Of a DNA stretch of 64,000 bases, positions 1 through 64,000 are shown piece by piece (positions within the stretch are counted from its first letter, which is position 1; the number at the start of each line of letters is the position of its first letter). The stretch comes from an uncultured Alphaproteobacteria bacterium (lineage in GTDB: Bacteria > Pseudomonadota > Alphaproteobacteria > Rhizobiales > Rhodomicrobiaceae). The DNA lies in the NCBI GenBank assembly GCA_963727575.1, contig CAVSIA010000038.1:83551-147550 (forward strand), read 5' to 3'. Below the pieces are notes generated by a model. The model saw nothing but the letters and a program-made list of their open reading frames with translations, ran no database searches and had not been told where the DNA came from. The position numbers were made by a program, and so were the translations under genes.

Positions 1-1176
1 CCACGCCGCCGAGATTGATCAGCTCACCGCTCTTCAGCGGCTCGATGGCGATATAGAGGCCGTAGACACGGTCGATATAGGGCTGCAATGCGAGCAGCGC
101 GCCATAGAGCAGCGCAATGCCGGTGATGGCGCCGAGCACGATCAGCAGCGTCGCCTCGGCGACCAGCAGGCCGAGGATGGTCGCCGGCCGCGCGCCGACC
201 GAGCGCAGGATCGCCATCTCGCGCCGCCGCTCGTTCAGCGTGGTGAGGATCATCGTCACCATGCCGAGCAGCGCCGTCACCACGACCATCGCGGACACGG
301 CCGCGAGCGCGGTTTCGGCCGTGCCGACCAGCCCCCAAAGCTCCTGCAGCGTGGCGCCGGGCAGGATCGCCGAAAGCGGCTCGACGCGGTATTCGTTGAT
401 GGCGCGCTGCAGCCTGAACACCGCAAGCTTGGATTTGAGCCCGATCAGCGCCGCCGTGATCGCGGTCGGCGTGAGATCCATCTTGCGCACCTCGTCCGCC
501 GAGACGGTCTGGCCGGGAATGCGCGCGCCGCTCTGCCAGTCGACATGGATCGCCTCGATGGCCTCGCAGAGCTGACATGCACGGTGCGGTCGACCGGCGT
601 GCCGGTCTTGGCGAGGATGCCGGAGACGCGGAACGGCTTGTCGTCATGTTCGAGGAAGCCGGTCGAGCCCAGCCCGTGGGCGACGATGATCTTGTCGCCG
701 ATCTTGTAGCCGAGCTGGGCCGCGACATCCGCCCCGATCACGGCGTCGAACAGGTCGCTGAACGGCGCGCCCTCGGCAAATTCCAGCGTATGCGTCCGCC
801 GGTAATGGTAGCGCTTGAAATAATCCGGCGTGGTGCCCATCACCCGGAAGCCGTGATGGCTGTCGCCGAGCGAGATCGGCACGATCCAGTCGATATCCGG
901 CGCCTTGGCGATCTCCTGATAGGTCTTCCAGGTGACGTTGTTGGTGGCGTTGCCGATGCGGAACACCGAATAGAGCAGCAGATTGAGCGCGCCGCTCCGT
1001 GCGCCGACGATCAGGTCGGTGCCGGAGATGGTGTCGGCGAAGCTCTGGCGCGCGCCGGTGCGCACCTTCTCGACGCCGAGCAGCAGCATGACGCTGACGG
1101 CGATGGCGAGAATGGTCAGCATCGCCGTCAGCCAGCGATTGGCGAGCGACTGCCAGGCAAGGCGGAGAATGATCAT
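1..1176 (-). CDS. ABC transporter permease, FtsX/MacB-like (ZrgC-like); C-terminus runs to or beyond the window start; apparent frameshift near 582
   Basis: ORF 445..1176 translates to an FtsX-type N-terminal TM helix plus periplasmic domain. The same protein continues in another minus frame below position 582 (reverse of the spurious + ORF 117..575). Its ATG at 1176 overlaps the stop of the upstream ATPase (ATGA). Confidence 0.6.
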
Positions 1177-1923
1177 GGCGTCACCGCCCCGCGCTCGGTC
1201 CGCGCGATGCTCGTCAGCGGCGCGACGCGGCTGAAGCGCGGCGCCAGGCTTTCATCATGACTGACCATGATGAGCGTCGCGCCGGCCTCGGCCACCACGG
1301 CGAAGAGCAGATCGAGGAACGCCTGCTGCCGGTTGCGGTCGAGGCTGGAGGTCGGCTCGTCGGCAATGATGATCTGCGGTGCGCCGATCAGCGCCCTCGC
1401 GGCCGCGACGCGCTGCTGCTGGCCGACGCTGAGGCTGGCGGCGGATGCGCCCTCGATGAGCGATGGCTCTATGCCGAGGCTGGCGAGAAGCCGTCCCGCT
1501 TCGGCTTCGGCACTGCCTTTGGCGGTCGCGCGGGTCCGCCGCTCCGCCGAAAAGCTCAGAGGCAAGAGCACATTGTCGAGCACCGAGCCATAGGGCAGCA
1601 GATTGAACATCTGAAAGATGATGCCGAAATGCTCGCCCGCGGAAGCGGTCCCGCGCCGCGCCGCTTAACGCCCCGATGTCGGTGCCGAGGATGGTGATGC
1701 TGCCCGCCTGCGGCGTGACGATCCCGGCAAGCAGGCTGAGGAAGGTCGACTTGCCGCTCCCCGACGGCCCGATCAGCAGCAGGCGCTCGCCCTCCTGCAA
1801 GGTGAAATCATCGATGGCCAGCCGGAAACTGTCGCGGCTGGGCCAGGCGAAGCGAACCCCGGACATCGAAACGATGTCCGGAGCCGCGACCGGCGCAACG
1901 GCCTTGACCTGGTGCAGGGTCAT
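1173..1923 (-). CDS. ABC transporter ATP-binding protein (ZrgB/MacB-type ATPase); frameshift near 1610-1650
   Basis: ORF 1255..1923 has the Walker A motif (GPSGSGKST). ORF 1173..1610 in a different frame carries the Q-loop, ABC signature (LSVGQQQRV), Walker B (IIIADEPTSSLD) and H-loop. Together they make one normal ATPase broken by a single indel. Confidence 0.65.
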
Positions 1924-1932
1924 GACCGCCGC

Positions 1933-2520
1933 TCAGCCGATCTCGCCGAGTTTGAGCTTGGGCTGGGCACGGGTGACCACGTAATGGGTCTGGCCGGTCT
2001 CGGTCACCAGATTGATGTCCAGCTCCCGAGCACCGGCGAAGGCGTCGAAATATTTGAAGTCGATGCCAGTGAGTTTGCCAGGTGCCGCGCAGTCGATCGC
2101 ATAGGTGACGTGGAACTCGGAATGGTGATGCTCCCCGCCCTCGCCCGCGTGACCGTCATCCTTATGCTCGGCCTCGGCATGGTCATGTTCGCCTTCCGCC
2201 TGGATCGCGACATTCGCGTCGGCCAGCTTGCATCCCGCGCCTGCCGGGAGCTTGAAGAGCGCCAGCGCATCTCCGAGCGTGGCTTTGGCCTTCTCGACCG
2301 CGGCCTTCTGCTCAGGCGTGCTCGCCTCGTGCTCGAAACCGACGATGTCGGCGCCGGGCACTTCAAGCTCCATCGAGACGCGCTTGCCCTCGATGGCGAT
2401 GTTCAGCCGGCCATGGCCGTGCTCGTGTGGGCCGAGCTGGCGATGCTCTTCCGCTGCCAGCACAGGGGCGCTCGCCACGAGCGCTGCGGTGGCCGCTGCA
2501 ATGAAGTGAATTTTATGCAT
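1933..2520 (-). CDS. DUF2796 (ZrgA-like) periplasmic His-rich metal-binding protein
   Basis: Signal peptide MHKIHFIAAATAALVASAPVLA, then a His/Glu/Asp-rich acidic region (HEHGHG, EHDHAEAEHKDDGHAGEGGEHHH). Position directly upstream of the ABC ATPase/permease pair matches the zrgABC layout. Start taken at internal Met47 of ORF 1933..2658. Confidence 0.6.
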   Translation of the reverse strand: MHKIHFIAAATAALVASAPVLAAEEHRQLGPHEHGHGRLNIAIEGKRVSMELEVPGADIVGFEHEASTPEQKAAVEKAKATLGDALALFKLPAGAGCKLADANVAIQAEGEHDHAEAEHKDDGHAGEGGEHHHSEFHVTYAIDCAAPGKLTGIDFKYFDAFAGARELDINLVTETGQTHYVVTRAQPKLKLGEIG

Positions 2521-2682
2521 TGTGATATCTCGTCTTTGGAGAGCACACGCCGTTCGGTGTCTCCGTTCAACCCAGACCTGCCGCCAACTCATCCGATAAC
2601 GGATCGGTTCCGCAAGCCAGACCAAATTCTTCAAGGGAAACAGCGCCCAGGCGTTCAATGGACGAGCGTCAGCCCGGCGCTG

Positions 2683-3063
2683 TCAGGCTCCGGCGGAATG
2701 CGGCGGCGCGCGAGGGTTGAACGAGGCAGACGGAGCGAGCCCGGCGATGTGGCCCGCGGAGACGATCGGCTCGGACCGATCGATCGGCCCTGGAGGGCAA
2801 AGCTCCGCCGCGCCGGGCAGCAGCAGGCCGCCCGCGGCCGCCTGGGCCCAGCAGAGCGGACAGAAATCGTGGCCGTGGTGCGCCGGGACCGCCGGCCCAT
2901 TGTTGCCCGCCCCGGACGCGGGCGCGGCTCCCGGATCGTCGGATCCGCTGTGCAGCGCGGCAAGATGGACATGGCCGCTCGTCACGGCGAGCTGCGCCAC
3001 CATCATCAGCGCGGCGAAGCACATGACGTAAACGGATCTGATCCTGCCTTTGCGCATCCACAT
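2683..3063 (-). CDS. DUF2946-like small secreted/membrane protein (HHGH and CPLC motifs)
   Basis: 126-aa ORF with an N-terminal hydrophobic segment, a His cluster and a C-x-x-C pair. Family assignment is from memory of DUF2946 architecture and is uncertain. Confidence 0.35.
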   Translation of the reverse strand: MWMRKGRIRSVYVMCFAALMMVAQLAVTSGHVHLAALHSGSDDPGAAPASGAGNNGPAVPAHHGHDFCPLCWAQAAAGGLLLPGAAELCPPGPIDRSEPIVSAGHIAGLAPSASFNPRAPPHSAGA

Positions 3064-3315
3064 GCGGGTGTGCCATCGATATGAGGCGAGCTGCGAAACA
3101 GCCCATAGGCCGGCGACCTGCGTTAGCCTACCGCCGATCTTCTAGTTTGCGCTTCCAAAAGCGGGCAAAATCGAGGCGAAGCGGATGCATTCTTGTTCAC
3201 AATACGGACGAGTAGCGCGTACGCGCCTAGCTGTCAGGGGTTCCGGGGCTCTGCGAAGCCGGCCAATGCGTCAAGATGCGTCAGCAGCTTTGCCCGAAGC
3301 CAGGGCCGTGATCGC

Positions 3316-4200
3316 TCACTTGCGATCGAGCCCGAGCCGCTGGCGGGCCTCTTCCGCGCTGGCGAGCTCGCCGCCAAGGCTTTCCACGATCCAGCGTGCC
3401 TTTTCAACCAGCTCACCGTTGCCGCTGGTCAGCTTGCCCCTGGAAATGTGCACGGTATCTTCCATGCCGATGCGGACATTGCCGCCCAGAATCCAGGATT
3501 GCGCCAGCATCGGGAAGGCGGCGCGGCCGATGCCGAACGCGCCCCACTCCGTGCCTTCGGGCAACAGCGACCTCGCGAACAGCATCGACTCCGTGGTGGC
3601 GGAGAAGCCGTATTTCGCGCCGAGCACGATGCAGGCGAGCGCCGGCGTCTTGAGCGTGCCGTCGGCGATCAGATCGTGGGCGATGTGGATGTCGCCGGAA
3701 TCGAACAGCTCCAGCTCCGGCTTGGTGCCGCTTTCATAGATCGCCTCGGCCATGATGCGGATGTTGTCCGGCGTGTTGATCACCGCCTCGCGGCCGAAGG
3801 TCATGGTGTTGAGGTCCAGCGAGCAGACATCCGGCTTCAGCGCCACCACATGCGCAACGCGCTTCGAGGGGTGCAGGAAATTGGTCCGCGGTCCGGCGAC
3901 CGCGGGATCGTCATCGCCCGGTTGAAAACGGCCGCCCGGCCCCGTCGTCAGATTGACGATCACCGCGCTGTTTTTCGCCCGGATGCGCTCGACCGCCTCG
4001 CGGTAATGCTCCAGCTCCATGGACGGAACGCCCGTGCCGGGGTGGCGCACATGGATATGAACCATGGCCGCCCCGGCGTCCGCCGCTTCGAGCGCGGCGG
4101 CGGCGACCTGGTCGGGACCGAGCGGCAGATGGGGGTTCATGTCCGGGCGGGTCAGATTGCCTGTAACAGCGCAGGTGAGGATGGTCGTCTGTCTGCTCAT
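3316..4200 (-). CDS. 3-keto-5-aminohexanoate cleavage enzyme family protein (BKACE/DUF849)
   Basis: 294 aa. N-terminal VIITCAVTG-type motif, HIHVR and the conserved mid-region are typical of Kce-family TIM-barrel enzymes. Confidence 0.75.
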
Positions 4201-4286
4201 AGCCCAACTTGCTCCCTATACCAATTTAGCCGGCGCTTACCGCGCCGTTCGCGAGACCGGGACCTGAAATCCAGAAGCGTGGGTCG

Positions 4287-5405
4287 CTAAACCCGCGATT
4301 GTCGCGCGCCGCCGCCGGCGTCCTCGCCCGATTGTCTTGCCCGCTTCGCAGCCGATACCGGCCGCCAGATCTTCCGGCCGTCCACCTCGACGATGCCTTC
4401 CGCGGGAAGCCGCGCCGACCCGCGCACCACCAGATCGCCCTTGATCCGCTTCTGGCCGACATTCCGCTCGCCGCCCTCGATCTGCTTCATCAGCATTTCG
4501 ATTGCCGCCTCGACCATAATGCCGATCGGTTGCTCGACGGTGGTCAGGGCGTAGCTGTCCCACTGGCCGAGGCTGGCATTGTCGTAGCCGACGATGGAAA
4601 CGTCCTCCGGAATGCGCAGGCCGAACTCGTATCTCGCGACATCCATGACCGCGAGCCCCATGTGGTCGTTCGCGCAGAACACCGCATCCGGCGGGGCCTT
4701 TCGGGAGAACAGCCGCCGCGCCGCCTCCCGCGCGCCTTCATGGGAATAATAACCCTCGACCTTGATCATGTCATTGATGCCCGCCGCACGGAGCCGCTCG
4801 CGGCAGCCGGCTTCGCGGTCGCGGTTCGTGGAGCTGCCCGCGATCCCGGCGACATAGCCGAACGAGCGGTGCTTTCCGGCCAGCAGGAAATCGGCGACGC
4901 GGCGGCCGCCGAGCCGATTGTCGCTGGTGACGCTCGAAACCGCCGCACGGTCCGTGGTGCGGTTGAACAGCACGATCGGCACGCCGGCGGCCGCGCATTG
5001 CTCGGCCAGCTCGGAGGACAACGTGGTCGAGGCCAGCACCAGGCCGTCGACCTGGTATTGCAGGATCTGCATCATGCCCGGATCGGCTTCGCGTTCCTTG
5101 AACCCGGTGAACAGCAGCACCTGGTAGCCGAGCGTCTGCAAGCGGCTGGTCAGCGTTTCGAGGACCTCGGGATAGAAGTGATTGTCGAGATAGCCAATTG
5201 CCACGCCGATGATACGCGAGCGGCTCGTGATCAAGGACCGTGCGATCGCATTCGGCCGATAGCCCAGCTCCTTGGCCGCATTCAGCACCTTTTCCCGGGT
5301 GCGCGGGGACACGCTCGCGCCGGGGGTGAAGGTACGCGACACGGCGGATTGCGAGACGCCCGCGCGCCGGGCGACTTCGAGCGAGGTGACTCGGGCCTTC
5401 ATCAT
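4287..5405 (-). CDS. LacI-family transcriptional regulator
   Basis: N-terminal HTH (VTSLEVARRAGVSQSAVSR) followed by a periplasmic-binding-protein-like sugar-binding domain. Confidence 0.8.
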   Translation of the reverse strand: MMKARVTSLEVARRAGVSQSAVSRTFTPGASVSPRTREKVLNAAKELGYRPNAIARSLITSRSRIIGVAIGYLDNHFYPEVLETLTSRLQTLGYQVLLFTGFKEREADPGMMQILQYQVDGLVLASTTLSSELAEQCAAAGVPIVLFNRTTDRAAVSSVTSDNRLGGRRVADFLLAGKHRSFGYVAGIAGSSTNRDREAGCRERLRAAGINDMIKVEGYYSHEGAREAARRLFSRKAPPDAVFCANDHMGLAVMDVARYEFGLRIPEDVSIVGYDNASLGQWDSYALTTVEQPIGIMVEAAIEMLMKQIEGGERNVGQKRIKGDLVVRGSARLPAEGIVEVDGRKIWRPVSAAKRARQSGEDAGGGARQSRV

Positions 5406-5409
5406 CGGC

Positions 5410-6186
5410 TCATTCCGCCGTCCATCCTCCGTCGACCAGAAGGGCCGACCCGGTCATCAGCGCGGATGCATCTGAGGCGAGGAACACGACCGGCCCCATG
5501 ATGTCCTCGACCCGCCGGGACCGCCGGAGCTGAACCTTGGATTCGACCCAGCTCCTGAATGCCTCGTCGCCGAGAGCGCCGCGCGTGAGTTCGGTTTCGA
5601 TGAATGTCGGACAGATGCTGTTCACCCGGATGCCGTGGACGCCGAGCTCGATGGCCATCGCCTTGGTCAACCCCTCCACAGCGTGCTTCGATGCACAATA
5701 GACGGAGCGCTTCGGACCGCCGACATGGCCCATCTGCGAGGAAATGTGAATGATCGAGCCGCCCTTGTCCGCCGCGATCATCCCGCGCGCCACGGTCTGG
5801 GCAACGAAAAACGCGGCGCGGAAATTGAGGTCCATTACCGGATCGAACTGCTCCGGCTCGACGTCCACGAACGGGGCGTGGCGGGCGAGACCGGCATTGT
5901 TGACCAGGATGTCGAACGCCGCCATGCCTCCGATCACGTCGCGAACCTGATCGAGGTCGGTCACATCCAGGCGCACGGCTTCGGCGGAGCCGCCGCCCGC
6001 GGTGATCGCTCTAGCGGCCGCTTCGATCTGCGACGCGGTGCGCGCTGCCAGTACGACATGGGCGCCCGCCTGGGCAAGCGCTGCGGCTGAAGCGAACCCG
6101 ATGCCACGCCCCGCGCCGGTCACGAGCGCCCGGCGTCCGTCGAGGCGCATCGACGGCAACATCGGTAGTGCGGCGCCCTCAGCCAT
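5410..6186 (-). CDS. SDR-family oxidoreductase
   Basis: TGAGRGIG Rossmann motif, NNAG, and S...YxASK catalytic residues. Start chosen at internal Met (Met9 of ORF 5410..6210); Met17 or Met21 are also possible. Confidence 0.75.
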   Translation of the reverse strand: MAEGAALPMLPSMRLDGRRALVTGAGRGIGFASAAALAQAGAHVVLAARTASQIEAAARAITAGGGSAEAVRLDVTDLDQVRDVIGGMAAFDILVNNAGLARHAPFVDVEPEQFDPVMDLNFRAAFFVAQTVARGMIAADKGGSIIHISSQMGHVGGPKRSVYCASKHAVEGLTKAMAIELGVHGIRVNSICPTFIETELTRGALGDEAFRSWVESKVQLRRSRRVEDIMGPVVFLASDASALMTGSALLVDGGWTAE

Positions 6187-7561
6187 CGGCGATGCCTCCG
6201 GCAAATCCATTCGCCATCAGATCACGGACCATCGCCGTATTCACATCGCCCGACCGGAACCGCTCGCTGCGCAGGATATCGAGGTGCAGTTGCGCCGTCG
6301 TCTTCACGCCCTCGACGCGGGTCTCGCCCAGCGCCCGGATCATGCGGTCGATGGCCTCGTTACGGTCCGCGCCCCAGGTGATGATCTTGGCGATCAGCGA
6401 GTCGTAGAAGGGCGGGATCGTGTAGCCGGTTTCCAGATGACTGTCGATGCGCACGCCAGGCCCGCCGGCCGGCAGATAATCGGTGATGCGCCCGGGCGAC
6501 GGCATGAAGTCGCGCTCCGGGTCTTCGGCATTGATCCGGCACTCGATGGCGTGTCCGCGAATGCCGATATCGCTTTGCCGGAGCCCGCTCGACCTGCCCG
6601 TCCGCGATGCGGATCTGCTCTTTGACGAGATCGATACCGGTGATCATTTCCGTAACGGGGTGCTCGACCTGAATGCGCGTGTTCATCTCGATGAAATAGA
6701 ATTTCGCCTCGACGTTGTCGTACACGAATTCGACCGTCCCTGCACTAGTGTAGCCGACGCGCCGGCACAGATCGACGGCCGCCTCGCCAAGCGCCGCGCG
6801 CGTTGCTGCATCGATCGATGCAGCAAGGCGCTTCCTCGATCAGCTTCTGATTGCGCCGCTGCGAGGAGCAGTCGCGCTCGCCGAGATGAATAACGGTTTC
6901 GCCGTCGCCGAGCACCTGCACCTCCAGGTGGCGGATGTCGGTGAGATATTTCTCGATATAGACGGACGGGTCGCCGAAAGCGGCGCCTGGCCTCGCTCAT
7001 CGCCTCGCTCAATCCGCGGTCGAGCTGCGCCGGGTTCTCGATGACGCGCATGCCCCTGCCGCCGCCGCCGGCCGAGGCCTTGACCAGGATCGGAAAGCCG
7101 ATCGCCTCGACGATCCGGCGCGCCTCGTCCGGGTCCGCCACCTTCCCGTCCGAGCCGGGGATGGTCGGCACGCCGGCCTGCTTGGCGATCCTGCGCGCCT
7201 CGATCTTGTCGCCCATCTGGCGGATGATCCCGGCATGGGTCCGATGAAAATGACGTTCTGCTCGCGCGCAGAGCTCGGCGAAAATCGGCATTTTCGGCGA
7301 GAAACCCATAGCCGGGATGGATCGCGTCGACGCCAAGGCGACGGCCGCGCCGACGATGCGTTCCTTGCTGAGATAGCTGCCGGCGGCGCTGGCTCCGCCG
7401 ATGCAGATCGCCCGGTCGGCGCTGCGGGCGGGCAGCGAGCCGGCATCCGCCTCCGAATGGGCAAGGACGCTCTCGATGCCGAGCTCCCGGCAGGCCCGGA
7501 TGATGCGCAGCGCGATCTCGCCGCGATTGGCGACGAGAACCTTGCGGATCGGTCTGGTCAC
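6179..7561 (-). pseudogene. biotin carboxylase (AccC-like subunit of a biotin-dependent carboxylase), at least 3 frameshifts
   Basis: Three ORF fragments (6683..7561, 6360..6725, 6179..6505) together cover a full biotin carboxylase: MTRPIRKVLVANRGEIALRIIRAC..., ...[18 protein letters not shown]..., ...[43 protein letters not shown].... Retranslation shows single-nt indels joining them. Confidence 0.7.
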
Positions 7562-7562
7562 G

Positions 7563-8089
7563 TCAGCTCCCGCTCAGCTTGATGAACATCAGCGGCTGGC
7601 CGTGCTCGACCGGCTGGGCATCTTCGACCAGGATGCGCGTGACCATGCCGGTGACCTTGGCCTCGAGCGAGTTCATCAGCTTCATCACCTCGATGATGCA
7701 GAGCACGGTGTCCTCGCCGACCGCGTCGCCGACCTTGACGAAGGGCGGATCGCCCGGCTTCGGGCAGCGGTAGAAGGTGCCGACCATCGGCGCGGTGATG
7801 AGCGACTCGCCCTCGCCGGCTACCGTCGCGCCGGACGCCGCCGGTGCCGTCTCGGCTTTCGGCTTGGCCGCCGGGACCGCGGCCGGCGGCGCTGCGCGGC
7901 GCGGCGCGGCGATCGCGCTGCTCGCCGCGGGCAGCCGGCGCAAGCTGGCCATCGCCGCGCGACAGGGAAATTTCCACGTCGCCGTATTTCAGCGAAAACG
8001 CGGTGACGTATTCCGTTTCGCGGATCAGATCGATGATCGCCTTGATTTCTTCGAAGTGATTTCATTCCGACACGTCTTTCACTATTCAC
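7563..8089 (-). pseudogene. biotin carboxyl carrier protein, frameshifted
   Basis: Biotinyl domain with CIIEVMKLMN (the E-A/V-M-K-M biotinylation motif). The N-terminal part (EEIKAIIDLIRETEYVTAFSLKYGDVEISLSRGDG) lies in other frames. Confidence 0.6.
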
Positions 8090-9560
8090 TCACTGGACAG
8101 AGATGTTCAATTCTAGGTCGCCGCGTTTGATAAAGACGCTGCGGTGGCGTTCCTCGGCGACGATGGTCTTGATCATCTCCAGAAGCGACATCGAGCCGAG
8201 CGACCGCTTTGGCCCTGCGCGCTCTTCATCTCGTCGACCTGATTGCCCGCGAACATCACCCGCAGCAGCAATTCGTCGTCGCGAGCCGAGGGATATTTCC
8301 TGCGCAGCACGGGAACAGCGGCTCAAGCGGCTTCGGCTCGAGCGGGATGTCCTTGGCGCCGTTGGCAACGATGCGGTCATAGACGTTCGGATCGACCGGA
8401 CCGAGCAGCTTGCCGTAATAGCCGAGCACGTATTTCTTCACTTCGTTCGGCACGATCGCGTAGCGCTCGCCGTGGATGACGTTGAACACCGCCTGCGTGC
8501 CGACGAATTGCGAGAAGGCGTGATCATGATCGGCCAGGCCAGCTCCTCGCGGACGCGCGCGCATTCCTCCAGCAGCTCGTCGAATTTGTGCGCCGAGGCC
8601 GGCCACGCGCAACTGTTCGCGGAAATTGCTCAGCATGCCGCCGGGAATCTGATGCTGGTAATGGAAGTTGTCGTATTCGACCGGCACGCCGACCGGCTTG
8701 CTTCTCGCGCTCGGCGATCTCGGCGAAATGCTCGCTGATCTTGTCGATCAGTTCTCGTCTTTGATGTTGACCTCGAAGCCGAGCTGGCGAAGGTTGCGCG
8801 CCACGGTCTGCACCGCCGGCTGCGCCGCGCCGTTGGCGAGCGGCTTGATCGACAGATGCAGCTGGTCGCAGCCGAGCTTGGCGCCTTCCAGGTAGACCAG
8901 CGGCGCAAGTCCCGTCAGGCAATGGCTGTGGAGTTCGAGCGGCCGGTCCTTCACCACCTTGCGCAGCGCCGGCACCAGCGTGCGGATGCGGTCGACGGTC
9001 AACAGCCCGCCCGCATCCTTGATCATGATGCAGCTCACGTCGGCGCGGTCGATCAGCGCCTTGGCCGTCTTGACGTAATGCTCGTCGGTGTGCAGCGGGC
9101 TTTCGCAGAAAGACAGCGCGCCGAAGGTATAGGCGCCGAGCTGCCTTGGCCGTGCTTGAGCTGGTCGACGATGTTGTCGACGTCGTTGAGGCCGTCGAAC
9201 GCGCCGATAACGCGGAAGCCGTTGGCGTAGAGCCGTTCGACCCAGAGCTGGTTGATGTCGTCGGGCAGGAAGTCGAAGGCGGCGATGCTCTTGCTGCGGA
9301 TCAGCGAGCGGAAGCGCGTGTGCGGCGCCGCCTGATGCACGCGCCGCACGCGCTCCCACGGATCTTCCTGGAGGAAGCGCACGCAGACGTCGAACTGGAC
9401 CGTGCCCATCAGGTCGACGAATTCGAAGCCGATCTCGTCGATCGAGCGGCAGGATCGGCAGCATGTGCTCGGTGCGCATGCGCGTCGACCAGAGGCACTG
9501 GTGGGCGTCGCGGAGCGTCGTGTCGATGACGCGGATTTCTGTCTTTGCGGCTTCACTCAT
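8090..9560 (-). pseudogene. pyruvate-carboxyltransferase-type subunit (PycB/OadA-like, HMGL-like TIM barrel), multiply frameshifted
   Basis: Fragments spread over four frames. One holds MSEAAKTEIRVIDTTLRDAHQ, the carboxyltransferase signature. Others hold the mid (LGAYTFGALSF...IMIKDAGGLLTVDRIRTLVPALRK...ELHSHCLTGLA) and C-terminal (YDNFHYQHQIPGGMLSNFREQL ... RYAIVPNEVKKYVLGYYGKLLGPVDP) regions. Confidence 0.6.
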
Positions 9561-9603
9561 TCGGAGGTTCCAGGAGCTGTTACGGTCGCGGGGCGCAGCG
9601 TGT

Positions 9604-10515
9604 TCAATCGGTCTTTGCGGGCATGATCGGCGGCAGGTGCTCGACGCGGGCGATGTCTTCGAGCAGCAGCAGCATCGCCGTCCAGTCCTCGTTCTCCCGG
9701 TGCCACGGTTTGGCGAGGCTGAACGCCTCACGGGCGATGGCCCCGAGCATCATCGGCACCCCGGCATCGGCCGCCAGCGACAGGGCGTGCGAGACGTCTT
9801 TCTGCGCCATGCGCAGCGGAAAGTCGGGTTCCAGATCGCCCGCGAGCACCTTCTTGGGATAGTTGACCAGCAACTGCCCGCGCCCGGCGGTCGTATTGCT
9901 GAGCACTTCGACGGTGACGGCTCGGTCGAGGCCGACCTTGTTGGCGAGGGTCAGCGCCTCTGCGGTGAGCATCGTGCCGACCATCGACATGTAGTTGTTG
10001 ACCAGCTTCAGGCGGATGCCCATCCCAGCGGGCCCGGCGCGAACGGTCTTGTCGCCGATGCAATCGAAGAGCGGTGCCGCTTCTTGGATGTCGGCTTCGT
10101 CGCCCCCGGCAATGACCAGCGAAGTGCCTGCCGCAGCGTCGCGCGGTGTCCGGCCGAGTGGTGCGTCGACGAAGCGATCGCCGAGATCTCGCACGCGCCC
10201 GGCGATGGCGTCGCTGCCGCTCGCCGAGATGGTGCTCATATCGATGACGAGGCCGCCCTGGCCTAGTCCCCGGCAGGCACCGTCCTCGCCGAGCAGCGCG
10301 GCCTTGACATGGGACACGTCGGGCAGGATCGACATGACCACCTGCGCTCCAGCGGCCGCTTCGCGCGGGCTTGCCGCGACGATGCAGTCAAGGTCGCGGA
10401 ACGGTGCGACTGCTTTCTCGGAGATGTCGAAAACGCGGAGCTTGAACCCGCCGTTGATGAGATTGCGCGCAATGCCGCTGCCCATCACGCCCAGGCCGAT
10501 AAAAGCGACGTCCAT
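9604..10515 (-). CDS. NAD(P)-dependent beta-hydroxyacid dehydrogenase (3-hydroxyisobutyrate dehydrogenase / sulfolactaldehyde-reductase family)
   Basis: Starts MDVAFIGLGVMGSGIARNL (Rossmann motif); 303 aa from the internal Met. The ORF extends upstream through R/G-rich junk that overlaps the next gene. Confidence 0.75.
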   Translation of the reverse strand: MDVAFIGLGVMGSGIARNLINGGFKLRVFDISEKAVAPFRDLDCIVAASPREAAAGAQVVMSILPDVSHVKAALLGEDGACRGLGQGGLVIDMSTISASGSDAIAGRVRDLGDRFVDAPLGRTPRDAAAGTSLVIAGGDEADIQEAAPLFDCIGDKTVRAGPAGMGIRLKLVNNYMSMVGTMLTAEALTLANKVGLDRAVTVEVLSNTTAGRGQLLVNYPKKVLAGDLEPDFPLRMAQKDVSHALSLAADAGVPMMLGAIAREAFSLAKPWHRENEDWTAMLLLLEDIARVEHLPPIMPAKTD

Positions 10516-10517
10516 GA

Positions 10518-11303
10518 TCAAACTCCCTTCGACGCGGGATTTCCCCCGTAAGGGGCCCAGCCCTGCAGGGCAAGAAAGCCGCCGTCGCACGGCACGGTGC
10601 AGCCGACGATTGCACCGGATTGCGGCGACAGCAGAAACCGGATGACTTCGGCGACCTCCTCGGGGCGCAGCAGGGTGCCGGTCACGGTCGTCCGCGCCAG
10701 GGCGCCCATGTCCCGGACCTGCCCCTCTTTCTTCTTGCGGGTGAGGAAGGGCGTGTCGGTCCAGCCCGGCGCGACGGCGTTGACGCGCACGCCCTTGTGT
10801 CCGAATTCGCCCGCCAGGATCGTGGTCAGATTGACGATCGCGGCCTTTGCCGGCGCGTAGGCGTATGTCGGCCCTGGGCTGAAAGCGGTCACGGACGCCA
10901 CGTTGACGATCGCTCCGCCCTTGCCGTGTTCGGCCATGCGGCCGGCAAACTCCCGGCAGGTCAGGAACGTCCCCTTCAGATGTGAGCCGACGACGACGTC
11001 CCATTCGTCCACCGGCATTTCATTGGCGAGGCCCGGCACTTGCGGCGCGCCCGCGCAGCAGACCAGGCCCGAGATCGGGCCGAAATCGCGTTCGACACTG
11101 TCGGCAGCGGCGGCGAGACTGCCGGCGTCGACGGCATTGCAGGCATAGGCTTGCGCGCCGCTGGGGAAACTCTCCGCAGCCGCCTTGCACCGGTCGAAAT
11201 CGATGTCCAGCAGCGCAACGCGGCCACCGCCCTCGTGAACCAGCCGCGCGGTCGCCAGGCCGATACCGCTGGCGCCCCCCGTTATGACCGTTACCCCATG
11301 CAT
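10518..11303 (-). CDS. SDR-family oxidoreductase
   Basis: VITGGASGIG, NVAS..., YAYAPAKAA motifs. A GAGGA RBS lies about 7 nt upstream. Confidence 0.75.
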   Translation of the reverse strand: MHGVTVITGGASGIGLATARLVHEGGGRVALLDIDFDRCKAAAESFPSGAQAYACNAVDAGSLAAAADSVERDFGPISGLVCCAGAPQVPGLANEMPVDEWDVVVGSHLKGTFLTCREFAGRMAEHGKGGAIVNVASVTAFSPGPTYAYAPAKAAIVNLTTILAGEFGHKGVRVNAVAPGWTDTPFLTRKKKEGQVRDMGALARTTVTGTLLRPEEVAEVIRFLLSPQSGAIVGCTVPCDGGFLALQGWAPYGGNPASKGV

Positions 11304-11313
11304 GGGAGGTTCC

Positions 11314-12586
11314 TCATTTCACGAACATCAAGGAAAGCTGCGGGACGAAGGTGATGATCAGTAGCGTGACGATCAGCACGGCAACATAGGCCATGGCCGT
11401 CCGCGCAATCTCCGAGAATGGCGCCCCCGACATGGCCGAGGCGACGAACAGGTTGAGACCGATCGGCGGGGTGATGAACCCGACAGCGAGCGTCGAGACG
11501 ATGATGACGCCGAAATGGATCGGATTGAAGCCCATCTGCGTTCCGATCGGCACCAGGATCGGCGACAGCAGCAGGATGTTGGGCGCCGCCTCCATGATGC
11601 ATCCGACGATCAGCAGCAGCACCAGGATCGCAAGGGTCCGCAGGAAATTGCTGTCCGAAAAGCTCATGAAGAAGTCGAGCATGGCCGCCGGAATCCGGAG
11701 CATGGCGATGTTCTGCGAGAACACCAGGGCGATGGCGACGACGGGAGCGATCAGACCACAGATCTGTGCGCTTCTGTTCAGGACCGCGGGCACCGAGCGT
11801 AAATTGATCTGGCGGGTCACGAACAACCCGACGCACAGGCAGTAGACCGCCGCAACGGCCCCCGCCTCGGTGGGCGTGAAGATGCCGGCATAGATCCCGA
11901 TAAGGATGATGGCGACAGCGCCGATCGCCCATTTCGTGCCGTATGCCGTCCGGCCGAGATTGCCCCAGGTGAACGGTGTGCTCAGGCCATATCCCCGGCG
12001 CTTGCAGATAACCCAGGCCGTAACGGCCATGACGGCGACCATCAGCAGGCCGGGCAGGATGCCGGCGATGAACAGGTCGCTGACGCTTACCCCGACGGTG
12101 ACGCCGTAGAGCACGAAGGCGATGCTGGGCGGGATGATGATGCCGACCACGCCGCCCGGCGGCAACCGTGCCGGCGGCGAAGGACCGTGGATACCCCTCT
12201 TCCTTCATCGTCGGCAGCACGACCCGGCCGACGGTGGCGACCGTCGCCGCGTTCGACCCGCTGATGGCGGCGAAGATGCCGGACGCGACGAGCGTGGCGA
12301 GCGCAAGACCGCCGCTGAGCCATCCCACTGCGGCGCGCGAGAAGCGCATGATCTGGTGGGCGATGCCGCCCGCGGCGATCAGGTCGCCGGTGACGACGAA
12401 CAGCGGCAGCGCGATCAGCGGAAACAGATTGAGCGAGTCGAACATCGTCAGACTGATGTTCATCAGCGGAAACTGCTTCGTGACCAGCGTCAGCAGGATC
12501 GCGCCGATCCCGAGCACGGTGACGACCTCAACGCCTGCGAAGAACAGCACGGTGAGCAGAATGATGATCCAGTCAAGGCTTCCCAT
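11314..12586 (-). CDS. dctM: TRAP transporter large permease DctM; frameshift near 12170
   Basis: The N-terminal 140 aa (ORF 11291..12586) and the C-terminal 283 aa (ORF 11314..12165) are both clear DctM sequence in different frames and join at ...MKEEGYP. Confidence 0.75.
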
Positions 12587-12620
12587 CGTCGATTATCTCA
12601 CCAGCGTTAATGCCGAGCGC

Positions 12621-13136
12621 TCAGTCCAGTGCGGCAAATTCCATGATCAGAGGTTCGTTGGCGCGATAGCGGATGATCGAATCGATCGAACGCTGCACGA
12701 CGCGGATCGACACCAGCAGCCAACCGAACGGTATCGCCGCCGTCGCCAACCAAAGCGGGAGATTCACGCCCATCATCTGCTGCTCGAACATCACGTTGTC
12801 GGCGATCGGCTGATAGATGTAGATGATGACGACCGCGCTCAGCGCCAGGAGGCAGACGTCGGCAAGCAGAAGCATCGCGAGCTGTGCCGGAGGCGGCAGC
12901 GCGTCCCTTATGGCGGTAAATGCGAGATGCGAGCGCGACCTGGCGAGGCCGGCCATCGAGATGTAGGTCAGCCAGATGAACGCGTAGATGCTGGTTTCCT
13001 CCGCCCACAGAATGGACGAGCCGAAACCGTAGCGGGCGACCACCTCGCCGAACACGACGGCAATGATGTAGATGTAGAGCAGCACGCCGAGCACGAATTC
13101 GACGTTCTTGTCGATGGCGGCGATGATCGAGCGCAT
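12621..13136 (-). CDS. dctQ: TRAP transporter small permease DctQ
   Basis: 171-aa protein with four TM helices, starting MRSIIAAIDKNVEF, inside ORF 12621..13520. An intergenic 9-bp-stem hairpin sits immediately upstream. Confidence 0.7.
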   Translation of the reverse strand: MRSIIAAIDKNVEFVLGVLLYIYIIAVVFGEVVARYGFGSSILWAEETSIYAFIWLTYISMAGLARSRSHLAFTAIRDALPPPAQLAMLLLADVCLLALSAVVIIYIYQPIADNVMFEQQMMGVNLPLWLATAAIPFGWLLVSIRVVQRSIDSIIRYRANEPLIMEFAALD

Positions 13137-13149
13137 GAGGGTCTCCCGA

Positions 13150-14394
13150 AGGCCAAGAACCGGTCCGCAGCGGTTGCGGACCGGCATCGTCAATGCTACT
13201 TCCACCAGCGCCGCGGCGTCGGATCGCCGGACTGCGCCAGCCTTGGCCACCAGCTCGTATTCCTTGCGGCCATATTGGTCGATGAGGCCGTTGAGCTTGT
13301 CCTTGTTGCGCTCGACGGACAGGTAGTCCTTCCACTCGGCGCGTTCGCCGTCGGTCAGATTGATGATCTTGGTGTTGCCGGCTTTCCAGCCGACCTTGGG
13401 CGAGTTCGGGCTTGACGCCGATGGCGTCGCGCAGCATCGGCTCGAAGTCGTCGTAGATCTTCTTCTGCACGACGAACGCGGCTTCCATGATGACGTCTTT
13501 GAGCTCGGGCGGGAGGGCATCCACCCAGCTCGTGTTCAGCCAGATGCCATCGGAATTGTACATCCATCCCGTATCGACGATCTGCCCGATGACCGGGGCC
13601 ATGCCGCCGTCATAGACCGATGTCGGCGAGACATGGATGCCGTCGACCGCGCCGTCCTTCAGTGCCGTGAACACTTCCGACCAGGCGATCGGCGTGCCGT
13701 TGGCCGGCAGGATCTCGAATGCGGCCTGTTCCAGCTTGGACCCGGTGACGCGCATCTTCATGGCGTCGAGATCGGCGGGCTTCCTGACTTCCTTCTGCAC
13801 GGTCTGCGACATCTCCAGCCAGCGCGGCACCGGAAGCAGGAAGGCCAGCATCAGCCGGCGCTTGGCCGAATCGGCCCGCACCGTGTCGTTGAATTCCTTG
13901 CTGAAATAGACCTTCCAGGCATTCTCCTGCGCTCCGATCGCATAGGGCACGTCGGTGACGTTCCAGATCGGCGCGAGCTGGGCGGCATTCTGGGTCGAGC
14001 AGGAGCCGCCCTGAATGATGCCTTGCTGGACCTTCTTCAGCGCCGTGGTCTGCGAGCCGAGCGCTCCGGCGTCGTGAATGTCGACGTAGATCTGGCCGTT
14101 GCTCTTCTCCTCGACCTCCTGCTTGAATTCGGGCGAGCCGATGATCCAGGTCGAATGCTTGATGACCGGCCGGTCCGGAAATTTGTTCAGCGTGCCGTCG
14201 AGGCCGAGCGTGAGCACATGCTTGGCGGCGGCCTTCTTCTCCGCTTCGCTCGCGGCGGCCTCGGCGAAGCTCAGCGCTCCGCGGGCAAACATGTAGGTCA
14301 TGCCGACGCTGGCGACCGCCGCGCCATATTTGGCGGAGATCTTAAGTGCTTCGCGGCGGGTCAGTATGTTACGGGGATGTTTCGGGCTTCCCAT
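13150..14394 (-). CDS. dctP: TRAP transporter substrate-binding protein DctP with Tat-type signal; frameshifts near 13395 and 13160
   Basis: MGSPKHPRNILTRREALK... signal, then a DctP-family fold (ORF 12607..14394 as far as ...AIGVKPE). The C-terminal 80 aa (KIINLTDGERAEWKDYL...YELVAKAGAV) are in the frame of ORF 12621..13520. A GGGAGGA RBS lies 5 nt upstream of the ATG. Confidence 0.7.
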
Positions 14395-14428
14395 TTCGTC
14401 CTCCCTGGGTTCATTCAGTTGCCGGAGG

Positions 14429-15943
14429 TCACCGATCTTTCGCCGGTTGACCTTGGGGGTTCCATTCGATCTGCGGAATGTTGGTGATCGGCGGCGGTGG
14501 CCAGTGGTTACCGCGCTGCGCGGAGAGGGTCCGATTGCCGCCGGGCGTAAACGGTTTGGCGGGCAGGCCTTTCAACACGCCGTTCTCGGCCCAGGCTTCG
14601 TCACCGCCGTAAAGCTCGGCGATGAGCAACGCGGTCAGCTTGCGCCGCACATCGGCATAGCGCTCATCGTCGGCGATATTGACTTCCTCGGTCCTGTCTT
14701 CCTTGAGATCGAACAGGAGAACCGCGTTGCCGACAGGGTAATAGATCAGCTTAAAGTGGCCGTCGCTGACCATGCGCGAGGCGTGATCGTCATCGGCGAC
14801 TTCGCAATAGATGTAGTCGCGCCGCTTGTCGCCGATCGCGGATATGCCTTCCGCATGCGCAGGGATCGGGATGTCGCAAAGGTCGAGCAAGGTCGGCATG
14901 ATGTCGGCCCACCCAACCAGCCGGTCGTCGACTTTCCCTTCCGGCACGCGGGCGCTCCCGCGCGCCCCGATCAGCAGCAGCGGCACGTTCACCGATGGCT
15001 GGAACAGCACGCGCTTGGCCCACATGTCGTGGTCTCCGAGCATATCGCCGTGGTCGGACGTGAAGCAGATGATGGTGTTGTCCAGCAGTCCCTCTTCCCG
15101 AAGCGTTCCGATCAGCACACGGATCTGGTGGTCGAGATGGGTGCAGAGGGCGTAAAAGGCGCGGCGAATGTCCCGCACGGCGGTGGCGTTGAACTTGCGG
15201 CCGCGTGTGATCGAAGACTGCAACGCGAATGGCAGGTCGTCGAGATTCCGGCTCCACGCCCCTTTGCGCGGCTCGTCGATTTCGACATCCCGGTACATGT
15301 CGAGATAGTCACGGAGCGGCACCATCGGCGGATGCGGATGCCGGTAGGAGCAGTACCAGAACGCCGGGCGCGTCGGGTCGCGGCGCTTGATCGTGCGCGT
15401 CATCTGCTGCGTCGCCCAATTGGTGGCGTGCAGCTCTTCCGGCAAATGCCAGGGCCGGTTGACGTAGTCGTTGTTGCTCATGCCATGCATGAACTGGGCG
15501 CCCGGATGCCCCTTCTCCGCGAGGAACATCTCATAGTCGTCGGTGACGCCGTAGAGGGTGCGTCCTTCCTCGTCGAGGATGACGTCGTCGAAGCCGATGC
15601 GATTGCGCTGGGGATAGACGTGCAGCTTGCCGACAGCGAAAGCCTGATAGCCCGCATCCCGGAAGCATTGCGCCATTGTCGGCACATCCGGCATTTCGAG
15701 CTTTTCCTTGTACATCCTGTCGCCGTGGCTGCGCGGCGTCAGGCTCGTATGCAGCGTGCGCCTGGCGGGGATGCACACCGGACATTCGGTCATGGCATTG
15801 GTGAAGCGGATGCCGCAGCGGGCGAGTTCATCGAGCGATGGCGTCTTGATCGCCGGATGCCCGGCTATACCGAGCAGGTCCGCCGGCCAGTGATCGGTGC
15901 AAATCAGAAGGACATTCGGCCTTGCGGCTCCGTCGTTCGCCAT
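14429..15943 (-). CDS. sulfatase-family hydrolase (arylsulfatase/choline-sulfatase-like, Cys-type)
   Basis: 504 aa. N-terminal NVLLICTDHWP, C-x-P-x-R-like maturation site (CIPARRT), and a conserved GKLHVY... core. Confidence 0.8.
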   Translation of the reverse strand: MANDGAARPNVLLICTDHWPADLLGIAGHPAIKTPSLDELARCGIRFTNAMTECPVCIPARRTLHTSLTPRSHGDRMYKEKLEMPDVPTMAQCFRDAGYQAFAVGKLHVYPQRNRIGFDDVILDEEGRTLYGVTDDYEMFLAEKGHPGAQFMHGMSNNDYVNRPWHLPEELHATNWATQQMTRTIKRRDPTRPAFWYCSYRHPHPPMVPLRDYLDMYRDVEIDEPRKGAWSRNLDDLPFALQSSITRGRKFNATAVRDIRRAFYALCTHLDHQIRVLIGTLREEGLLDNTIICFTSDHGDMLGDHDMWAKRVLFQPSVNVPLLLIGARGSARVPEGKVDDRLVGWADIMPTLLDLCDIPIPAHAEGISAIGDKRRDYIYCEVADDDHASRMVSDGHFKLIYYPVGNAVLLFDLKEDRTEEVNIADDERYADVRRKLTALLIAELYGGDEAWAENGVLKGLPAKPFTPGGNRTLSAQRGNHWPPPPITNIPQIEWNPQGQPAKDR

Positions 15944-16015
15944 TTCCTCACCTGTTGTTTTCTTGTTTTTGTTTGATCCGCGCCGGTTTTCCCGGCGGCA
16001 GCACGCTCATCGTCG

Positions 16016-17323
16016 TCAGTCAGCCGCCTCCGCATACGGAACGTTCCGGCCGCCATAGCGGCGGACGCGGATATTGGCCTGCTCGGCATGTCCGCGGAAG
16101 CCTTCCAACATGCAAAGCCGCGAGCAATATGCGCCGACCATCGCCGACGCCTCATCGGTCTCCACCTTCTGCCAGGAGCATGTCTTGAGAAACTTGCCGA
16201 CCCACAATCCGCCGGTGTAGCGCGCCGCGCCCATCGTCGGCAGCGTATGGTTGGTGCCGATGACCTTATCGCCATAGGCGACATTCGTACGTGGTCCCAT
16301 GAACATCGCGCCGAAATTGGTCAGATTGTCCCGGAACCAGTCATCCCGATCCGTCATCACCTGGACGTGCTCGGAGGCGATGCGGTCAGCCTCGGCGAGC
16401 ATCTCTTCGTAGGAGTCGCAGACGATCACCTCGCCGTAATCGGCCCAGGACTGGCGGGCGATTTCAGCGGTCGGCAGGATTGTGAGGAGCCGCTCGACCT
16501 CGGCGATGGTTTCCCTGGCCAGTTTCTCCGAATTGGTCAGCAGGATCGAGGGCGAGGTCGGTCCATGCTCGGCCTGGCCGAGAAGGTCAGTCGCGCAGAT
16601 CTCGGCGTCGACCGTCTCGTCGGCGATCACCAAGGTCTCGGTCGGCCCCGCTAGAAGATCGATCCCGACGCGGCCGAACAGCTGGCGCTTGGCTTCGGCG
16701 ACATAGGCGTTGCCGGGGCCGGTCAGCATATCGACCGGGTCGACGGTCTCGGTCCCCAAAGCCATTGCGCCGATGGCCTGGACACCGCCAAGGACCAGGA
16801 TCTGATCGGCACCTGCCAAGTGCATCGCCGCGACGATCGCCGGATGCGCTCCGCCTTTATAGGGCGGCGCGGTGGCGACGATCCGCTTCACGCCGGCGAC
16901 TTTCGCGGTGACGACGCTCATATGGGCCGAGGCCACCATCGGGTAGCGCCCGCTCGGCACATAGCAGCCGACGGCGCCGACGGGGACGTTGCGGTGTCCG
17001 AGGATCACGCCCGGCAGGGTCTCGACTTCCAGATCCGTCAGGCATTCCTTCTGGCGTTCGGCGAAGTTCCGGATCTGCGCCTGCGCGAACCGAATGTCCT
17101 CCAGATCGCGGGCGGCGACCTGGGCGACGGCGTCCTCGATTTGTTTCGGGCTGAGGATGAAAGAGTCCGGGCTCCAGTCGTCCAGACGCTGGGACAGGTC
17201 GCGGACAGCCGCATCGCCGCGGCGGCTGATGTCGGCGAGAATGGTCTCGACGGTTTCGCGAACTCTCGCGTCCGCTTCAGCCTTCTCGTCAGCTCCAATT
17301 CCGCGTTTCAGATACCGGGTCAT
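16016..17323 (-). CDS. histidinol dehydrogenase family protein (HisD paralogue; HpsN / sulfopropanediol-3-dehydrogenase-like)
   Basis: 435 aa with the HisD-family fold throughout. Its genomic context (sulfatase, TRAP, sulfonate genes) argues for a paralogue rather than the histidine-biosynthesis enzyme. Confidence 0.75.
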
Positions 17324-17352
17324 TTCACACCTGATTGAGCTGTGTTAAGACT

Positions 17353-17366
17353 TGCAAACGTATGCA
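17353..17366. promoter_or_regulatory. LacI-type operator TGCAAACGTATGCA in the divergent promoter region between the HisD-like operon and FGE
   Basis: Matches the LacI-family consensus TGnAAnCGnTTnCA. The same motif recurs near 20369 and 33145. Confidence 0.4.
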
Positions 17367-17498
17367 GGACTTGTCAAGCGACTTCGCGCATCGCGATTTT
17401 GAGAAGGCACGGTGCTGACGAATGCGAGAAAAATCGCTGCAATAGCGAGCGGGCATGTGCTTCAATGACGCCGCGCGCGGCACCCAGGCATTGGAAGA

Positions 17499-18380
17499 AT
17501 GATGAGCGACAGCAGTAGGTTAGGCATTCGAGAGGCAGGGAACGTCGTCAGTCTGCCGGGCGGTGAGACCGTGGTCGGAACATCGCATCCGGTGATCGCA
17601 GCGGACGGCGAAGGGCCTGGCCGCCGCGTGAAGCTGCGTCCGTCTCGGATCGGCCGGTACGCCGTCACCAATGCCGAGTTCGGCGCCTTCGCAAAGGCGA
17701 CGGGCTACCTCACGGACGCCGAGCGCTTTGGCTGGTCCTATGTGTTTTACCTGCTGCTGCCGGAAGACCGGCGCGCCGGTCCGGTGCCGGAGGGGACCAG
17801 TTGGTGGCGCGTCGTCGAAGGGGCCAGCTGGCACGCACCGGAGGGACCGGATTCGTCGGTCGATGGACGACAGAACCATCCCGCCGTGCACATGTCCTGG
17901 AACGACGCTAGCGCGTTCGCCGTCTGGGCCGGAGGCCGCCTGCCGACGGAAGCCGAATGGGAGCACGCGGCGCGGGGCGGCCTTCCAAACCCAAAATTTC
18001 CCTGGGGCGATGACGAACCGGATGATGAAACCGTCTTCTGCAACATCTGGCAGGGACGCTTTCCCGACCAGAACACGCTGCGGGACGGCTATCTCGGCGC
18101 AGCCCCCGTCGACAGCTTCGCCCCGAACGGTTACGGGCTCCACAATATGTCGGGCAATATCTGGGAATGGTGCGCCGACGCATTCCGTATCCGCTCGCTT
18201 TCGAAGAGCGCCAAAAAGCGCAACGCCCTCGCCGCCGCGGAAAACGAGCGCGTGGTCAAGGGCGGATCGTATCTCTGCCACCGAAGCTATTGCTACCGCT
18301 ACCGCATCGCAGCACGCAGCGGCCGCAGCCCAGACACCTCGGCCGGAAACACCGGCTTCCGGATCGCCTTCGATCTTTGA
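17499..18380 (+). CDS. formylglycine-generating enzyme (FGE/SUMF1 family, sulfatase-maturating)
   Basis: 293 aa with typical FGE motifs (RLPTEAEWEHAARGG, GNIWEWCAD, GGSYLCHRSYCYRYR). Confidence 0.8.
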   Translation: MMSDSSRLGIREAGNVVSLPGGETVVGTSHPVIAADGEGPGRRVKLRPSRIGRYAVTNAEFGAFAKATGYLTDAERFGWSYVFYLLLPEDRRAGPVPEGTSWWRVVEGASWHAPEGPDSSVDGRQNHPAVHMSWNDASAFAVWAGGRLPTEAEWEHAARGGLPNPKFPWGDDEPDDETVFCNIWQGRFPDQNTLRDGYLGAAPVDSFAPNGYGLHNMSGNIWEWCADAFRIRSLSKSAKKRNALAAAENERVVKGGSYLCHRSYCYRYRIAARSGRSPDTSAGNTGFRIAFDL

Positions 18381-18415
18381 ACGCCGCTCCCATGCGAGCG
18401 CCTAAACGAACCGAA

Positions 18416-19927
18416 ATGGGGAGGAAAACCTTGTCAGATCCGAAGCAAGCGGGGGTTGGCGCCGTCACTGCCAGTTCCGCCGAGGCCGCCGAAGCCGGCG
18501 AAACTATCCTGTGCGCCGGCGGCAATGCGGTCGACGCTGCCGTCGCCACCGCGCTCGCATCCTGCGTCACCGATCCGTGCAACACCGGCCTCGGCGGCTA
18601 TGGCGGCCACATGGTCATTGCACAGGACGGCCCGCCGATATGCGTCGATTTCAATGCCTGGACGCCGGCCGGAACCGAGGCGTCCGCGCCGCGCGCCGGG
18701 ATCGGCGCCAGCACCGCGCCGAGTGTGGTCGCCGGATTGTCGGTCGCGCTCGACCGGTTCGGCTCGATGGATTGGGCGCAAGTGAGCGCGCCAGCGATCG
18801 CCCTGGCGGAGCGCGGCGTAAAAACCAACGCAGCGACCTCTCGCGCATTCGACCAGGCCAAAGGCGCGGCTGTTCTCGCCGAATGCTTCGTGTTCGACGA
18901 AACCGCGGCCGGCGTCACCTTCCGCCAGCCCTTGCTGGCAAAAACGCTGCGTACCCTCGCCGATCAGGGCGCCGGCTGGTTTTATCACGGCCCTAACGCC
19001 GAGCTCGGCAGCCGGCTGCTGAGCGACAATGGCCGTCCGGTCACGCCCGATCAGTGGCGCAATGCCGTCGACGCCGTGGGCGTTGCGTCCGCCCCGTCGC
19101 TGCGGGTGGGCGACACAGTCCTTTACTCGGCGCCGCTGCGCACCAGCGGTTCCCCTTGCATGTTCGCGACCGCGGCGGCGGGGGCCGGGATCGCAGAGTG
19201 CCAGAAGCTCGGATCTCCCGCCGCCGTCGCCGAATGGGCGAGGACCATGGCCTCGATCTGGAGCTACAGGTTCGGGACCGAAACCGGCAACGCGTTCGAA
19301 AACATCGCTCTCGAACAATGGGTTGCCGTCGCGATAGGCTTCCACGAGCCCGCCAGCCCACGCCTCGGGACCGGACATACCTGCCATCTCAACGCCGCAG
19401 ACAGTCGCGGCGGACGCGTTGCCCTGACGCTGACCCACGGCCCCCGATGGTTCGGCGCGCGATGGGCGCTGCCCGACACCGGCATCGTGATGAACCTGGG
19501 CGGCGCGATGTTCGGCATCCCCGGCCCCGTCGACGGCGAAGGCCGCAGATACGGCGTGACCAACATGTCGCCGACGCTTGCGATGAGCGACAACGGCGCT
19601 CAGATCGCCATTGGCTGCCCCGGCGGCAAGCGCATCCCGGGCATCGTCGCAACCGCGCTGGTCCGGCATTTATTCGCCGGCTTCGGCCTCCAGGAGGCAA
19701 TTTCGCTCGGCCGCTTCCATGCCGAAGATTTGAGCCGGACGACGCTGGAGACCGGGCGATGGGACCAGGCAACGCGCGATGCCTTGGGCGATGTGTTCGC
19801 TGCGGTGGGCGACGAGAAGCCGGAGGAATATTACGGTCCGCTGACCGCAATTGCATACGATCCGGACGGGGCGGTTTCGCTTGGTCTCGACGACCGCTGG
19901 CAGGGCTATGGCACGATCGTTCGCTAA
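18416..19927 (+). CDS. gamma-glutamyltransferase family protein
   Basis: GGT-fold throughout (GGNAVDAAVATALA..., GTGHTCHLNAADSRG Thr-nucleophile region). Start uncertain: Met at 18392 or 18416, or a TTG at 18428 preceded by GGAGG. Confidence 0.7.
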   Translation: MGRKTLSDPKQAGVGAVTASSAEAAEAGETILCAGGNAVDAAVATALASCVTDPCNTGLGGYGGHMVIAQDGPPICVDFNAWTPAGTEASAPRAGIGASTAPSVVAGLSVALDRFGSMDWAQVSAPAIALAERGVKTNAATSRAFDQAKGAAVLAECFVFDETAAGVTFRQPLLAKTLRTLADQGAGWFYHGPNAELGSRLLSDNGRPVTPDQWRNAVDAVGVASAPSLRVGDTVLYSAPLRTSGSPCMFATAAAGAGIAECQKLGSPAAVAEWARTMASIWSYRFGTETGNAFENIALEQWVAVAIGFHEPASPRLGTGHTCHLNAADSRGGRVALTLTHGPRWFGARWALPDTGIVMNLGGAMFGIPGPVDGEGRRYGVTNMSPTLAMSDNGAQIAIGCPGGKRIPGIVATALVRHLFAGFGLQEAISLGRFHAEDLSRTTLETGRWDQATRDALGDVFAAVGDEKPEEYYGPLTAIAYDPDGAVSLGLDDRWQGYGTIVR

Positions 19928-20004
19928 CTTGGGACGGGCCTCCCGCAACGGCGGTGAACGTCTTAGTCCCGGACCCGATTGCGATAATTGTCATCCGCGT
20001 GCGC

Positions 20005-20034
20005 TTGACAGCTTCGCCGGAACGTCCCTATCTT
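20005..20034 (+). promoter_or_regulatory. candidate sigma70-type promoter (TTGACA, 18 nt spacer, TATCTT) for the downstream ABC transporter operon
   Basis: Sequence match only. It lies in a 518 bp intergenic region. Confidence 0.3.
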
Positions 20035-20368
20035 TGGTATTCAATTCGGAAATCGAGACCGTTTGTTTCGATATGCTGTGCCTTAAGGGAAGCGACTTCC
20101 CGATGTCGAACGCCGACGACACCGCCGTCCATGCCCGATCGGAGAGCAGCGAGATCACGCTGCGCGGAGCGTGGAGGTGATGGCCTGGATCTTGGCCGGC
20201 GGGGCCGACACGTCTGGACGAATCGATGCAACCGGGGCGACGCGCGCCCTATCCGAATTCGACGCCTGCTCGTCAGCCGCCGGACGAAAGACAGGCGACA
20301 CACCTTAGCCCGATGGAGATCGCCGCAATCGCTGTGTAATGCACAGCCAAATGTATCAGACGCCAGTT

Positions 20369-20403
20369 TGCAAACGTATGCGTTTTGCCTTTGCAGCAAA
20401 GGC
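20369..20403. promoter_or_regulatory. LacI-type operator TGCAAACGTATGCG followed by a 17-bp perfect palindrome GCCTTTGCAGCAAAGGC, upstream of the sulfonate-type ABC transporter
   Basis: Direct sequence observation. The motif is shared with sites at 17353 and 33145. Confidence 0.4.
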
Positions 20404-20451
20404 GGCGAGGCCAAGCAGGCAATAAGCAATGGGAGGAAAGTCCAATTGGCG

Positions 20452-21279
20452 ATGACGACGATGGGCGGCGCCGAGACGACCGGTACCGCCGCCACCGGTA
20501 ATACCGGCAGCGGACTGAAAACGGTCCTGTGGAACGCTGCTTCACTGCTGATCGCCCTCGCGATCTGGCAGGTCGTGGCGATACTCGTTGCCTCGCCGTT
20601 CTTCCCCGGCCCCGTCGCCGTGCTCAATGCTTTCATCCGGCTCAGCTCCCGCGGCGACACCTTCGGAAACTCGCTCTGGACCCATTCCTGGGCAAGCATC
20701 GAGCGTGTCCTCGTCGGCTTCGGGCTCGGCGTTCTGGGGGGCGTTCCACTCGGCCTGCTGCTGGGGCTTTATCCGGCATGGTATGCACGGACCCGCTCGG
20801 TGCTGGAGCCGTTCCGCTTCATCCCTCCGATCGCGTGGATCCCACTCGCCATCATCTTCTTTTCCGGCCTCACCCGCTTCGCCTTTCTGATTTTTCTGGG
20901 TGCGTTCTTTCCGGTGTTTACGTCCACCCTCGTCGGTGTCGCCCGCGTCGAGCCGATCCACCGCAAGGTCGGCCTCGTGCACGGTGCCAGCAAAGCCTGG
21001 ACGCTATTTCATGTCGTCGTGCCCACCGTGCTGCCCGACATTCTCGCCGGCATGCGGGTCGGCCTCGGCGCCGCATGGCTGACCATCGTCGCGGCCGAGC
21101 TGGCCGGCGGGATTTCCGAGGGTTTAGGGCGCATGATGATCAATTATGCGGAGCTTCTCCAAGTACCCGAGGTCATCGTCGGTATGCTGCTGATCGGCTT
21201 CATCGGCTTCGCAATGAACGAAGTGCTGCTGCTCGCCGAGAGATACCTGTTCCGCTGGCGATGGCAGGTCAGCTTGTAA
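20452..21279 (+). CDS. ABC transporter permease, NitT/TauT family (SsuC/TauC-like)
   Basis: 275 aa; six-TM BPD-transporter permease with an EAA-like loop. It is the C-terminal part of the long ORF 19054..21279, whose upstream portion is Arg-rich junk. Confidence 0.75.
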   Translation: MTTMGGAETTGTAATGNTGSGLKTVLWNAASLLIALAIWQVVAILVASPFFPGPVAVLNAFIRLSSRGDTFGNSLWTHSWASIERVLVGFGLGVLGGVPLGLLLGLYPAWYARTRSVLEPFRFIPPIAWIPLAIIFFSGLTRFAFLIFLGAFFPVFTSTLVGVARVEPIHRKVGLVHGASKAWTLFHVVVPTVLPDILAGMRVGLGAAWLTIVAAELAGGISEGLGRMMINYAELLQVPEVIVGMLLIGFIGFAMNEVLLLAERYLFRWRWQVSL

Positions 21280-21289
21280 TGGGGCCGAT

Positions 21290-22099
21290 ATGCTGAAGAC
21301 CACGCACGGACAGGCTCCCGCCAAGGTCGAGGTCGACACCTCGCACCGCTACGGCGATCTGGTGGTCCATGAGCACCTCAAATTCGCGGTCGCCGCCAAT
21401 GAATTCGTCTGTATCTGCGGCCCCTCGGGATGCGGCAAGACCACGCTCCTGGACAGCCTCGCCGGCATTCTGAAGCCGACCGGCGGACATGTGCTGATCG
21501 ATGGCGCTCCGGCTGACCCGAAGCGGCAGAGCATCTCGTTCGTGTTCCAGGAACCTTCGACATTTCCGTGGCTTACGGTCAAGAACAACGTTGCGACCGG
21601 CCTCAGGGTGAAAGGCGGCGCGAGGAGCGACATTGACCGGAAGGTGCGCGAGACCATTGAGATCGTCGGCCTCACGGGCTTCGAGGATTACTATCCTCAC
21701 CAGATTTCCGGCGGCATGAAGCAGCGCGTTGCGATTGCGCGCGCTTTTGCGACGGATGCCGATCTCATTCTGATGGACGAGCCGTTCGTCAGTCTCGATC
21801 AGCCGACGCGCGAGCGCATGCAGAGGGAAGTGCTGGACATCTGGCGGCATCGTCTGCGTACGGTGATTTTCGTCACCCACAATATCGAGGAAGCCATCTT
21901 CCTCGCCGACCGCATTCTCATCCTTTCGGAAAAGCCTTCGCGGATCATCGCCGACATTACCGTCGAAATTCCCCGTCCGCGTGATCCGCTTGCATACGAA
22001 TTCACCGAATTGCGCGGCGAATGCGCCCGCCTGCTCACCCGACCCGCTGAATCGGCCGGAACAGCGCCACCGCCTCAGCTCCGCAAAGCGCGAACATAG
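21290..22099 (+). CDS. ABC transporter ATP-binding protein, NitT/TauT family (SsuB/TauB-like)
   Basis: Walker [10 protein letters not shown], signature [14 protein letters not shown], Walker B LILMDEPF. Confidence 0.8.
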
Positions 22100-22155
22100 G
22101 CAACCAACGACAAAAATCCGCGATCAAGCGGAAACCCTCAAACTGGGAGGATCCA

Positions 22156-23166
22156 ATGAAAGAAAGACGAAGCCTTTTGAAGATGCTCGCCGGCGCCGCG
22201 ATGAGTGCGGCACTGGTGGCAGGCACTTTGTCCGCAACGGCCCCTGCCCGCGCCGACGACAAGATGGTCACCGTGCGCCTTGGCGACCAGACCGGCTCCG
22301 AGGTCGATTACGCCGCGATCTGGGTCGCCGAGATGAACGGCTATTACAAGGACGAAGGCATCCAGATCGAGCGCAAGACATATGGCAACGGCCCTGCGGC
22401 CTTGCTCGACCTCAACAATCTCGAAGCCGCTCTCGCCGCCATTGCGCCGCATATGCAGTTCGTCGCCCGCGGCGGAGACCTCCGCATCGTGATGTCGGTC
22501 ACAAAAGGCAACGCTCCGATCGTCGGCAAGAAGCAATATAAGTCGGTAAAGGAACTGGACGGCAAAAAGGTCGGCACGCCCGGCATCGGCACCATCCATG
22601 ACGGCGTGCTCGGCTATATCGAACGCGCCGAAGGCATCAAGGTCCAGCACGTTCCCGCCAAAATCAGCGACGTCGCCGTCATGATCCAGAAGGGCGAAGT
22701 CGAGGCGTTCATCGGCTGGGAACCGGCTTCCGCCGCCGCCGTCGCGCAGGCGCCGGACCTGCTGCACTACATCCAGCGGATGCCGCCGATCGAGAACTCG
22801 GAAAGCCTGGAGCTCGCCTTCAGAACCGACTACATCAAGGAGCATCCCGAGGTGGTCGAACGCTTCGTCCGCGCGACCTTGCGCGGCATCGAGTGGATCA
22901 AGAAGAATGGCGACGAGGAAACGGCAAAGCTGCTCGCCAAGAAGGTGAACGATCCGAAGTCGTATAATGTCAATCTTGACGCGCTCAAATCCGTGGACGT
23001 TACGAAGCCGCGGCTCGACATGCCGTCGACGCGCCTTTGGCTGAAGACGATCGCCGATCAGGGCAAGATCCCCGAGGACCTCGTGAAGGATATCGACGGA
23101 TGGGTCGGCCGTTATCTCGACTACTCGTTCCTCGACAAGGCGGAAGCTTCGCTCAAATCCAAATAA
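22156..23166 (+). CDS. ABC transporter substrate-binding protein, NMT1/SsuA/TauA-like, with signal peptide
   Basis: 336 aa with an N-terminal signal (MKERRSLLKMLAGAAMSAALVAG) and a periplasmic-binding fold. A GGGAGG RBS is present. Confidence 0.75.
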   Translation: MKERRSLLKMLAGAAMSAALVAGTLSATAPARADDKMVTVRLGDQTGSEVDYAAIWVAEMNGYYKDEGIQIERKTYGNGPAALLDLNNLEAALAAIAPHMQFVARGGDLRIVMSVTKGNAPIVGKKQYKSVKELDGKKVGTPGIGTIHDGVLGYIERAEGIKVQHVPAKISDVAVMIQKGEVEAFIGWEPASAAAVAQAPDLLHYIQRMPPIENSESLELAFRTDYIKEHPEVVERFVRATLRGIEWIKKNGDEETAKLLAKKVNDPKSYNVNLDALKSVDVTKPRLDMPSTRLWLKTIADQGKIPEDLVKDIDGWVGRYLDYSFLDKAEASLKSK

Positions 23167-23249
23167 GGCGATGCGTAAGGGGCGCGGCTGAACCCGCGTC
23201 CCTGCTCAAACTCGATCAAGCGGGTGACTGAACTCGGGCTGTCGCCCTC

Positions 23250-24416
23250 TCAGCCGCGAACCAGCGCGCGGCCGACGGCGCGGGCGATCACCCGCTCTTC
23301 ATTGGTGCCGATGGCCAGGATGGCCGTCCGCCCGGCGCCGATATTGACCTGATGGCTTTCATTCCGTGCGGTATCGATCTCAATGCCGAACCAGTCCATG
23401 TGCTCGCAGACGCGGCGGCGGATCAAGGCCGATTTCTCGCCGATGCCGCCGCAGAACACGAGCGCGTCGAGCCCGCCCATAACGGCAGTCAGGGCGCCGA
23501 GCTCGTAGCGGATACGGTGAACGAAATAGTCGATTGCCTGGGCCGCTTCAGGAGCGTCGGAGGCTTCCAGCTCGCGCATGTCGCTGGTCAGCCCGGAGAT
23601 GCCGATCAGGCCGCTTTCGCGATAGAGGATCTGCGAAATCTCTGCCGAATTCAGCTTCTCCTCGTCGAGCATATAGAGCAGCACGCCCGGATCGAGCTGG
23701 CCGCAGCGCGTGCCCATGGCGAGGCCGTCGAGTGCGGTGAAGCTCATCGTCGTGGCGATGCTCCGGCCGCCCTTCACCGCGCACATCGAAGCGCCGTTGC
23801 CGAGATGGGCGATGACGACGCGGCCCGCCGCCAGGGTCGGCGCGATCCGCGCCAACTCGCGGGTCACAAACTCATAGGAGAGCCCGTGAAAGCCGTAGCG
23901 CCTGATGCCCTTGTCGTAATAGCGGCGCGGCAGGGCGAAGGCGTCGTTCACCCAGGAATGGCCACGATGAAACGCGGTGTCGAAGCATCCGACCTGGGTC
24001 GCATCCGGAAAAGCCGCTGTCGCGCTTTCCACCGCCGCAAGATTATAAGGCTGGTGCAGCGGCGCCCACGGGATCATCTCGCGCAGGCGCGCCCTGACGG
24101 CAGCATCCAACACGCAAGGCGCGGTGAATTCCGAGCCGCCATGCGTGATCCGGTGCCCCACGCCCACGACGCGGCGGTCGCCGAACAGCGCTTTGGTATG
24201 CGCCAGGATCTCGCGGATGGCGATGGCGTGGTCGGCCTCGCCGATCTCATGCGTCTCGGTCTCGCCGCCGGCACGCCCAATGCGCAAACAGGCCGCGGAG
24301 CCAAGGTTCTCGACCTGGCCCCGCGCAAGTTCCTGGGGCTCGTCCCCCCGCGCAAACAGCGCGAATTTCATGGAGGACGAGCCCGCATTCAGCGTCAGGA
24401 TCGTTTCATCTGTCAT
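23250..24416 (-). CDS. ackA: acetate kinase
   Basis: 388 aa. N-terminal ILTLNAGSSSMKFALF, HRITHGG and a conserved C-terminal region. Confidence 0.85.
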   Translation of the reverse strand: MTDETILTLNAGSSSMKFALFARGDEPQELARGQVENLGSAACLRIGRAGGETETHEIGEADHAIAIREILAHTKALFGDRRVVGVGHRITHGGSEFTAPCVLDAAVRARLREMIPWAPLHQPYNLAAVESATAAFPDATQVGCFDTAFHRGHSWVNDAFALPRRYYDKGIRRYGFHGLSYEFVTRELARIAPTLAAGRVVIAHLGNGASMCAVKGGRSIATTMSFTALDGLAMGTRCGQLDPGVLLYMLDEEKLNSAEISQILYRESGLIGISGLTSDMRELEASDAPEAAQAIDYFVHRIRYELGALTAVMGGLDALVFCGGIGEKSALIRRRVCEHMDWFGIEIDTARNESHQVNIGAGRTAILAIGTNEERVIARAVGRALVRG

Positions 24417-24440
24417 CGAATGCCTGCGGAGCCAGCGGGT

Positions 24441-24559
24441 TAGAGCGTGATCAGGAAAAGTGGAAAACGGTTTTCCCTCCGATCACGCGATCAGCAAAGG
24501 AATTTTGGAGCGGGCCAAAAGCGAAGTAGTTTCTATCCAAGGTGATCCCGCTCTAGAGC
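24441..24559. repeat. about 119-bp MITE/RIME-like intergenic repeat with terminal inverted repeats (copy 1)
   Basis: About 80% identical to 42951..43066. Terminal inverted repeats TAGAGCGTGATCAGG / GGTGATCCCGCTCTAGA, internal 8-bp stem GCGTGATC/GATCACGC enclosing GGAAAACGGTTTTCC, and an end palindrome CCGCTCTAGAGCGG. Confidence 0.6.
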
Positions 24560-26331
24560 GGCCGCTGGGGCTGCATGTCGTCGGGGCTGATCCGGGCGAC
24601 GACGACCGGTGTCTTCATCGCGTCGCGCCGGAACGGCTCGCCGAGCTCCTGGTTGAGCACCGCCTCGATGAAGGTGGTGACATTGCCGCTCATCTGCTCC
24701 TCGACCGCGACACGCAGCGCCTCGGTCAGTTCCGCCATGGTCGTCGCCTGCACGCCCTTGACGCCGCAGCCTTGCGCCACCTTGGCGTATTCGACGCCGA
24801 GATTGAGCTCGGTGCCGACGAAATTGTCGTCGAACCACAAGGTCGTGTTGCGCTTCTCCGCACCCCATTGATAGTTGCGGAAGATCACCATGGTGATGCC
24901 CGGCCAGTCATTCCGTCCGCATGCGGTCATTTCGTTCATCGAAATGCCGAAGGCGCCGTCGCCGGCAAAGCCGACGCAAGGGACATCCGGCCGCCCGATC
25001 TTTGCGCCCAGGATTGCCGGGAAGCCGTAGCCGCACGGGCCGAACAGACCCGGGGAGAGATATTTGCGCCCCGCCTCGAAGGTCGGATAGGCATTGCCGA
25101 TGGCGCAATTGTTGCCGATGTCGGTGGAGACGATCGCGTCCTTCGGCAGCGCCGCCTGGATCGCCCGCCACGCCATACGCGGCGACATCCGCTCCGGCTC
25201 GCGGGTTCGCGCACGCTCGTTCCAGCTGGTGCCGGCGTCGTCCTCCTCGTGATCCATCGAGGAGAGCGTCTGCAGCCAAGCCGATTTGGTCTGGTGAATC
25301 AGCCCCTTGCGCTCGTCGCGCCCTGCGTCGCCGGCTTTCGGCGAAAGCTGCTTCAGGATGCTCTCGGCAACCTTCTTGGCATCGCCGCAGATCCCGACCG
25401 TGACCTTCTTGGTCAAACCGATGCGGTCCGGGTTGATGTCGACCTGGATGATCTTGGCGTCCTTCGGCCAGTAGTCGATGCCATAGCCGGGAAGCGTGGA
25501 GAACGGATTGAGCCGCGTGCCGAGCGCCAGCACCACATCGGCCTTGGAGATCAGCTCCATTCCGGCTTTGGAGCCGTTATAGCCGAGCGGGCCACAGCTC
25601 AAGGGGTGCGAGCCGGGGAAAGCGTCATTGTGCTGATAGCCGCAGCAGACCGGCGCATCGAGACGCTCCGCCAACTGACGGCTGGCCTCGATCGCACCGC
25701 CCAGCACCACGCCCGCGCCGTTCAGGATCACCGGGAATTTCGCCTCGGAAAGCAGCCGCGCCGCCTCGGCAATCGCCTCATCGCCGCCGGAGGAGCGCTC
25801 GAGCTGCACACGCTGGGGCAGCTCGATGTCGATGACCTGGGTCCAGTAATCGCGCGGCACGTTGATCTGCGCCGGAGCCGAGCCACGCCATGCGCGCTCG
25901 ATAACGCGGTTCAGCACCTCGGCGATGCGGGAGGGGTCGCGGACTTCTTCCTGATAGCAGACGCAATCCTCGAACAGCGCCATCTGCGGCATCTCCTGGA
26001 AACCGCCCTGCCCGATGGTCTTGTTCGCCGCCTGCGGCGTGACCAGCAGCAGCGGCGTATGGTTCCAATAGGCGGTCTTCACCGGCGTGACCATATTGGT
26101 GATGCCCGGACCATTCTGCGCGATCATCATCGACATCTTGCCGGAGGCGCGGGTATAGCCGTCGGCCATCATGCCGGCATTGCACTCATGCGCACAGTCC
26201 CAGAACTTGATGCCCGCTTTGGGAAACAGATCGGAGATCGGCATCATCGCGGAGCCGATAATCCCGAATGCGTGCTCGATGCCGTGCATCTGCAGCACCT
26301 TCACGAAGGCTTCTTCGGTCGTCATCTTCAT
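24553..26331 (-). CDS. xsc: sulfoacetaldehyde acetyltransferase (ThDP-dependent)
   Basis: 592 aa from the internal Met of ORF 24553..26403. N-terminus MKMTTEEAFVKVLQMHGIEHAFGIIGSAMMPISDLFPKAGIKFWDCAHE... matches the highly conserved Xsc N-terminus as I remember it, and ThDP-binding motifs are present. Confidence 0.85.
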   Translation of the reverse strand: MKMTTEEAFVKVLQMHGIEHAFGIIGSAMMPISDLFPKAGIKFWDCAHECNAGMMADGYTRASGKMSMMIAQNGPGITNMVTPVKTAYWNHTPLLLVTPQAANKTIGQGGFQEMPQMALFEDCVCYQEEVRDPSRIAEVLNRVIERAWRGSAPAQINVPRDYWTQVIDIELPQRVQLERSSGGDEAIAEAARLLSEAKFPVILNGAGVVLGGAIEASRQLAERLDAPVCCGYQHNDAFPGSHPLSCGPLGYNGSKAGMELISKADVVLALGTRLNPFSTLPGYGIDYWPKDAKIIQVDINPDRIGLTKKVTVGICGDAKKVAESILKQLSPKAGDAGRDERKGLIHQTKSAWLQTLSSMDHEEDDAGTSWNERARTREPERMSPRMAWRAIQAALPKDAIVSTDIGNNCAIGNAYPTFEAGRKYLSPGLFGPCGYGFPAILGAKIGRPDVPCVGFAGDGAFGISMNEMTACGRNDWPGITMVIFRNYQWGAEKRNTTLWFDDNFVGTELNLGVEYAKVAQGCGVKGVQATTMAELTEALRVAVEEQMSGNVTTFIEAVLNQELGEPFRRDAMKTPVVVARISPDDMQPQRPL

Positions 26332-26417
26332 CGTCGCAGTTCCTTTCAGGTCCCTCGCAAGGGTATTCGATGTGAGAGCGTTGCATGGGCGCCGGGCGGG
26401 CAAATCGAAATCAGCTC

Positions 26418-27311
26418 CTAAATAGCAGGCGCGCCCTTCGCTGTCGGCAGTCTCTCGCGCAGGAGAACGGGAATCTGGCTCGGCACGTCGGCAACCGCGA
26501 CGCCGGCCGATTCCAGAGCCTTGCGCTTAGAGGGATAATCGCCTTTTCCGCCCGAGACAATCGCGCCGGCATGTCCCATCTTCTTGTCCGGCGGGGACTG
26601 GCGGCCGGCGATGAAGGCCACGACCGGCTTTTTCATCGTCTGCGCATACTCCGCCGCTTCCTCTTCCGCATTGCCGCCGATCTCGCCGCAAATGACCACG
26701 GCCTCGGTTTTATCATCTTCGTCAAGGATGCGCAGCGCGTCCGCCGTCCGGGTGCCGATCATCGGATCGCCGCCGACGCCATAGAACACCGACTGGCCAA
26801 GTCCCGCCTGGGCAATGTTGAGGCTGATCAGCGTGCCGAGGCTTCCCGAGCGAGAGATGACGCCGATAGTACCTGGCTTGAAAACGCGCGGATTAAACGC
26901 GGGCATGATGCCGACGAAGCATTCGCCGACGGTAACGAGGCCGGCAGTGTTCGGGCCGACGATGCGCGTACCGTTCGCCCCCGCGGCGACATGCATCTCC
27001 ATGACGTCATGCGCGGGGATATGCTCGGTCAGGCAGACCAGCATCTTCGCCCCCGCCTCGCAGGCGTCGATGGCGGCCTCCTTGGCCATCATCGGCGGGA
27101 TGAACATGCAGGCGATCTCGAAGGGCGTCTGCTTCGCCGCCTCGCGCGCATTGGCAAAGACGGGCACGCCGAGATATTCGGTGCCCGCCTTGCGCGGATT
27201 GACACCGCCGACGACGGTGGAGCCGTAAGTCTGCATCGCCTCGGTCCAGAACGAGCCCTGCTTGCCCGTGATGCCCTGGACGAGAATGCGGTCGCTCTTG
27301 CGCGGGATCAT
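26418..27311 (-). CDS. ADP-forming CoA ligase alpha subunit (SucD-like CoA-binding subunit)
   Basis: 297 aa with a CoA-binding Rossmann N-terminus and a phospho-His loop region ([12 protein letters not shown]). Confidence 0.75.
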
Positions 27312-28447
27312 GCCACGGCCCTCCCTTCGGCGGCGGCGACCGCGGCTTTGACCGCGTCGTCCATCAGGTCGTAAGGCTCGATGCCGAGCCGCTCGCGAAC
27401 CAGCGCCACCGCCTCATCCTCGCCGGTGCCGTGGATGGTGAAGAACACGGGGATGTCCGGCCGCAGCTCTTCCCAGGCATTGACGACGCCCGCGGCCATG
27501 ACGTCGGTGCGGGCGAAGGCGCCGCAGAAATTGACCAGCAGGCTCTTGATGTTCGGGTTCTCCAGAAGGATCGACAGCGCCGTCTTCGACTTGGTGTAAG
27601 CCTCGCCGCCGATTTCGAGGAAGTTGGCGGGCGAGCCGCCGTAATGGGCGATGACGTCCATCGTCGTCATGGTGAGGCCGGCGCCGTTGGCGAGCACGCC
27701 GACGGAGCCGCCGAGCTCGATATATTTGAGCCCCGCCGCGGCCGCCTTGGCTTCGAGCCGCGTCTGCTTTTCACCCGCCGCAAGAGACGCGATCTCCTCC
27801 TGGCGCGGAGCGGCGCTGTCGTCGACGGTCAGCTTGCAGTCGAGCGCCACGACCGCGTCGCCGGTCATCACCACCAGCGGGTTGATTTCGATCAGCTCGG
27901 CATCGAGCGCGCGATAGGCAGCGTAGAGGCGCAGCAGCGTCGCCGCCAGCTCAGCCTCGACCGCATCGAGGCCAAGCCCGTCGAGCGCCGCCCGCGCCGT
28001 CGTGTCGCTCAGCCCTTGCGCGATCGGGATCGCGAACCGCCGCATGGCGCGCGGGTCCTTCTCCGCGGCCTCCTCGACATCCATGCCGCCCATCGGCGAG
28101 AACAGCAGCATCGGCCCTTTGGACGCATCGTCATTGACGATGGCGGCGTAAAGCTCGCGCGCGATCGAGGTTTGCTCCTCGATCAGCACCTTCTCCACCG
28201 GCCATCCGCCGATCTCCATGCCGATGATCGCCTCGGCGTGGCTGCGGGCCTCTTCCGGGGAGGTCGCCAGCTTGATGCCGCCGGCCTTGCCGCGCTTGCC
28301 GGTCGGCACCTGCGCCTTGACCACGCATGGGCCGATCCGCGCCGCCGAAGCCTCGGCTTCGCCCGGCGTCCAGGCAAGCTCGCTTTCCGGCACCGCAATT
28401 CCGAAGCGCTTCAGCAGCGGCTTGGCGGCGTGCTCCTCAAAGTTCAT
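27308..28447 (-). CDS. ADP-forming CoA ligase beta subunit (SucC-like ATP-grasp subunit)
   Basis: 379 aa with ATP-grasp fold motifs. It overlaps the alpha subunit gene by 4 nt (translational coupling). Confidence 0.75.
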   Translation of the reverse strand: MNFEEHAAKPLLKRFGIAVPESELAWTPGEAEASAARIGPCVVKAQVPTGKRGKAGGIKLATSPEEARSHAEAIIGMEIGGWPVEKVLIEEQTSIARELYAAIVNDDASKGPMLLFSPMGGMDVEEAAEKDPRAMRRFAIPIAQGLSDTTARAALDGLGLDAVEAELAATLLRLYAAYRALDAELIEINPLVVMTGDAVVALDCKLTVDDSAAPRQEEIASLAAGEKQTRLEAKAAAAGLKYIELGGSVGVLANGAGLTMTTMDVIAHYGGSPANFLEIGGEAYTKSKTALSILLENPNIKSLLVNFCGAFARTDVMAAGVVNAWEELRPDIPVFFTIHGTGEDEAVALVRERLGIEPYDLMDDAVKAAVAAAEGRAVA

Positions 28448-28466
28448 CTGCGACGAAGCCTCGTTT

Positions 28467-29918
28467 TTATTTACCGTAGCGATCCCAAAACGGCCCGAAA
28501 AGATCTTCCTCGGACGGTTTGTCCTCCGGAATGGTCGTGACCAGATGGGTGATGTTGATGAAGTTGGTGTAGTTCAGATTGTCGCTGATCGTGTTGCCCG
28601 CCCAGGTGCCGCCGGCCATCGACAGCGTGAACGGCAGCGAATTGTCGAAGCTGCCGCCATTGCCGAATGTGTGCGCCTGGTTGACGAGCACCCGCACGAC
28701 ATCGGTCTCCGCCGCCAACTCGCGGGCGTGGTCCATGGTCTTGGTGTGGATGCCGGTCGAGTGGCCCTTGCCGTTGACGTTCAGCACGTCGGCGACGATG
28801 CGCTTGGCGTCCTCGAAATCGCGTGCGCGGTAGACGGTGAGGACCAGCGACAGCTTTTCGTCGGCGAAGTCGTGCTTGCCGCCGACCTTCGGCTCCTCGA
28901 CCAGGAAAAATTTGGATTTGCGCGCCTCATCCGCGAGCCCCATCGTCGCGGCGACGACGTCGGCGTCCTTGGCGATGATGTGGCGGTTGAGCTTGCCGTT
29001 CACCCAGAGCGTGGAGCGGATGCTCTCGCGTTCGGTCTCGCTGGCGCGCCAGCCGCCGGCACGTTCGAGCGCGGCAATGGCGTCGTCGTAGACGTCGTCC
29101 AGAATGATGACGGCGTTCTCCGAGGAGCACGAGGTGGCGTTGTCGAAAATCTTCGAAGCGCAGATCTTGGCCGCCGCGTCGTCGAGATCGGCGGTCGAGT
29201 CGATGATGACCGGCACGTTCCCAGCGCCGACGCCGATGGTCACGGTGCCGGACTGCATCGCGCGGCGGACGTTGTCCTGCGAGCCGGTGACGACGGCAAG
29301 GTCGACCTGCCGCATCAGTTCCTCGGTCATCGCTTTGGATACCGGCGGCGGCAGGATCTGGACGAGGTCTTCCGGATGGCCGGCTTTCTTCAGCTCGGCG
29401 CGGATCAGATCGACGGTCTTGCCGGTGGTGACGGCGCCAGACGGCGACGGCGCGATGATCACGGCATTGCCTCCCTTTATCGCCATCATCGCCTTGTTGG
29501 CAGGGGTTGCCGCCGGGTTGGTCGACGGGCATACCGCGCCAACGACGCCAACCGGCTTGCCGTAGCGGACCATGCCGCGGTCCGGGTCCTCGGAGATCAC
29601 GCCGACCGTCTTGGCGCGGAGGAGATCGCGCAGCGTGCCGAAGGTCTTGCGCTGGTTCTTGACGATCTTGGAGGCGACATTGCCAAGCCCGGTATCTTCG
29701 ACCGCCAGTTCAGCCAGCATCCGCGCATTGTCCGGCTTGTAGATCGCCCAGGCGATCGCGCGCACCGCATCGTCGACGCGAGCCTGATCGTGGTTCTCGT
29801 AAGCAGCCATGGCGGCGCGGGCGCGGGCGACGGCCTTTCCGACCTCGATCTTCGGATCGGGCTCGGCTCCGGCAACCTCGCGCACGCCTGCTGATTTCAT
29901 GTCGGTCGGTGATGACAT
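28467..29918 (-). CDS. CoA-acylating aldehyde dehydrogenase (PduP/EutE family; SauS-like sulfoacetaldehyde dehydrogenase (acylating))
   Basis: 483-aa ALDH fold with a catalytic Cys region (...NATSCSSENAVI...). Functional label is from context with xsc and the ligase. Confidence 0.7.
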   Translation of the reverse strand: MSSPTDMKSAGVREVAGAEPDPKIEVGKAVARARAAMAAYENHDQARVDDAVRAIAWAIYKPDNARMLAELAVEDTGLGNVASKIVKNQRKTFGTLRDLLRAKTVGVISEDPDRGMVRYGKPVGVVGAVCPSTNPAATPANKAMMAIKGGNAVIIAPSPSGAVTTGKTVDLIRAELKKAGHPEDLVQILPPPVSKAMTEELMRQVDLAVVTGSQDNVRRAMQSGTVTIGVGAGNVPVIIDSTADLDDAAAKICASKIFDNATSCSSENAVIILDDVYDDAIAALERAGGWRASETERESIRSTLWVNGKLNRHIIAKDADVVAATMGLADEARKSKFFLVEEPKVGGKHDFADEKLSLVLTVYRARDFEDAKRIVADVLNVNGKGHSTGIHTKTMDHARELAAETDVVRVLVNQAHTFGNGGSFDNSLPFTLSMAGGTWAGNTISDNLNYTNFINITHLVTTIPEDKPSEEDLFGPFWDRYGK

Positions 29919-30059
29919 CGCTTTGGCCTCCAGTCGTCCCCCCGGACGCTCTGCCCGGGGCCATCTTCCACATGTCTCATTCCGGTTCGGTCGGCCGGAG
30001 AGGCAACATCCAATTCCGTCAGCCCACTGACGGGACGCCGCCTCGCCGGCCTTTCGACG

Positions 30060-31031
30060 CTATAGATCCTTGAGGAGCTCCGTCAGGAACTTCTGACGCC
30101 GCTCCCACATCGCCTTCACCTCATCGCGCCCCATGATGCGCACGGGCGAGCCGCCATTCGCCATCTGCTTGGCGACCTGCTTGTCCTTGAACATCGCAGG
30201 GACCACTTTCGCCAGCTTGTCGATCACGTCCTGCGGGGTACCTTTCGGAGCCATGATGCCGCGGAAGTTCACCGAGGAATCGTCAACATCGAAGCCCTGC
30301 TCCTTGAACGTCGGCACGTCGGGCAGGAACTCCTTGTTCCGCTCCAGATCCGCAATGGCGAGGATCTTCAGCGTGTCCTGGCTGCGATAGGCGTCGGACA
30401 GATTGTTGACGCCCGCCATGACCTGGCCGCCGATCACCGATTTCAACGCCGGTGCGCCGCCCTGATGGGGAACGTAGGTGAGCTTGGCGCCGGTGACCTT
30501 CTCCATTTGCAGGAAGGCGATGTGGTGCCCGACATAGAGCCCCGCGCCGGAAATCGTCACCTTGCCGGGGTTCTCCTTGGCGAACTTGACGAGATCGGCG
30601 ACCGAGTTGAACGGGCTGTCCTTACCGACCACGAGCACGGCGGGATCGGCGCCCCAATTGGCGATCGGCTCGAGATTGTCGATGGTATATTTGGTCTTGA
30701 ACTTGATCGACTGGGCGATGAAATGCGGCACGTTATAAGCGGCCAGCTCGTAGCCGTCGGTCTTCGCGCCCGAGGCGAAGGCGTTCCAGCCGACCTTGCC
30801 GCCCGCGCCGGGCTTGTTGATGATCACGATCGGCTGGCCGAGATATTCCTCATTGCCTGCAACCATCGTGGCGATGCGGGCCTGGAAGTCGGTCGCGCCG
30901 CCCGGACTGTAGGACACCATCAGGCTCACCGGCCGGTCGGGATATTGTTGCGCCCCGGCCGGAGCCGAGAGCGTCAGTGCGGCAAGCGCTGCCAGTCCTG
31001 CAAAAACTCTTCTCATTCGCATTCCTCCCAT
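30060..31031 (-). CDS. tctC: tripartite tricarboxylate transporter substrate-binding protein (TctC/Bug family)
   Basis: Signal peptide plus Bug-family fold, 323 aa. Confidence 0.8.
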   Translation of the reverse strand: MGGMRMRRVFAGLAALAALTLSAPAGAQQYPDRPVSLMVSYSPGGATDFQARIATMVAGNEEYLGQPIVIINKPGAGGKVGWNAFASGAKTDGYELAAYNVPHFIAQSIKFKTKYTIDNLEPIANWGADPAVLVVGKDSPFNSVADLVKFAKENPGKVTISGAGLYVGHHIAFLQMEKVTGAKLTYVPHQGGAPALKSVIGGQVMAGVNNLSDAYRSQDTLKILAIADLERNKEFLPDVPTFKEQGFDVDDSSVNFRGIMAPKGTPQDVIDKLAKVVPAMFKDKQVAKQMANGGSPVRIMGRDEVKAMWERRQKFLTELLKDL

Positions 31032-31077
31032 ATCTCAGTGTCGTTTCGTCCCGGTATCCAGGATCTTCCTTCTTGTC

Positions 31078-31554
31078 CTAGAGAAGCACGCCGCGCGGGG
31101 TCTGCACCTGCAGCCCGACCGAAAACACGACGTAGATGAGCGCGATGAAGCCTGCGGTGATCGCAAGGCGGACGGCCCAGGTCCGCGGGCTCAAATGCGG
31201 CTCAGAGTCATAGAGCGTATAAAGCGCCAGGAACGCCACCGCCGCGCCCGCGTAATAGCCGAGCCCGGTCGCCAGCACGAACACATAGAGCAGCATCAGC
31301 GCGATCCCCGGCGCGACCGCCACGACCTGCGCGAGCGTGAAGCCCGCCCCCGTGCGGTTCGCGCCGCGCAGCGCGCGGGCAAAGGCGAAGATGCCGAGGC
31401 CGACCATTGTTACGGCGATAAGCTGCGGAAAAAGATAGGGCGTCGGGTCGTCGACCCGGAAGCTGACATAGGCGAGCCACAGGCCGAGCGCGAGCAGCAG
31501 CCCGGCGGCGATGGATTGCTGCGTGCGGCCCGCATTGTCCTGTTGCCAGCTCAT
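31078..31554 (-). CDS. tctB: tripartite tricarboxylate transporter TctB-family small membrane protein
   Basis: 158 aa with four TM helices. Position between tctC and tctA. Confidence 0.65.
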   Translation of the reverse strand: MSWQQDNAGRTQQSIAAGLLLALGLWLAYVSFRVDDPTPYLFPQLIAVTMVGLGIFAFARALRGANRTGAGFTLAQVVAVAPGIALMLLYVFVLATGLGYYAGAAVAFLALYTLYDSEPHLSPRTWAVRLAITAGFIALIYVVFSVGLQVQTPRGVLL

Positions 31555-33062
31555 GTCAGCGCTCCTTCCACCGCATCGATCCGCCGGAGCCGGATCTCGG
31601 ACGCCACCGAATAGGCGAGCGAGGCCAGCACCAGGGCGATCAGCAGCAGATTGAGCGGCCCGGTGCAGAAATAGGCCAGCACCCCGTCCTGCGCCTCGGC
31701 GATGATGCGGCCCTGGACATAATTGGTCTCCGCGATCGGCCCGAGGATGACGCCGAGCACCAGCGGGGCCGGGCTGAAGCCGTATTGCTGAAGCACATAC
31801 ATGCCGAGGCCGAGCATCAGCATGACCACGACATCGGACTGCGAATTCTGCACCGAATAGGCGCCGAACACGGCAAAGACGAGGATGGCGCTAGCGAGAA
31901 TGGCGGGCGGAATGCGGATCACATGCGCGGCGAGCCCGGCGATGTAAAGGCCGAAGACCATCATCAGCGCTTGCCCGATCAGCAGCGAATTGATGAACGC
32001 CCAGGCCACGTCGCCGTGCTGGGTGAACAGGTTCGGGCCGGGAAAGATGCCATGGATCAGCAGGCCGCCGAGCAGCACCGCCGCGGTCGGGCTGCCCGGA
32101 ACGGAGAGCGTCAGCAGCGGTACGAGCGAGGGGCCGACCATGGCGTTGTTCGCGGTCTCGGCGGCGATCACGCCCTCGGCTTCGCCGGTGCCGAAAACGC
32201 GGCGACGCGGTGAGAACCGGCGGACCTGGTCATAGGAGACGAGCCCGGCAATCTGGCCGCCGGCGCCGGGAATGAGGCCGATGATGATGCCGACGACGCT
32301 GCCGATCGAGCAGGCGCGCACATGCCGGAAGGTCTCCCTGACCGATGCCCAGACGCTGTGCGGCCGCACCTCCATCATGTTGTATTCCCGGCCCCGGCGC
32401 GCGTTCTGCAGCATCTCGATGATCTGCGGAACAGCGAACAGGCCGATCAGCGCGGCAACGATATTGACCCCGCCCTCCAGATGCTCGGAGAACACGAAGC
32501 GCTCCACGCCCTGGACCGAGTCGTAGCCGATCATCGCGATCCAGAGGCCGATGCAGCCGGCCAGCAGGCCCTTGACCACGGATTTGGAGTCGAGCGAGCC
32601 GATGATGGTGACGCCGAGAATGGCGATCCAGAACAGATGCGACGGGCCGAAGCCGAGCGCCCATTTCGCCAGGATCGGCGTGAAGAAGATGAGGACCAGA
32701 ACGCCGAGCACGCCGCCGATGAAGGAGGAAATGAAACAGAGCTGCAGTGCCTTGGCGCCGTCGCCGCGCTTGGCCATCTCGTAGCCGTCGAGCGCCGTGG
32801 CGATATTGGCCGGCGCGCCGGGGATCTTCAGCAGCACGGCGCTGACGGCTCCGCCGGCGACGGTCGCGGTATAGGCCGCGCCGAGCAGCATCAGTCCCTG
32901 CGCGGGGTCCATGTGGAACGTGAACGGTATCAACAACGCCACCGCCATCGTCGGGGAAAGCCCCGGCGTCGCCCCAAGAAGCAGCCCACCGACCGTCCCG
33001 GCGCACAGGATCGCCATGGACGATAGCGTGAAGACGGGGCCAAAATGCTGCAGGAATTCCAT
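31551..33062 (-). CDS. tctA: tripartite tricarboxylate transporter TctA-family permease
   Basis: 503 aa from MEFLQHFGP...; multi-TM TctA family. It overlaps tctB by 4 nt. Confidence 0.8.
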   Translation of the reverse strand: MEFLQHFGPVFTLSSMAILCAGTVGGLLLGATPGLSPTMAVALLIPFTFHMDPAQGLMLLGAAYTATVAGGAVSAVLLKIPGAPANIATALDGYEMAKRGDGAKALQLCFISSFIGGVLGVLVLIFFTPILAKWALGFGPSHLFWIAILGVTIIGSLDSKSVVKGLLAGCIGLWIAMIGYDSVQGVERFVFSEHLEGGVNIVAALIGLFAVPQIIEMLQNARRGREYNMMEVRPHSVWASVRETFRHVRACSIGSVVGIIIGLIPGAGGQIAGLVSYDQVRRFSPRRRVFGTGEAEGVIAAETANNAMVGPSLVPLLTLSVPGSPTAAVLLGGLLIHGIFPGPNLFTQHGDVAWAFINSLLIGQALMMVFGLYIAGLAAHVIRIPPAILASAILVFAVFGAYSVQNSQSDVVVMLMLGLGMYVLQQYGFSPAPLVLGVILGPIAETNYVQGRIIAEAQDGVLAYFCTGPLNLLLIALVLASLAYSVASEIRLRRIDAVEGALT

Positions 33063-33144
33063 TAGCAACTCACCCTGATAACGTTTCCTTCTAGCGGGTC
33101 TGGTGCCAGCCTTTGTGATCATGCTAGGTAATGAAAACGGCCTT

Positions 33145-33158
33145 GCAAACGTTTTCAT
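33145..33158. promoter_or_regulatory. LacI-type operator TGCAAACGTTTTCA between tctA and the divergent LacI gene
   Basis: Close match to the TGnAAnCGnTTnCA consensus. An adjacent half-site TGAAAACGG lies at about 33132. Confidence 0.45.
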
Positions 33159-33229
33159 TTGGCAAAAGTGCTGTGCTTCGCCATTGATCGGGTCAGAAAT
33201 GGGACGCAAATTGCTGCGCTCGAGCGTGC

Positions 33230-34252
33230 CAGGGCATCGTCGACGTCGCAGCGCGGGCGAATGTTTCCCCGGCGACCGTCTCTCGCTATTTCAACGCGCC
33301 GGAGATTGTCCGCTACGCCACGCGCAAGCGGATCGAGGAGGCGGTGAACGCGCTCGGCTACGTGCCGAACGGCGCGGCTCGGAGCCTCAATCGCGGCGCG
33401 AGCGGCACGATCGGCCTCATCGTACCGACCATCGACAACGCCATCTTCGCCGAGCTGGCGCAGGCTTTCTCGACTGCGCTGTTCCGTCATTCCCGCACCA
33501 TGCTGATCGCCGCGCATGGCTACGATCTTGCGCGCGAGGCGATCCTGGTGGAGTCCCTCCTCCAGCACCGCGTCGACGCGCTTGCCTTGGTCGGTCTGGA
33601 ACATGAGCAAGCCACCTTCGAGCAGCTCCAGCGGCGCGGCATCCCGACCGTGATGCTCTGGAACTACCGCAAGGGCGGCCGTCTCCCTTGTGTCGGCGTC
33701 GACAACCGCGAGGTCGGGCGCGAGGCGGCCGGGCATCTGATCGGGCTCGGCCATGAGGACATTCTGTTCCTGTTCGCCGAGGGGGGGATGAACGACCGAG
33801 CCGCCGACCGGCGATCCGGAGCCTTTGCGGCAATGACCGAGGCGGGCATTCCGGTGCGTCCCGAGCGCAGCGTCATCTGCCCCTACGACGTCCAGGCGGC
33901 GAAGGAAACTGCGGTGCGGCTGCTCGATGTCGACGACCGGCCGACGGCGATCTTCTCGGGCAACGACGTGATTGCGCAGGGCGTGCTGTTCGCGGCGCTG
34001 GCGCTCGGCCTTCGCATCCCGGAGGAGCTTTCGATCATCGGCATCGGCGATTTTCGCGGCTCTTCGGCGGTCGAGCCGGGCCTGACCACGGTGCGCATCC
34101 CGGCGCTGCTGATCGGCACGCGGGCAGCGGAGATCCTGGTCGAGATGATCGAGGCGACCGACGGCGAGACCGGCTATGACGAGCGCTTCGCTCCGGAGCT
34201 CCTCGTGCGCGGCTCCACGGGGCGGCGGCAAGGGATCGGGACGCTCTCCTGA
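33230..34252 (+). CDS. LacI-family transcriptional regulator (candidate regulator of the sulfonate island); N-terminal start unclear, possible frameshift
   Basis: HTH (GIVDVAARANVSPATVSRYFNAPEIVRYATRKRIEEAVNALGYVPN) lies in frame upstream of ORF 33344..34252, but no in-frame ATG/GTG/TTG is found after the stop at 33185. Confidence 0.6.
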   Translation, partial: QGIVDVAARANVSPATVSRYFNAPEIVRYATRKRIEEAVNALGYVPNGAARSLNRGASGTIGLIVPTIDNAIFAELAQAFSTALFRHSRTMLIAAHGYDLAREAILVESLLQHRVDALALVGLEHEQATFEQLQRRGIPTVMLWNYRKGGRLPCVGVDNREVGREAAGHLIGLGHEDILFLFAEGGMNDRAADRRSGAFAAMTEAGIPVRPERSVICPYDVQAAKETAVRLLDVDDRPTAIFSGNDVIAQGVLFAALALGLRIPEELSIIGIGDFRGSSAVEPGLTTVRIPALLIGTRAAEILVEMIEATDGETGYDERFAPELLVRGSTGRRQGIGTLS

Positions 34253-34466
34253 CGGCGTGTCTTGGTCGCGCTGGAACGAACGGAGCGATGCAGGGGATAA
34301 CTACATGCCAAATATCTAAGACGAAATCCCCGCAGCAGGCGGGGATCCAGTACACTCGTAACTCCGCGGAACAATGGATCCCCGTTTTCACGGGGATGTC
34401 GTCTGCGTTTGTTGCGAGCGATGCAATCTTATCTAATGCTACCCGCTGCTTGAGAGGCGCAGCGCC

Positions 34467-36302
34467 TCACTGACTTGGCGCCGATCCCGCCGGGGCGTTC
34501 TGCGCGGCGGACTTGGCCAGCATATCGCCCAGGAGTGCCGAGAGCATCCCGGCGACGCCGTCGCCGCCCTGGCCGACCGTGACCTGCGGCACGAATTTAT
34601 GCGCATTGTTGAACACCGCCGAGATCACGTCCGGATGCTGCTGGGCGAACTGCATAAGCAGCTCGAACTGGCGCAGCTTGACCGTCGCATCGAGGCCGAG
34701 CACGTCCATCTGCTTCTTCTGGCCTTCGGCAATCGCCGCCAGCTTGTCGCGTTCGCCGAGGCCGGAATTACGCGCGGCCTGGGCAAGCTGCACCGAGCGC
34801 TGCACCTCGATCTCGGCCTGGACGAGCTCGGTCTGCTGATCGGCAGTCGCCTTGGCCTTTTCGGAGGTGACGCGCTGCTGCTGGGCGGCCTGCTCCTGGA
34901 TGAAAGCCTTGGCGAGCTGCGTGGCGAGCTGCTCGCGGCGCACCGCCACCAGCAGCTCCGGCGGAATCGCCGGCTCGCCGAGCCGCACCTCGCGGATGGT
35001 AACGCAGGATTTGCGCCCCTCCGGCCGGATGCGGCGCTCGATCTCGGTCTCGATCAGCGGGCGCTGATTGATCAGGTCGAGCACCTTGGTCGGCCGGTTG
35101 ACGGTGACGATGATCGGCTTACCCTCGGCGTCGAGCACGGGACGGTTGTTCTCGTCGACCTTGGCCTCGGTGACCTCATAGGTGCCACCCGCCACGTCGC
35201 GGGTGATGGCGCGGATCGACGGGGTGAGCACCCGGTCTTCGATCTGCTTCAACGTGCCGATACCGGCGACGACGCAGGATGCATCGTTCGGCGCCACCTG
35301 CGCCACGACGCGCAGCTCCAGCGGCACGTCCCAGCCTTCCATTTTCAGGAACACCGCGCGGTCGGCGTTGTTGTCGTCGATCGGAATGTCCTCTTCCGTA
35401 CGCTTCTGAACGATCTCGCCCTTGGTGTCGACGGTCAGCGAGATCTGCGCCCTCTTATAGCCGCCGGCATAGGTCCAGACCTGCGCGCGGGTATCGACGT
35501 CGATGATCGTGAAGGCGTTCTGGTTGAGATAATATTTGCCCGGCTGTAAGGACTTGGACCAGACGCCGATGCAGCCTACGGGCACGATCGGTGCATCGAT
35601 ATGCTGCTCGCCGCGGCTTTCATCGCTGCTGAGGAGGTCGCAATTTTCGGGCTTGGCGGCCTCGAGCGTGCCGAAGTCGACAGCGGCGTGCACGTTGGAT
35701 TTGACGACGCCGACGAAGCCGGCGGGCACCTCGACCGCATCGGTCAGCTCGACATTCCAGAGATAGTGGTTGAGGCGATAGCGTCCCGGCGTGAGCACGC
35801 TGAGCTGCGGGCCGCGCTGGCCTCCATTGGTCAGGAACCGCTCGGCATCGAGCATGGAATAGCCCTGCTCCGGCGGGAACGGATCGGCGAAGGTCTGGCC
35901 GAAACGCAAGGAGGCGCCGTCGCGCGCCGTGAGGATGCCAACCTTGCCTTGCGGAATTTCCAGCTCCGGCCGTGACGTATCGACCGTATAGAGAACGTTT
36001 ATCAACGGCTCGAAGTGGAAGCCCGGCGCGAGAATGCGCGCCTGCGGACCGTTTTCGCCAGCCGTGGCGATGATCTTGCCGGACGGCAGCGCGCTTCCGG
36101 TATAGACGCGGAACAGATGCGCTGAGTGGCCGTCCGGGACGTAGACGAAAGAGGTCGAGGCGACGCTGAACAGCACGATCAGCACGCCGATGAGGGGGAT
36201 GGCAATGCTAGGGACCACGCCCTTGAAGCGCTCGGGAAGCAGAGTGGGCGCGAGTGCGATGATCAGCACTCCAATGACCACACCGATAATCAAGCCAATC
36301 AT
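34467..36302 (-). CDS. flotillin/SPFH (band 7) domain protein, YqiK-like, N-terminal TM anchor
   Basis: N-terminal hydrophobic helix, SPFH domain, and a long Ala/Gln-rich coiled-coil C-terminal region. Confidence 0.75.
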   Translation of the reverse strand: MIGLIIGVVIGVLIIALAPTLLPERFKGVVPSIAIPLIGVLIVLFSVASTSFVYVPDGHSAHLFRVYTGSALPSGKIIATAGENGPQARILAPGFHFEPLINVLYTVDTSRPELEIPQGKVGILTARDGASLRFGQTFADPFPPEQGYSMLDAERFLTNGGQRGPQLSVLTPGRYRLNHYLWNVELTDAVEVPAGFVGVVKSNVHAAVDFGTLEAAKPENCDLLSSDESRGEQHIDAPIVPVGCIGVWSKSLQPGKYYLNQNAFTIIDVDTRAQVWTYAGGYKRAQISLTVDTKGEIVQKRTEEDIPIDDNNADRAVFLKMEGWDVPLELRVVAQVAPNDASCVVAGIGTLKQIEDRVLTPSIRAITRDVAGGTYEVTEAKVDENNRPVLDAEGKPIIVTVNRPTKVLDLINQRPLIETEIERRIRPEGRKSCVTIREVRLGEPAIPPELLVAVRREQLATQLAKAFIQEQAAQQQRVTSEKAKATADQQTELVQAEIEVQRSVQLAQAARNSGLGERDKLAAIAEGQKKQMDVLGLDATVKLRQFELLMQFAQQHPDVISAVFNNAHKFVPQVTVGQGGDGVAGMLSALLGDMLAKSAAQNAPAGSAPSQ

Positions 36303-36518
36303 CTTCCCCTCCACGCTCGCGGCAGCACAGGCCGTCACGCCCCCATATTAGAGGTATCGTCTACACACTCCCTGTGAACGCGCCATGAAATCCACGCTGC
36401 TCGGTTAACCATTCAGAAAGGGTGCGATGAGGGATGCCTGCCATGCCGAGAGCCGGGAGCGCGACGGCGCGGCCAGCGCCGGACGTCGCGCTCCGAATGA
36501 CGAAGTCGGGCCTGGGTG

Positions 36519-37796
36519 CTACTCGATGACGATCGTCGCCACGTAGTCCATCTTGCGATCGGGGTGATCGGGCGGCAGCATCGTGTTGATCAGATAGGAC
36601 GTCGGCGAATAATTCTCCGGCACCTGCCGGTTGAACAGCGCCCGCGCCACACGCGCCTTCATCCGCCGCCAGCCGCTTGCGCTGATGCCGAGATAATATT
36701 TCTCCAGCGGACCGAATTTCGGCTTCATCTCTTCCGCCAGCGCGCGGTGGCCGGGCGAGAGCTTGGATAAAGCTTTCGGATTTTCGACGAACACGGCGTG
36801 GAGCAGCTTGTCTTCATCGTCCTGCGGAAGCCCGAGCGCGTTGATGACCAGCAGCGGACCATCGGCGAGCCCGGCATAGGAGCCATTGCCGCCGTGATCG
36901 ACATAATTGCCGGTCGCGCGCAGCGGCGTCATCACCGGTTTGATGCAGGAGGGAACGCTCTTGCCCTTGAATTGGTCGTCGCTCGCCTTGGCGTCGCAAT
37001 CCCGCATCGCCAGGACCGACCAGGCGAATTCGGAGCAGAACATGCTCACCGTGCCGGGAGGATTCTGACCTAGGGCGATCTGGCCGAGTTGCTGGACGAA
37101 GGTCAGCGGCTTGCGCGACGAAAATTTCGGCGCGTTATAGTCCTGGTTGAAGCTGACCTGGGAGGGATAGACCTTCTTGGCACGCGAAGTAAGCCGGGTC
37201 GCCCAATCGAGCACGTGGGCGCGCTGCTCGTCCGTCAGCCCGCGCGGGCGGATGATGTGGATCATGTTGAGCGTGCGGTAATGCTCGCTGGTCAGCCGGC
37301 CGTCATAGCGGGAGCCGAGATATTCGGCGTTTAGCGGATTGTCCAGATTGTGCAGCTCGCCGTCCTTGATGTAGGCGAGGCCGGTGTGCGAGATGCCCAT
37401 CTGCACATTCGGGTAAGCGCCGGTGCCGCCCCATTCCGGGCGCACGGTCAGCATCACATCACCGGTCTGCACCAGTCCGCTCTTGGCCAGCCGCTTGGTC
37501 ATGCCGTTGCGTTTGACGATGACGAGGCGCAGGCCGACATCGCCCTGCTTGCCGATGGCGTCGGGATGTTTGAAGTCGACCAGGCGGTCGGAGATGTTGA
37601 TGTCGGAGGGCAGCGGCAGGCGCGCGCTGGCGGGGAGTGCGAAATAGACGGGAATGCCCAGCTTGCGGGCAACGTCCTTGTTGGTCTTCTCGTTGAACGT
37701 AAATTCCTTCGCCATGGCTGGCGCGGCGGCGGCTGCCAGCCCGCCGAACAGAACGAATGCAACGGCGAGGCCGAAATTTCTGAGGTTTTTAGCCAT
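36519..37796 (-). CDS. secreted hypothetical protein; possible permuted papain-like (YiiX/YaeF-like, His-then-Cys) hydrolase
   Basis: Signal peptide MAKNLRNFGLAVAFVLFGGLAAAAAPAMA. A candidate catalytic His (GISHTGLAYI) precedes a Cys in a CSEF motif (MFCSEFAWSV), as in permuted papain-fold enzymes. Weak and motif-based only. Confidence 0.45.
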   Translation of the reverse strand: MAKNLRNFGLAVAFVLFGGLAAAAAPAMAKEFTFNEKTNKDVARKLGIPVYFALPASARLPLPSDINISDRLVDFKHPDAIGKQGDVGLRLVIVKRNGMTKRLAKSGLVQTGDVMLTVRPEWGGTGAYPNVQMGISHTGLAYIKDGELHNLDNPLNAEYLGSRYDGRLTSEHYRTLNMIHIIRPRGLTDEQRAHVLDWATRLTSRAKKVYPSQVSFNQDYNAPKFSSRKPLTFVQQLGQIALGQNPPGTVSMFCSEFAWSVLAMRDCDAKASDDQFKGKSVPSCIKPVMTPLRATGNYVDHGGNGSYAGLADGPLLVINALGLPQDDEDKLLHAVFVENPKALSKLSPGHRALAEEMKPKFGPLEKYYLGISASGWRRMKARVARALFNRQVPENYSPTSYLINTMLPPDHPDRKMDYVATIVIE

Positions 37797-37921
37797 GACC
37801 ACCCCTCTCAGAGCGAGCTAGAGCTTACGCAACTTGCGGCCGTTATGGCCAATTTGACCGGCAGCTATAGCATGAGCCGGGGCCTGTGCGCATCTGTCTC
37901 GATACGCATCCACACTCTGAG

Positions 37922-38764
37922 CTACCGCCGGATCTGCACATGGATATGATCGTCGTGACGGGCGGCATGGCACCCCTGGAATCGTAGGAGCGGCGAGCCG
38001 ACGCCGAGGCGACGCGCGAGATAAGGTTCGAGAAACAGCTTGTCCACGCCGTATTCCGATCCGGCCGACACCAGCCATGCGACCGCGTCGCGCGTGCGGC
38101 CGGCGTCGAGCGTCAGGCCGGGCAGCAGCGGCTGCAGCCAGTCCATGTTCCATCTAAGGTCGAAGCCGGCTTTGCCCCGGCAGGCGCTCTGGTCGGATCC
38201 GGCCGGCTGCTCGAAGCCCCAATAACCGATCGGTGATCGCAGCGCACCCGGCAGATACTGCCCTGCCGCGTCGTCATAGTAGAAGGCCAGATCAAGCTTG
38301 CGCCCATCGTCATGGGAAAGGTGGGGAAAAAGCGGATAGTCGTCGAAAAACGGGAAATTCGCGTCGAGATAGAGTGTCCTGGTCCCCGGATACACCTCGT
38401 CCATGTGCCGGGCAAGGGCATCGATCATCGATCTGAGCCGCGGGTCGACATAGTTCCGGTTGAGTGCGCAGTAGAGAACATTGCCGGCGGCGTAGTGGCG
38501 GTCTGGGCCGAATCCGCATGGCAGCGGCACGCGGCCACCGATGGCGGCGAGCGGCGGCACGATCAGCACCGTCATCGCGGCATACACCAGCGCGAACGCC
38601 AGGATAACCGGTCCCCGCGACCGCCGGGCGACGAAAAGCTTTGCCAGCAGCCAGCCGATGAGGAGCGCAACGCCGCCGATCTGCGTGAGCAGCGTCAGCA
38701 GGACGAACGCAACGATACCGAGGATTACGCTCATGGCCGAAGGCTGCCCACTACCCGTTTTCAA
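37922..38764 (-). CDS. membrane-anchored putative LAS-superfamily zinc metallopeptidase (MepA-like S-H-D-D ... H-x-H motifs)
   Basis: N-terminal TM segments, then PHLSHDDGRKLDL and a C-terminal HDDHIHVQI. These resemble the HxxxxxD and HxH zinc ligands of penicillin-insensitive murein endopeptidase / VanY-like enzymes. Confidence 0.45.
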   Translation of the reverse strand: MKTGSGQPSAMSVILGIVAFVLLTLLTQIGGVALLIGWLLAKLFVARRSRGPVILAFALVYAAMTVLIVPPLAAIGGRVPLPCGFGPDRHYAAGNVLYCALNRNYVDPRLRSMIDALARHMDEVYPGTRTLYLDANFPFFDDYPLFPHLSHDDGRKLDLAFYYDDAAGQYLPGALRSPIGYWGFEQPAGSDQSACRGKAGFDLRWNMDWLQPLLPGLTLDAGRTRDAVAWLVSAGSEYGVDKLFLEPYLARRLGVGSPLLRFQGCHAARHDDHIHVQIRR

Positions 38765-39053
38765 CAGCCGATGATGGGACGGTTAGCGGTCCGAGCGCGG
38801 CTTCGGCAGGCTCTTAGCACGGAAGCGGCGGCGCGCCAATCGCGTAGAATCGACGGTCGGGCAACGGTTTAGCCGGAGGTGCTGCCCCAAACCGCGCGCC
38901 CCGGCGGGACCAGCGTATCGGGCCAGCGGCATTGTCGTCATATTCAGAATCGGGAGACCAGTATATTGCTTTTGATGCATCTGGCTCGGGGGATCACGCT
39001 ATGGCATATTCGGCCCGTCCGCACTTCGGGGATGTGAGATTGGAGGAACACCT

Positions 39054-39698
39054 ATGTCGGTGACGCGACGTCATGTTCTTCGTGGTCTGGCGGCGGCCCC
39101 GCTTGCGGCAATGCTTCCCGCAGGCATGGCAGCAGCCGAATCAGGCCACTTCGTCGGCTCGGTCGTGGCCCAATGGGGCGACAACGGCCTCGATATGACG
39201 CTGATTCAGCCATTCGAATTTATCGGACCAGACGGCCAAAGCTGGCCTGTGCCGGCAGGCGCGAGAGTGGACGGCGCCTCCATCCCGCGCGTGTTCTGGT
39301 CGCTGATCGGCGGCCCGTTCGAGGGGCTTTACCGCAATGCCTCGGTCGTGCACGACTATTATTGCGACGTGAAGGTGCGCAGCTATCAAGCGGTGCATAA
39401 GGCGTTCTATGAAGCGATGGTCGCCTCCGGCGTCGATCCCGCCAAAGCGTGGCTGATGTTTCAAGCGGTCAACCGCTTCGGCCCCCGCTGGGCGGATGCG
39501 GCGCCCTCTGGCGAACCATGCGGGCCGACCGGGCAAGGCAATGATTTCCGCCCATGCATGCGCGGATTTGCAGCGCGCGCCCCGGCTCAGCCGAAGGTGG
39601 ACAAGTTCGAGCTGGAATCCTTCCTCGCCGACGTCGAAGACAAGGCCAACCCTAGCGACGTCGCCAAGCTGCGCCAGGCGATCGACAAGCTGCAATAG
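39054..39698 (+). CDS. DUF1353 domain protein with Tat signal
   Basis: MSVTRRHVLRGLAAAPLAAMLPAGMAAA signal. DUF1353-like core (FEFIGPDGQSWPVPAGARVDGASIPRVFWSLIGGPFEGLYRNASVVHDYYC). GGAGG RBS. Confidence 0.55.
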   Translation: MSVTRRHVLRGLAAAPLAAMLPAGMAAAESGHFVGSVVAQWGDNGLDMTLIQPFEFIGPDGQSWPVPAGARVDGASIPRVFWSLIGGPFEGLYRNASVVHDYYCDVKVRSYQAVHKAFYEAMVASGVDPAKAWLMFQAVNRFGPRWADAAPSGEPCGPTGQGNDFRPCMRGFAARAPAQPKVDKFELESFLADVEDKANPSDVAKLRQAIDKLQ

Positions 39699-39707
39699 GC
39701 GGCCTTG

Positions 39708-40628
39708 TTAGGCCGCCTTGTCGAGGAACGCTCGCACGTCCGCAGCGCGTGGGATCGGTGCAACCGCGCCGAAGCCCGTGGTCGAGAGTGCGGCGGCGGC
39801 GTTGGCGTAGGCCGCGGCGGTAAAGGCGTCGTCGCCTGCAACGAGCCGGGCGAGAAGCGCGCCGTCGAACACGTCGCCCGCTCCGGTCGCGTCCACGCAG
39901 CTCACCCGCTGCGGCGGAATTTCGCGGATTTCGTCGCGCGTCGCGACCAGCGCGCCGTCCGCACCTAGGGTCAGCGCGACGAGTTCCGCGCCCTGGCCGA
40001 TATAATGGCTGACGATGTCGCGCGGGTCTTCGAGCCCGGTCAGTTGCCGCGCATCGTCGAGCCCCGGCAGCAGGATGTCGGCGAGGGTGGCGGTCTCTGC
40101 GATGACGGGTTTTGCCGTCTCCAGCGGCCAAAGCAACAGCCGGAGGTTGGTGTCGTAGGCGATCTTGGCGCCCGCACGCCTCGCCTGCCGCACCGCCTCC
40201 GCGACCGTTTCGCGGGCGGAGACCGAGATCGCCTGGCTGATCGCGGAAATGTGGAGGATCCTGATCCCGGCGAACAGTTCCGGCGTCATCATCGTCGCCG
40301 TCATCAGGCTTGCCGCCGAACCGCGTCGATAATAGGTGAAATGATGGCCCTTTTCGTCGTGGTCGACGAAATAGATGCCGGTATGCGAACCGCCGTCGCG
40401 CCCGACGCGGGTCACGTCAACGCCCTCCGACGCCCACATCGTCATCAGATCGTCGCCGAACCGGTCGGGACCGAGCCGGGTCAGCATTCCCGACCGCGCG
40501 CCCTGCCGGGCCGCCGCCACCGCGACATTGGACACGTCGCCGCCGAATCCCTGAAGCCATCCGCCATCGGTCTGCTGATTGAATTCGACGAGCGGCTCGC
40601 CGAGGCAGAGAATATCGAGCCCGCTCAT
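39708..40628 (-). CDS. PfkB-family sugar kinase (2-dehydro-3-deoxygluconokinase-like)
   Basis: 306 aa from MSGLDILCLGEP... with the C-terminal DATGAGD ribokinase-family motif. Its start overlaps the eda stop (ATGA). Confidence 0.75.
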   Translation of the reverse strand: MSGLDILCLGEPLVEFNQQTDGGWLQGFGGDVSNVAVAAARQGARSGMLTRLGPDRFGDDLMTMWASEGVDVTRVGRDGGSHTGIYFVDHDEKGHHFTYYRRGSAASLMTATMMTPELFAGIRILHISAISQAISVSARETVAEAVRQARRAGAKIAYDTNLRLLLWPLETAKPVIAETATLADILLPGLDDARQLTGLEDPRDIVSHYIGQGAELVALTLGADGALVATRDEIREIPPQRVSCVDATGAGDVFDGALLARLVAGDDAFTAAAYANAAAALSTTGFGAVAPIPRAADVRAFLDKAA

Positions 40629-41254
40629 GATCGGCTCTCCACGGCTTCGACGAGCTGGCGCGCGGCGGCGGCGATGTCGCCGGCGGGCTTGCCGGGCTGA
40701 TAGAGCGCCGAGCCGATGCCCGCGGCACTGGCTCCGGCCGCAAGGAACGCGGCGATGTTCGCGGCATTGACCCCGCCGGTCACGCAGAGCAGCACGTCTT
40801 TCGGGAGCACCGCGCGCAGACCCTTCACCACTGCGGGCGAAATCGCGTCGCCGGGAAAAATCTTGAGCCCGTCGGCGCCGGCATCGATCGCGTTGAAGGC
40901 TTCGGTCGGCGTGAGGATGCCGGGCATGGAGACGAGGCCCGCCGCCTTGGTTGCGCGGACCACATCCGCGTTGAAATTGGGCGCAACGATCGCCCGTCCG
41001 CCCGCCGCGGCAACCTCGGCCACTTGCGCCGGCCGCAACACGGTGCCGGCGGCGATGAATGCCTCCTCGCCGAAACGCTTCGCCAGCGCCTCGATGCTTC
41101 GACACGGCTCAGGCGAATCCAGCGTCACCTCCAGAACGCGAAAGCCGGCGTCGACCAGTGCGCCGCCGACCGCCTCCGCCTCGTTTATGCGCAATCCGCG
41201 CAGCACCGCCAGGAGGGGCATCCGCGCAAAAGCGCTTTGCAGCGATAGGGTCAT
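40625..41254 (-). CDS. eda: KDPG/KHG aldolase
   Basis: 209 aa with the Eda fold and the active-site Lys region (GLKIFPG...). Confidence 0.8.
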   Translation of the reverse strand: MTLSLQSAFARMPLLAVLRGLRINEAEAVGGALVDAGFRVLEVTLDSPEPCRSIEALAKRFGEEAFIAAGTVLRPAQVAEVAAAGGRAIVAPNFNADVVRATKAAGLVSMPGILTPTEAFNAIDAGADGLKIFPGDAISPAVVKGLRAVLPKDVLLCVTGGVNAANIAAFLAAGASAAGIGSALYQPGKPAGDIAAAARQLVEAVESRS

Positions 41255-41349
41255 GACGCATGTTCTCCTCAGGTCTCATTTCCGACTATCATGCGCGCCC
41301 GGAACCGGTCGACCAATCAGATTGACGGCACAGATCGCCTCGGTGAATA

Positions 41350-41363
41350 TGGTAGCGCTACCA
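41350..41363. promoter_or_regulatory. perfect 14-bp palindrome TGGTAGCGCTACCA, LacI/GntR-type operator in the eda / LacI divergent promoter
   Basis: Direct observation. A related site TGTTAGCGGTACCA lies near 43159, upstream of the sugar ABC operon. Confidence 0.45.
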
Positions 41364-41460
41364 GAGGCCGAATTGACAATTCCGGAAGCGCCCCGATAGA
41401 TGTCAATGTGCAAGTCTGGGCCGACGCATCCGCAGCGGCGCCTCTGAATGACGGGACCAT

Positions 41461-42549
41461 ATGGGTAAACGCCGCGGCTCCGGACGGCCGACCATCAACG
41501 ACGTTGCGCACCGAGCCGGCGTGAGCGCAATCACGGTTTCTCGCGCCCTCCGAATGCCGTCCCAGGTATCGGCTGAACTGCGCGAGCGTATCGAGACCGC
41601 CATTAAGGGCCTCAACTACGTGCCCGATCCCAAGGCGCGCGCGCTGGCCTCGGGACGCACCAACGTCATCGGCGTGCTAATTCCCTCGTTAAGCAACATC
41701 GTCTTTGCCGACGTGCTGCGCGGCGTGCACGACGCGGTCGCCGGCACCGACTACCAGATCCAGATCGGCAATATGCGCTACCTTCCGGAGGAAGAAGATC
41801 GGCTGATCTCGCTGTTCGTCGGCCAGCGTCCCGCCGGGCTGATCGTGACCGGCATCGGCCAGTCGGAAGATGCGCGCCGGCTCCTCGTCGAATGCCGCCT
41901 GCCGATCGTGCAGATCATGGAGATCGCGCCGGACCCGGTCGACATGATGGTCGGCTTCTCGCATGAGAGGGCGGGCGAAGCGGCGGCGGAGCATCTGATC
42001 GCCGCCGGATACAGCCGGATCGGCTTCGTCGGCGCCCGCATGGACCCGCGCGTCAGACGCAGACAGGAAGGCTTTCGCGCCGCCTTGCGCAGGCATAAGC
42101 TCTATTCGCCCGAGCGCGAGATCACCACGAGGGAGACGACCTCGGTTTCGCGTGGCCGCGCGCTGCTGCAGGAGTTTCTGGCGCGCGACCCAACGATCGA
42201 CGCGGTGTTCTGCGCCAATGACGACCTCGCCCTCGGGGCGCTGTTCGAATGCAAGGCGCAAGGGCTCGACGTGCCCGGCCGGATCGGCATCATGGGATTC
42301 AACGACCTGGAAATGATGGCCGCCGCCGAACCGTCGATGACCAGCGTCCGCACCCGGCGCTATGAAATGGGACGCCGCGCCGTGGAGATGGTGATGGACC
42401 GGCTGCATGGCCGCGGCCCGGAGCACAAGACATTGGACCTCGGCTTCGAGCTGGTCGCGCGCGACAGCACGGCTCGGCCGCCCGCATCGCCGGGGCGGCC
42501 CCCGCGGCGCGGGACTGGAAATCCGACGCGCATGGAGGAAGCGAGATGA
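41461..42549 (+). CDS. LacI-family transcriptional regulator (GntR/KdgR-like of the LacI family)
   Basis: HTH TINDVAHRAGVSAITVSRAL plus a sugar-binding domain. Its stop overlaps the mgsA start (ATGA). Confidence 0.8.
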   Translation: MGKRRGSGRPTINDVAHRAGVSAITVSRALRMPSQVSAELRERIETAIKGLNYVPDPKARALASGRTNVIGVLIPSLSNIVFADVLRGVHDAVAGTDYQIQIGNMRYLPEEEDRLISLFVGQRPAGLIVTGIGQSEDARRLLVECRLPIVQIMEIAPDPVDMMVGFSHERAGEAAAEHLIAAGYSRIGFVGARMDPRVRRRQEGFRAALRRHKLYSPEREITTRETTSVSRGRALLQEFLARDPTIDAVFCANDDLALGALFECKAQGLDVPGRIGIMGFNDLEMMAAAEPSMTSVRTRRYEMGRRAVEMVMDRLHGRGPEHKTLDLGFELVARDSTARPPASPGRPPRRGTGNPTRMEEAR

Positions 42550-42951
42550 CATCACAGCTCCGCATCGGCCTCATCGCTCATGACGCCCGCAAAGCCGAGA
42601 TGGTCGAATTTGTCGGCCGTCACCTGCCGTTCTTCCGCGGCGTCAGCCTGGTCGCCACCGCCGCCGACCGGCGCCCGCGTCGCCGACGCCTATTCCGACC
42701 TGGAAGTGGCGCGGCTGAAAAGCGGACCGTTCGGCGGCGACCAGCAGATCGGCGCGATGATCGCCGAGCAGAAGCTCGACGTGCTGATCTTCTTCGTCGA
42801 CCCGCTCACCTCCATGCCGCACGACGTCGACGTCAAGGCGCTGATCCGCCTCGCCGCCGTCTACGATCTGCCGCTCGCCTGCAGCCGGGCGACGGCCGAG
42901 CTGCTGCTGCGCGGGCTTGCCGCGAACGCGCCCGAGGAGACCGACGCGTAG
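42546..42951 (+). CDS. mgsA: methylglyoxal synthase; frameshift near 42660
   Basis: N-terminus [23 protein letters not shown]... (ORF 42546..) and C-terminus ...[49 protein letters not shown] (ORF 42580..42951) are both MgsA, in two frames. Confidence 0.65.
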
Positions 42952-43066
42952 AGCGCGATCAGGAAAAGTGGAATCCGGTTTTCCGTCCGATCACGCGACC
43001 AGCAAAGAAATTCTGGAGCGAGCTAAAAACCAAGGTGTGTCACTCTAAGATGATCCCGCTCCAGGT
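42951..43066. repeat. MITE/RIME-like intergenic repeat (copy 2)
   Basis: Aligns over about 115 bp with 24441..24559 (TAGAGCGCGATCAGGAAAAGTGGAATCCGGTTTTCCGTCCGATCACGCGACCAGCAAAG...GATCCCGCTCCAGG). Confidence 0.6.
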
Positions 43067-43158
43067 CTCGCGCGCATCCGTCTTTCTCATAAATCGGAAA
43101 CCCGCAAGCCTACCATAGTCGAAACACCATTCACGAAGTCGCCATTGCACGCAAACGG

Positions 43159-43172
43159 TGTTAGCGGTACCA
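43159..43172. promoter_or_regulatory. LacI-type operator-like site TGTTAGCGGTACCA upstream of the sugar ABC transporter operon
   Basis: Related to the 41350 palindrome, with shared half-sites TAGCG / GTACCA. Confidence 0.35.
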
Positions 43173-43234
43173 TGGCGACAGGCGCGGCACTGAAGACCTG
43201 CGCGATTTGGGACGAAACGATGGGAGGAAGTGGG

Positions 43235-44359
43235 ATGTTGGCCAAGCTGTCTGCGGCCGCGATTGCGGCTGTGGTTTTGACGCCCCTTGCTGCATTCGCG
43301 GCCGGGCCGGAAAAAGTCTCGGGGCCGGGCGCTTCGCCCGAATGCTTCAAGCCCTGGAGCGATAAGATCGACTATCTGAAATGGCCGGCCAAGAAAGGCC
43401 CGTTCCGCATCGCGCTGGCCAACGGCTTCGTCGGCAACACCTGGCGCATTCAGATGGTGAAGACCGCCAAGGCTTTCGTCGAGCAGGCGGGCATCAAGGA
43501 AAACATCTCCGAGTTCAAAGTGGTCTCCACCGGCACCGACGTTGCCGCGCAGATCGCCGCGATCGACAATTTCATCAATTCCGGCTACGACGCCGTCGTC
43601 ACCATCGCCGTCAATCCGAAAGCCTTCACCCCGGTCATCAAGCGCGCCAATAAGGCCGGCGTGGTCATCGTTCCCTTCGACAATGTCGTCGACAACGACA
43701 ACGTGCTGATGGTCAACGAGGACCAGCTTCAGATGGGCCGGCTCATGGGCGAGTGGCTGGTCAAGAACATCCCGAGCAAGTCCGGCAAGATCCTGGAAGT
43801 GCGCGGGCTGCCGGGCAATTCCGTCGACCGCGATCGTCATAAGGGCTTCCGCGACGTGATGGAGGCCACCGGCAACAAGTTCGACATCATCGAAGTCGTC
43901 GGCAATTGGGACGACGGCACCGCCCAGAAGGTCGTCGCCGACGCGGTCGCCATTCATAAGAAGTTCGATGGCATGTATGTGCAGGGCGGCACTACCGGTG
44001 CGGTCCGTGCACTGATCGATGCTGGACACCCGTTCATCCCGGTTTCCGGCGAAGGCGAGAACGGCTTCCGCAAGTTGTGTGCCGAGCACACCAAGGACGG
44101 CTTGCTGTGCTCATCGGCGACGCAGTCTCCGGCGCTCGTGTCGATCGCGATCAAGGCGGCGATCACCGCGTTGAAAGGCGAGACCCTGCCGCAGATGGTG
44201 TCCGTGCCGATCCCCTATGCGGAGGCCGGAAAGTTCGAGGCGGGCAAGAACTACTACCCGAACCTCGCCGATAATTTCTTCGTCGGCAACAGCTTCCCGG
44301 CCTGCGACGTCAACATCGCCGGCGCCGAGATCATGGCGAAGAGCGAGACCAATAACTGA
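43235..44359 (+). CDS. sugar ABC transporter substrate-binding protein (ribose/xylose-type periplasmic-binding protein), signal peptide
   Basis: MLAKLSAAAIAAVVLTPLAAFAA signal with a GGAGGAAG RBS; PBP type I fold. Confidence 0.8.
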   Translation: MLAKLSAAAIAAVVLTPLAAFAAGPEKVSGPGASPECFKPWSDKIDYLKWPAKKGPFRIALANGFVGNTWRIQMVKTAKAFVEQAGIKENISEFKVVSTGTDVAAQIAAIDNFINSGYDAVVTIAVNPKAFTPVIKRANKAGVVIVPFDNVVDNDNVLMVNEDQLQMGRLMGEWLVKNIPSKSGKILEVRGLPGNSVDRDRHKGFRDVMEATGNKFDIIEVVGNWDDGTAQKVVADAVAIHKKFDGMYVQGGTTGAVRALIDAGHPFIPVSGEGENGFRKLCAEHTKDGLLCSSATQSPALVSIAIKAAITALKGETLPQMVSVPIPYAEAGKFEAGKNYYPNLADNFFVGNSFPACDVNIAGAEIMAKSETNN

Positions 44360-44441
44360 GGGGGCATCCCCGGGGCAGGCGCGGACCTTGCCTGCCCCGG
44401 TTCCTTACCGGCCAACGCAGCCGTCACGCCTGGGAGCGCCC

Positions 44442-46020
44442 GTGCCGCAGCCAGTCTCTCCGCTTAGGACACCCGCCGAACCGGTCCTGACGATGACCGG
44501 AATCTCTAAGCGTTTCGGCGGCGTGCAGGCGCTGAGCGAGGTGGATTTCGCCTGCCATCCCGGACGCATCCATGCCGTGCTCGGTGAGAACGGCGCGGGA
44601 AAGTCGACGCTGATCAAGATCCTCGCCGGGGTTGTTCAGCCGGATGAGGGGCAAGTGGTCTTCGACGGCCGCGAGGCGCGGTTCCCGCATCCGAGCGATG
44701 CCACCGCCGCCGGCATCGCCACGATCTTCCAGGAATTGTCGCTGATGCCGCATCTGAGCGTCGCCGACAATATCTGCATCATCGACCCGCCGCGCAAATG
44801 GGGATTCATCGACCGCCGCGCCCAGCGCCGCATCGCCGCCGAAGCGCTGGCGCGGGCCGGTGCGGAGGACATCAACCCGTCGGCGCCGGTCGCAAGCCTG
44901 CCGCTGTCGCGCCGCCAGATGGTGGAGATCGCCAAGGCGCTGTCCCGCCATCCCCGGCTGCTGATCCTCGACGAGGCGACCTCCGCGCTCACCGCCGCCG
45001 ACGTCACCCGCGTCTTCGAGGTGCTGAAGCGGCTGCGCGAGGACGGCCTCGCCATCATCTACATCTCGCACCGCATGGCCGAGATCGCCGAGCTCGCCGA
45101 CGATTGCTCGGTGTTCCGCAACGGCCGGCATGTAGCGACCTTCAAGGCCGGCACGAAGACCGACAACGAGGTCATCGAGCTGATGATCGGGCGCGAGGCG
45201 AGTCCATGCCTTCCCGCCGAAGCCGGCGCGTCCAGTGACGGAAGCCGCGCCGGTTCTCGAAGTCAAACATCTGAACTGGGAAAACCGCCTCAAGGACGTA
45301 TCGATCAGTCTGCATCGCGGCGAAATCCTGGGGCTTGGCGGGCTCGACGGCCAGGGCCAGATGGAGCTGCTGCTGGCGCTGTTCGGAACGCTGCGCGGCA
45401 TGAGCGGCGAAATCTATGTGGACGGAACGCGCGTGAAGCCCGGCAGCCCGAAGGCCGCCAGGGACGGACCGCTCGGCCTCGCCCTCATCCCGGAGGACCG
45501 CAAGAGCGACGGCCTGATGCTGCCGATGTCGGTCAAGGACAATCTGACTTTCGCCGCGCTCGACCGCGTATCAAGCGCGGGCGTCATCTCGCCGGCGGCG
45601 CAGAACGCGGCCGTCGAGGAGATGGTTCGCCTGCTCGGCATCCGCATGGGCTCGCCCGATACGCCGGTAAGCACGCTGTCCGGCGGCAATCAGCAGAAGG
45701 TCGTGATCGCCAAATGGCTGCTCAACAAGCCGGCGATCATCCTCCTGAACGATCCGACGCGCGGCATCGATGTCGGCACCAAGCAGGAGCTTTACCAGCT
45801 TCTGCGCAAGCTGGCCGCCGACGGCGCCGCCATCATTCTCTACTCCACCGACTATTACGAGCTGATCGGCTGCTGCGACCGCGTCGCGGTGTTCTACGAT
45901 GGCGGCATCGTGCGCGAGCTGGCGGGCGATGCGATCACCGAGCAGGCGCTCGTCGCCAGCGCCTTCAACATGCCCATCGCGGACGTCCAAGGCGCTTCCA
46001 TCCCAGGAGCCCAGGCATGA
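44442..46020 (+). CDS. sugar ABC transporter ATP-binding protein (tandem-ATPase RbsA/XylG type); frameshift near 45225
   Basis: First ABC domain in the frame of ORF 44217.. (GENGAGKST, ...ILDEATSAL). Second domain in ORF 45235..46020 (LSGGNQQKVVIAKWL..., LLNDPTRGIDVG). GTG start with GGGAG RBS; ATG at 44493 is an alternative. Confidence 0.75.
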
Positions 46021-46997
46021 GCACCTTCCGCTACCGCCTCATGGAGCATCGCGGAACCCTGCTCGCCGCCGCCGTTTTCCTCGCCCTGTTCACCTTCTAC
46101 ATCGCCAATTCCCATAGCGGCCTGAACGCCGCCGTCGCCACGACCATCGCCAACAAAGGCGTGCTGCTGGCCATCGTCGCCATGGCGCAGACCCTGCCGA
46201 TCCTGACCGCGGGGCTCGATCTGTCGGTCGGCATGGTGTTCGTGCTGGCCAACTGCCTGGCCTCGACCTTCGTGGTCGGCTCGCCGCTGGAGACGGCGCT
46301 CGGCATCGTCCTCGTGTTGATTGCCGGCGTGGTCTGCGGACTGGTCAACGGACTGATCATCGTATTCGGCCGGCTGCAGCCGATCATCACCACGCTGGCG
46401 ACCGGCGCCATCTATTTCGGCTTCGCACTGTGGCTGCGCCCGGTGCCGGGCGGCGATGTCAATGGCGACCTCGCCGACGCGCTGACCGGCCAGCTTCCCG
46501 GCGGCATTCCGGCGATGCTCGCCGTGCTCCTCGCGGTGGTCGTGCTGATCTGGGTGCCGTTCCGCAATTCGGTCATCGGGCGGGCGGCCTATGCCATCGG
46601 CTCCTCCGAGCCCGCCTCCTACATTTCCGGCATCCCGATCGGGCGGGTGAAGATCGCCGTCTATGCGCTGTCGGGGCTGCTCGCCGCGATCGCCGGACTG
46701 CTACTCACCTTCGTCACCTATTCCGGCGAGGCATCCTCCTCGATCGGCGGCACTTACACGCTGAACTCGATCGCCTCTGTGGTGATCGGCGGCACCTCGC
46801 TGATGGGCGGCTTCGGCAGCGCCATCGGCTCGATCATCGGCGCATTCGTGCTGCGCTCGATCGAGGATCTGCTGTTCGTGCTCAATCTCGATCCGCTCTG
46901 GCAGCCGCTGTTCCAGGGCATCATTCTGCTGATCGCGGTCAGCCTCGGCGCCTTCCGCCTTCTGCAGATGAAAAACCGTCTCAACCTGTTCCAGTGA
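46017..46997 (+). CDS. sugar ABC transporter permease (RbsC/branched-chain-type fold)
   Basis: 326 aa multi-TM protein. Its ATG overlaps the ATPase stop (ATGA). Confidence 0.75.
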   Translation: MSTFRYRLMEHRGTLLAAAVFLALFTFYIANSHSGLNAAVATTIANKGVLLAIVAMAQTLPILTAGLDLSVGMVFVLANCLASTFVVGSPLETALGIVLVLIAGVVCGLVNGLIIVFGRLQPIITTLATGAIYFGFALWLRPVPGGDVNGDLADALTGQLPGGIPAMLAVLLAVVVLIWVPFRNSVIGRAAYAIGSSEPASYISGIPIGRVKIAVYALSGLLAAIAGLLLTFVTYSGEASSSIGGTYTLNSIASVVIGGTSLMGGFGSAIGSIIGAFVLRSIEDLLFVLNLDPLWQPLFQGIILLIAVSLGAFRLLQMKNRLNLFQ

Positions 46998-47016
46998 TGC
47001 GAAGGGCGCGGCCGAC

Positions 47017-47985
47017 ATGTCCGATTTCGTGATGCAACTGCGCCGCAATATCGACCCGGCGGTGCTGATCGCGAGCGCCTGCGTCGTCTTGCTGCTGATC
47101 GGCGGCAGCCTCTATTCACCGAACTTTCTCTCGCCCGAATACCTCCTCCAGCAACTTCGCGTCGCGTCCTTCCTCGGCATCATCGCGACGGGCTCGATGG
47201 TGATCATCCTGCTCGGCGATATCGATCTGTCGATCCCGTGGGTGGTCACGCTCGGCGCCATGATGGCGACCGCGTCCGCCGGCTGGTGGGGCGAGCTCGG
47301 CACGGCGCTCGCCATTCCGTTCGGCGTCGCCTGCGGCGCGATTGTCGGCATCGTCAGCGGCTTCGGCGTCGCCTATCTGCGCGTGCCGTCGATGATCTTC
47401 ACCCTGGGCATAAACGCCGTGGTCCAGGGTCTCGTCATCGTTCACACCGGCGGCTTCGCCCCACAGGACCGTGCCACGGATACGATGCACGAGCTGGCGA
47501 CCGGCATCGGGCCGTTCGGCATCCCCAATGCGCTGCTCTTATGGCTCGCCGTCGCCGCGGCGATGATCTTCATGCTGAACCGAACGACGCTCGGCCGGAA
47601 GATCTACGCCATCGGCAACAGCGAGCGCGCGGCCTATCTGTCCGGCGTCAATACGCGGATGGTGGTGCTGACCTGCTTTGCCATTGCCGGCGCCTGTTCG
47701 GGGCTGGGCGGCGTGCTGCTCGCCGGCTATGCCACCAAAGCCTACCAGGCGATGGGCGAGCTGTATCTGCTGCCCGCCATCGCTTCGGTCGTGCTCGGCG
47801 GCACGCGCATTCTCGGCGGCAAGGGCAGCTATGTCGGCACCATGGTCGGCGTCATCCTGATCACGCTGCTGCAATCGATTCTGTCGGTCATGCAGATGCC
47901 GGAAATGGGCCGGCAGATCATCTATGGCGCGGTGATCATCGCCATGCTGCTGACCTATGGGCGCGGCGCGAAAACGCAAGGCTGA
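47017..47985 (+). CDS. sugar ABC transporter permease (second permease)
   Basis: 322 aa multi-TM paralogue of the preceding permease. Confidence 0.75.
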   Translation: MSDFVMQLRRNIDPAVLIASACVVLLLIGGSLYSPNFLSPEYLLQQLRVASFLGIIATGSMVIILLGDIDLSIPWVVTLGAMMATASAGWWGELGTALAIPFGVACGAIVGIVSGFGVAYLRVPSMIFTLGINAVVQGLVIVHTGGFAPQDRATDTMHELATGIGPFGIPNALLLWLAVAAAMIFMLNRTTLGRKIYAIGNSERAAYLSGVNTRMVVLTCFAIAGACSGLGGVLLAGYATKAYQAMGELYLLPAIASVVLGGTRILGGKGSYVGTMVGVILITLLQSILSVMQMPEMGRQIIYGAVIIAMLLTYGRGAKTQG

Positions 47986-48112
47986 CGCGTCCCTGCCCGC
48001 AATTCCCAGAGCCGGCTGCGATGTGTGCTACGGTTTGCACCGCAAGATGCGATCCAGCTGACAGCCGCCGCCGCGCGTGGCAGAATTCGGATGCCATCAA
48101 CGGAGATCCGGC

Positions 48113-49261
48113 ATGGGCGGTCCGCTGCATGGGCTGAAAATCGTGGAAATGGTTGGAATTGGCCCCGCCCCATTCTGCGCGATGATGTTCGCCGACATGG
48201 GCGCCGAGGTCATCCGCATCGACCGGCCGGGCGCGGCGGACGCCTCGCTCACGGGCGGCAAGGACCCGCGCTTCGACATCACCGCACGCGGACGGCGGTC
48301 GCTCGCCATCGATCTGAAGCAGCCGGAGGCGGTCGAGATGGTGCTGCGCCTGATCGAGCGCGCCGACGTGGTGATCGAGGGGTTCCGGCCAGGCGTCATG
48401 GAGCGGCTCGGCTTCGGGCCCGACATCTGCCTGGAGCGCAATCCGCAGCTCGTCTACGGCCGCATGACCGGCTGGGGCCAGCACGGCCCGCTCGCCCATG
48501 CCGCCGGTCACGACATCAACTACATCGCGCTGACCGGCGCGCTTCATGCGATCGGCGACGCCGACGAGCCGCCGACGGTGCCGCTCAACTATATCGGCGA
48601 TTTCGGCGGCGGCTCGATGCTGCTGGCGTTCGGCGTGCTCTGCGCGCTTTTCGAGGCGCGGCAGTCCGGCAAGGGACAGGTGGTGGACGCCGCCATGACC
48701 GACGGTTCGGCGCTGCTGTCGGCGATGATGTACGGCTTCAAGGCCGCCGGGCGCTGGACCAACCGGCGCGGCGAAAACCTCCTGGATGGCGGCGCGCATT
48801 TCTACGACACCTATGCCTGCGCGGACGGCAAATACATCTCGGTCGGCGCCATCGAACCGAAATTCTACGCGCTGCTGCTGGAGACATGCGGCGTCTCCGA
48901 TCCGGCGTTCGCGGCGCAGATGGACCGGAGCACCTGGCCGGAGCTGAAAGCGAAGCTCGCGGACCTGTTCCGCAGCCGGACGCGCGACGAATGGTGCGCG
49001 CTGCTTGAAGGCACGGACGCCTGTTTCGCTCCGGTGCTCGATTGGGACGAAGCCCCGCGCCATCCTCACAACGAGGCGCGCGAAACCTTCATCGCGCCGG
49101 ACGGCGTGGTCCAGCCCGCGCCCGCGCCGCGTTTCAGCCGCACGCCCCCGACGACGCCGGAACCGCCCGTGACGCCGGGCGCGAACAGCGAGGCGATCCT
49201 GCGCGATTGGGGCATTCCGGCCGACGTGATCGCGCGGCTGAAGGAGGCCGGCACCATCTGA
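48113..49261 (+). CDS. CaiB/BaiF family III CoA-transferase
   Basis: [38 protein letters not shown]-terminus and a conserved Asp region. Confidence 0.75.
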
Positions 49262-49535
49262 CGACGGACAATTGAAGCGGCCCGGAAAAAACAATGGCGG
49301 GTTTTAGGGAGGAAGATTATGGCGGCAGCAACGTGACGACCGCGCCCGATGAAAACGGCTGTCGCCCCGGACGGAGCGAAGCGAAGATCCGGGCCTAATC
49401 GTATGGCCGCCAAGCATTGCGACTTCGAAAGGCGCGTAGACCCAGTTCAAGGCCACGGGCGAAGACTGGTCGGGCGTGCTTTGCTGGTCGCTCCGCGCTC
49501 GTTCCGCTCGGGCATACCCAAGAGGTGAACTGCCC

Positions 49536-50685
49536 ATGTCCATCGATTTCACTCCGTCCTGGCTGGACGAAGACCTGCGCATCTTCCAGGAGACCGTGGA
49601 GCGGTTCGTCGAAACCGAGTTGCGCCCCGGCGATGAGGCGGCGCGCAAGCGTGGTCACGTCGGCCACGAGATCTGGCGGCGTGCCGGCGAGGTCGGGCTC
49701 TTATGCACCGACATCCCCGAAGCCTATGGCGGTGGCGGCGGCGATTTCCGCCACGAGGCGGTCTTCCACGAGGCGCGGGCTCGGCGGGGCCTCAGCCGGG
49801 ATGAGCACCGGCGTGCACAGCATCGTCGCTCATTACCTCTTGAATCACGGCTCGGAGGAGCAGAAGCAAAACTACCTGCCGCGCATGGCGCGGGGCGAGC
49901 TGGTCGGCGCCGTCGCCATGACCGAGCCGGGCGCCGGCTCCGATCTGCAGGGCATCCGCACGCGGGCGGAACGGCGCGGCAACGGCTATGTCATCAACGG
50001 CTCCAAGACCTTCATCAGCAACGGCCATCTCGCCGGCCTCGTCCTCGTCGTCGCCAAGACCGATCCGGACGAGCGCGCCCGCGGCATCTCGATCATGATC
50101 GTCGAGACCGAGAATTGCGAGGGCTACCGGGTCGGCCGCCTGCTCGACAAGATCGGCCTCAAAGCCCAGGACACCGCCGAGTTGTTCTTCGACGACGTCC
50201 AGGTCCCGGCGGCGAACCTGCTCGGCGGCGAGGAGGGCCAGGGCTTCTATCAGCTGATGCGGGACCTGCCCTATGAGCGTTCGATCATCGGCGTCGGCGC
50301 CGTCGCCGCGATGCAGGGCGCCTATGAGGAGACGCTGGCCTATGTCCGCGACCGCAAGGCGTTCGGCCGGGCAGTCGCCGATTTTCAGAACACCCAGTTC
50401 CAGCTTGCCGAGATCGCCACCATCGTCAAGGTCGCGCGCAGCTTCGTCGACAGCTGCGTCGAGGACCTGCTCGCCGGACGGCTCGATGCGGCCACCGCTG
50501 CGATGCTGAAGCTGTGGACGTCGGAAATGCAGGGCAAGGTCGTCGACCAGTGCCTGCAATTCTTCGGCGGCTATGGCTACATGACCGAATATCCGATCGC
50601 GCGCATGTACACCGATGCCCGCATCCAGCGCATCTACGGCGGCACCAACGAGATCATGAAACTGGTCATCTCACGCGCGCTGTAG
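49536..50685 (+). CDS. acyl-CoA dehydrogenase; frameshift near 49790
   Basis: N-terminal 85 aa (MSIDFTPSWLDEDLRIFQETVERFV...) are in the frame of ORF 49476... The remainder (…YLPRMARGELVGAVAMTEPGAGSDL… to the C-terminal …IYGGTNEIMKLVISRAL) is in the frame of ORF 49417..50685. An AGAGGTGA RBS is present. Confidence 0.75.
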
Positions 50686-50710
50686 CTGCGCCACACCGAC
50701 AGGGAACCGC

Positions 50711-51562
50711 ATGGACCAAGACAGACGATGGCAGATCGACGAGCGCGTCGCGGTGATCAGGCACGAGGACGGCGTCGCCGAGGTCCGGCTGCATCGCCCG
50801 GAGAAGATGAACGCGCTGGATTCGGCGATGTTCTCGGCGATCCTGAAGGCCGGCCAGCATCTCCATGGCATTCCGACCGTCAGAGCCGTGGTGCTCTCCG
50901 GCGAAGGCCGGGCGTTCTGCGCGGGACTCGATATGCAGAGCTTTCAGCGCATGGGCGCCGGCGAAGGCGGATCGACGGCGGCGCCAGGCGGGGCGAGCAT
51001 TACCGAGCGCACATACGGGCTCGCCAATGCCGCCCAGCATGTCGCGCTGATCTGGCGCGAGCTGCCGGTGCCGGTGATCGCCGCCGTTCACGGGGTCGCG
51101 TTCGGCGGCGGCCTGCAGATCGCGCTCGGCGCCGACATCCGTTATGTGACCGCCGATACGCAGATGTCGGTGATGGAAATCAAATGGGGCCTCGTCCCCG
51201 ACATGAGCGGCATGCTGACGATGCGCCGCCTGGTCGCTGCCGATGTTGCGCGGGAGCTGGTGTTCTCCGGCCGGATCGTCTCCGGGCAGGATGCCGTGCG
51301 GATCGGGCTGGCGACGCGCGTCTGCCAGGACCCGCTTGCCGAGGCGCTCCAGCTCGCCCGGGAGATTGCCGAGCGCAGTCCCGACGCGGTCCGCGCCGCC
51401 AAGCGCCTGCTCAACCTTGCCGACAGCGCCGATGCGGCCGAGCTGCTGATGGCCGAATCCATCGAGCAGGAGCGGCTGATCGGCAGCGCCAATCAGATGG
51501 AGGCGGTCAAAGCCAATATGGAAAAACGGGCCCCGAAATTCCGCGATCCCGAAAGCGCATGA
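50711..51562 (+). CDS. enoyl-CoA hydratase/isomerase (crotonase) family protein
   Basis: 283 aa crotonase fold (FCAGLDM, GGGLQIALGADIR). Confidence 0.8.
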   Translation: MDQDRRWQIDERVAVIRHEDGVAEVRLHRPEKMNALDSAMFSAILKAGQHLHGIPTVRAVVLSGEGRAFCAGLDMQSFQRMGAGEGGSTAAPGGASITERTYGLANAAQHVALIWRELPVPVIAAVHGVAFGGGLQIALGADIRYVTADTQMSVMEIKWGLVPDMSGMLTMRRLVAADVARELVFSGRIVSGQDAVRIGLATRVCQDPLAEALQLAREIAERSPDAVRAAKRLLNLADSADAAELLMAESIEQERLIGSANQMEAVKANMEKRAPKFRDPESA

Positions 51563-51602
51563 GCGGGACGCAGCCCAATGCATCCAACGATACGAAGAGG
51601 AA

Positions 51603-52784
51603 ATGACCATGGCTGAAGCCTATATCGTCGCCGCCGCAAGGACCGCCGGAGGCCGCAAGGGCGGACGGCTGTCCGGCTGGCATCCGGCCGACCTTGCCGC
51701 CGCGGTTCTCGACGCGCTGGTCGCGCGCTCCGGCGCCGATCCGGAGTTGATCGAGGACGTGATCATGGGCTGCGTCGGCCAGGCTGGCGAGCAATCCAAC
51801 AATATCGCCCGCAACGCGGTCATGGCGTCGAGCCTGCCGGAATCGGTCCCCGGCACCTCCGTCGACCGGCAATGCGGCTCCTCGCAACAGGCGCTGCATT
51901 TCGCGGCGCAGGCGGTGATGTCCGGCGCCATGGATGTCGTGATCGCCTCGGGCGTGGAAAGCATGAGCCGCGTGCCGATGGGCATGCCGGCGATCCTGCC
52001 GCGCAAGAACGGTCTCGGCTTCTATGTCAGCCCACAGATGGAGAAGCGCTATCCGGGCGTCGAATTCAGCCAGTTCATCGGTGCCGAGATGATCGCCAAG
52101 AAATACGATCTGTCGAAGGATGCGCTCGACGAATTTGCGCTCGGCAGCCATCGGCGGGCGATCGCGGCGACCGAGGCCGGGCGGTTCGGGGATGAGATCG
52201 TGCCGGTCGAGGCGCGGCTTTCGGATGGCGAGGCCGGCGGTATGCACACCGTCGACGAAGGCATCCGCTTCGACGCCTCGCTCGACGGTATCCGCAGCGT
52301 CAAGCTGATCCAGGAGGGCGGGCGCGTCACGGCGGCCTCGGCTAGCCAGATCTGCGACGGCGCCTCGGGCGTGCTGGTCGTCAACGAGCGCGGGCTGAAG
52401 GCGCTGGGCGCGAAGCCGATGGCGCGCATCCACCACATGACCGTCATCGGCCACGACCCGGTGATCATGCTGGAGGCGCCGATCCCGGCGACGGAGCGGG
52501 CGCTCAAGAAAGCAGGCATGAAGATCGGCGACATCGATCTGTTCGAGGTCAACGAAGCCTTCGCGCCCGTGCCCCTCGCCTGGCTGCAGGAGACCGGCGC
52601 CGATCCGGACCGCCTCAACGTCAATGGCGGCGCCATCGCGCTCGGCCATCCGCTCGGTGCGTCCGGCACCAAGCTGACCACCACCCTGCTCAACGCCATG
52701 CAGCAGCGCGCCGCGCGCTACGGTCTGCAGACCATGTGCGAAGGCGGCGGGCTCGCCAATGTGACGATCTTCGAGCGGCTTTGA
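51603..52784 (+). CDS. acetyl-CoA C-acyltransferase (thiolase)
   Basis: 393 aa with a Cys active-site region (VDRQCGSSQQA) and a C-terminal CEGGGLANV. Confidence 0.8.
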   Translation: MTMAEAYIVAAARTAGGRKGGRLSGWHPADLAAAVLDALVARSGADPELIEDVIMGCVGQAGEQSNNIARNAVMASSLPESVPGTSVDRQCGSSQQALHFAAQAVMSGAMDVVIASGVESMSRVPMGMPAILPRKNGLGFYVSPQMEKRYPGVEFSQFIGAEMIAKKYDLSKDALDEFALGSHRRAIAATEAGRFGDEIVPVEARLSDGEAGGMHTVDEGIRFDASLDGIRSVKLIQEGGRVTAASASQICDGASGVLVVNERGLKALGAKPMARIHHMTVIGHDPVIMLEAPIPATERALKKAGMKIGDIDLFEVNEAFAPVPLAWLQETGADPDRLNVNGGAIALGHPLGASGTKLTTTLLNAMQQRAARYGLQTMCEGGGLANVTIFERL

Positions 52785-52874
52785 CATGGCGCCAGGAGAG
52801 GCGGAAGCGACGACCGGCTTCGCCTCTCCCCGCGCCACGGACGACATAAAAGCGGATCTTTAGGGAGGCCCCGA

Positions 52875-54512
52875 ATGTTCGGACTGATGCAGGACAGGCC
52901 TTTGATGATTTCGTCGCTGATCGAGCACGCGGCCACCTTCCACCCCGACCGGGAGATCGTCACCCGGACCATCGAAGGCCCGATCCACCGCAGCAACTAT
53001 CGCGAGATTCGCAACCGTTCCAGGCAGGTCGCCAATGCCCTCAAGGCGCTCGGCATCGGCGTCGGCGACCGCATCGGCACGCTGGCCTGGAATACGCACC
53101 GGCACCTGGAGCTCTATTACGGCGTCTCCGGCAGCGGGGCCGTGCTGCACACCATCAACCCGCGGCTGTTCCCGGAGCAGATCGAATACATCATCAACCA
53201 CGCCGAGGACAAAGTCCTGTTCTTCGACATCAGCCTGGCGCCGCTTGTGCAGAAGCTGGCGCCCGCACTGAAAACGGTCACCGCCTATATCGCCATGACC
53301 GACCGGGCGCATATGCCGGCCGCCGATCTGCCGAACCTTCTCTGCTACGAGGACTGGATCGCAGCGCATACGGACGATTACGTTTGGCCGGAATTCGACG
53401 AGCGCACCGCCTCCTCGCTCTGCTACACCTCCGGCACCACCGGCAATCCCAAGGGCGTGCTCTATTCCCACCGCTCCACTGTCCTGCACACGCTGATGGC
53501 CTGCGGGGCCGACGCCTTCGGCATCGACGCCGCGTCCTGCCTGCTGCTGTTCGTGCCGATGTTCCACGCCAATGGCTGGGGCATGCCGTATGTCGCTGCC
53601 GCGGTCGGGGCGAAGCTGGTACTGCCCGGCCACGCGATGGACGGGGCGAGCGTCTGCGAGCTGATACGCAACGAGCAGGTGACCTTCTCGCAAGCCGTGC
53701 CGATCGTCTGGCTGATGCTGTTCCAATATCTGGACGCACATCCCGAGATCGATCTCAAATCTCTCGGCCTACGGAAGATAGGCATGGGCGGCGCCGCACC
53801 GCCGCGCAGCATGATGGAGCGTTTCGAACAGCGCTACGGCCTGGAGGTCATGCAGGGCTGGGGCATGACCGAGACGAGCCCGATCGGGATGATCTCGGTG
53901 CCGCTGCCGAAACATGCCGGGCTATCGCCGGATGCGATGATCGACGTCAAGCAGAAGCAGGGGCGCGGCGTCTGGGGCGTCGAGGTCAAGCTGGTCGACG
54001 ACACCGGCGGCGAGCTGCCGTGGGACGGGAAGACCTCCGGCCACCTGATGGTCCGCGGTCCCTGGATCGCCAGCGGCTATTTCAAGCAGGAAGGCGGGCA
54101 GGTGCTCGACGCCGACGGTTTCTTTCCCACCGGCGACATCGGCACGATCGACGCCGATGGCTATCTGCAACTCGTCGACCGCGCCAAGGACGTGATCAAG
54201 TCCGGCGGCGAATGGATCTCCTCGATCGAGGTGGAAAACGCGGCCATGGCGCATCCGGCCATCGCCGAGGCCGCCGTGATCGGCGTTTCCCATCCGACCT
54301 GGCAGGAGCGGCCGCTGCTGATCGCCGTAAGGCGCGGCGACGCGGACGTATCGCGCGACGAGCTGATCGCGTTCCTGCGCGAGCGGATGGCAAAATGGTG
54401 GCTCCCGGACGACGTGATCTTCGTCGAAGAACTGCCGCGAACGGCAACGGGGAAATTGTCAAAGCTGACGCTGCGCAAACAGTTCAAGGATTACGAGCTG
54501 CCGGCGGCTTGA
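52875..54512 (+). CDS. AMP-dependent acyl-CoA synthetase/ligase (FadD-like)
   Basis: 545 aa; AMP-binding motif YTSGTTGNPKGV, and GWGMTE. Confidence 0.8.
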   Translation: MFGLMQDRPLMISSLIEHAATFHPDREIVTRTIEGPIHRSNYREIRNRSRQVANALKALGIGVGDRIGTLAWNTHRHLELYYGVSGSGAVLHTINPRLFPEQIEYIINHAEDKVLFFDISLAPLVQKLAPALKTVTAYIAMTDRAHMPAADLPNLLCYEDWIAAHTDDYVWPEFDERTASSLCYTSGTTGNPKGVLYSHRSTVLHTLMACGADAFGIDAASCLLLFVPMFHANGWGMPYVAAAVGAKLVLPGHAMDGASVCELIRNEQVTFSQAVPIVWLMLFQYLDAHPEIDLKSLGLRKIGMGGAAPPRSMMERFEQRYGLEVMQGWGMTETSPIGMISVPLPKHAGLSPDAMIDVKQKQGRGVWGVEVKLVDDTGGELPWDGKTSGHLMVRGPWIASGYFKQEGGQVLDADGFFPTGDIGTIDADGYLQLVDRAKDVIKSGGEWISSIEVENAAMAHPAIAEAAVIGVSHPTWQERPLLIAVRRGDADVSRDELIAFLRERMAKWWLPDDVIFVEELPRTATGKLSKLTLRKQFKDYELPAA

Positions 54513-54594
54513 GAATGGGCATCCTGCCGTCGCCTCGATCCTCGCAGACAACCGACATATCAGCATATGTAAGGCGTATAGGGAGGTTTTGCCG

Positions 54595-54864
54595 ATGACG
54601 AAGAAGCAAGCACAGCAATGGAGGCAGCCCGGCGGGCAGATTCCAGCCGAGCACCTGCAATTCCATCGCGGCGGCTCGCTCTGGGCGAAAGGCCAAATTC
54701 TGGATGGCCAGCAGACCGGCTATTGGGAGTGGTTCCGCAAGGACGGGACCAAAATGCGATCAGGCTCGTTCGAGCACGGACAGCAGGTCGGCGAATGGAC
54801 GACCTACGACAAGACCGGCGCCGTGTATAAGGTCACGACTTTTAAACCTCGCAGCGGACGTTAG
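54595..54864 (+). CDS. small MORN-repeat-variant protein (YwqK-like antitoxin family)
   Basis: 89 aa with G-x-W-x-x-[FY]-x-x-x-G repeats (GYWEWFRKDGTKMRSGSFEHGQQVGEWTTYDKTG). GGGAGG RBS. Confidence 0.4.
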   Translation: MTKKQAQQWRQPGGQIPAEHLQFHRGGSLWAKGQILDGQQTGYWEWFRKDGTKMRSGSFEHGQQVGEWTTYDKTGAVYKVTTFKPRSGR

Positions 54865-54876
54865 CGCGACACGATC

Positions 54877-56832
54877 TCAAGCGGCCTTTTGCGATCCGAC
54901 ACCTTTCACGGGCGCGTCGAACTTCAGGCCGGCATAGCCATCCATCACGCGCACGATCTTTGCATTGGTGCGCAAGCCTTTGGGTTCTTCGAGCGTGACG
55001 CTCGCTCCAACGTCGAGCCCTTCGGGCAGATCGATGCGCGCGCCGGTCTCGCTGATGTCGTGCATAACGGACGGGATGTGACGCCCGTCGGCGACGATGT
55101 CGACCGTCTCCTCGGTCCGGACGCGCAGGCTGGTGCGGCGTTCTTTTACGTCGGCGGTCACGTCGTTCAGAAAGACCTCAACGGCGCCGGAGAGATCCAG
55201 GGACACCCGGCGAATATCCTCCGCAACGGCCCGCACGCGCGCCGCCTCTTCCGAGGTGTTGGCGATTTCGGCGGACACGATCTCAACGCCGGCCGTGGCG
55301 TCCTGGGTTCCGCTCGATGCCAGGCGGATCGATTGGGCGATCTCGTTGGTCGCGTGGTCCTGCTCCTCGACCGCCCCCGCGATTGCGGCAGTGAAGCTGC
55401 TTACGTCGCCGATGATTGCAGTGATGGAACGCAGCGACGTTACGGCGCTTTCCGTCGCATTCTGGACGCCGGAAATGAGGGCGGCGATTTCCTCGCTCGC
55501 TTTGCCCGCCTGGTCAGCAAGGGATTTCACCTCCGTGGCAACGACTGCGAAGCCCTTGCCGGCCTCGCCCGCGCGTGCCGCCTCGATGGTGGCGTTCAGC
55601 GCGAGCAGATTGGTCTGTGCGGCGATCGCGGCGATCATCTTGACCGCCTCGCTGATCTTGACGGCGGAGGCGGCGAGCCCGGCCACCTTCGTATCGGTAT
55701 CCGACGCGATTGCGGCGGCGTTGCTGACGACGCCCTCGGTCTTGCTGGCTTGGCCGGCAATTTCGCGAATGGAAGCGGAGAGCTCCTCGGCCGCGGTGGC
55801 GACGGTCCGGACATTGTCGGCGGCAGTGGCAGAGGCCGCCTTCGACTTGCCCGCCTCATTGGTCGCAAGGTCGGCGGTGCTGGTTAGCGCGTCTGCCGTC
55901 GTCTGCATCCGGCTCGTTTCGCGCTCGAACGCGCCGAGCAGATTTGCGATCTGGCTCCTGAAGCTGCCGATCAGCGTCTCGACATGCGACTGGCGCCGCG
56001 CCTCCATTTCGAATTCCCGCCGTGCCGCACTCTGAAGCTTGTTGCGCTCGATCGCGTTGTCGCGAAAGATTTCGACGGCGTGCGCCATGTCGGCGATTTC
56101 GTCCTTGCGCTCACGATATGGGATCTCGCCGGTGAGATCGCCCGCCGCCAGTCGGCGCAAGACTTCGGTCATGGTCTTGATCGGCCGCCCTATACCGAGC
56201 TGCGAAAAGACCATCGCCAGGAGACAGACCAGCAATGTTGCCGACGCCATCCCGATGGTTTCGTTCAGCGTTCTTTGGTAGGCGCCGTCGGCCTCTTCGG
56301 AGGAGCTTTTGATTTCGCCGTCATTCTGTTCGACCAGGGTTTCGACAAGACGCCGGTTCTCAAGAAACAGACCGTTTACCTGTTTCTGAAGTAGTGCCCG
56401 GGCTTCGTCGGCTTTTCCGGCGTTCGATAGGCTCAGGATCTCCGAACGCTGCGCTTTATAGTCAGCGAAGTATTGTTCAATTTTTGCGAAGCGCTCGGCC
56501 TCATCGACATGCTCCGGTTCGATAAGACCCTTGTAGAATTGCGAATTCTTGTCCCAAATCGCTTCAGCCGCCTGGAGTTCGTCTTCCGCCTTGCCGCGAT
56601 CTTCGGCGGTCGACGCCATCACATGCTGGGCCTCCGCCATCTGCATCTCCATCCAGGACATTTGCATGTCCTTCGCGGCGACGACACTGGGCACGAGGTC
56701 TCTGTAAGTGGCTTGCACGGCGACGCCGAGGCCGCTCACGCTCGACAGAGCGAGCCAGCTTTGCGCGCCGACCAGGAAGACAATTGTCAGAAAGATCGCC
56801 AGCAGGGTGGCTCGTATCGACAGTGCAAACAT
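54877..56832 (-). CDS. methyl-accepting chemotaxis protein with C-terminal PilZ domain
   Basis: 651 aa from [15 protein letters not shown]: TM1, periplasmic 4-helix sensor, TM2, HAMP, MCP signalling domain, then a C-terminal RRTSLRVR...D.SETGARI PilZ signature. Confidence 0.8.
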
Positions 56833-57160
56833 GGGAAACGTCTCTCGATCCGCAGTTAAGCTATAAGGCGTCCAGCGACGCGCGCCGATCGCAAACGCAA
56901 CCCGGCAATGCGATCCTACAGGCTTACCACCGAATCGTTTATTTGGCGTTTCCTCGGGTTTGCCGGCTGCCCCCACCGGCTCAGGGTTTGTGCAGGGGGC
57001 CGGAACAGGCGCGGCTGGGTGCGGCGCGAAATTGCCGCGCTTCACGAGCGACGACCGGGTTGGCCGCAAACCCGGCCCTCCTCGAACCCATCGAGGCTAT
57101 CAGACGTCCGTGGCCCGGCCGGCCTGCGCGCACAGGCTGACCGGCACGACCGATCGCGCG

Positions 57161-58201
57161 CTAGTTGATGCCGCTTTCCGCCTGAAGTTTTCGGACATAG
57201 GCTACGATCCGGCCAATCTGTTCATCCGTGACGCCCGGAATCGCGGGCATATCGCCGAACGACCAATGGTGGCTTTTCACGCCTTCCTTGACGGCCTGAT
57301 AAAATGCGGCGTCTGCATGGTGGTTCGGTTCGTAAGTCTTGTCGACCAGCGGCGGCCCCTTGTCGCTTCCCGAGGCGTCAGCGCCATGGCACACCGCGCA
57401 GTTCGCGCCGAAAAGCTGTGCGCCGCTCTGACTTTGGTCCGCGATGGCGTTGGAAACGTTGGCTATCGTCAAATCGTTTTTGGGTCCGCGGATTTTGTCG
57501 ATCGTGACACGATGTGCCTCGTATTCCGGTTTGCCGCTGGCAATTTCGGACTCATAGGCGGTTGCAAATTTTGCGCGGATGTCGGACGCCGCCGCATCGT
57601 CACCTGTGCGCTTTGCCACAGTGAGTGCGAGCGCCATCGCCAACAGATGATTGGGCGATGTCTGCTTGAGAACGTCGATCTGCTTGCGCACCTCATCGAG
57701 ATTGCCGACCACCAAATTGATGAGCCCCAGATGGTAATGGGCGTCGGCGTCGAGCTGGGGGACGAGCTGATAGGCTTGCAGAGCCATGGGGGCGAATTGC
57801 TTGGCCTGCGCGGAATCTCCGTTCTCCTCGGCTGTCATGATGCGATTGAACAGGCGATCCGCCGCTTCCCGCGGCGACATGGTCGACAGATCGACAGACT
57901 GCGCGGACTGCCCGGCCTGTGGAGATTGCGGGACCTGTGGGGATGAAGCGGAGCCCCCGGGCTGCGATACGACCGGCGGGGATTTTTGCTCTTTCGTGAA
58001 CAGGCTCAACGCAACGATCCAAGTCCCCGCTGCGACGATCGAGACTGCGCCAATTGCAAACGGCTTCCAGTTCCACCCCGGTCGGTCCAAGCGCCCGCTG
58101 GTGGGCGCGCCGCATTCGTGGCAGAATTTTGCGCCCGGCTGCAGGCTCGCCTGACATGAGGGACATTTCGATTCAGGTGACGGATTGTCTGTGCTTGGCA
58201 T
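57161..58201 (-). CDS. cytochrome c family protein with N-terminal zinc-ribbon and a TM anchor
   Basis: CPSCQASLQPGAKFCHECG zinc ribbon, one TM helix, a TPR-like periplasmic region, and C-terminal CAVCHG heme c site. Confidence 0.6.
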   Translation of the reverse strand: MPSTDNPSPESKCPSCQASLQPGAKFCHECGAPTSGRLDRPGWNWKPFAIGAVSIVAAGTWIVALSLFTKEQKSPPVVSQPGGSASSPQVPQSPQAGQSAQSVDLSTMSPREAADRLFNRIMTAEENGDSAQAKQFAPMALQAYQLVPQLDADAHYHLGLINLVVGNLDEVRKQIDVLKQTSPNHLLAMALALTVAKRTGDDAAASDIRAKFATAYESEIASGKPEYEAHRVTIDKIRGPKNDLTIANVSNAIADQSQSGAQLFGANCAVCHGADASGSDKGPPLVDKTYEPNHHADAAFYQAVKEGVKSHHWSFGDMPAIPGVTDEQIGRIVAYVRKLQAESGIN

Positions 58202-58581
58202 TCGGCTCTGATCTCAGCGGGAATTGCAGCGGAACGTCTGCGGCTCATGCAAAATCCATTGCGACCATAGATTTAAGGCGCGGTCGCGACGGCGCTCCGA
58301 TTTCCCTCTTCCATCATGAAACGGCCTGAGCGGCGGGTTTATTCCCTGCGGCGCCGGGTCAGCGGCCCGCGCCGAGGCGAAGGCAGAAGTTGTCTTGGCA
58401 GCCATTCACGGCATTGCGGAGCCTCAATACTTACGTGCTTCCTGGTCGGAGACAGTCCGGCCGACGAGCCAAGCTTGCCCAATCCCGCCTCCGAAGCGCG
58501 CTCCCGTCTCAAGGCACTTTTTCGCAACGCCGGAGCCTGCTAGTTTACGCGCCGCTGTGCCTTATCCCGAAAGCATCGACC

Positions 58582-59703
58582 ATGTCAGACGCCATTCCCT
58601 TCCTGCCTCTCATCCGATCTCTCCCCGCGACCGTGCCGTTCGTCGGCCCCGAGACGCAGGAGCGCCGGATGGGCCAGCGCTTCCGGGCCCGGATCGGCGC
58701 CAATGAGAGCGTATTCGGCCCGTCACCTGCGGCAATCGAAGCCATGCGCGAGGCCGCGGCGGAGTGCTGGAAATACGGCGATCCGGAGAATTACGAGCTG
58801 AAGGTCGCGCTCGCCGAATTTCACGGCGTCGCGCCCGAAAACATCGTCGTTGCCGAAGGCGCCGATGCGCTGCTCGGCTATCTGGTGCGCATGGTGGTGG
58901 CGGATGGGACACCGGTCGTCACCTCGCTCGGCGGCTATCCGACCTTCAACTATCACGTCGCCGGCTTCGGCGGCCGTTTCGTTCTCGTTCCCTATAGGGA
59001 CGACCGAGAGGACACCGAGGGGCTGATCGCGAAGGCCGTCGAGACGCGCGCGCCGCTGATCTACCTCGCCAATCCCGACAACCCGATGGGAAGCTGGAGC
59101 GACGCGGCCACCGTGCAGCGGATGATCGACGCGGTCCCTGCAGGCTCGATCCTCTGCCTCGACGAGGCCTATATGGACTTCGCGCCGGAAGGCACCGCAC
59201 CCCCGCTCGACGTCACCAACCCGCGCGTGATCCGCTTCCGCACATTCTCGAAAGCCTACGGCATGGCGGGCGCACGGGTCGGCTACGGGATCGCGCATGA
59301 AGAGCTGGCGCTCGCCTTCAACAAGGTCCGCAATCATTTCGGCGTCACGAGCATCGCCCAGGCGGGCGCCCTCGCCGCGCTCCGGGATCAGGACTATATC
59401 GCCAAGGTGCGCGGCTGGGTCGCCGAGGCGCGGGCCGGCATTGCCGAAATCGTGACGGCGAGCGGGCTGAAGGCGCTGCCGAGCGCGACGAATTTCGTCG
59501 CCGTCGATTGCGGCCGCGACGGTGCCTTCGCCCGATGGATGGTGGAAGAGCTCGCCGCGCGCGGAGTGTTCGTGCGCATGGCCTTCGCTGCGCCGCAGAA
59601 CCGGTGCATCCGGATCTCCGCGGGCAAGGCCGACGACCTCGCCGCACTCGCCGATGCGCTTCCGGGCGCGCTCGACGCCGCGCTGGCAAGGCTGAGCACA
59701 TAA
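58582..59703 (+). CDS. PLP-dependent aminotransferase, class I/II (histidinol-phosphate aminotransferase family)
   Basis: 373 aa from the internal Met. Fold-type I with SKAYGMAGARVGY (Lys-PLP region). Confidence 0.75.
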   Translation: MSDAIPFLPLIRSLPATVPFVGPETQERRMGQRFRARIGANESVFGPSPAAIEAMREAAAECWKYGDPENYELKVALAEFHGVAPENIVVAEGADALLGYLVRMVVADGTPVVTSLGGYPTFNYHVAGFGGRFVLVPYRDDREDTEGLIAKAVETRAPLIYLANPDNPMGSWSDAATVQRMIDAVPAGSILCLDEAYMDFAPEGTAPPLDVTNPRVIRFRTFSKAYGMAGARVGYGIAHEELALAFNKVRNHFGVTSIAQAGALAALRDQDYIAKVRGWVAEARAGIAEIVTASGLKALPSATNFVAVDCGRDGAFARWMVEELAARGVFVRMAFAAPQNRCIRISAGKADDLAALADALPGALDAALARLST

Positions 59704-59796
59704 AAAAAATCCGCCAGCTGTGTGGCGCCGCCGCCCGTCCTGAGGGAGCCTCGCCCGCATGGTCGGGCGAGATAAGCTGATGTGGAGGGAATGATC

Positions 59797-60465
59797 ATGA
59801 GAAAGAGACTTGCAGCCTTCGCGTTCGTCGCCATCGCCGCCGGGGGCACCGCGCTCTATGCCGACGATAGGAAGCCGGTCGCCACCGAAGCACCGGCCGG
59901 CAGCTACACGCTCGATAAGGCGCATTCGAGCCTGATCTTCCGCGTCAACCATCTCGGCTTTTCCCACTTTACGGCGCGGTTCAAACGCTGGGACGCGACC
60001 CTGGCATTCGATCCCACCGATCCCGCGTCGATGAGCGTCACGGCCACCATCGAGCCGCTGTCGCTCGAAACCGACTATCCCGATCCCAAGTTCGACTTCA
60101 ACGCCATGCTCACCGGCGCCGAATGGCTGAACGCCGCCGCCTTCCCCAAGATGACGTTCACATCCACCAAGGTCGAGATGACGGGTGCCGACACCGCGAA
60201 GCTGACCGGCGAGATGGGCCTGCACGGCATCACGCATCCGGTCACGCTTGACGTCAAATTCAACGGCGGCTATGCCGGCCATCCGCTGGACCCGCACGGG
60301 CGCATCGGCTTTTCCGCCCACGGGTCGCTCAACCGCTCCGATTTCGGCATCGCCTTCGGCGTTCCCGCGCCAGGCACGACGATGGGCGTCAGCGATGAGG
60401 TCGAGATCATCATCGAAACAGAGTTCAACGGACCGCCGCTCAAGGGTGCGAAGGTAACGCAGTAA
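59797..60465 (+). CDS. YceI-family periplasmic protein
   Basis: Signal peptide plus YceI lipocalin-like fold. GGAGGGA RBS 7 nt upstream of the third candidate start. Confidence 0.7.
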   Translation: MRKRLAAFAFVAIAAGGTALYADDRKPVATEAPAGSYTLDKAHSSLIFRVNHLGFSHFTARFKRWDATLAFDPTDPASMSVTATIEPLSLETDYPDPKFDFNAMLTGAEWLNAAAFPKMTFTSTKVEMTGADTAKLTGEMGLHGITHPVTLDVKFNGGYAGHPLDPHGRIGFSAHGSLNRSDFGIAFGVPAPGTTMGVSDEVEIIIETEFNGPPLKGAKVTQ

Positions 60466-60539
60466 GGCCACCGAAACACCGAAGCCAAAGAAAAAGGGCG
60501 GGGGTGATCCCGCCCTCTTCTCGTTCCGTAAGCCCGAAA

Positions 60540-62853
60540 TCAGGCGAGCTGATCGCCGATCGGCAATTGCCGGATGCGCTTGCCGGTCGCGGCAAAAATC
60601 GCATTGCACAGCGCCGGGGTGAACGGCGGCATGCCCGGTTCGCCGACGCCGGACGCCGGCACATCGACCGGATGATCGACGATGTGCACATTGGTCTCGG
60701 CCGGCAATTCATTGATGCGCAGGAGCTGGAAGTCGTTGAAATTGCTCTGCTCCACCGCACCGTCCTTGAGCGTGATCTCGCCATATTTGGCCAGCGTCAG
60801 GCCCATGACCGCCGCGCCCTCGATCTGCGAACGCACTCGCTCCGGATTGACGCAGAACCCGCAATCGATGGCCGTGTCGACGCGCGGCACGGTGATCTGG
60901 CCCTTGTCGTCGACCTTCACATGCACGACCGTGGCGACATAGCTGACGAACGAGCGATGCGCGGCGATGCCGAGCCCTTCGCCCTTCGGCAGCGTTTTGC
61001 CCCATCCGGCCTTCTCCGCCGCCATCTCGGCAACGCGCCGAAGCCGGCCGGTTTCGATCGGATAGGTCTCGAACGGCTCGCCATAGTCCCAGAACTCCGT
61101 GGTCACGGATTTGCGGGGATCGACGATGCGCTCCGGCCCGATCAGCTCGAGCAGCATATCCTTCGGGTCGCGTCCCAGCTCGTGGGCGAGCTCGGCGATG
61201 AACGACTGCGTCGACCAGGCATGGGCGACATTGTTCACCGACCGGAACCAGCCGATGCGGACATGGCTCTGCGCCTCGCCGCTCTCGACGCGGATGTTCG
61301 GCACGTTGAACGGTGCGTCGACGAGGCCGAGGCCCAGCTCGATGGCGCCGGGATGCTTCGGGTCCGGCATGAATAGCGCCATGAAGCTTGGCGAGGCGCT
61401 GCGGTGACGCCATGCGATGACCTTGTTGTCGGCGTCGAGCCCGGCTTCGAAACGCTCAGCCGTTACGGTATGGTAGAAGCCGTTGCGGATGTCGTCCTCG
61501 CGGGTCCACACCACCTTGACCGGCGCGCCGTCCATGGCCTTGGACACCAGCGCCGCCTCGATCGCGTAGTCGCATTTCGACTTCCGGCCGAAGCCGCCGC
61601 CGAGCAAAGTCTCATGCACGGTCACAGCCGAAGGGTCGACGCCGAGCGCCGCGGCGACATCGCCGCGAGCCCCGCCCGGACTTTGCAGCGGTGCCCACAG
61701 CTCCCATTTGCCGTCTTTCCCGCGCGCGGTCGCCGCCGGAGGCTCCATCGTGGCGTGAGCCAGATGCGGCGAATAATAGCTCTGGGTGAACACCTTCGCC
61801 GCCGAGCCGAGCGCGGCATCGACGTCGCCTTCGTTCCGCTCGACCTTGCCGGGCTTGGTGACGGCGTCCTCAAGCTTGGCCCGGTAGTCGGCCGAGTTAT
61901 AGGATTTGTTCGGTCCGTCATCCCAGGTGATCTTCAGCGCCTCGCGCCCCTTGATCGCCGCCCAGGTGTTCCTGGCGATGACCGCGACGCCGCCGAGCGG
62001 CGCGAACTTGCCGGGCATCGGCGTTCCGGGGATCGAGATGATCTTCTCGACGCCGGGCACCTTCTCCGCCTCGCTGGAGTCGAGCGAAGCCACCTTGCCG
62101 CCGACCACGGGCGGCCGGGCGATCACAGCGAACTTCATGCCCGGCAGCGTCACGTCCTGGCCGTAGATGGCCTTGCCGGTCGGTGATGTCGACCAGATCG
62201 GTGATGCGGACATTGCCCTTGCCCATGTAGCGGAAGGCGCTCTGCTCCTTGAGCTTCACGTTCGCCGCGTCGGGCACCGGCTGCTTGGCCGCGTCCGCGG
62301 CGAGATCGCCATAGCCGAGCTTGCGTCCGCTCGCCTTGTGCACCACCTCGTGGAGCTTGGCTTCGACCTCTCCGACATCCACGCCCCATTTGGCGGCCGC
62401 GGCGGCTTCCAGCATCATCCGTGCAGAGGCGCCGCATTGGCGCATCGGCTGGATGAAGTGGCGCGTCGTGCGCGAGCCGTCCGTGTCCTGGTTGCCGTAG
62501 ACCTCCTCGTCGCCCGGCGCCTGGACGATCTTCACGCGGGCCCAGTCGGCGTCGAGCTCATCGGCGATCATCATCGGCAGGCCGGTACGCGCGGCGCCCG
62601 TGCCCATCTCCGCACGCGCGGCGACGATGTTGACGGTGCCGTCCGGGTCGATGGAGACGAAGATCTTCGGGTCGCTGACCGTGCCGTGCGGCATGGCTGT
62701 CGCGCCGGTCGGATAGCTCTTGGCGAGCGCCGAGCGAACGCTCGGCAGCTGCAAGGCGAGCACGAGACCTCCGCCCGCTGCGATGCCCTTGAGCACGCCG
62801 CGACGGCTGACATTGGTAATCTGAATTTTGCGATGCGTGTCGAGTTCGGTCAT
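60540..62853 (-). CDS. molybdopterin-dependent aldehyde oxidoreductase large subunit (IorB / xanthine dehydrogenase family), Tat signal; frameshift near 62190
   Basis: N-terminal fragment (ORF 61918..62889 from Met13; [18 protein letters not shown] Tat motif) and the 557-aa C-terminal ORF 60540..62213 are contiguous IorB sequence in two frames. Confidence 0.75.
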
Positions 62854-62854
62854 G

Positions 62855-63307
62855 TCACGCTCCCGTAGCAGCGGCGCGAACGGCCGCATGGATGCGCTGA
62901 TAACAGCCGCAGCGGCAGAGGTTGCCGGACATGGCGCTGGAGATTTCCTCGTCGGTCGGCGAGGGCTTCTCGTTCAGCAGCGCGACGGCCTGCATGATCT
63001 GGCCGGCCTGGCAGTAGCCGCATTGCGGAACGCTGACCTGCTGCCAGGCAAGCTGCACGCGGTGCTGGTTGTTCGGATCGAGCCCTTCGATCGTGGTGAT
63101 CGATTTGCCTTCGGCGTCGGACATCGACATCATGCAGGCGCGCACCGCCTGACCGTCGACATGAACCGTGCAGGCGCCGCACAGGCCGACACCGCATCCG
63201 AATTTCGTACCGGTGAGCGTCAGCTCGTCGCGCAGATACCAGAGCAGCGGCATCGACGGATCCCCGTCAAAAGCCCGCTCCTGGCCATTCACGTTCAATT
63301 TCGTCAT
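62855..63307 (-). CDS. (2Fe-2S)-binding small subunit of aldehyde oxidoreductase (IorA-like)
   Basis: Two [2Fe-2S] Cys clusters ([18 protein letters not shown]...CRCGCY). GGGAGG RBS. A 1-nt gap separates it from the large-subunit gene. Confidence 0.8.
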
Positions 63308-63663
63308 CATATCCTCCCTAAACGCAGAACCCTTAGCCATTGGGATCGCTTCTTTTTTCACCCGCACCTCGGGCAAACAAAGCCGCCGATAGCTGGCTGG
63401 TTATTTTAATTTGAACTAATTAAACTTCGTTCTATCCGGCGAGACAGGGTACGCTTGATGTGAACCGCGTGCAAGATTGCAGATAAAGGCGCCCGATCGG
63501 GCAGCAAACATGCCTGCAGGTCTACGGCTTCATTCAGCCGGGCGAGCAACGACGCCCGCAAAGACGCTGATCAACGGGTGTCTGTTTGATGGTGCAACTA
63601 TTCGCGCCGGGTCAGGCCGCGGCTCAAAAGCGCCTTTGTATCCCAGCAAACAACCCTGAAAAC

Positions 63664-63695
63664 GAGCCCCGCCGAAGGCCGGCGGGGCTGCCGTT
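63664..63695 (-). terminator. rho-independent-like terminator hairpin (GCCCCGCCG-AAGGC-CGGCGGGGC followed by a T-rich run on the minus strand)
   Basis: 9-bp GC stem with a 5-nt loop, immediately downstream of the minus-strand GMC oxidoreductase gene. Confidence 0.4.
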
Positions 63696-63727
63696 GCTTA
63701 CGATCCGGTCAAGCCGTTCGCGATCAC

Positions 63728-64000
63728 TTACAGCTCGCCCTTCTTCATCCGGTCGGCGATATGGTCGGCCTGACGGATGGCGAGCGATACGATGGTCAGC
63801 GTCGGATTCTCGCTCCCGCCGGTGGTGAACTGGCTGCCGTCCGACACGAACAGGTTCGGCACGTCGTGCGCCTGCCCCCATTTGTTCACCACGCCGTCCC
63901 GCGGCTTCTCGCTCATCCGGTTGGTGCCCAGATTATGCGTCGAGGGATAGGGCGGCGTCGGGAAGGTGCGGACCGCGCCGACCGCGTCATAGACCGCGCT
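63728..64000 (-). CDS. GMC-family oxidoreductase, C-terminal fragment (gene continues beyond window end)
   Basis: Its C-terminal region (...NPTLTIVSLAIRQADHIADRMKKGEL) is typical of the substrate-binding domain of choline-dehydrogenase-like flavoproteins. Confidence 0.5.
   Translation of the reverse strand, partial: SAVYDAVGAVRTFPTPPYPSTHNLGTNRMSEKPRDGVVNKWGQAHDVPNLFVSDGSQFTTGGSENPTLTIVSLAIRQADHIADRMKKGEL

Follow-up and report, generated by a model that had tools for sequence, protein, structure and literature searches.

A sulfatase, a formylglycine-generating enzyme (FGE), a HisD-family dehydrogenase and a TRAP transporter are encoded side by side in an alphaproteobacterial contig, of which we analysed a stretch of 64,000 nucleotides (hereafter the window), and the question they raise is whether they form one pathway and, if so, for what kind of compound. 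A first-pass annotation had placed them at 9604-19927, as a seven-gene minus-strand operon divergent from FGE and a GGT-family gene, and had likened the HisD paralogue, with TRAP transport and two further dehydrogenases, to the metabolism of DHPS and sulfolactate by HpsN.

Extent and regulation of the cluster

Pfam and NCBIfam searches recovered all nine of these genes (9/9). On the minus strand lie a HisD-family dehydrogenase (16016..17323; PF00815, 2.9e-135), a cytoplasmic Cys-type (formylglycine) sulfatase (14429..15943; PF00884, 7.8e-43), the TRAP genes dctP (solute-binding protein, about 13233..14394; Pfam DctP, 8.9e-42), dctQ (small permease, 12621..13136; Pfam DctQ, 1.4e-23) and dctM (large permease, 11314..12586; DctM profile), the short-chain dehydrogenase SDR1 (10518..11303; Pfam adh_short_C2, 3.2e-47) and a YihU-like β-hydroxyacid dehydrogenase (9604..10518; NCBIfam and PDB comparison); on the plus strand are aerobic FGE (17499..18380; PF03781, 7e-71) and a cytoplasmic GGT-family (Ntn) hydrolase (18416..19927; PF01019, 1.8e-53). 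While this gene content stands, the 3' limit at 9604 does not, as the operon runs on to about 3316 through a carboxyltransferase of the pyruvate-carboxylase-B / OadA (5S) type (8096..9551; Pfam HMGL-like and PYC_OADA), a biotin carboxyl carrier protein (BCCP, 7581..8055; tblastn), a biotin carboxylase subunit (6218..7561; Pfam Biotin_carb_N and CPSase_L_D2), a second short-chain dehydrogenase, SDR2 (5410..6216; Pfam adh_short_C2, 1.2e-60), a LacI-family regulator, LacI-1 (4416..5393; identity to LacI genes of related loci), and BKACE (β-keto acid cleavage enzyme, DUF849, 3316..4215; tblastn), all on the same strand and in the gene order of intact sister loci. This makes the operon about double its previously described length, and neither the carboxylase nor BKACE had entered that interpretation. 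Past the GGT gene the plus-strand unit continues with an ABC importer (permease, ATPase and SsuA/NMT1-like binding protein, about 20452-23166; Pfam BPD_transp_1, ABC_tran and NMT1), and beyond it a minus-strand neighbour operon carries tctA, tctC, sauS, a sucCD-like ligase, xsc and ackA (23250..33290; Pfam, Xsc and SauS models).

The proposed co-regulation with xsc is supported by a LacI-type operator that is present three times in the window, where 0.27 sites are expected. The first, TGCAAACGTATGCA (17353..17366, no strand), lies in the divergent promoter region, 30 nt before the start of the HisD-like gene; the second (20369..20382, no strand) precedes the start of the ABC permease gene by about 70 nt; the third (33144-33157) precedes the sauS-xsc operon, whose products score 1042 bits for Xsc (cut-off 620) and 780 bits for SauS (cut-off 600). 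The operator before the HisD-like gene recurs at the orthologous position in loci L083, L163/L164 and L169, and the one before the ABC permease in the same position in L163/L164. LacI-1, which is 47-56% identical to the LacI protein adjoining the HisD-like/SDR2 pair in L002, L083, L169 and L173, is the candidate binder of this common operator. Only in this window are xsc and sauS close to the cluster.

Conservation across lineages

Sulfatase orthologues of at least 67% identity lie in the cluster at ten further loci (L002, L083, L084, L106, L163, L168, L169, L173, L174 and L175), accompanied in varying order by HisD-like, TRAP, SDR1, YihU-like, carboxylase or ABC genes, and the arrangement, which recurs in these ten loci of different lineages, is more than chance. 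Among about 150 loci whose sulfatase homologues are at most 66% identical, none holds the carboxyltransferase and only one holds a HisD-family match (L061, 45%, about 8 kb from the sulfatase). The association is limited to the orthologous sulfatase clade, and more distant homologues lie outside the cluster; for the sulfatase protein taken alone, the isolate Oceaniglobus has a homologue of 73% identity. At six loci (L002, L168, L169, L173, L174 and L175) the sulfatase opens the carbon operon, directly before dctP, and it also directly precedes dctP in the window and in L163. ABC importer genes come directly after the sulfatase in L083 and L106. L002 has a TauE/SafE gene upstream and L169 a SulP gene downstream, which points to possible anion export.

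In sister clusters a GGT-family hydrolase replaces the sulfatase. The order in L180 is GGT-DctPQM-SDR-HIBADH-CT-BCCP-BC-BKACE-ABC, with GGT in the sulfatase slot, and in L179 it is GGT-IclR-ABC, divergent from CT-BCCP-BC-BKACE. In the window, the GGT gene is a single intact reading frame whose product contains a T-C-H nucleophile motif, lacks a signal peptide and is 50-54% identical to the L179 GGT that heads the ABC operon there; GGT is a recurrent partner of the cluster and not an accident. Further partners are similarly conserved: SDR1 is 51-67% identical to the same-slot SDR of L002, L084, L168, L169, L173, L175 and L180, DctQ is 69% identical to that of L168, the ABC genes are 74-82% identical to those of L168, and BKACE is 70% identical over 294 aa to the L168 protein (tblastn), which matches the NCBIfam KCE/BKACE models; BKACE occupies the same slot in L168, L179 and L180. 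The lineages include Hyphomicrobiales-like (window), Aquisalimonadaceae (L002) and, for the GGT variant, Usitatibacter.

What the proteins indicate about the substrate

The sulfatase carries the Cys maturation motif (C57-I-P-A-R, C57IPAR) and the metal ligands, retains TDH and SDHGD, and so has an intact catalytic set; it lacks a signal peptide and is cytoplasmic. Against substrate-class models it scores 404 for arylsulfatase PRK13759 (cut-off 481) and 190 for choline sulfatase (cut-off 433), both under cut-off. Its pairing with a dedicated maturase holds: FGE scores 320 bits against the T. curvata enzyme, is of the canonical aerobic type and retains both catalytic cysteines (LCHRSYC).

As had been suggested, the HisD paralogue resembles HpsN more closely than HisD (407 bits to the solved HpsN vs 262 bits for the highest-scoring HisD structure), but it is not an HpsN. 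Its catalytic and Zn residues are conserved, and it reads G-R-Y-P-M where HpsN has G-R-Y-A/S-H, so that Met replaces His126, the residue by which HpsN recognises the sulfonate (PMC11382572); near this position the pocket is more hydrophobic (GDKVIG vs GDKTSG). The G-R-Y-P-M proteins form a sister clade, separate from HpsN and common at loci that carry no sulfur gene; those of them linked to a sulfatase are not monophyletic. An SDR2-type enzyme, 57-67% identical to the window SDR2, adjoins every gene of the clade examined as its fixed partner; SDR2 is 35% identical to HpsO, and SDR1 only 24%. Lacking His126 and belonging to a clade common without sulfur genes, the enzyme offers a weak analogy to DHPS and sulfolactate metabolism, and it is likely to act on an intermediate that is desulfated or carries no sulfonate.

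The β-hydroxyacid dehydrogenase does fall, as proposed, in the family of sulfolactaldehyde reductase: it scores 227 bits against PDB 6sm7 (142 for the next structure) and 277 bits, below the cut-off of 348, against the NCBIfam sulfolactaldehyde 3-reductase (171 for the next family), and its segments PLGRT and KLVNNYMS correspond to the sulfonate pocket of YihU, a pocket kept in 6/6 orthologues. Among solved structures, the DctP orthologue is closest to the DHPS and isethionate binding proteins. In the TRAP binding protein the anion anchor of HpsK, the DHPS binding protein, is retained (equivalents of Ser125, Asn128, Arg184, Arg207 and Trp230), and the hydroxyl contacts are changed. Since such anchors, in TRAP binding proteins as in YihU, can also take carboxylates, they are no proof of a sulfo group. 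The ABC binding protein scores 86 bits to SsuA_fam.

For the carboxylase, the L168 orthologues are informative: biotin carboxylase scores 681 bits to NF006367, BCCP has the biotinyl-Lys motif EVMKL, and the carboxyltransferase (415 bits to NF006761) keeps the RDAHQ, KD.GG and H.H metal and substrate (oxo-acid) motifs. In the literature searched we found no precedent for a pyruvate-carboxylase-type enzyme followed by BKACE and no description of the cluster as a whole, in agreement with the earlier remark that this is not a described pathway.

Competing readings and a proposed catabolic island

This copy may not be functional, because seven genes in the window are frameshifted, and it could be a decaying remnant whose dctP, dctM and three carboxylase genes are pseudogenes and whose pathway is dead. 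All nine frameshifts of the cluster do fall in these five genes (three in biotin carboxylase, one in BCCP and three in the carboxyltransferase, as sequenced), while the sulfatase, HisD-like, SDR1, YihU-like, FGE, GGT, SDR2, LacI, BKACE and ABC genes are free of them. DctM is split near 12165 (profile positions 2-139 in one frame, 139-413 in another) by an additional G in a G run; in L002 and L168 the gene is uninterrupted. In tblastn, DctP falls into two frames (residues 14-333 in one and 331-393 in the other, near 13405), biotin carboxylase into three and BCCP into two relative to L168, and the carboxyltransferase into three, with HMGL-like and PYC_OADA in separate ORFs and two single-G insertions, 10 nt apart, at about 9150. 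Against decay, unrelated window genes (LolD-like, RbsA-like, Mo-hydroxylase) are also frameshifted, the affected genes are 61-87% identical to intact orthologues without internal deletions, and three of the four junctions inspected are single-G insertions in short G runs, a pattern typical of consensus errors, although the dctP junction did not resolve into a single event. The window-wide frameshifts look like consensus errors, and we regard a dead pathway as unlikely.

We hold it similarly improbable that, as first suggested, the cluster encodes a variant of the DHPS/sulfolactate pathway assembled from non-orthologous parts, in which TRAP would import DHPS, the YihU-like and HisD-like enzymes would yield sulfolactate, the SDRs would form sulfopyruvate, the sulfonate carbon would end at Xsc, and the sulfatase would be accessory, serving a co-occurring sulfate ester. 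The proximity to HpsN, the YihU pocket, the relatives of the binding protein, the likeness of SDR2 to HpsO, the operator common to the xsc/sauS operon and the number of dehydrogenases (four, as in hpsNOP plus slcD) favour it, but the His126 replacement with its more hydrophobic surroundings, the mostly sulfur-free company of the HisD-like clade and the changed HpsK hydroxyl-binding residues do not; HpsP, SuyAB, CuyA, SlcD and ComDE were not found among the window ORFs scanned, and the carboxylase, BKACE and the conserved sulfatase/GGT slot would be left unexplained. The cluster is not canonical DHPS catabolism. Less probable still are two unrelated adjoining functions, namely an ats-like unit scavenging sulfate esters for sulfur supply (cytoplasmic sulfatase, FGE and SsuA-like ABC system) beside a carbon operon for a non-sulfur diol or oxo-acid. 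The combination of an SsuA-like ABC system with a cytoplasmic fGly sulfatase is presumably similar to the atsRBCA locus of Pseudomonas, the HisD-like/SDR2/LacI genes form a mobile unit that also occurs alone, and the wider sulfatase family is found in many other contexts; against this, the sulfatase in six loci, and in L180 the GGT-family hydrolase, heads the carbon operon, the association is confined to the orthologous clade, one operator precedes both the sulfatase operon and the ABC genes, and no sulfur-starvation regulator was seen.

The reading we favour, to which we give about an even chance, is a single catabolic island under LacI control, serving a small anionic sulfo-compound that arrives conjugated. 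It builds on the gene identities, catalytic motifs, conserved synteny, sulfatase/GGT slot swap and common operator observed here. The substrate would be imported by the TRAP and SsuA-like ABC systems, after which the cytoplasmic sulfatase, matured by the adjacent FGE, would take off an O-sulfate, and the GGT-family hydrolase would strip an amide or γ-glutamyl cap off a related conjugate. Four NAD(P) dehydrogenases (SDR1, the YihU-like enzyme with its anion pocket, the HisD-family four-electron alcohol-to-acid dehydrogenase and SDR2) would take the carbon skeleton to an oxo-acid, which the ATP- and biotin-dependent pyruvate-carboxylase-type enzyme would carboxylate; BKACE would then cleave a β-keto acid with acetyl-CoA, yielding acetoacetate and an acyl-CoA. 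Here the same operator would also control, in this genome, the operon leading from sulfoacetyl-CoA through sulfoacetaldehyde to acetyl-phosphate (sauS, xsc, ackA). We infer the order of these steps, the hydrolysis of a sulfate ester of the carbon substrate by the sulfatase and any particular substrate, for which O-sulfated C2-C4 diols or hydroxy-acids would be the most economical candidates. The genes are real, and the larger cluster that they belong to is kept across several proteobacterial classes and probably imports and degrades a small sulfated, or otherwise conjugated, compound.

Gene content and conservation of the extended cluster

As the window is about 65% G+C, genes were called by combining third-codon-position G+C with profile searches. 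The gene list given by the first-pass annotation for 9604-19927 is right, with all named genes recovered on the strands it assigned. The minus strand carries, in transcription order, the HisD-family gene (HisD-like, 16016-17323), a sulfatase (14429-15943), dctP, dctQ and dctM (14394-11314), an SDR (SDR1, 11303-10518) and a β-hydroxyacid dehydrogenase (YihU-like, 10518-9604); the plus strand carries a formylglycine-generating enzyme (FGE, 17499-18380) and a γ-glutamyltransferase-family gene (GGT, 18416-19927). The unit so described is real but incomplete, as it extends past 9604. Mapping proteins from two loci with sulfatase homologues, L168 and L169, onto the window places a carboxyltransferase (9551-8096), a biotin carboxyl carrier protein (BCCP, 8055-7581), a biotin carboxylase (7561-6218), a second SDR (SDR2, 6216-5410), a LacI regulator (LacI-1, 5393-4416) and a β-keto acid cleavage enzyme (BKACE, 4215-3316) on the minus strand, and mapping together with profile search places an ABC importer (20452-23166) on the plus strand. 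The roughly 500 nt between the GGT and ABC permease genes (19928-20451) are apparently non-coding; sister loci hold iclR there, and no iclR remnant is detectable in the window. A σ70-like promoter match lies in this gap at 20005-20034, and the promoter/terminator consensus scan of the window did not rise above shuffles.

Within the cluster, split reading frames affect dctP (near 13405) and dctM (near 12165) as well as all three carboxylase genes, with three sites each in the carboxyltransferase and the biotin carboxylase and one in BCCP, while the sulfatase, HisD-like, SDR1, YihU-like, FGE, GGT, SDR2, LacI, BKACE and ABC genes are intact. At least 13 frameshifts occur in the 64 kb, at ~1670, 6218-9551, ~12165, ~13405, ~45150 and ~62100. 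A single extra G in a short G run explains three of the four junctions inspected, two such insertions lying 10 nt apart, and no single event resolves the split at dctP. Because of these single-G insertions, and because unrelated genes of the window (a LolD-like ATPase, an RbsA-like ATPase and a Mo-hydroxylase subunit) are split likewise, we consider consensus errors in an indel-prone assembly a more probable source of the frameshifts than gene decay.

Close homologues of the sulfatase were collected by protein search and the contigs carrying them were read. Homologues of at least 67% identity lie within the cluster (loci L002, L083, L084, L106, L163, L168, L169, L173, L174 and L175). The order sulfatase-DctPQM-SDR1-YihU-like-carboxyltransferase-BCCP-biotin carboxylase is found in L169, L173, L174 and L175, followed in L169 and L173 by HisD-like and, in L173, by a second SDR after it; the L174 and L175 contigs end earlier. 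In L168, BKACE and a GMC oxidoreductase instead follow the biotin carboxylase, and the opposite strand carries FGE-IclR-ABC (permease, ATPase and NMT1-type binding protein). BKACE is kept at the operon end in the window, in L168, and in L179 and L180, two loci with a GGT-family gene. Among the approximately 150 loci whose sulfatase homologues are at most 66% identical, none has the carboxyltransferase; a HisD-family match occurs in only one of them, L061, at 45% and ~8 kb away from the sulfatase. HisD-like may lie upstream, downstream or divergent, and this variable placement argues for selection on the association, not shared descent of one arrangement. Among the Proteobacteria sampled, the cluster is conserved in the alpha, beta and gamma classes, and it is widespread among metagenomes from sea and soil. 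In two loci, L163 (11385-19808) and L164 (4191-12614), the HisD-like gene has beside it a group of seven short ORFs, of which two give weak or faint Nif11-family hits, along with two ABC exporters, one of the C39-peptidase kind, and a membrane-fusion protein; the array looks like a RiPP or bacteriocin locus.

The HisD-like dehydrogenase and its clade

HisD-like has the HisD fold (PF00815, 2.9e-135) and is closer to HpsN than to HisD, scoring 407 bits against a solved HpsN (8v35) and 262 bits against the best solved HisD (4g07). The HpsN motif G-R-Y-A/S-H ends in His126, the sulfonate binder, and the HisD motif is G-S-A-P-L (PMC11382572); HisD-like reads G-R-Y-P-M and thus has Met where HpsN has His126. 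The pattern G[RK]YPM occurs in 116 of its 120 closest homologues, with GRYPI in one and three unmatched by the search pattern, while the residues are GRYAH or GRYSH in CpHpsN, in 8wwe and in the Leisingera enzyme, the two solved HpsN being one of each. HisD-like keeps the HpsN catalytic residues Glu318/His319/Asp352 and Zn ligands Gln248/His251/His411 (GQAEHG, SEH, GDK and the C-terminal His align), as well as Lys353, the second sulfonate contact; the residues flanking its pocket are more hydrophobic (GDKVIG vs GDKTSG in HpsN).

Placement of the paralogue relative to HpsN and HisD had been suggested as a check, and by motif and bit score it falls outside bona fide HisD, an identity at odds with GRYPM with GDK (not G-S-A-P-L with GDY) and with the catabolic-operon setting. 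It passes TIGR00069 (438 bits, cut-off 244), hence the 'hisD' names in NCBI records. The proposed resemblance to HpsN holds for overall similarity and not for equivalence, given the missing His126. Nor does the window contain the neighbourhood of hpsO, hpsP and a sulfolyase that serves as the HpsN criterion in PMC11382572: it has no Zn-ADH HpsP, SuyAB or CuyA, and SDR2 is 35% identical to HpsO. Xsc is encoded ~7 kb away, in a separate operon.

Clade members on plasmids form a tight group, 60-76% identical to the window protein, below which there is a gap, and the two plasmid loci read at less than 49% identity carry true HpsN in cysteinolate clusters. In these two (L176, Leisingera, 5065-10390; L177, Pseudomonas sp. 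MPC6, 5900-14544) HpsN, with the motif GRYSH in Leisingera, lies beside a CuyA-like desulfhydrase, an aminotransferase, a racemase and a sulfate-exporter-family gene, matching the recently described cysteinolate pathway (PMC12814064). GRYPM-clade genes adjoin an SDR of their own, 57-67% identical to SDR2 and 35% to HpsO, with LacI a frequent companion, and in Chelatococcus, Aminobacter, Klebsiella, Roseibium, Sulfitobacter and Octadecabacter this pair stands in a neighbourhood from which sulfur genes are absent. The G[RK][YF]PM unit (HisD-family gene, SDR and often LacI) is widespread and mobile (L001, L162, L165-L167 and L170-L172, including Rhizobium johnstonii pRL8), and cupin, α/β-hydrolase and RraA- or HpcH-type aldolase genes are often seen beside it. 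Members of the clade are labelled hisD at NCBI and sulfopropanediol 3-dehydrogenase at JGI, so that database labels read either 'histidinol dehydrogenase' or 'sulfopropanediol 3-dehydrogenase'.

In the identity matrix, sulfatase-linked members are interspersed with unlinked ones, which argues that HisD-like probably performs the same chemistry everywhere. From sequence, this is probably four-electron oxidation at a primary alcohol beside a hydroxyl or amine, on a substrate that is probably not a sulfonate.

Putative de-capping enzymes, transporters and carbon-chain enzymes

The sulfatase is of type I (formylglycine), family S1, with C57IPAR, TDH and SDHGD, which correspond to EfAS residues D20, C61, D311 and H312, kept in the alignment of all eight orthologues. 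It leaves no room for a signal peptide and is therefore cytoplasmic. FGE (PF03781, 239 bits) is of the aerobic type with a catalytic Cys pair and scores 320 bits against the Thermomonospora curvata enzyme (5nxl), LCHRSYC aligning to LCHESYC. With the Cys motif C57-I-P-A-R and both FGE catalytic cysteines present, the pairing of a Cys-type sulfatase with its maturase is borne out. A choice between choline sulfatase (BetC) and arylsulfatase, by contrast, finds neither: the protein falls under all NCBIfam cut-offs (TIGR03417 190/433, PRK13759 404/481, Mn arylsulfatase 260/850), and its clade is currently unassigned. The closest solved sulfatases (7oz8 and 9koq) gave no substrate clue, one being a gut glycan sulfatase of unstated subfamily and the other a promiscuous Mn arylsulfatase. 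The best sulfatase match in the genome-collection scan was 71%, the window's own species being absent from that collection.

The GGT protein belongs to its family at Pfam level only, does not reach the γ-glutamyltransferase equivalog cut-off (TIGR00066, 158.6 vs 357.85 bits) and, unlike periplasmic γ-glutamyltransferase proper, has no signal peptide. In the Usitatibacter MAG (L180) the operon runs GGT-DctPQM-SDR-HIBADH-CT-BCCP-BC-BKACE-ABC, with the GGT-family gene in the exact slot of the sulfatase, and in L179 GGT-IclR-ABC is divergent from CT-BCCP-BC-BKACE, its GGT being 50-54% identical to that of the window (CT, carboxyltransferase; BC, biotin carboxylase). The carboxyltransferase family extends beyond the sulfatase clade, these being the two other contexts read. 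Judged by such arrangements, the GGT gene is not incidental to the cluster, and we read sulfatase and GGT as putative cytoplasmic alternatives for 'de-capping' a single core compound that comes in different conjugates.

YihU, the sulfolactaldehyde reductase of E. coli sulfoglycolysis, is the best match of the β-hydroxyacid dehydrogenase both among structures (227 bits to 6sm7, next 142) and in NCBIfam (277, next family 171), with ~47% identity over 281 residues as estimated from the alignment. Its sulfonate pocket (Arg123 backbone, Asn174 and Ser178) is kept as PLGRT and KL[VI]NNYMS in the window and five orthologues, so the kinship proposed earlier stands. The enzyme differs from the YihU system in missing the equivalog cut-off (NF012005, 276.9 bits vs 348), in having no sulfoquinovose genes nearby and in a direction that is likely oxidative here. 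For SDR1, solved relatives were uninformative.

The closest solved relatives of the TRAP binding protein are the DHPS protein HpsK and an isethionate protein. It is ~28% identical overall to an HpsK; in the L168 orthologue the sulfonate anchor (Ser125, Asn128, Arg184 and Arg207) and the Trp230 cap are identical at all five positions, and the hydroxyl contacts Tyr75, Asp272 and Gln274 have become Trp, Asn and Asp. The YihU pocket and this HpsK-type anchor point to a sulfo compound; anchors of the HpsK type also accommodate carboxylates in other TRAP proteins, and since both anion anchors can do so, the evidence from these sequences is only suggestive. By profile search, the ABC binding protein resembles SsuA, and ABC genes directly follow the sulfatase in two further loci, L083 and L106. 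Other genomes have genes for anion export or transport at the cluster's flank, TauE/SafE in an Aquisalimonadaceae MAG (L002, 5578-6396) and SulP/STAS in L169 (13773-14016).

The carboxyltransferase is of the pyruvate carboxylase subunit B/OadA type: the L168 orthologue, to which the frameshifted window copy is 71-79% identical, scores 415 bits against NF006761 (cut-off 402) and keeps the metal/oxo-acid motifs RDAHQ, KDAGG and HSH. BCCP carries the biotinyl-lysine motif.

Shared operator, known systems and a candidate pathway

The HisD-like start codon has an imperfect palindrome, TGCAAACGTATGCA, 30 nt upstream of it. Two further copies differ by one or two mismatches, one ~70 nt upstream of the ABC permease gene and the other at 33144-33157, in the next operon's promoter region, which makes three sites in the window against 0.27 expected; the inverted-repeat search did not detect this imperfect operator. 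The motif recurs at orthologous intergenic positions in L083, L163/L164 and L169, and also in the sulfur-free Roseibium cluster. The next operon (23250-33290, minus strand), assigned by profiles to sulfoacetate/sulfoacetaldehyde metabolism, comprises tctA, tctC, sauS, a sucC/sucD-like ADP-forming CoA ligase, xsc and ackA, and LacI-2 (33236-34252) is on the plus strand. SauS (780 bits, cut-off 600) and Xsc (1042 bits, cut-off 620) are equivalogs, and the common operator backs, for the window genome, the co-regulation with xsc that had been suggested. Neither xsc nor sauS occurs within 10 kb of the cluster in the other loci. Two further catabolic blocks of the window have no operator: one with a PfkB kinase, KDPG/KHG aldolase, LacI and sugar-type ABC system (39708-47985), and a β-oxidation-like set with a family III CoA-transferase, acyl-CoA dehydrogenase, enoyl-CoA hydratase, thiolase and AMP-forming ligase (48062-54512).

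The most economical scheme would have five steps: a capped compound would be imported, its sulfate or amide cap removed, the core dehydrogenated stepwise to an oxo-acid, this acid carboxylated, and the product split by β-keto cleavage. BKACE converts a β-keto acid and acetyl-CoA to an acyl-CoA and acetoacetate (PMC11961710), as in carnitine-type cleavage by a dehydrogenase and BKACE; unlike there, the window enzyme is coupled to a 2-oxo-acid-type biotin carboxylase and to a sulfatase or GGT. The Shinella acesulfame pathway, with a formylglycine sulfatase, an amidase and a TauE exporter (PMC11500405), likewise places a cytoplasmic fGly sulfatase before an amide hydrolase, yields acetoacetate and has a TauE/SafE-type exporter nearby. 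Its sulfatase, however, has the canonical motif CxPxRxxxLTGR and is absent among plasmid matches to the window sulfatase (E<=1e-80), so that we rejected it as a relative, and its amidase is of the amidase-signature family, not GGT. In contrast to acesulfame, the substrate here is taken to be natural, since marine and soil metagenomes carry the cluster widely. The candidates weighed were 1,2-propanediol, glycerol, lactate and glycerate sulfates, cysteinolate, γ-glutamyl-taurine and oxamate-type amides, none of which sequence favours.

Canonical DHPS catabolism would account for several features. Like the hpsKLM-hpsNOP clusters of Ruegeria pomeroyi and Cupriavidus pinatubonensis and the example on a Rhodobacteraceae SC52 plasmid (L178; PMC11382572, PMC13335735), the window combines TRAP import, a HisD-family four-electron dehydrogenase with an SDR, a link to the Xsc desulfonation route and four dehydrogenases in all, and the SC52 regulator, which has a LacI-type substrate-binding domain, is 37% identical to LacI-2. 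The parts themselves differ, however, with identities of 47-48% for HisD-like, which lacks His126, of 35% for SDR2 against HpsO, and of 28% for the binding protein against HpsK, whose hydroxyl contacts are changed in it; HpsP, SuyAB and SlcD are absent from the window cluster, which adds sulfatase/FGE, GGT, biotin carboxylase, BKACE and an ABC importer. We consider this explanation unlikely. Mere juxtaposition with a sulfur-scavenging sulfatase would recall atsRBCA of Pseudomonas, in which a cytoplasmic formylglycine sulfatase and an ABC importer with an SsuA/TauA-like binding protein scavenge sulfur under sulfate starvation. The window also has such a sulfatase with an SsuA-like ABC importer, but here a LacI-type operator precedes the operon, which is carbon-catabolic and has the sulfatase at its head. 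We consider this juxtaposition unlikely as well.

There is also a slim chance that a sulfonate is fed into Xsc: after de-capping by sulfatase or GGT, the dehydrogenases would yield a sulfo-ketone or sulfo-oxo-acid, the biotin carboxylase a 4-sulfo-3-oxo acid, and BKACE with acetyl-CoA would release acetoacetate and sulfoacetyl-CoA for desulfonation via SauS and Xsc. As in the sauSTU + xsc sulfoacetate pathway, SauS and Xsc are encoded next door under the same operator, with a SucCD-like ADP-forming ligase in place of the AMP-forming SauT and a TctABC/TTT importer in place of the MFS SauU; the link of the sulfatase cluster to SauS/Xsc, however, is seen in the window only. If true, this route would parallel carnitine breakdown for a sulfonate, and it would give a biotin carboxylase its first role in organosulfur catabolism. 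In a radical variant, conceivable by analogy, the formylglycine enzyme might cleave a β-oxo-sulfonate hydrolytically at its C-S bond, as its superfamily relative phosphonoacetate hydrolase does at C-P.

Literature searches for a sulfatase with HpsN, histidinol dehydrogenase, TRAP/sulfonate or BKACE, and for BKACE with a carboxylase, turned up no description of the cluster, in agreement with the first-pass annotation that the pathway is not a described one. Its broader interpretation survives as a coherent sulfatase-linked organosulfur system tied to xsc, undescribed in the literature searched and a good experimental target; its treatment of the HisD paralogue as an HpsN equivalent does not. 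The Met-for-His change offers a simple sequence rule by which metagenomic surveys of DHPS cycling can avoid assigning HpsN too freely. The marine and soil sulfur cycle has small organosulfonates, DHPS, sulfolactate and isethionate among them, as major currencies, and small sulfate esters are much less explored. The cluster unites a dedicated cytoplasmic sulfatase and its maturase with transport and redox enzymes of sulfonate type, with a biotin carboxylase and with BKACE; knowing the substrate would establish a new organosulfur nutrient together with a new pathway, and would give functions to a widespread HisD-family clade, a sulfatase clade and a cytoplasmic GGT-family hydrolase.

Follow-up and report, generated by a model that had tools for sequence, protein, structure and literature searches.

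Repressors of the LacI/GalR family bind CG-centered palindromes, such as the PurR operator ACGCAAACGTTTGCGT and the CcpA cre site TGWAANCGNTNWCA. For sulfoacetate degradation, work attributed to Weinitschke and colleagues in 2010 is said to have described SauR, an IclR-type regulator of the sauSTU genes in Cupriavidus necator H16. The C. necator sulfoacetate cluster encodes an MFS transporter and an AMP-forming ligase, SauT. A SauXYZ-SauS-SauCD sulfoacetate pathway was described by Liu et al. 2023 (PMC10413351), where alpha- and gammaproteobacterial clusters mostly carry SauT; the word "regulator" is absent from the main text of that paper, and we found no description of a sulfoacetate-linked LacI regulon in the searchable literature. 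A precedent for sulfonate genes under LacI-type control is HpsR (SPO0590) of Ruegeria pomeroyi DSS-3, which is annotated as a LacI-family protein that regulates the DHPS genes hpsKLMNOP (PMC4334477) and has been termed their "likely" regulator (PMC13335735). Given this precedent, a first-pass annotation of the DNA studied here overstated its case in calling LacI an unusual regulator class for sulfonate genes.

We analyzed a 64,000-nucleotide stretch of DNA from an uncultured alphaproteobacterium (the window), in which that annotation had proposed that a single LacI-family repressor, probably the one encoded beside the third of three near-identical sites, coordinates all three promoters as an organosulfur regulon. 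The sites themselves withstood scrutiny: the degenerate 14-mer TGCAAACGTWTKCR has exactly three matches in the window, all on the + strand, all noncoding, and each ahead of genes or operons. They have TGCAAACGT, a LacI-type architecture, and a −35-like TTGCAA in common, and their conservation in other genomes supports reading them as putative LacI-type operators in promoter regions. The idea of one repressor did not hold up, as matrix scores, motif segregation, and recognition helices all disagree with it. The window contains three LacI-family genes, not one, and we are fairly confident of two distinct LacI-family repressor/operator systems in it, with one half-site common to their operators; the three sites are probably divided between two repressors.

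One system concerns sulfoacetate. The sulfoacetate operon (23250-33062, − strand), in which every gene occupies one reading frame without frameshifts, encodes a SauXYZ-like TTT transporter (tctA, 31551-33062; tctB, 31078-31554; tctC, 30060-31031, with a Pfam match to the TctC family), SauS (28467-29918), the beta (27308-28447) and alpha (26418-27311) subunits of a SauCD-like ADP-forming CoA-ligase, Xsc (24553-26403), and AckA (23250-24416, a Pfam family assignment). SauS and Xsc both clear curated equivalog cutoffs (NF047625, 780.5 bits versus 600; TIGR03457, 956 bits versus 676), which identifies a sulfoacetate degradation cluster of the SauS/Xsc route. The SauCD-like alpha and beta subunits score just under the succinate-CoA ligase cutoffs (334.9 versus 353.2 and 358.8 versus 370, respectively), as expected for a paralog. 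With its TTT transporter, acylating sulfoacetaldehyde dehydrogenase, succinyl-CoA-ligase-like two-subunit ligase, and Xsc, the operon resembles the pathway of Liu et al. 2023. Unlike the C. necator cluster, it pairs an ADP-forming SauCD-like ligase with a TTT transporter, as in Bilophila; both the window and its closest relatives combine the SauCD-like ligase with Xsc and acetate kinase, whereas the alpha- and gammaproteobacterial clusters of that study mostly have SauT (PMC10413351).

Site 3 (TGCAAACGTTTTCA, 33144-33157, + strand; its start had been placed at 33145) is a predicted LacI-2-type operator in the divergent tctA/lacI-2 promoter region. It lies within a 136-bp gap between the tctA start (33062, − strand) and the lacI-2 ATG at 33199, 42 nt ahead of that ATG, and the −35-like TTGCAA at 33143-33148 overlaps it. 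LacI-2 (33199-34252, + strand; Pfam LacI and Peripla_BP) is our proposed regulator of the sulfoacetate operon; it matches PF00356 at 56.8 bits (cutoff, 27) and PF13377 at 106 bits, and among solved structures in the PDB those nearest to it are CcpA, a LacI-family GntR, and PurR. Orthologs with 49 to 75% identity were found at 80 loci in 80 genomes, all adjoining tctABC-sauS, and the site 3 14-mer recurs with at most one mismatch at 73 of these 80 loci, mostly 20 to 100 nt ahead of the lacI start. Alignments of the sau loci show conservation of the site 3 block and an ATGAAAA only, while the flanks vary. This footprint supports the earlier pairing of site 3 with the adjacent LacI gene, as the likely operator of the LacI-2 orthologous group. 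An extra half-site, ATGAAAAC (33131-33138, + strand), is an inverted repeat of GTTTTCAT at 33151-33158 and belongs to the composite GCTA-n4-ATGAAAAY-n5-TGCAAACGTTTTCAT; it is at least 90% conserved over 74 loci, also in alignment A2, and could act as a second operator half-site or as a promoter element. Three of the loci (L012, L013, and L018) carry a second sau-type site ahead of an ABC-xsc operon.

We propose that LacI-2 would bind the quasi-palindrome TGCAAAC|GTTTTCA at 33144-33157, over the −35-like TTGCAA, and repress both its own gene and the operon for the TTT transporter, SauS, the putative ADP-forming sulfoacetate-CoA ligase, Xsc, and acetate kinase; release would presumably come from sulfoacetate or a pathway intermediate. 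In this presumed role, local control of sulfoacetate uptake and its conversion to sulfoacetaldehyde via sulfoacetyl-CoA, LacI-2 resembles SauR, but the two belong to different families, LacI and IclR, and would be analogous rather than homologous: the domains of LacI-2 are limited to LacI and Peripla_BP, without HTH_IclR or IclR_C.

The lacI-2 gene itself is disrupted in the window. From the ATG at 33199 it reads 12 codons to an extra C at 33235, and the frame of the helix-turn-helix (HTH) resumes at 33236, so the HTH lacks an intact reading frame. This +1 frameshift is apparent against six of seven aligned orthologs (L001-L006) and in the list of open reading frames. The first canonical start in the HTH frame is a GTG at 33344, downstream of the HTH, and position 33230, formerly given as the start of the gene, is a CAG codon. 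Either a mutation or an assembly error could account for this frameshift, and the window has at least 10 others; if real, it would leave the sulfoacetate system derepressed here.

The other system concerns a sulfatase cluster. Site 1 (TGCAAACGTATGCA, 17353-17366, + strand), a predicted LacI-1-type operator, lies in a divergent promoter region, 30 to 43 nt ahead of the start of the hisD-like gene (17323, − strand) and 133 nt ahead of that of the FGE gene (17499, + strand). On the − strand a TTGACA hexamer (17375-17380) comes first, and the site starts 8 nt further downstream. Site 1 heads a co-directional 14-kb string (3319-17323, − strand) with Pfam-assigned hisD-like (16016-17323, Histidinol_dh), sulfatase (14429-15943, Sulfatase), and TRAP transporter genes (DctP/Q/M; dctP, ~13200-14394; dctQ, 12621-~13130; dctM, 11314-~12590), followed by SDR (10518-11303) and HIBADH-like (9604-10515) genes, carboxyltransferase/BCCP/biotin carboxylase genes (~6182-9560), and an SDR (5413-6210) and a BKACE gene (3319-4200) that flank lacI-1 (4290-5405, − strand). 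Its short gaps suggest a single transcript. Frameshifts affect dctP, dctM, and all three carboxylase genes in the window; the gene order recurs with intact genes in the related loci L163, L169, and L173. The next-to-last gene of the string, lacI-1, is an intact ORF that aligns end to end with its L163 ortholog and encodes an HTH and an effector domain (PF00356, 49.7 bits; PF13377, 100 bits). Divergent from site 1 are FGE (17499-18380) and GGT (~18400-19927) genes (+ strand; Pfam FGE-sulfatase and G_glu_transpept), and L167, L169, and L173 likewise have an FGE gene transcribed divergently from the hisD-like or the sulfatase gene. Site 2 (TGCAAACGTATGCG, 20369-20382, + strand), likewise a predicted LacI-1-type operator, lies 70 to 83 nt upstream of the permease start (20452) of an ABC transporter operon (20452-23166, + strand; permease, 20452-21279; ATPase, 21290-22099; NMT1/SsuA-like binding protein, 22156-23166) that has orthologs in L167, L169, and L170.

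The earlier gene labels were right at the family level (Histidinol_dh, Sulfatase, DctP/Q/M, FGE-sulfatase, GGT, ABC transporter with NMT1-type binding protein, TctABC, SauS, Xsc, and LacI). The term organosulfur regulon is only half justified, and the doubt lies with the genes behind sites 1 and 2. The hisD-like protein is nearer to HpsN than to HisD (407 bits to CpHpsN, 8v35, versus 262 to the best HisD structure). In HpsN, the sulfonate is bound by His126 within a GRYAH motif (PMC11382572), whereas the window protein reads GRYPM, with Met at that position, and Met is found there, as G[RK]YPM, in 115 of its 120 closest homologs. The ABC binding protein meets the broad NMT1 fold family only and falls far below TauA/SsuA cutoffs (TIGR01729, 27 versus 304; NF008553, 30 versus 490; SsuA family model, 86 versus 163.5). 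The sulfatase cluster resembles the HpsR system, which serves an organosulfonate pathway, in its LacI-family regulator, TRAP transporter, and HisD-like dehydrogenase, but departs from it in the Met that replaces His126, and LacI-1-type cassettes in Ruegeria, Roseomonas, and Sinorhizobium plasmids have sugar-type ABC, ester-cyclase, and cupin genes as neighbors rather than hps genes.

Judged from sequence comparisons, LacI-1, which the first-pass annotation had missed, is a better candidate than LacI-2 for sites 1 and 2. Both sites (TGCAAACGTATGCA/G) fit the motif TGCATACGTATGCA, which accompanies LacI-1. Within 8 kb of hisD-like orthologs we counted 34 LacI genes, every one of the LacI-1 type, with a mean identity of 51% to LacI-1 versus 28% to LacI-2. 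A site within two mismatches of TGCATACGTATGCA is present at 22 of the 30 hisD-like loci with a clear LacI-1-type gene (at least 44% identity) versus 9 of 52 without one. In an unbiased count of CG-centered palindromes, the top half-site was TGCATAC at hisD-like loci, and TGAAAAC and TGCAAAC at sau loci. The pairing of motif type with regulator clade is exclusive over 2.2 Mb of related loci: sau-type sites number zero in 0.77 Mb of hisD-like loci, as do TGCATAC-type sites in 1.42 Mb around the 80 lacI-2 orthologs. We scored the three sites with a sau-type matrix built from 74 operators of LacI-2 orthologs (weakest training site, 20.2 bits) and a LacI-1-type matrix (training range, 13.5 to 27.4 bits); under these matrices, both made from consensus-search sites and so biased towards their own consensus, the LacI-1-type and sau-type scores were 25.3 versus 12.4 bits for site 1, 17.1 versus 3.7 for site 2, and 21.4 versus 29.8 for site 3. 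The recognition helices also differ, reading VSPATVSR in the LacI-2 clade and VSQSAVSR in the LacI-1 clade, each at least 90% conserved in its own clade.

Sites 1 and 2 are also conserved in place. The exact site 1 14-mer lies 42 to 55 nt upstream of the hisD-like ortholog in L167 and is present in L112, L106, and L108, and the exact site 2 14-mer precedes the orthologous permease in L167 (~72 to 85 nt) and L170 (81 to 94 nt); in L167 and L170 the flanks are unrelated. In L173, a LacI-1-type gene sits beside FGE, and TGCAAGCGTATGCA precedes the orthologous sulfatase operon by 70 nt; the same operon in L163 ends in SDR-LacI-BKACE. On Roseomonas pOT10-1 and S. medicae pSMED01, hisD-like, SDR, and LacI genes are flanked by two to four LacI-1-type sites. 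We therefore suggest a model in which LacI-1 would bind TGCAAAC|GTATGCA at 17353 and TGCAAAC|GTATGCG at 20369 and would repress the hisD-like/sulfatase/TRAP/carboxylase/BKACE string (lacI-1 included), the divergent FGE-GGT genes, and the NMT1-type ABC transporter operon, with some substrate or intermediate as the possible inducer. Against this model, site 1 and lacI-1 are 12 kb apart, and the string may comprise more than one transcript. Control of the sulfatase cluster is not uniform, since L169 has sulfatase and ABC clusters with an IclR gene and without LacI-1-type sites.

Both window systems are ordinary repressor/operator pairs. As in other LacI/GalR systems, LacI-1 and LacI-2 combine a LacI HTH with a periplasmic-binding-protein-like effector domain, the operators are 14-bp inverted repeats with a central CG that overlap promoter elements, and each regulator gene is beside or inside the operon that it is proposed to control; binding, repression, and effectors are inferred in both systems. 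Unlike typical family members, the two have targets that are neither sugar nor nucleotide genes, namely, degradation of the C2 sulfonate sulfoacetate and a sulfatase/TRAP/carboxylase/BKACE cluster. The LacI-2 operator is further unlike them in being conserved in an asymmetric form (TGCAAAC versus TGAAAAC) and in having an extra conserved half-site 13 nt upstream.

Could LacI-2 nonetheless bind all three sites and coordinate sulfatase maturation, ABC transport, and the xsc operon? The common TGCAAACGT and LacI-type architecture would fit, site 1 is the second-best sau-type match in the window at 12.4 bits, and LacI-2-type sites do precede an ABC-xsc operon in other genomes. We consider this quite improbable, because sites 1 and 2 score 8 and 16 bits less than the weakest of the 74 orthologous LacI-2 operators, G at position 12 occurs in none of 96 collected sau-type sites, and A at position 10 occurs in a single one, itself a poor match. 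Furthermore, the 1.42 Mb around the lacI-2 orthologs is devoid of TGCATAC-type sites, regulators of the LacI-1 type accompany the orthologs of the genes that follow sites 1 and 2, and lacI-2 is frameshifted here. Cross-talk between the two repressors, with LacI-1 also at site 3 or LacI-2 weakly at site 1 and the pathways so linked, seems unlikely. Sites 1 and 2 are hybrids whose left half, TGCAAAC, is typical of sau-type operators, so that weak LacI-2 binding there is conceivable; the hybrid form is exactly conserved in L167 and L170, and the 21.4 bits of site 3 lie within the LacI-1-type training range, on a matrix that assumes position independence. Against cross-talk, the three minor variants of site 3 are never combined in any natural LacI-1-context site, motif types segregate strictly by genomic context, and TGCAAAC+TGCATAC hybrids occur at hisD-like loci without nearby sau genes (L106, L108, L112, L152, and L156), which makes them normal variants of the LacI-1-type operator.

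That sites 1 and 2 are instead bound by a non-LacI regulator, such as an IclR-type protein encoded elsewhere in the genome, strikes us as highly improbable. In L167 and L170 an IclR-family gene is indeed right beside site 2, ending 45 to 55 nt before its exact sequence, and the L169 cluster also has one, but L169 is devoid of such a site and no IclR gene is among the window ORFs scanned. Moreover, the motif is a CG-centered 14-bp palindrome typical of LacI-family operators, and it tracks LacI-1-type genes where no IclR gene is annotated, as on Roseomonas pOT10-1, or called, as in L173. It is scarcely credible that the three matches reflect chance resemblance or common promoter hexamers. Each site does contain TTGCAA, and the comparison of three matches with a shuffle mean of 0.01 (0 of 100 shuffles reached three) is inflated, because the degenerate pattern was fitted to the same three sites after the fact. 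Independent support comes from other genomes, as distant orthologous loci preserve each site over its full 14 positions but not its flanks.

Two further elements accompany the predicted LacI-1 operator at site 2. The 17-bp perfect palindrome that the first-pass annotation reported directly after it is present (GCCTTTGCAGCAAAGGC, 20387-20403, + strand) and unique in the window, and it was not found at the equivalent place in L167 or L170. A candidate auxiliary LacI-1-type site, TGCATACGAATTCA (21991-22004, + strand; 22.8 bits on the LacI-1-type matrix), falls within the 3' end of the ATPase gene of the ABC transporter operon, with the binding-protein gene following ~150 nt downstream; its lack of conservation in L169 and L170 makes it a weak candidate. 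An intragenic LacI-1-type site of the same kind is also found in L173.

The pattern TGCAAACGTWTKCR matched three times in the 64-kb window, each time on the plus strand. Site 1 (TGCAAACGTATGCA, 17353-17366) lies between a hisD-like gene (16016-17323, minus strand) and the FGE gene (17499-18380, plus strand), site 2 (TGCAAACGTATGCG, 20369-20382) precedes an ABC permease gene (20452) by 70 nt, and site 3 (TGCAAACGTTTTCA, 33144-33157) falls within the 136 bp that separate tctA (start at 33062, minus strand) from a LacI-family gene. Our gene map, built by GC3-based ORF choice together with Pfam and NCBIfam scans, placed all three in noncoding DNA ahead of genes, in agreement with the first-pass annotation, which had described them as confined to promoter regions. 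Shuffled sequence gave a mean of 0.01 matches, a figure that flatters the pattern because it had been fitted to its three sites; the real support for the sites is their conservation. All three are real, functional-looking predicted operators. The annotation had gone on to reckon with a single LacI gene and to place all three promoters under one repressor, probably its product. The window in fact encodes three LacI paralogues that are ∼30% identical to one another: LacI-1 (4290-5405), LacI-2 (33199-34252, adjoining tctA), and LacI-3 (41461-42549).

Searching one genome per species, we recovered 80 loci encoding LacI-2 relatives at 49 to 75% identity. This clade, present in at least 80 species, includes proteins from Hyphomicrobiaceae MAGs, which hold the nearest lacI-2 loci, as well as from Roseovarius nubinhibens ISM and Ruegeria species. 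The tctABC-sauS genes adjoin the regulator in every locus except two short contigs. The proposed tie between site 3 and its adjacent LacI gene was borne out: a site with at most one mismatch was kept in 73 of the 80 loci, mostly 20 to 100 nt before the lacI start, and the collected sites included 44 occurrences of the exact TGCAAACGTTTTCA and 24 of a roseobacter variant, TGCAAATGTTTTCA. Intergenic alignments were conserved only in the operator block and a nearby ATGAAAA. Such conservation is a textbook phylogenetic footprint of a predicted local repressor. Three loci (L012, L013, and L018) have a sau operon without xsc and carry a second site of this type, hereafter sau-type, directly after lacI, ahead of an ABC-xsc operon (around 11049-16010) encoding a binding protein, an ATPase, a permease, and then Xsc; here the regulon is split over two operons.

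Several further features of the LacI-2 loci were noted. A conserved composite, GCTA-n4-ATGAAAAY-n5-TGCAAACGTTTTCAT, spans 33121-33158 in the window and recurs across the 80 loci. Its extra ATGAAAAC, which repeats the right end of the operator in inverted orientation, sits in the tctA promoter, between the −35-like and −10-like elements, and could be a third half-site. The roseobacter variant, carried by ∼24 Roseobacter-group loci (such as those of R. nubinhibens ISM and Ruegeria atlantica), replaces the central CG with TG, which is unusual for LacI-family operators. In the hinge region the clade consensus reads ...AAGSM, compared to ...AARSL in the window's LacI-2.

Sites 1 and 2 have different company. 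A metagenome scan with the hisD-like protein as the query returned 80 loci at 68 to 78% identity, to which plasmid records added further loci; the usual cassette order is hisD-like, (x), SDR, LacI. All 34 LacI-family genes within 8 kb of hisD-like orthologues were closest to LacI-1, with a mean identity of 51%, compared to 28% with LacI-2. An unbiased count of CG-centred near-palindromes gave TGCATAC as the commonest half-site in hisD-like loci and TGAAAAC and TGCAAAC as the top half-sites in sau loci. Sites within two mismatches of TGCATACGTATGCA were present in 22 of the 30 loci with an unambiguous LacI-1-type gene (44% identity or higher), compared to 9 of 52 loci without one. The two motif types were also exclusive in context: 0.77 Mb of hisD-like loci contained no sau-type sites, and 1.42 Mb of sau loci contained no TGCATAC-type sites. 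Each clade has a conserved recognition helix of its own (VSPATVSRYFN in LacI-2 and VSQSAVSRVFT in LacI-1).

Given this exclusivity and the scores of the sites themselves, the single-regulator interpretation is most likely wrong. On the sau-type matrix, whose 74 training sites scored no lower than 20.2 bits, sites 1 and 2 reached only 12.4 and 3.7 bits, compared to 25.3 and 17.1 bits on the LacI-1-type matrix. Site 3 scored 29.8 bits on the sau-type matrix and, acceptably too, 21.4 bits on the LacI-1-type matrix. In the best model, the window has two ordinary pairs of LacI repressor and operator, the operators being related to each other, and sites 1 and 2 would belong to LacI-1 rather than to LacI-2; for both regulators, we infer binding, repression, and effectors alike. 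The simplest reading of the gene arrangements is that a hisD-like/SDR/LacI-1 module may have carried its operator along into the sulfatase cluster.

A more elaborate possibility is that both paralogous repressors read sites 1 and 2, each of which is a hybrid of a left TGCAAAC and a right TGCATAC, conserved exactly in two other genomes. Were this so, the sulfate-ester cluster would answer both to its own inducer and to sulfoacetate, forming a small cross-wired organosulfur network. Hybrid sites also occur in hisD-like loci without sau genes nearby (L106, L108, L112, L152, and L156), and we therefore treat them as normal variants, although some cross-talk might occur; dual input is very improbable. 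We lean slightly toward a more modest and likelier proposal, that LacI-family proteins of the LacI-2 clade sense the C2 sulfonate sulfoacetate or an intermediate of its pathway. LacI-3 was ruled out as a regulator of any of the three sites, having a different recognition helix and a palindrome of its own. That palindrome, TGGTAGCGCTACCA, is perfect and lies at 41350-41363 in the divergent region common to lacI-3 and a KDPG-aldolase gene, with a sugar-type ABC transporter downstream.

Returning to the two-pair model, we compared relatives of the sulfatase cluster. In one of these (L167), the hisD-like gene (81% identity) and FGE are divergent; the exact site 1 sequence lies 42 to 55 nt upstream of the former and the exact site 2 sequence ∼72 to 85 nt upstream of the orthologous ABC permease gene, and the surrounding noncoding DNA could not be aligned with the window. 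A second (L170) has the exact site 2 sequence 81 to 94 nt ahead of the orthologous permease gene, and in both an IclR gene adjoins site 2. In the more distant L173, FGE has a LacI-1-type gene (47% identity) as its neighbour, and TGCAAGCGTATGCA lies 70 nt ahead of the sulfatase-to-hisD-like operon. L163 encodes a LacI-1 orthologue at 76% identity, with intact genes in one direction in the order sulfatase, DctPQM, SDR, HIBADH, carboxylase genes, SDR, LacI, and BKACE. In L169 the sulfatase and ABC clusters are accompanied by an IclR gene, and this locus lacks LacI and hisD-like genes as well as sequences of the site 1/2 type. Cluster regulators differ among the relatives, being LacI-1-type, IclR, or both. 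Between FGE and the ABC operon (18400-20368), where L167 and L169 encode an IclR-family regulator, the window instead carries GGT and a short coding-like stretch (19851-20180). The 17-bp palindrome reported after site 2 is indeed there (20387-20403), as a single copy in the window, and was not conserved in the relatives examined. Promoter and terminator scans across the three site regions yielded nothing useful.

Intragenic LacI-1-type sites were also seen. A fourth window match (TGCATACGAATTCA, 21991-22004, 22.8 bits) falls inside the ABC ATPase gene and was not conserved in L169 or L170, and L173 has a high-scoring site within its biotin carboxylase gene (11082-11095); these could be auxiliary operators or chance occurrences. 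Two weaker candidates were ruled out as operators: TGATAACGTTTCCT at 33076 (4.6 bits), which overlaps the tctA ribosome-binding site (AGGAAA, minus strand) and is conserved across orthologous loci only in that part, and TGGAAACGTTGGCT at 57451 (5.7 bits).

The claim of an organosulfur regulon held for one half of the system. The sau operon (33062 down to 23250, minus strand) encodes a TctABC-type transporter, SauS, a two-subunit succinyl-CoA-ligase-like enzyme, Xsc, and acetate kinase, and corresponds to the sulfoacetate route of SauXYZ/SauS/SauCD plus Xsc (PMC10413351). Both SauS (acylating sulfoacetaldehyde dehydrogenase; 780 bits, cutoff 600) and Xsc (sulfoacetaldehyde acetyltransferase; 956 bits, cutoff 676) scored above their cutoffs. 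The operon ends in acetate kinase (23250-24416) rather than the phosphotransacetylase usually paired with Xsc, implying that acetyl phosphate is converted to acetate with a gain of ATP.

For the other half, the claim is uncertain. A co-directional string with short gaps runs along the minus strand from 17323 to 3319 and encodes an HpsN-like dehydrogenase, sulfatase, DctPQM, SDR, a HIBADH-like enzyme, carboxyltransferase, BCCP, biotin carboxylase, a second SDR, LacI-1, and BKACE. The core of this cluster (3319-15943: sulfatase, TRAP, SDR, HIBADH-like, three-part biotin carboxylase, and BKACE, with FGE divergent) is conserved in L163, L169, and L173 and is uncharacterised. Its sulfatase and FGE genes imply a sulfate ester substrate. 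The HisD-like protein is nearest to CpHpsN (407 bits, compared to 262 bits for the best HisD structure), but the sulfonate-binding His126 of HpsN (PMC11382572) is replaced by Met, as in 115 of its 120 closest homologues, where G[RK]YPM replaces the GRYAH motif. This large HpsN-like subfamily, usually accompanied by SDR and LacI genes, is automatically annotated in JGI records as sulfopropanediol 3-dehydrogenase (DHPS dehydrogenase); its substrate is probably not DHPS. The ABC binding protein scored far below the TauA and SsuA cutoffs and no close relative of it turned up among the plasmid sequences searched. In other settings, the neighbours of the LacI-1 cassette are sugar-type ABC, ester-cyclase, and cupin genes. 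The idea that LacI-1 might be HpsR was considered; the cassette on the Ruegeria plasmid that includes a LacI-1-type gene is no hps cluster.

Nor is LacI-type control of sulfonate genes, a regulator class that had been called unusual for them, without precedent: HpsR, taken to be the probable regulator of the DHPS cluster in R. pomeroyi (PMC4334477, PMC13335735), is annotated as LacI family (PMC4334477). For sulfoacetate genes, a literature search (weak evidence, with subscription journals mostly outside its scope) returned no LacI-type regulator or operator, the accessible pathway papers named none, and the word "regulator" is absent from the main text of PMC10413351. A sulfoacetate-linked repressor/operator pair appears to be undescribed, the kind itself being very well known, and general understanding of LacI-family regulation is unchanged. 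Aerobic Alpha- and Gammaproteobacteria gain a predicted local sulfoacetate regulator whose operator is well defined (TGCAAACGTTTTCA; in roseobacters, TGCAAATGTTTTCA). This motif might be used to annotate sulfoacetate regulons, and the pair is worth trying as a sulfoacetate biosensor. The hisD-like/SDR/LacI cassette is a widespread uncharacterised module without the sulfonate-binding histidine, despite its DHPS dehydrogenase label. Motif-based regulon calls warrant caution, since paralogous LacI operators within one 64-kb stretch share 11 or 12 of 14 bases and would serve different regulons.

The window's lacI-2 itself is disrupted. Six of seven aligned orthologues (L001-L006) begin M-x-R-K/R-L-L/F-R-...-P-G-I-V/I-D-V. 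The window reads ATG (33199) GGA CGC AAA TTG CTG CGC TCG AGC GTG CCA GGG, an extra C (33235), then ATC GTC GAC, a +1 insertion after codon 12 relative to those six. This puts the start codon out of frame with the HTH, and the first canonical start in the HTH frame, GTG at 33344, lies past the HTH. Compared to the intact L163 proteins, at least 10 frameshifts also interrupt dctP, dctM, and three carboxylase genes (carboxyltransferase, BCCP, and biotin carboxylase), at 6182-9560, ∼12155, ∼13238, and ∼13408, with undiminished amino acid identity in the pieces; the 10-kb sau operon has none. These frameshifts stem either from faulty assembly or from very recent decay of the genes. Should the one in lacI-2 be genuine, this organism would have an unrepressed sau operon.

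Follow-up and report, generated by a model that had tools for sequence, protein, structure and literature searches.

The alphaproteobacterial sequence analysed here (the window, 64,000 nucleotides) carries an eight-gene minus-strand cluster, tctA-tctB-tctC-sauS-sucC-like-sucD-like-xsc-ackA, which very probably encodes sulfoacetate catabolism of the 'SauXYZ-SauS-SauCD-Xsc' type by the mechanism proposed below. The genes and associated elements were as follows:

31551-33062, minus strand: tctA/sauX-like large membrane subunit of a tripartite tricarboxylate transporter (TTT; 503 aa; PF01970, E 1e-133)
31078-31554, minus strand: tctB/sauY-like small membrane subunit (158 aa; PF07331)
30060-31031, minus strand: tctC/sauZ-like periplasmic solute-binding protein (323 aa; PF03401)
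29919-30059, minus strand: structured non-coding spacer between tctC and sauS (from folding; long GC-rich hairpins)
28467-29918, minus strand: sauS, acylating sulfoacetaldehyde dehydrogenase (ALDH; 483 aa; NF047625)
27308-28447, minus strand: sauC-like (sucC-like) beta ATP-grasp subunit of an ADP-forming CoA ligase (379 aa; PF08442 and PF00549)
26418-27311, minus strand: sauD-like (sucD-like) alpha subunit, CoA-binding, phosphohistidine (297 aa; PF02629 and PF00549)
24553-26331, minus strand: xsc, ThDP-dependent sulfoacetaldehyde acetyltransferase (592 aa from ATG 26331; TIGR03457)
23250-24416, minus strand: ackA, acetate kinase, the last gene (388 aa; PF00871, E 1e-107)
33199-34252, plus strand: divergent LacI-family regulator gene, frameshifted (Pfam Peripla_BP_1/3)
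33144-33158, minus strand: candidate LacI-type operator ATGAAAACGTTTGCA (exact match in the window)
33121-33148, minus strand: putative sigma-70-like tctA promoter (read from sequence)

All named genes displayed coding-type codon statistics at these coordinates. An earlier reading of the sequence alone (the sequence-only reading) had named the same genes, and each was present where it had been placed, on the minus strand, with very strong HMM support. Its count of ten genes was too high; we found eight, or nine with the divergent regulator, whose gene is beyond the span then assigned to the operon. The tight packing it described held at tctA/tctB and sucC/sucD, which overlap by 4 nt, whilst the remaining gaps measured 19, 46, 86, 136 (xsc-ackA) and 141 nt (tctC-sauS). 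No terminator-like sites were found on the coding strand within the cluster, and the structured 141-nt and the 136-nt gaps leave room for internal promoters or attenuation.

SauS matched the NCBIfam equivalog NF047625 ('AcylSulfactDhSauS') at 780.5 bits against a cut-off of 600, with Cys264 of the Cys motif as candidate catalytic residue. HMM analysis of the ligase pair (26418..28447) recovered the SucCD domain set, but every succinyl-CoA synthetase cut-off was narrowly missed: the SucC-like subunit scored 358.8 against 370 and 325.8 against 375.6, and the SucD-like subunit 334.9 against 353.2 and 328.8 against 336. The pair shares the fold, domain order, ATP-grasp beta subunit and phosphohistidine alpha subunit of SucCD (E. 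coli 1jkj, Thermus 3ufx), including the GHAGA loop (MGHAGA with His247). It differs in being encoded in a sulfonate operon rather than a TCA-cycle operon and in the beta loop, where NFCGAFARTD replaces the canonical NIFGGI[VT]R[CA]D. The form NFCGAFAR[TC]D was invariant in 32/32 SauC-like relatives encoded beside a SauS-like ALDH gene, ranging from alphaproteobacteria to Rhodococcus. Synteny and the SauS HMM are the basis for placing the ligase and TctC, putatively, in the SauCD and SauZ families.

These enzymes might instead take succinate or malonate via the CoA ester to the semialdehyde, with xsc-ackA, a generic TTT and a sugar-acid-type LacI regulator as mere neighbours. The closest solved structures are succinyl-CoA synthetase for the ligase and acylating succinate-semialdehyde dehydrogenase (8cei) for SauS, the SucCD models were missed by few bits, and sugars are the usual LacI-family effectors. 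The characterised Bilophila ligase, BwSauCD, also displayed residual activity with malonate (7 %), besides 3-sulfopropanoate (20 %) (PMC10413351). Such a role is nevertheless very unlikely, given that the ALDH exceeds the SauS equivalog cut-off by 180 bits, the NIFGGI loop is invariantly substituted in SauC-like proteins, and xsc accompanies the ALDH-ligase pair in most SauCD-type loci examined. The xsc-linked Azospirillum and Rhodococcus plasmids additionally carry TauE or a molybdopterin oxidoreductase set. BwSauCD was moreover inactive with succinate, as with isethionate, 3-hydroxypropionate and two other compounds, in a panel that did not include acetate (PMC10413351). The suggestion that the ligase could also make acetyl-CoA from acetate was not supported.

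Xsc and AckA had been identified from the sequence with high confidence, and both scored above curated HMM cut-offs. Xsc matched the TIGR03457 equivalog at 956 bits (cut-off 676) and NF005713 at 1042 bits, contained three TPP_enzyme domains and was 81-93 % identical to Xsc of related clusters; the ThDP motif, loss of which was to count against the assignment, was present as GDG-X26-N. AckA matched TIGR00016 (acetate/propionate kinase subfamily) at 358 bits (cut-off 293).

In the proposed sulfoacetate pathway, the TctC-type periplasmic protein would bind sulfoacetate for import by TctAB. The SauCD heterodimer would convert sulfoacetate, CoA and ATP to sulfoacetyl-CoA, ADP and Pi, with an alpha-subunit phosphohistidine as intermediate, and SauS would reduce sulfoacetyl-CoA to sulfoacetaldehyde with NADPH, the reductant used by Bilophila SauS (PMC10413351). 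Xsc with ThDP would then cleave sulfoacetaldehyde phosphorolytically to acetyl phosphate and sulfite, and AckA would use acetyl phosphate to form ATP from ADP, leaving acetate; in Taurinivorans muris Xsc likewise feeds AckA (PMC10507020). The net conversion would be of sulfoacetate and NADPH to acetate and sulfite, and the module would be ATP-neutral because the AckA step regains ATP from acetyl phosphate. Gene identities, the arrangement of the operon and its conservation, and the joint occurrence of operator and regulator are direct results of this analysis; the substrates and direction, as well as the effector and repression discussed below, we infer from homology and synteny together with the literature on homologues. 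Curated HMMs, synteny and the published Bilophila biochemistry uphold the order of intermediates in the sequence-only reading, whilst its statement that a phosphotransacetylase gene is absent holds within the 64-kb window and only there. Acetate assimilation with ackA and without pta costs more ATP than the pta route, and the operon may therefore serve as a carbon source, a sulfur or sulfite source, or an overflow.

TctA was 59-85 % identical to the TctA adjoining SauS in loci L006-L088, and TctC showed 64-85 % identity to members of a TctC family that occurs in at least 558 GTDB species representatives. We regard TctC as a candidate sulfoacetate receptor; the Bilophila TTT binding protein SauZ has a Kd for sulfoacetate of 0.13 uM (PMC10413351). 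Curated HMMs, synteny in more than 80 loci and this SauZ biochemistry support a TTT importer in the place of SauU. A second, unrelated TTT type (~30 % identity) is present in sau clusters of close relatives, the TctC of the window being ~30 % identical to that of IclR-type sau clusters, and of the two types no more than one can belong to the close SauZ family described in 2023.

The ALDH and ligase reactions are both reversible, and the reverse direction is documented in homologous enzymes (PMC10413351; PMC12890257). Operating like the sulfo-TK enzymes SqwD/SqwKL, the pair would take sulfoacetaldehyde from taurine or isethionate through sulfoacetyl-CoA to sulfoacetate and ATP, with Xsc-AckA as a parallel ATP-yielding branch, and an SsuA/TauA-like ABC transporter adjoining the operon favours this arrangement. 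We consider it highly unlikely. Binding-protein-dependent TTT transporters are importers, and the operon starts with one. Its Bilophila homologue has been proposed as a sulfoacetate importer (PMC10413351). None of the sulfoacetaldehyde-generating enzymes Tpa, TauXY or IseJ was identified among the scanned ORFs of the window, Xsc of the same transcript would compete for sulfoacetaldehyde, and in 41 related loci the ligase slot contains a SauT-like, AMP-forming enzyme that is effectively irreversible. As far as they are described in PMC12890257, SqwD/SqwKL and HpfX/HpfYZ (3-sulfopropionate) resemble the window in pairing an acylating sulfo-aldehyde dehydrogenase with a SucCD-type ligase, but belong to anaerobes, run in the oxidative direction with ATP formation and excretion of the sulfo-acid, and are without Xsc or a TTT importer; the substrate of HpfYZ is also C3, unlike the proposed C2 sulfoacetate.

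We surveyed 83 public loci carrying the TctC type of the window. The order tctA-(tctB)-tctC-sauS was near-universal; the position after sauS was occupied by sauCD in 24 loci and in 41 by a SauT-like gene of the AMP-binding type. This is non-orthologous displacement in one slot, and it bears out the proposal that a SucCD-type ligase stands in for SauT. Counting against it, alpha- and gammaproteobacterial clusters were previously described as mostly carrying SauT, and aerobes were argued to favour the AMP-forming enzyme (Liu et al., PMC10413351). Many alphaproteobacterial genomes share the LacI/tctABC/sauS/sauCD/xsc layout (L007, L011, L015, L024, L025, L027-L029, L031, L035 and L039), and xsc-ackA endings recurred in L089, L024, L038 and L041. 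The nearest relatives of the operon's proteins were from Hyphomicrobiaceae MAGs. Among cultured carriers were a plasmid of Azospirillum argentinense Az39, on which the cluster is accompanied by pta, xsc and a three-gene molybdopterin oxidoreductase set, and plasmids of Rhodococcus, on which it occurs alongside xsc, pntAB, TauE and a gene for an MFS transporter.

The tctC-sauS spacer had a minimum free energy of -69.6 kcal/mol (z = -3.35), and 0/200 shuffles folded as well. It measured 70-320 nt in 71 of the 73 loci with adjacent tctC and sauS and was shorter in L058 (30 nt) and L069 (44 nt), whilst its sequence was not conserved (36 % identity). Its probable role is in mRNA stability or partial termination, setting the ratio of binding protein to enzymes. 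So long and strongly structured a spacer is also what might be seen if the LacI gene and tctABC served an unrelated carboxylate and sauS-sauCD-xsc-ackA had its own promoter within these 141 nt. The close relatives L002 and L005, in which enzymes 80 % identical to those of the window occur with an IclR regulator and another TTT, point the same way and indicate that the transporter-regulator module is exchangeable. Two separate transcription units are nonetheless very unlikely: this TctC family precedes sauS in nearly all 83 loci, across alpha- and gammaproteobacteria, a linkage that Liu et al. reported as a hallmark of SauZ homologues (PMC10413351), the spacer hairpin lacks a T-tract, and in these sau loci the LacI-type operator goes together with the regulator gene.

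Transcription of the single sulfoacetate operon would start from the putative promoter upstream of tctA, with its -35 box under the LacI-type operator. This sigma-70-like sequence, TTGCAA (33148-33143), N16 and TAGCAT (33126-33121), agrees with consensus at 8/12 positions, under the threshold of the consensus scan, and its TTGCA/TAnnnT boxes and position are kept in related loci. The operator sits within an inverted repeat, AATGAAAACG-N10-CGTTTTCATT (33130-33159), and overlaps the -35 box. Allowing up to two mismatches within 320 nt upstream of tctA, the motif was found in 23/27 loci with a divergent LacI gene compared with 2/46 without, and just nine further matches occurred elsewhere in 1.38 Mb. 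The divergent LacI-family protein is likely the repressor of the sulfoacetate operon, and sulfoacetate or a pathway intermediate would relieve repression. The regulator gene noted in the sequence-only reading exists, but one additional nucleotide, a G within CCAGGGCATC, shifts its frame after codon 12. Translation from ATG 33199 yields MGRKLLRSSVPG, and the HTH IVDVAARANVSPATVSRYFN resumes in the next frame at ~33233; homologues carry M[SA]RKLLR..PGIVDVA in a single frame. Read from 33233, the regulator matched LacI-family models at full length, and it was 65 % identical to the intact LacI of L007 (residues 12-340). The frameshift is possibly an assembly error.

The view that this combination was not a described variant does not stand. 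The two-subunit ADP-forming ligase SauCD and the transporter SauXYZ were characterised in Bilophila in 2023 (Liu et al. 2023, J Biol Chem 299:105010, PMC10413351), and sauSCD plus TTT clusters were reported from an Xsc-containing aerobic marine MAG in 2025 (PMC12625764). With its unusual parts already characterised in 2023 and copies of the cluster present in many public genomes, the operon is an ordinary case of a known system; the conserved operator, the invariant NFCGAFAR[TC]D, the predicted ATP-neutral ackA ending and the regulator frameshift are modest new points.

Bilophila wadsworthia likewise encodes its TTT, SauS and SucCD-type ligase together, in a gene order (transporter, sauS, sauC, sauD) that appears equal judging from consecutive UniProt accessions, and shares the first two chemical steps with the proposed pathway. 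However, that sulfite-reducing deltaproteobacterium reduces sulfoacetaldehyde to isethionate (TauF) for cleavage by the oxygen-sensitive glycyl-radical enzyme IseG, whereas the alphaproteobacterial window has Xsc then AckA and, unlike the Bilophila cluster, a LacI-type regulator. The sauRSTU and xsc-pta genes of Cupriavidus necator H16 (Weinitschke et al. 2010), as cited in PMC10413351, involve the same intermediates, a SauS of the same equivalog family and desulfonation by Xsc, but an AMP-forming single-subunit SauT, an MFS SauU, an IclR-type SauR and Pta in place of the ADP-forming SauCD, TTT system, LacI-type regulator and AckA of the window. A predicted cluster in 'Ca. Ahtobacter symbioticus', an Arenicellales sponge symbiont (mSystems 2025, PMC12625764), has TTT, sauS, sauCD and Xsc in one genome. 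The same module is evident in unannotated sequences from Filomicrobium sp. (L007), a Hyphomicrobiaceae genome (L089) and the Azospirillum Az39 plasmid (L091), the first two sharing the LacI regulator and L089 also the xsc-ackA ending. Most public copies end with pta or nothing, unlike the window with its ackA, and several carry an IclR regulator and the unrelated TTT.

The operon comprises eight genes on the minus strand at 23250-33062, all with intact reading frames. The G+C content of the window is about 65 %, and third-position GC statistics picked out one coding frame for each gene:

31551-33062, minus strand, tctA (503 aa, ATG at 33062)
31078-31554, minus strand, tctB (158 aa)
30060-31031, minus strand, tctC (323 aa)
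28467-29918, minus strand, sauS, acylating aldehyde dehydrogenase (483 aa)
27308-28447, minus strand, SucC-like beta subunit (379 aa)
26418-27311, minus strand, SucD-like alpha subunit (297 aa)
24553-26331, minus strand, xsc (592 aa)
23250-24416, minus strand, ackA (388 aa)

Four-nucleotide overlaps join tctA to tctB and sucC to sucD, the remaining intergenic gaps in operon order are 46, 141, 19, 86 and 136 nt, and no terminator-like sites were found on the coding strand within 23250-33062. The sequence-only reading had counted ten genes; this was an over-count, as the cluster holds only eight and counting the divergent regulator gene brings the total to nine. The observation itself was otherwise real, with eight genes of the named types found and supported by domain and HMM matches.

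Xsc scored 956.1 bits against the curated equivalog TIGR03457 (cut-off 676.4) and 1042.1 bits against NF005713 (cut-off 620), and matched all three TPP_enzyme domains (PF02776, PF00205 and PF02775). Loss of the ThDP-binding motif had been named as grounds for doubting this gene; the motif GDG-X(24-27)-N is conserved, occurring as GDGAFGISMNEMTACGRNDWPGITMVIFRN with the spacing GDG-X26-N. SauS matched the NF047625 equivalog with 780.5 bits (cut-off 600), the second-best model being AdhE (337 bits, cut-off 951) and all other aldehyde dehydrogenase models falling well under their cut-offs; Cys264 is its candidate catalytic residue. AckA scored above the TIGR00016 cut-off.

The ligase pair carries the full SucCD domain set, with ATP-grasp_2 and Ligase_CoA in the beta subunit and CoA_binding and Ligase_CoA in the alpha subunit (Pfam), the latter including the phosphohistidine loop MGHAGA with His247. 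The SucCD-type architecture proposed for 26418-28447 was thus borne out, whilst every curated succinyl-CoA synthetase cut-off was narrowly missed (score/cut-off 358.8/370, 325.8/375.6, 334.9/353.2 and 328.8/336). The beta-subunit loop that reads NIFGGIVRCD in Escherichia coli SucC and NIFGGITRAD in Thermus, which in succinyl-CoA synthetase probably lies at the site for succinate and phosphohistidine, reads NFCGAFARTD in the window protein. The motif NFCGAFAR[TC]D was invariant in all 32 collected SauC-like proteins encoded beside a SauS-like aldehyde dehydrogenase gene; they shared 54-83 % identity with the SauC-like protein of the window, and sequences from Azospirillum and the actinobacterium Rhodococcus were among them. 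Judged by sequence, the pair is a candidate SauCD, the ligase of a sulfonate cluster and distinct from housekeeping SucCD. The characterized SauC and SauD of Bilophila wadsworthia are UniProt E5Y8P8 and E5Y8P7 (PMC10413351), and we found no solved structures of Bilophila SauC, SauD or SauZ. The score against the SauS model, the repeated linkage to xsc, the altered SucC loop and the inactivity of B. wadsworthia SauCD on succinate all speak against assigning the operon to a pathway through succinate or malonate semialdehyde; that enzyme showed 20 % activity on 3-sulfopropanoate and 7 % on malonate (PMC10413351).

Gene order in related public loci provided the strongest in silico argument for the role of the ligase. 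Amongst 83 loci with the TctC type of the window, the arrangement tctA-(tctB)-tctC-sauS was almost universal, whilst the gene after sauS varied: sauCD lay directly 3' of sauS in 24, as in the window, and an AMP-binding SauT-like ORF took this position in 41. As read from these gene orders, the exchange is textbook non-orthologous displacement, and because it affects that very slot the SucCD-like pair would do the job of SauT.

Linkage of transporter and dehydrogenase was also informative, with sauS on the same strand as tctC in 73 of the 83 loci and immediately downstream except in two (L017 and L063); most of the loci lacking this arrangement met a contig end or carried sauS on the opposite strand. 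The intervening spacer in the window (29919-30059) is predicted to be strongly structured (MFE -69.6 kcal/mol, z = -3.35 versus shuffles) and could be taken to divide two unrelated units, a reading disfavoured by the near-universal tctC-sauS linkage. Across the 73 adjacent loci a non-coding spacer of 70-320 nt was the rule, the two exceptions measuring 30 and 44 nt (L058 and L069). A conserved regulatory RNA at this position was considered and rejected, the spacers being unalignable (36 % identity) and the Rfam search empty; they look like lineage-specific hairpins following a binding-protein gene rather than one conserved RNA. The xsc-ackA spacer contains a nested inverted repeat, GCGTGATC...GGAAAACCGTTTTCC...GATCACGC, at 24445-24488, and its whole-spacer fold was no better than shuffles (z = -0.97). 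Scans of the window for tRNA genes and Rfam families gave no matches.

Three adjacent genes at the head of the operon match the components of a tripartite tricarboxylate-type transporter (TTT), namely PF01970 (TctA), PF07331 (TctB) and PF03401 (TctC). Protein matches to the window TctC were 72-85 % identical. Its family, very large and closely conserved, occurs in at least 558 GTDB species representatives, the best 80 of which were 64-84 % identical, and its members include Pelagibacter, Neptunomonas and roseobacter-group bacteria such as Leisingera (65 %) and Amylibacter (67 %). For the TctC family UniRef50_Q165A0, a nearly constant genomic link to SauS was reported by Liu et al. (PMC10413351), and the Amylibacter transporter has been called SauXYZ-like (PMC12625764). 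By its components and SauS linkage, the window TctABC fits a SauXYZ sulfoacetate importer, which is its candidate function. A second TTT type, approximately 30 % identical to that of the window, likewise occurs in sau clusters.

Taken in this order, sulfoacetate would be imported by the TTT system and activated by SauCD (sulfoacetate + ATP + CoA -> sulfoacetyl-CoA + ADP + Pi), after which SauS would reduce sulfoacetyl-CoA with NADPH to sulfoacetaldehyde, Xsc would convert sulfoacetaldehyde and Pi to acetyl phosphate and sulfite, and AckA would yield acetate and ATP from acetyl phosphate and ADP. The conversion of sulfoacetate to acetyl phosphate and sulfite had already been proposed, and this interpretation appears essentially right given the HMM matches, the displacement of SauT by sauCD and the biochemistry of homologues. 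With the ackA ending the net reaction would be ATP-neutral, whereas the commoner pta ending would give acetyl-CoA at the cost of one ATP. The reported lack of a phosphotransacetylase gene held across the 64-kb window, where the only pta match was a spurious one (32 % over 142 residues); acetate would therefore be re-activated elsewhere or excreted. None of the sulfite exporters or dehydrogenases TauE, SoeABC and SorAB was found amongst approximately 55 window ORFs scanned against Pfam. The degradative direction is favoured because the importer is binding-protein-dependent, Xsc is co-operonic and SauT-like ligases are interchangeable with the pair. Known homologues of SauS and SauCD, SqwD/SqwKL and HpfX/HpfYZ, run in reverse, and the same ATP-yielding operation of the dehydrogenase and ligase was considered here; it is disfavoured, as a TTT importer heads the operon, an AMP-forming SauT-like ligase fills the same slot elsewhere and no gene for a sulfoacetaldehyde source was identified amongst the window ORFs scanned.

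Degradation by these enzymes has close published precedents. SauCD, SauS and SauZ of B. wadsworthia have been purified (Liu et al. 2023, PMC10413351), where SauS was NADPH-dependent and SauZ, the binding protein of the TTT SauXYZ, bound sulfoacetate with a Kd of 0.13 uM. In the same study a similarity network of SauZ homologues spanned alpha-, gamma- and deltaproteobacteria, nearly all of them encoded beside SauS with SauT or SauCD and often with Xsc nearby (PMC10413351). A sauSCD and TTT cluster was described in 2025 from an aerobic marine gammaproteobacterial MAG in which xsc and pta are present as well (PMC12625764), and in Taurinivorans muris Xsc feeds AckA (PMC10507020). The sequence-only reading regarded the combination as an undescribed variant; this is outdated because the enzymes, the TTT and the Xsc-AckA pairing have each been published (PMC10413351, PMC12625764, PMC10507020), so that every unusual element it listed has a precedent, the LacI-type regulator excepted. 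The operon is a further case of a known system, with small variations in its ackA ending and in a LacI-type regulator with a conserved operator. It differs from the Cupriavidus necator sauRSTU set, which comprises an AMP-forming SauT, an MFS SauU and an IclR-type SauR, in that no AMP-binding, MFS or IclR genes were present in the operon.

The sole AMP-binding ORF amongst those scanned in the window (52875-54512) lies 20 kb away within a fatty-acid-type cluster. This plus-strand CoA-ester cluster (48077-54512) is unrelated to the operon and encodes a family III CoA-transferase, an acyl-CoA dehydrogenase, an enoyl-CoA hydratase, a thiolase and the AMP-binding ligase; upstream of it (39708-47985) are a sugar-type ABC transporter, a LacI regulator and a PfkB kinase.

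The proteins most similar to the SauC-like subunit came from Hyphomicrobiaceae MAGs and 'Ca. Filomicrobium marinum' (76-85 % identity), and the window probably derives from this family. Several of these relatives had an IclR gene divergent from tctC-tctB-tctA-sauS-sauC-sauD-xsc(-pta). Comparison of three such IclR-type loci (L002, L003 and L005) with the window, L006 and the Filomicrobium sp. locus L007 showed SauS, SauC, SauD and Xsc to be 80-89 % identical, whereas their TTT proteins, in the order tctC-B-A, were only 30-34 % identical to those of the window, indicating that the transporter and regulator module has been exchanged. In a Hyphomicrobiaceae MAG locus (L089) the tctC-B-A order was combined with a LacI regulator, and together these comparisons indicate that sau clusters have repeatedly swapped their transporter and regulator modules. 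The window arrangement, lacI divergent from tctABC-sauS-sauCD-xsc, was also present in L007 (plus pta), L011, L015, L024, L025, L027-L029, L031, L035 and L039. Endings of the xsc-ackA type were seen in L089 (AckA 60 % identical), L024 and the gammaproteobacterial loci L038 and L041.

Sau-type clusters of cultured bacteria, and locus L006, carried accessory genes (a molybdopterin oxidoreductase set, pntAB, an MFS transporter gene and tauE) that are absent from the window. Plasmid p4 of Azospirillum argentinense Az39 (L091) contained pta, xsc and a three-gene oxidoreductase set of molybdopterin, 4Fe-4S and DmsC-like anchor subunits; this set, also found in L006, could by its architecture be a SoeABC-type sulfite dehydrogenase. 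Rhodococcus sp. DK17-type plasmids, among them pDK2 of Rhodococcus sp. DK180 (L092), contained xsc together with pntAB and genes for an MFS transporter, TauE and an IclR regulator; supply of NADPH to SauS is a possible role for their PntAB transhydrogenase. Ligase genes in both plasmid records had generic annotations ('ATP-grasp domain-containing protein', 'CoA-binding protein', succinate-CoA ligase).

Upstream of tctA lies a divergent LacI-family gene whose effector domain and HTH were intact by domain models and whose product, over residues 12-340, shared 65 % identity with its L007 counterpart. Its start region (33199-33240) contains a +1 frameshift between codon 12 and the HTH, such that the ATG at 33199 (MGRKLLRSSVPG) is out of frame with the HTH (IVDVAARANVSPATVSRYFN). 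Homologues are continuous here, with M[SA]RKLLR..PGIVDVA in one frame, and the window gene therefore has one extra G, in CCAGGGCATC. Since other genes of the window are also split, the frameshift may be a homopolymer assembly error; if it is a real inactivation, the operon would be derepressed or constitutive. The other genes split between frames encode DctM (11314-14394), biotin carboxylase (6179-7561), an IorB-like subunit (60540-62889) and gamma-glutamyltranspeptidase (18167-19927). The DctM match was limited to model positions 139-413, with the upstream DctP/Q region in other frames; the biotin carboxylase broke off after 292 aa, two overlapping frames shared the IorB-like molybdoenzyme subunit, and the gamma-glutamyltranspeptidase matched its model in two stretches. 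A frequency of approximately one frameshift in every 10 kb points to an error-prone assembly or to numerous pseudogenes.

The lacI-tctA intergenic region contains the candidate operator ATGAAAACGTTTGCA (33158-33144, minus-strand sense), which lies within a 10-nt inverted repeat and overlaps a promoter-like element, TTGCAA-N16-TAGCAT, the putative tctA promoter. Near this promoter the operator, as TGAAAACGTTTGCA, fits the palindromic TGnAAnCGnTTnCA-type consensus of LacI-family operators. The motif preceded tctA in 23 of the 27 clusters that carry a LacI gene versus 2 of the 46 that lack one, and other matches numbered only nine in 1.38 Mb. In the literature searched we found no paper on such a LacI regulator or operator, or tying LacI to sulfoacetate. 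We consider the chances even that the LacI-family protein is a dedicated repressor, responsive to sulfoacetate, sulfoacetyl-CoA or sulfoacetaldehyde and acting at ATGAAAACGTTTGCA over the tctA -35 box, and that with its ackA ending the operon forms an ATP-neutral 'desulfonation cassette'; the main product of such a cassette may be sulfite or sulfur, not acetyl-CoA. LacI-family effectors are mainly sugars and nucleosides, and such a repressor would add a sulfonate to them and supply a marker by which regulons for the use of sulfoacetate could be recognized in marine alpha- and gammaproteobacteria.

Two more LacI-type operator-like palindromes were noted in the window, TGCAAACGTATGCA (17352-17367), in the divergent region between a hisD-like gene and an FGE-sulfatase gene, and TGCAAACGTATGCG (20369-20383), upstream of an ABC permease gene. 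At up to three mismatches, the window had five operator-like matches where chance alone would give 0.65. The extra palindromes may be sites for a different one of the three LacI-family regulators that the window encodes (4287-5405, 33199-34252 and 41461-42549). Elsewhere, a group of Rhodospirillaceae and other alphaproteobacterial MAG loci (L025-L029, L035 and L039) had a lacI-tctA interval of approximately 1.0-1.1 kb with an extra hydrophobic membrane-protein gene and a second operator-like site, ATGAAAA[CT]ATTTGCA, beside the lacI start; in L035 a further segment of approximately 1.7 kb was apparently inserted in this region.

Sulfoacetate commonly arises when sulfoquinovose and taurine are broken down, and its mineralization therefore belongs to the cycling of sulfur in the sea and in soil. 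With the enzymes and the type of transporter already characterized in 2023, the window contributes little of its own. The surveyed sequences suggest, however, that the ADP-forming SauCD route with Xsc is not confined to anaerobes: it appears frequent in aerobic alphaproteobacteria, including Hyphomicrobiaceae, Rhodospirillales-type MAGs and Azospirillum plasmids, and occurs in Rhodococcus. SauS and SauCD genes there still go under the names succinyl-CoA ligase, 'ATP-grasp protein' or generic aldehyde dehydrogenase. Two practical markers for their annotation are NFCGAFAR[TC]D in SauC and ATGAAAACGTTTGCA, the LacI-type operator. The ackA variant poses a small physiological question, that of ATP-neutral desulfonation versus acetyl-CoA assimilation.

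Directly downstream of ackA, the region 14429-23166 has the look of an organosulfur neighbourhood. It contains an arylsulfatase-like gene (14429-15943) that did not reach the equivalog cut-off, a histidinol-dehydrogenase-family paralogue (16016-17323), a formylglycine-generating-enzyme-like gene (17499-18380), the gamma-glutamyltranspeptidase gene and an ABC transporter (20529-23166) with an SsuA/TauA-like binding protein and an ATPase that best matched SaoA/TauB-type models.
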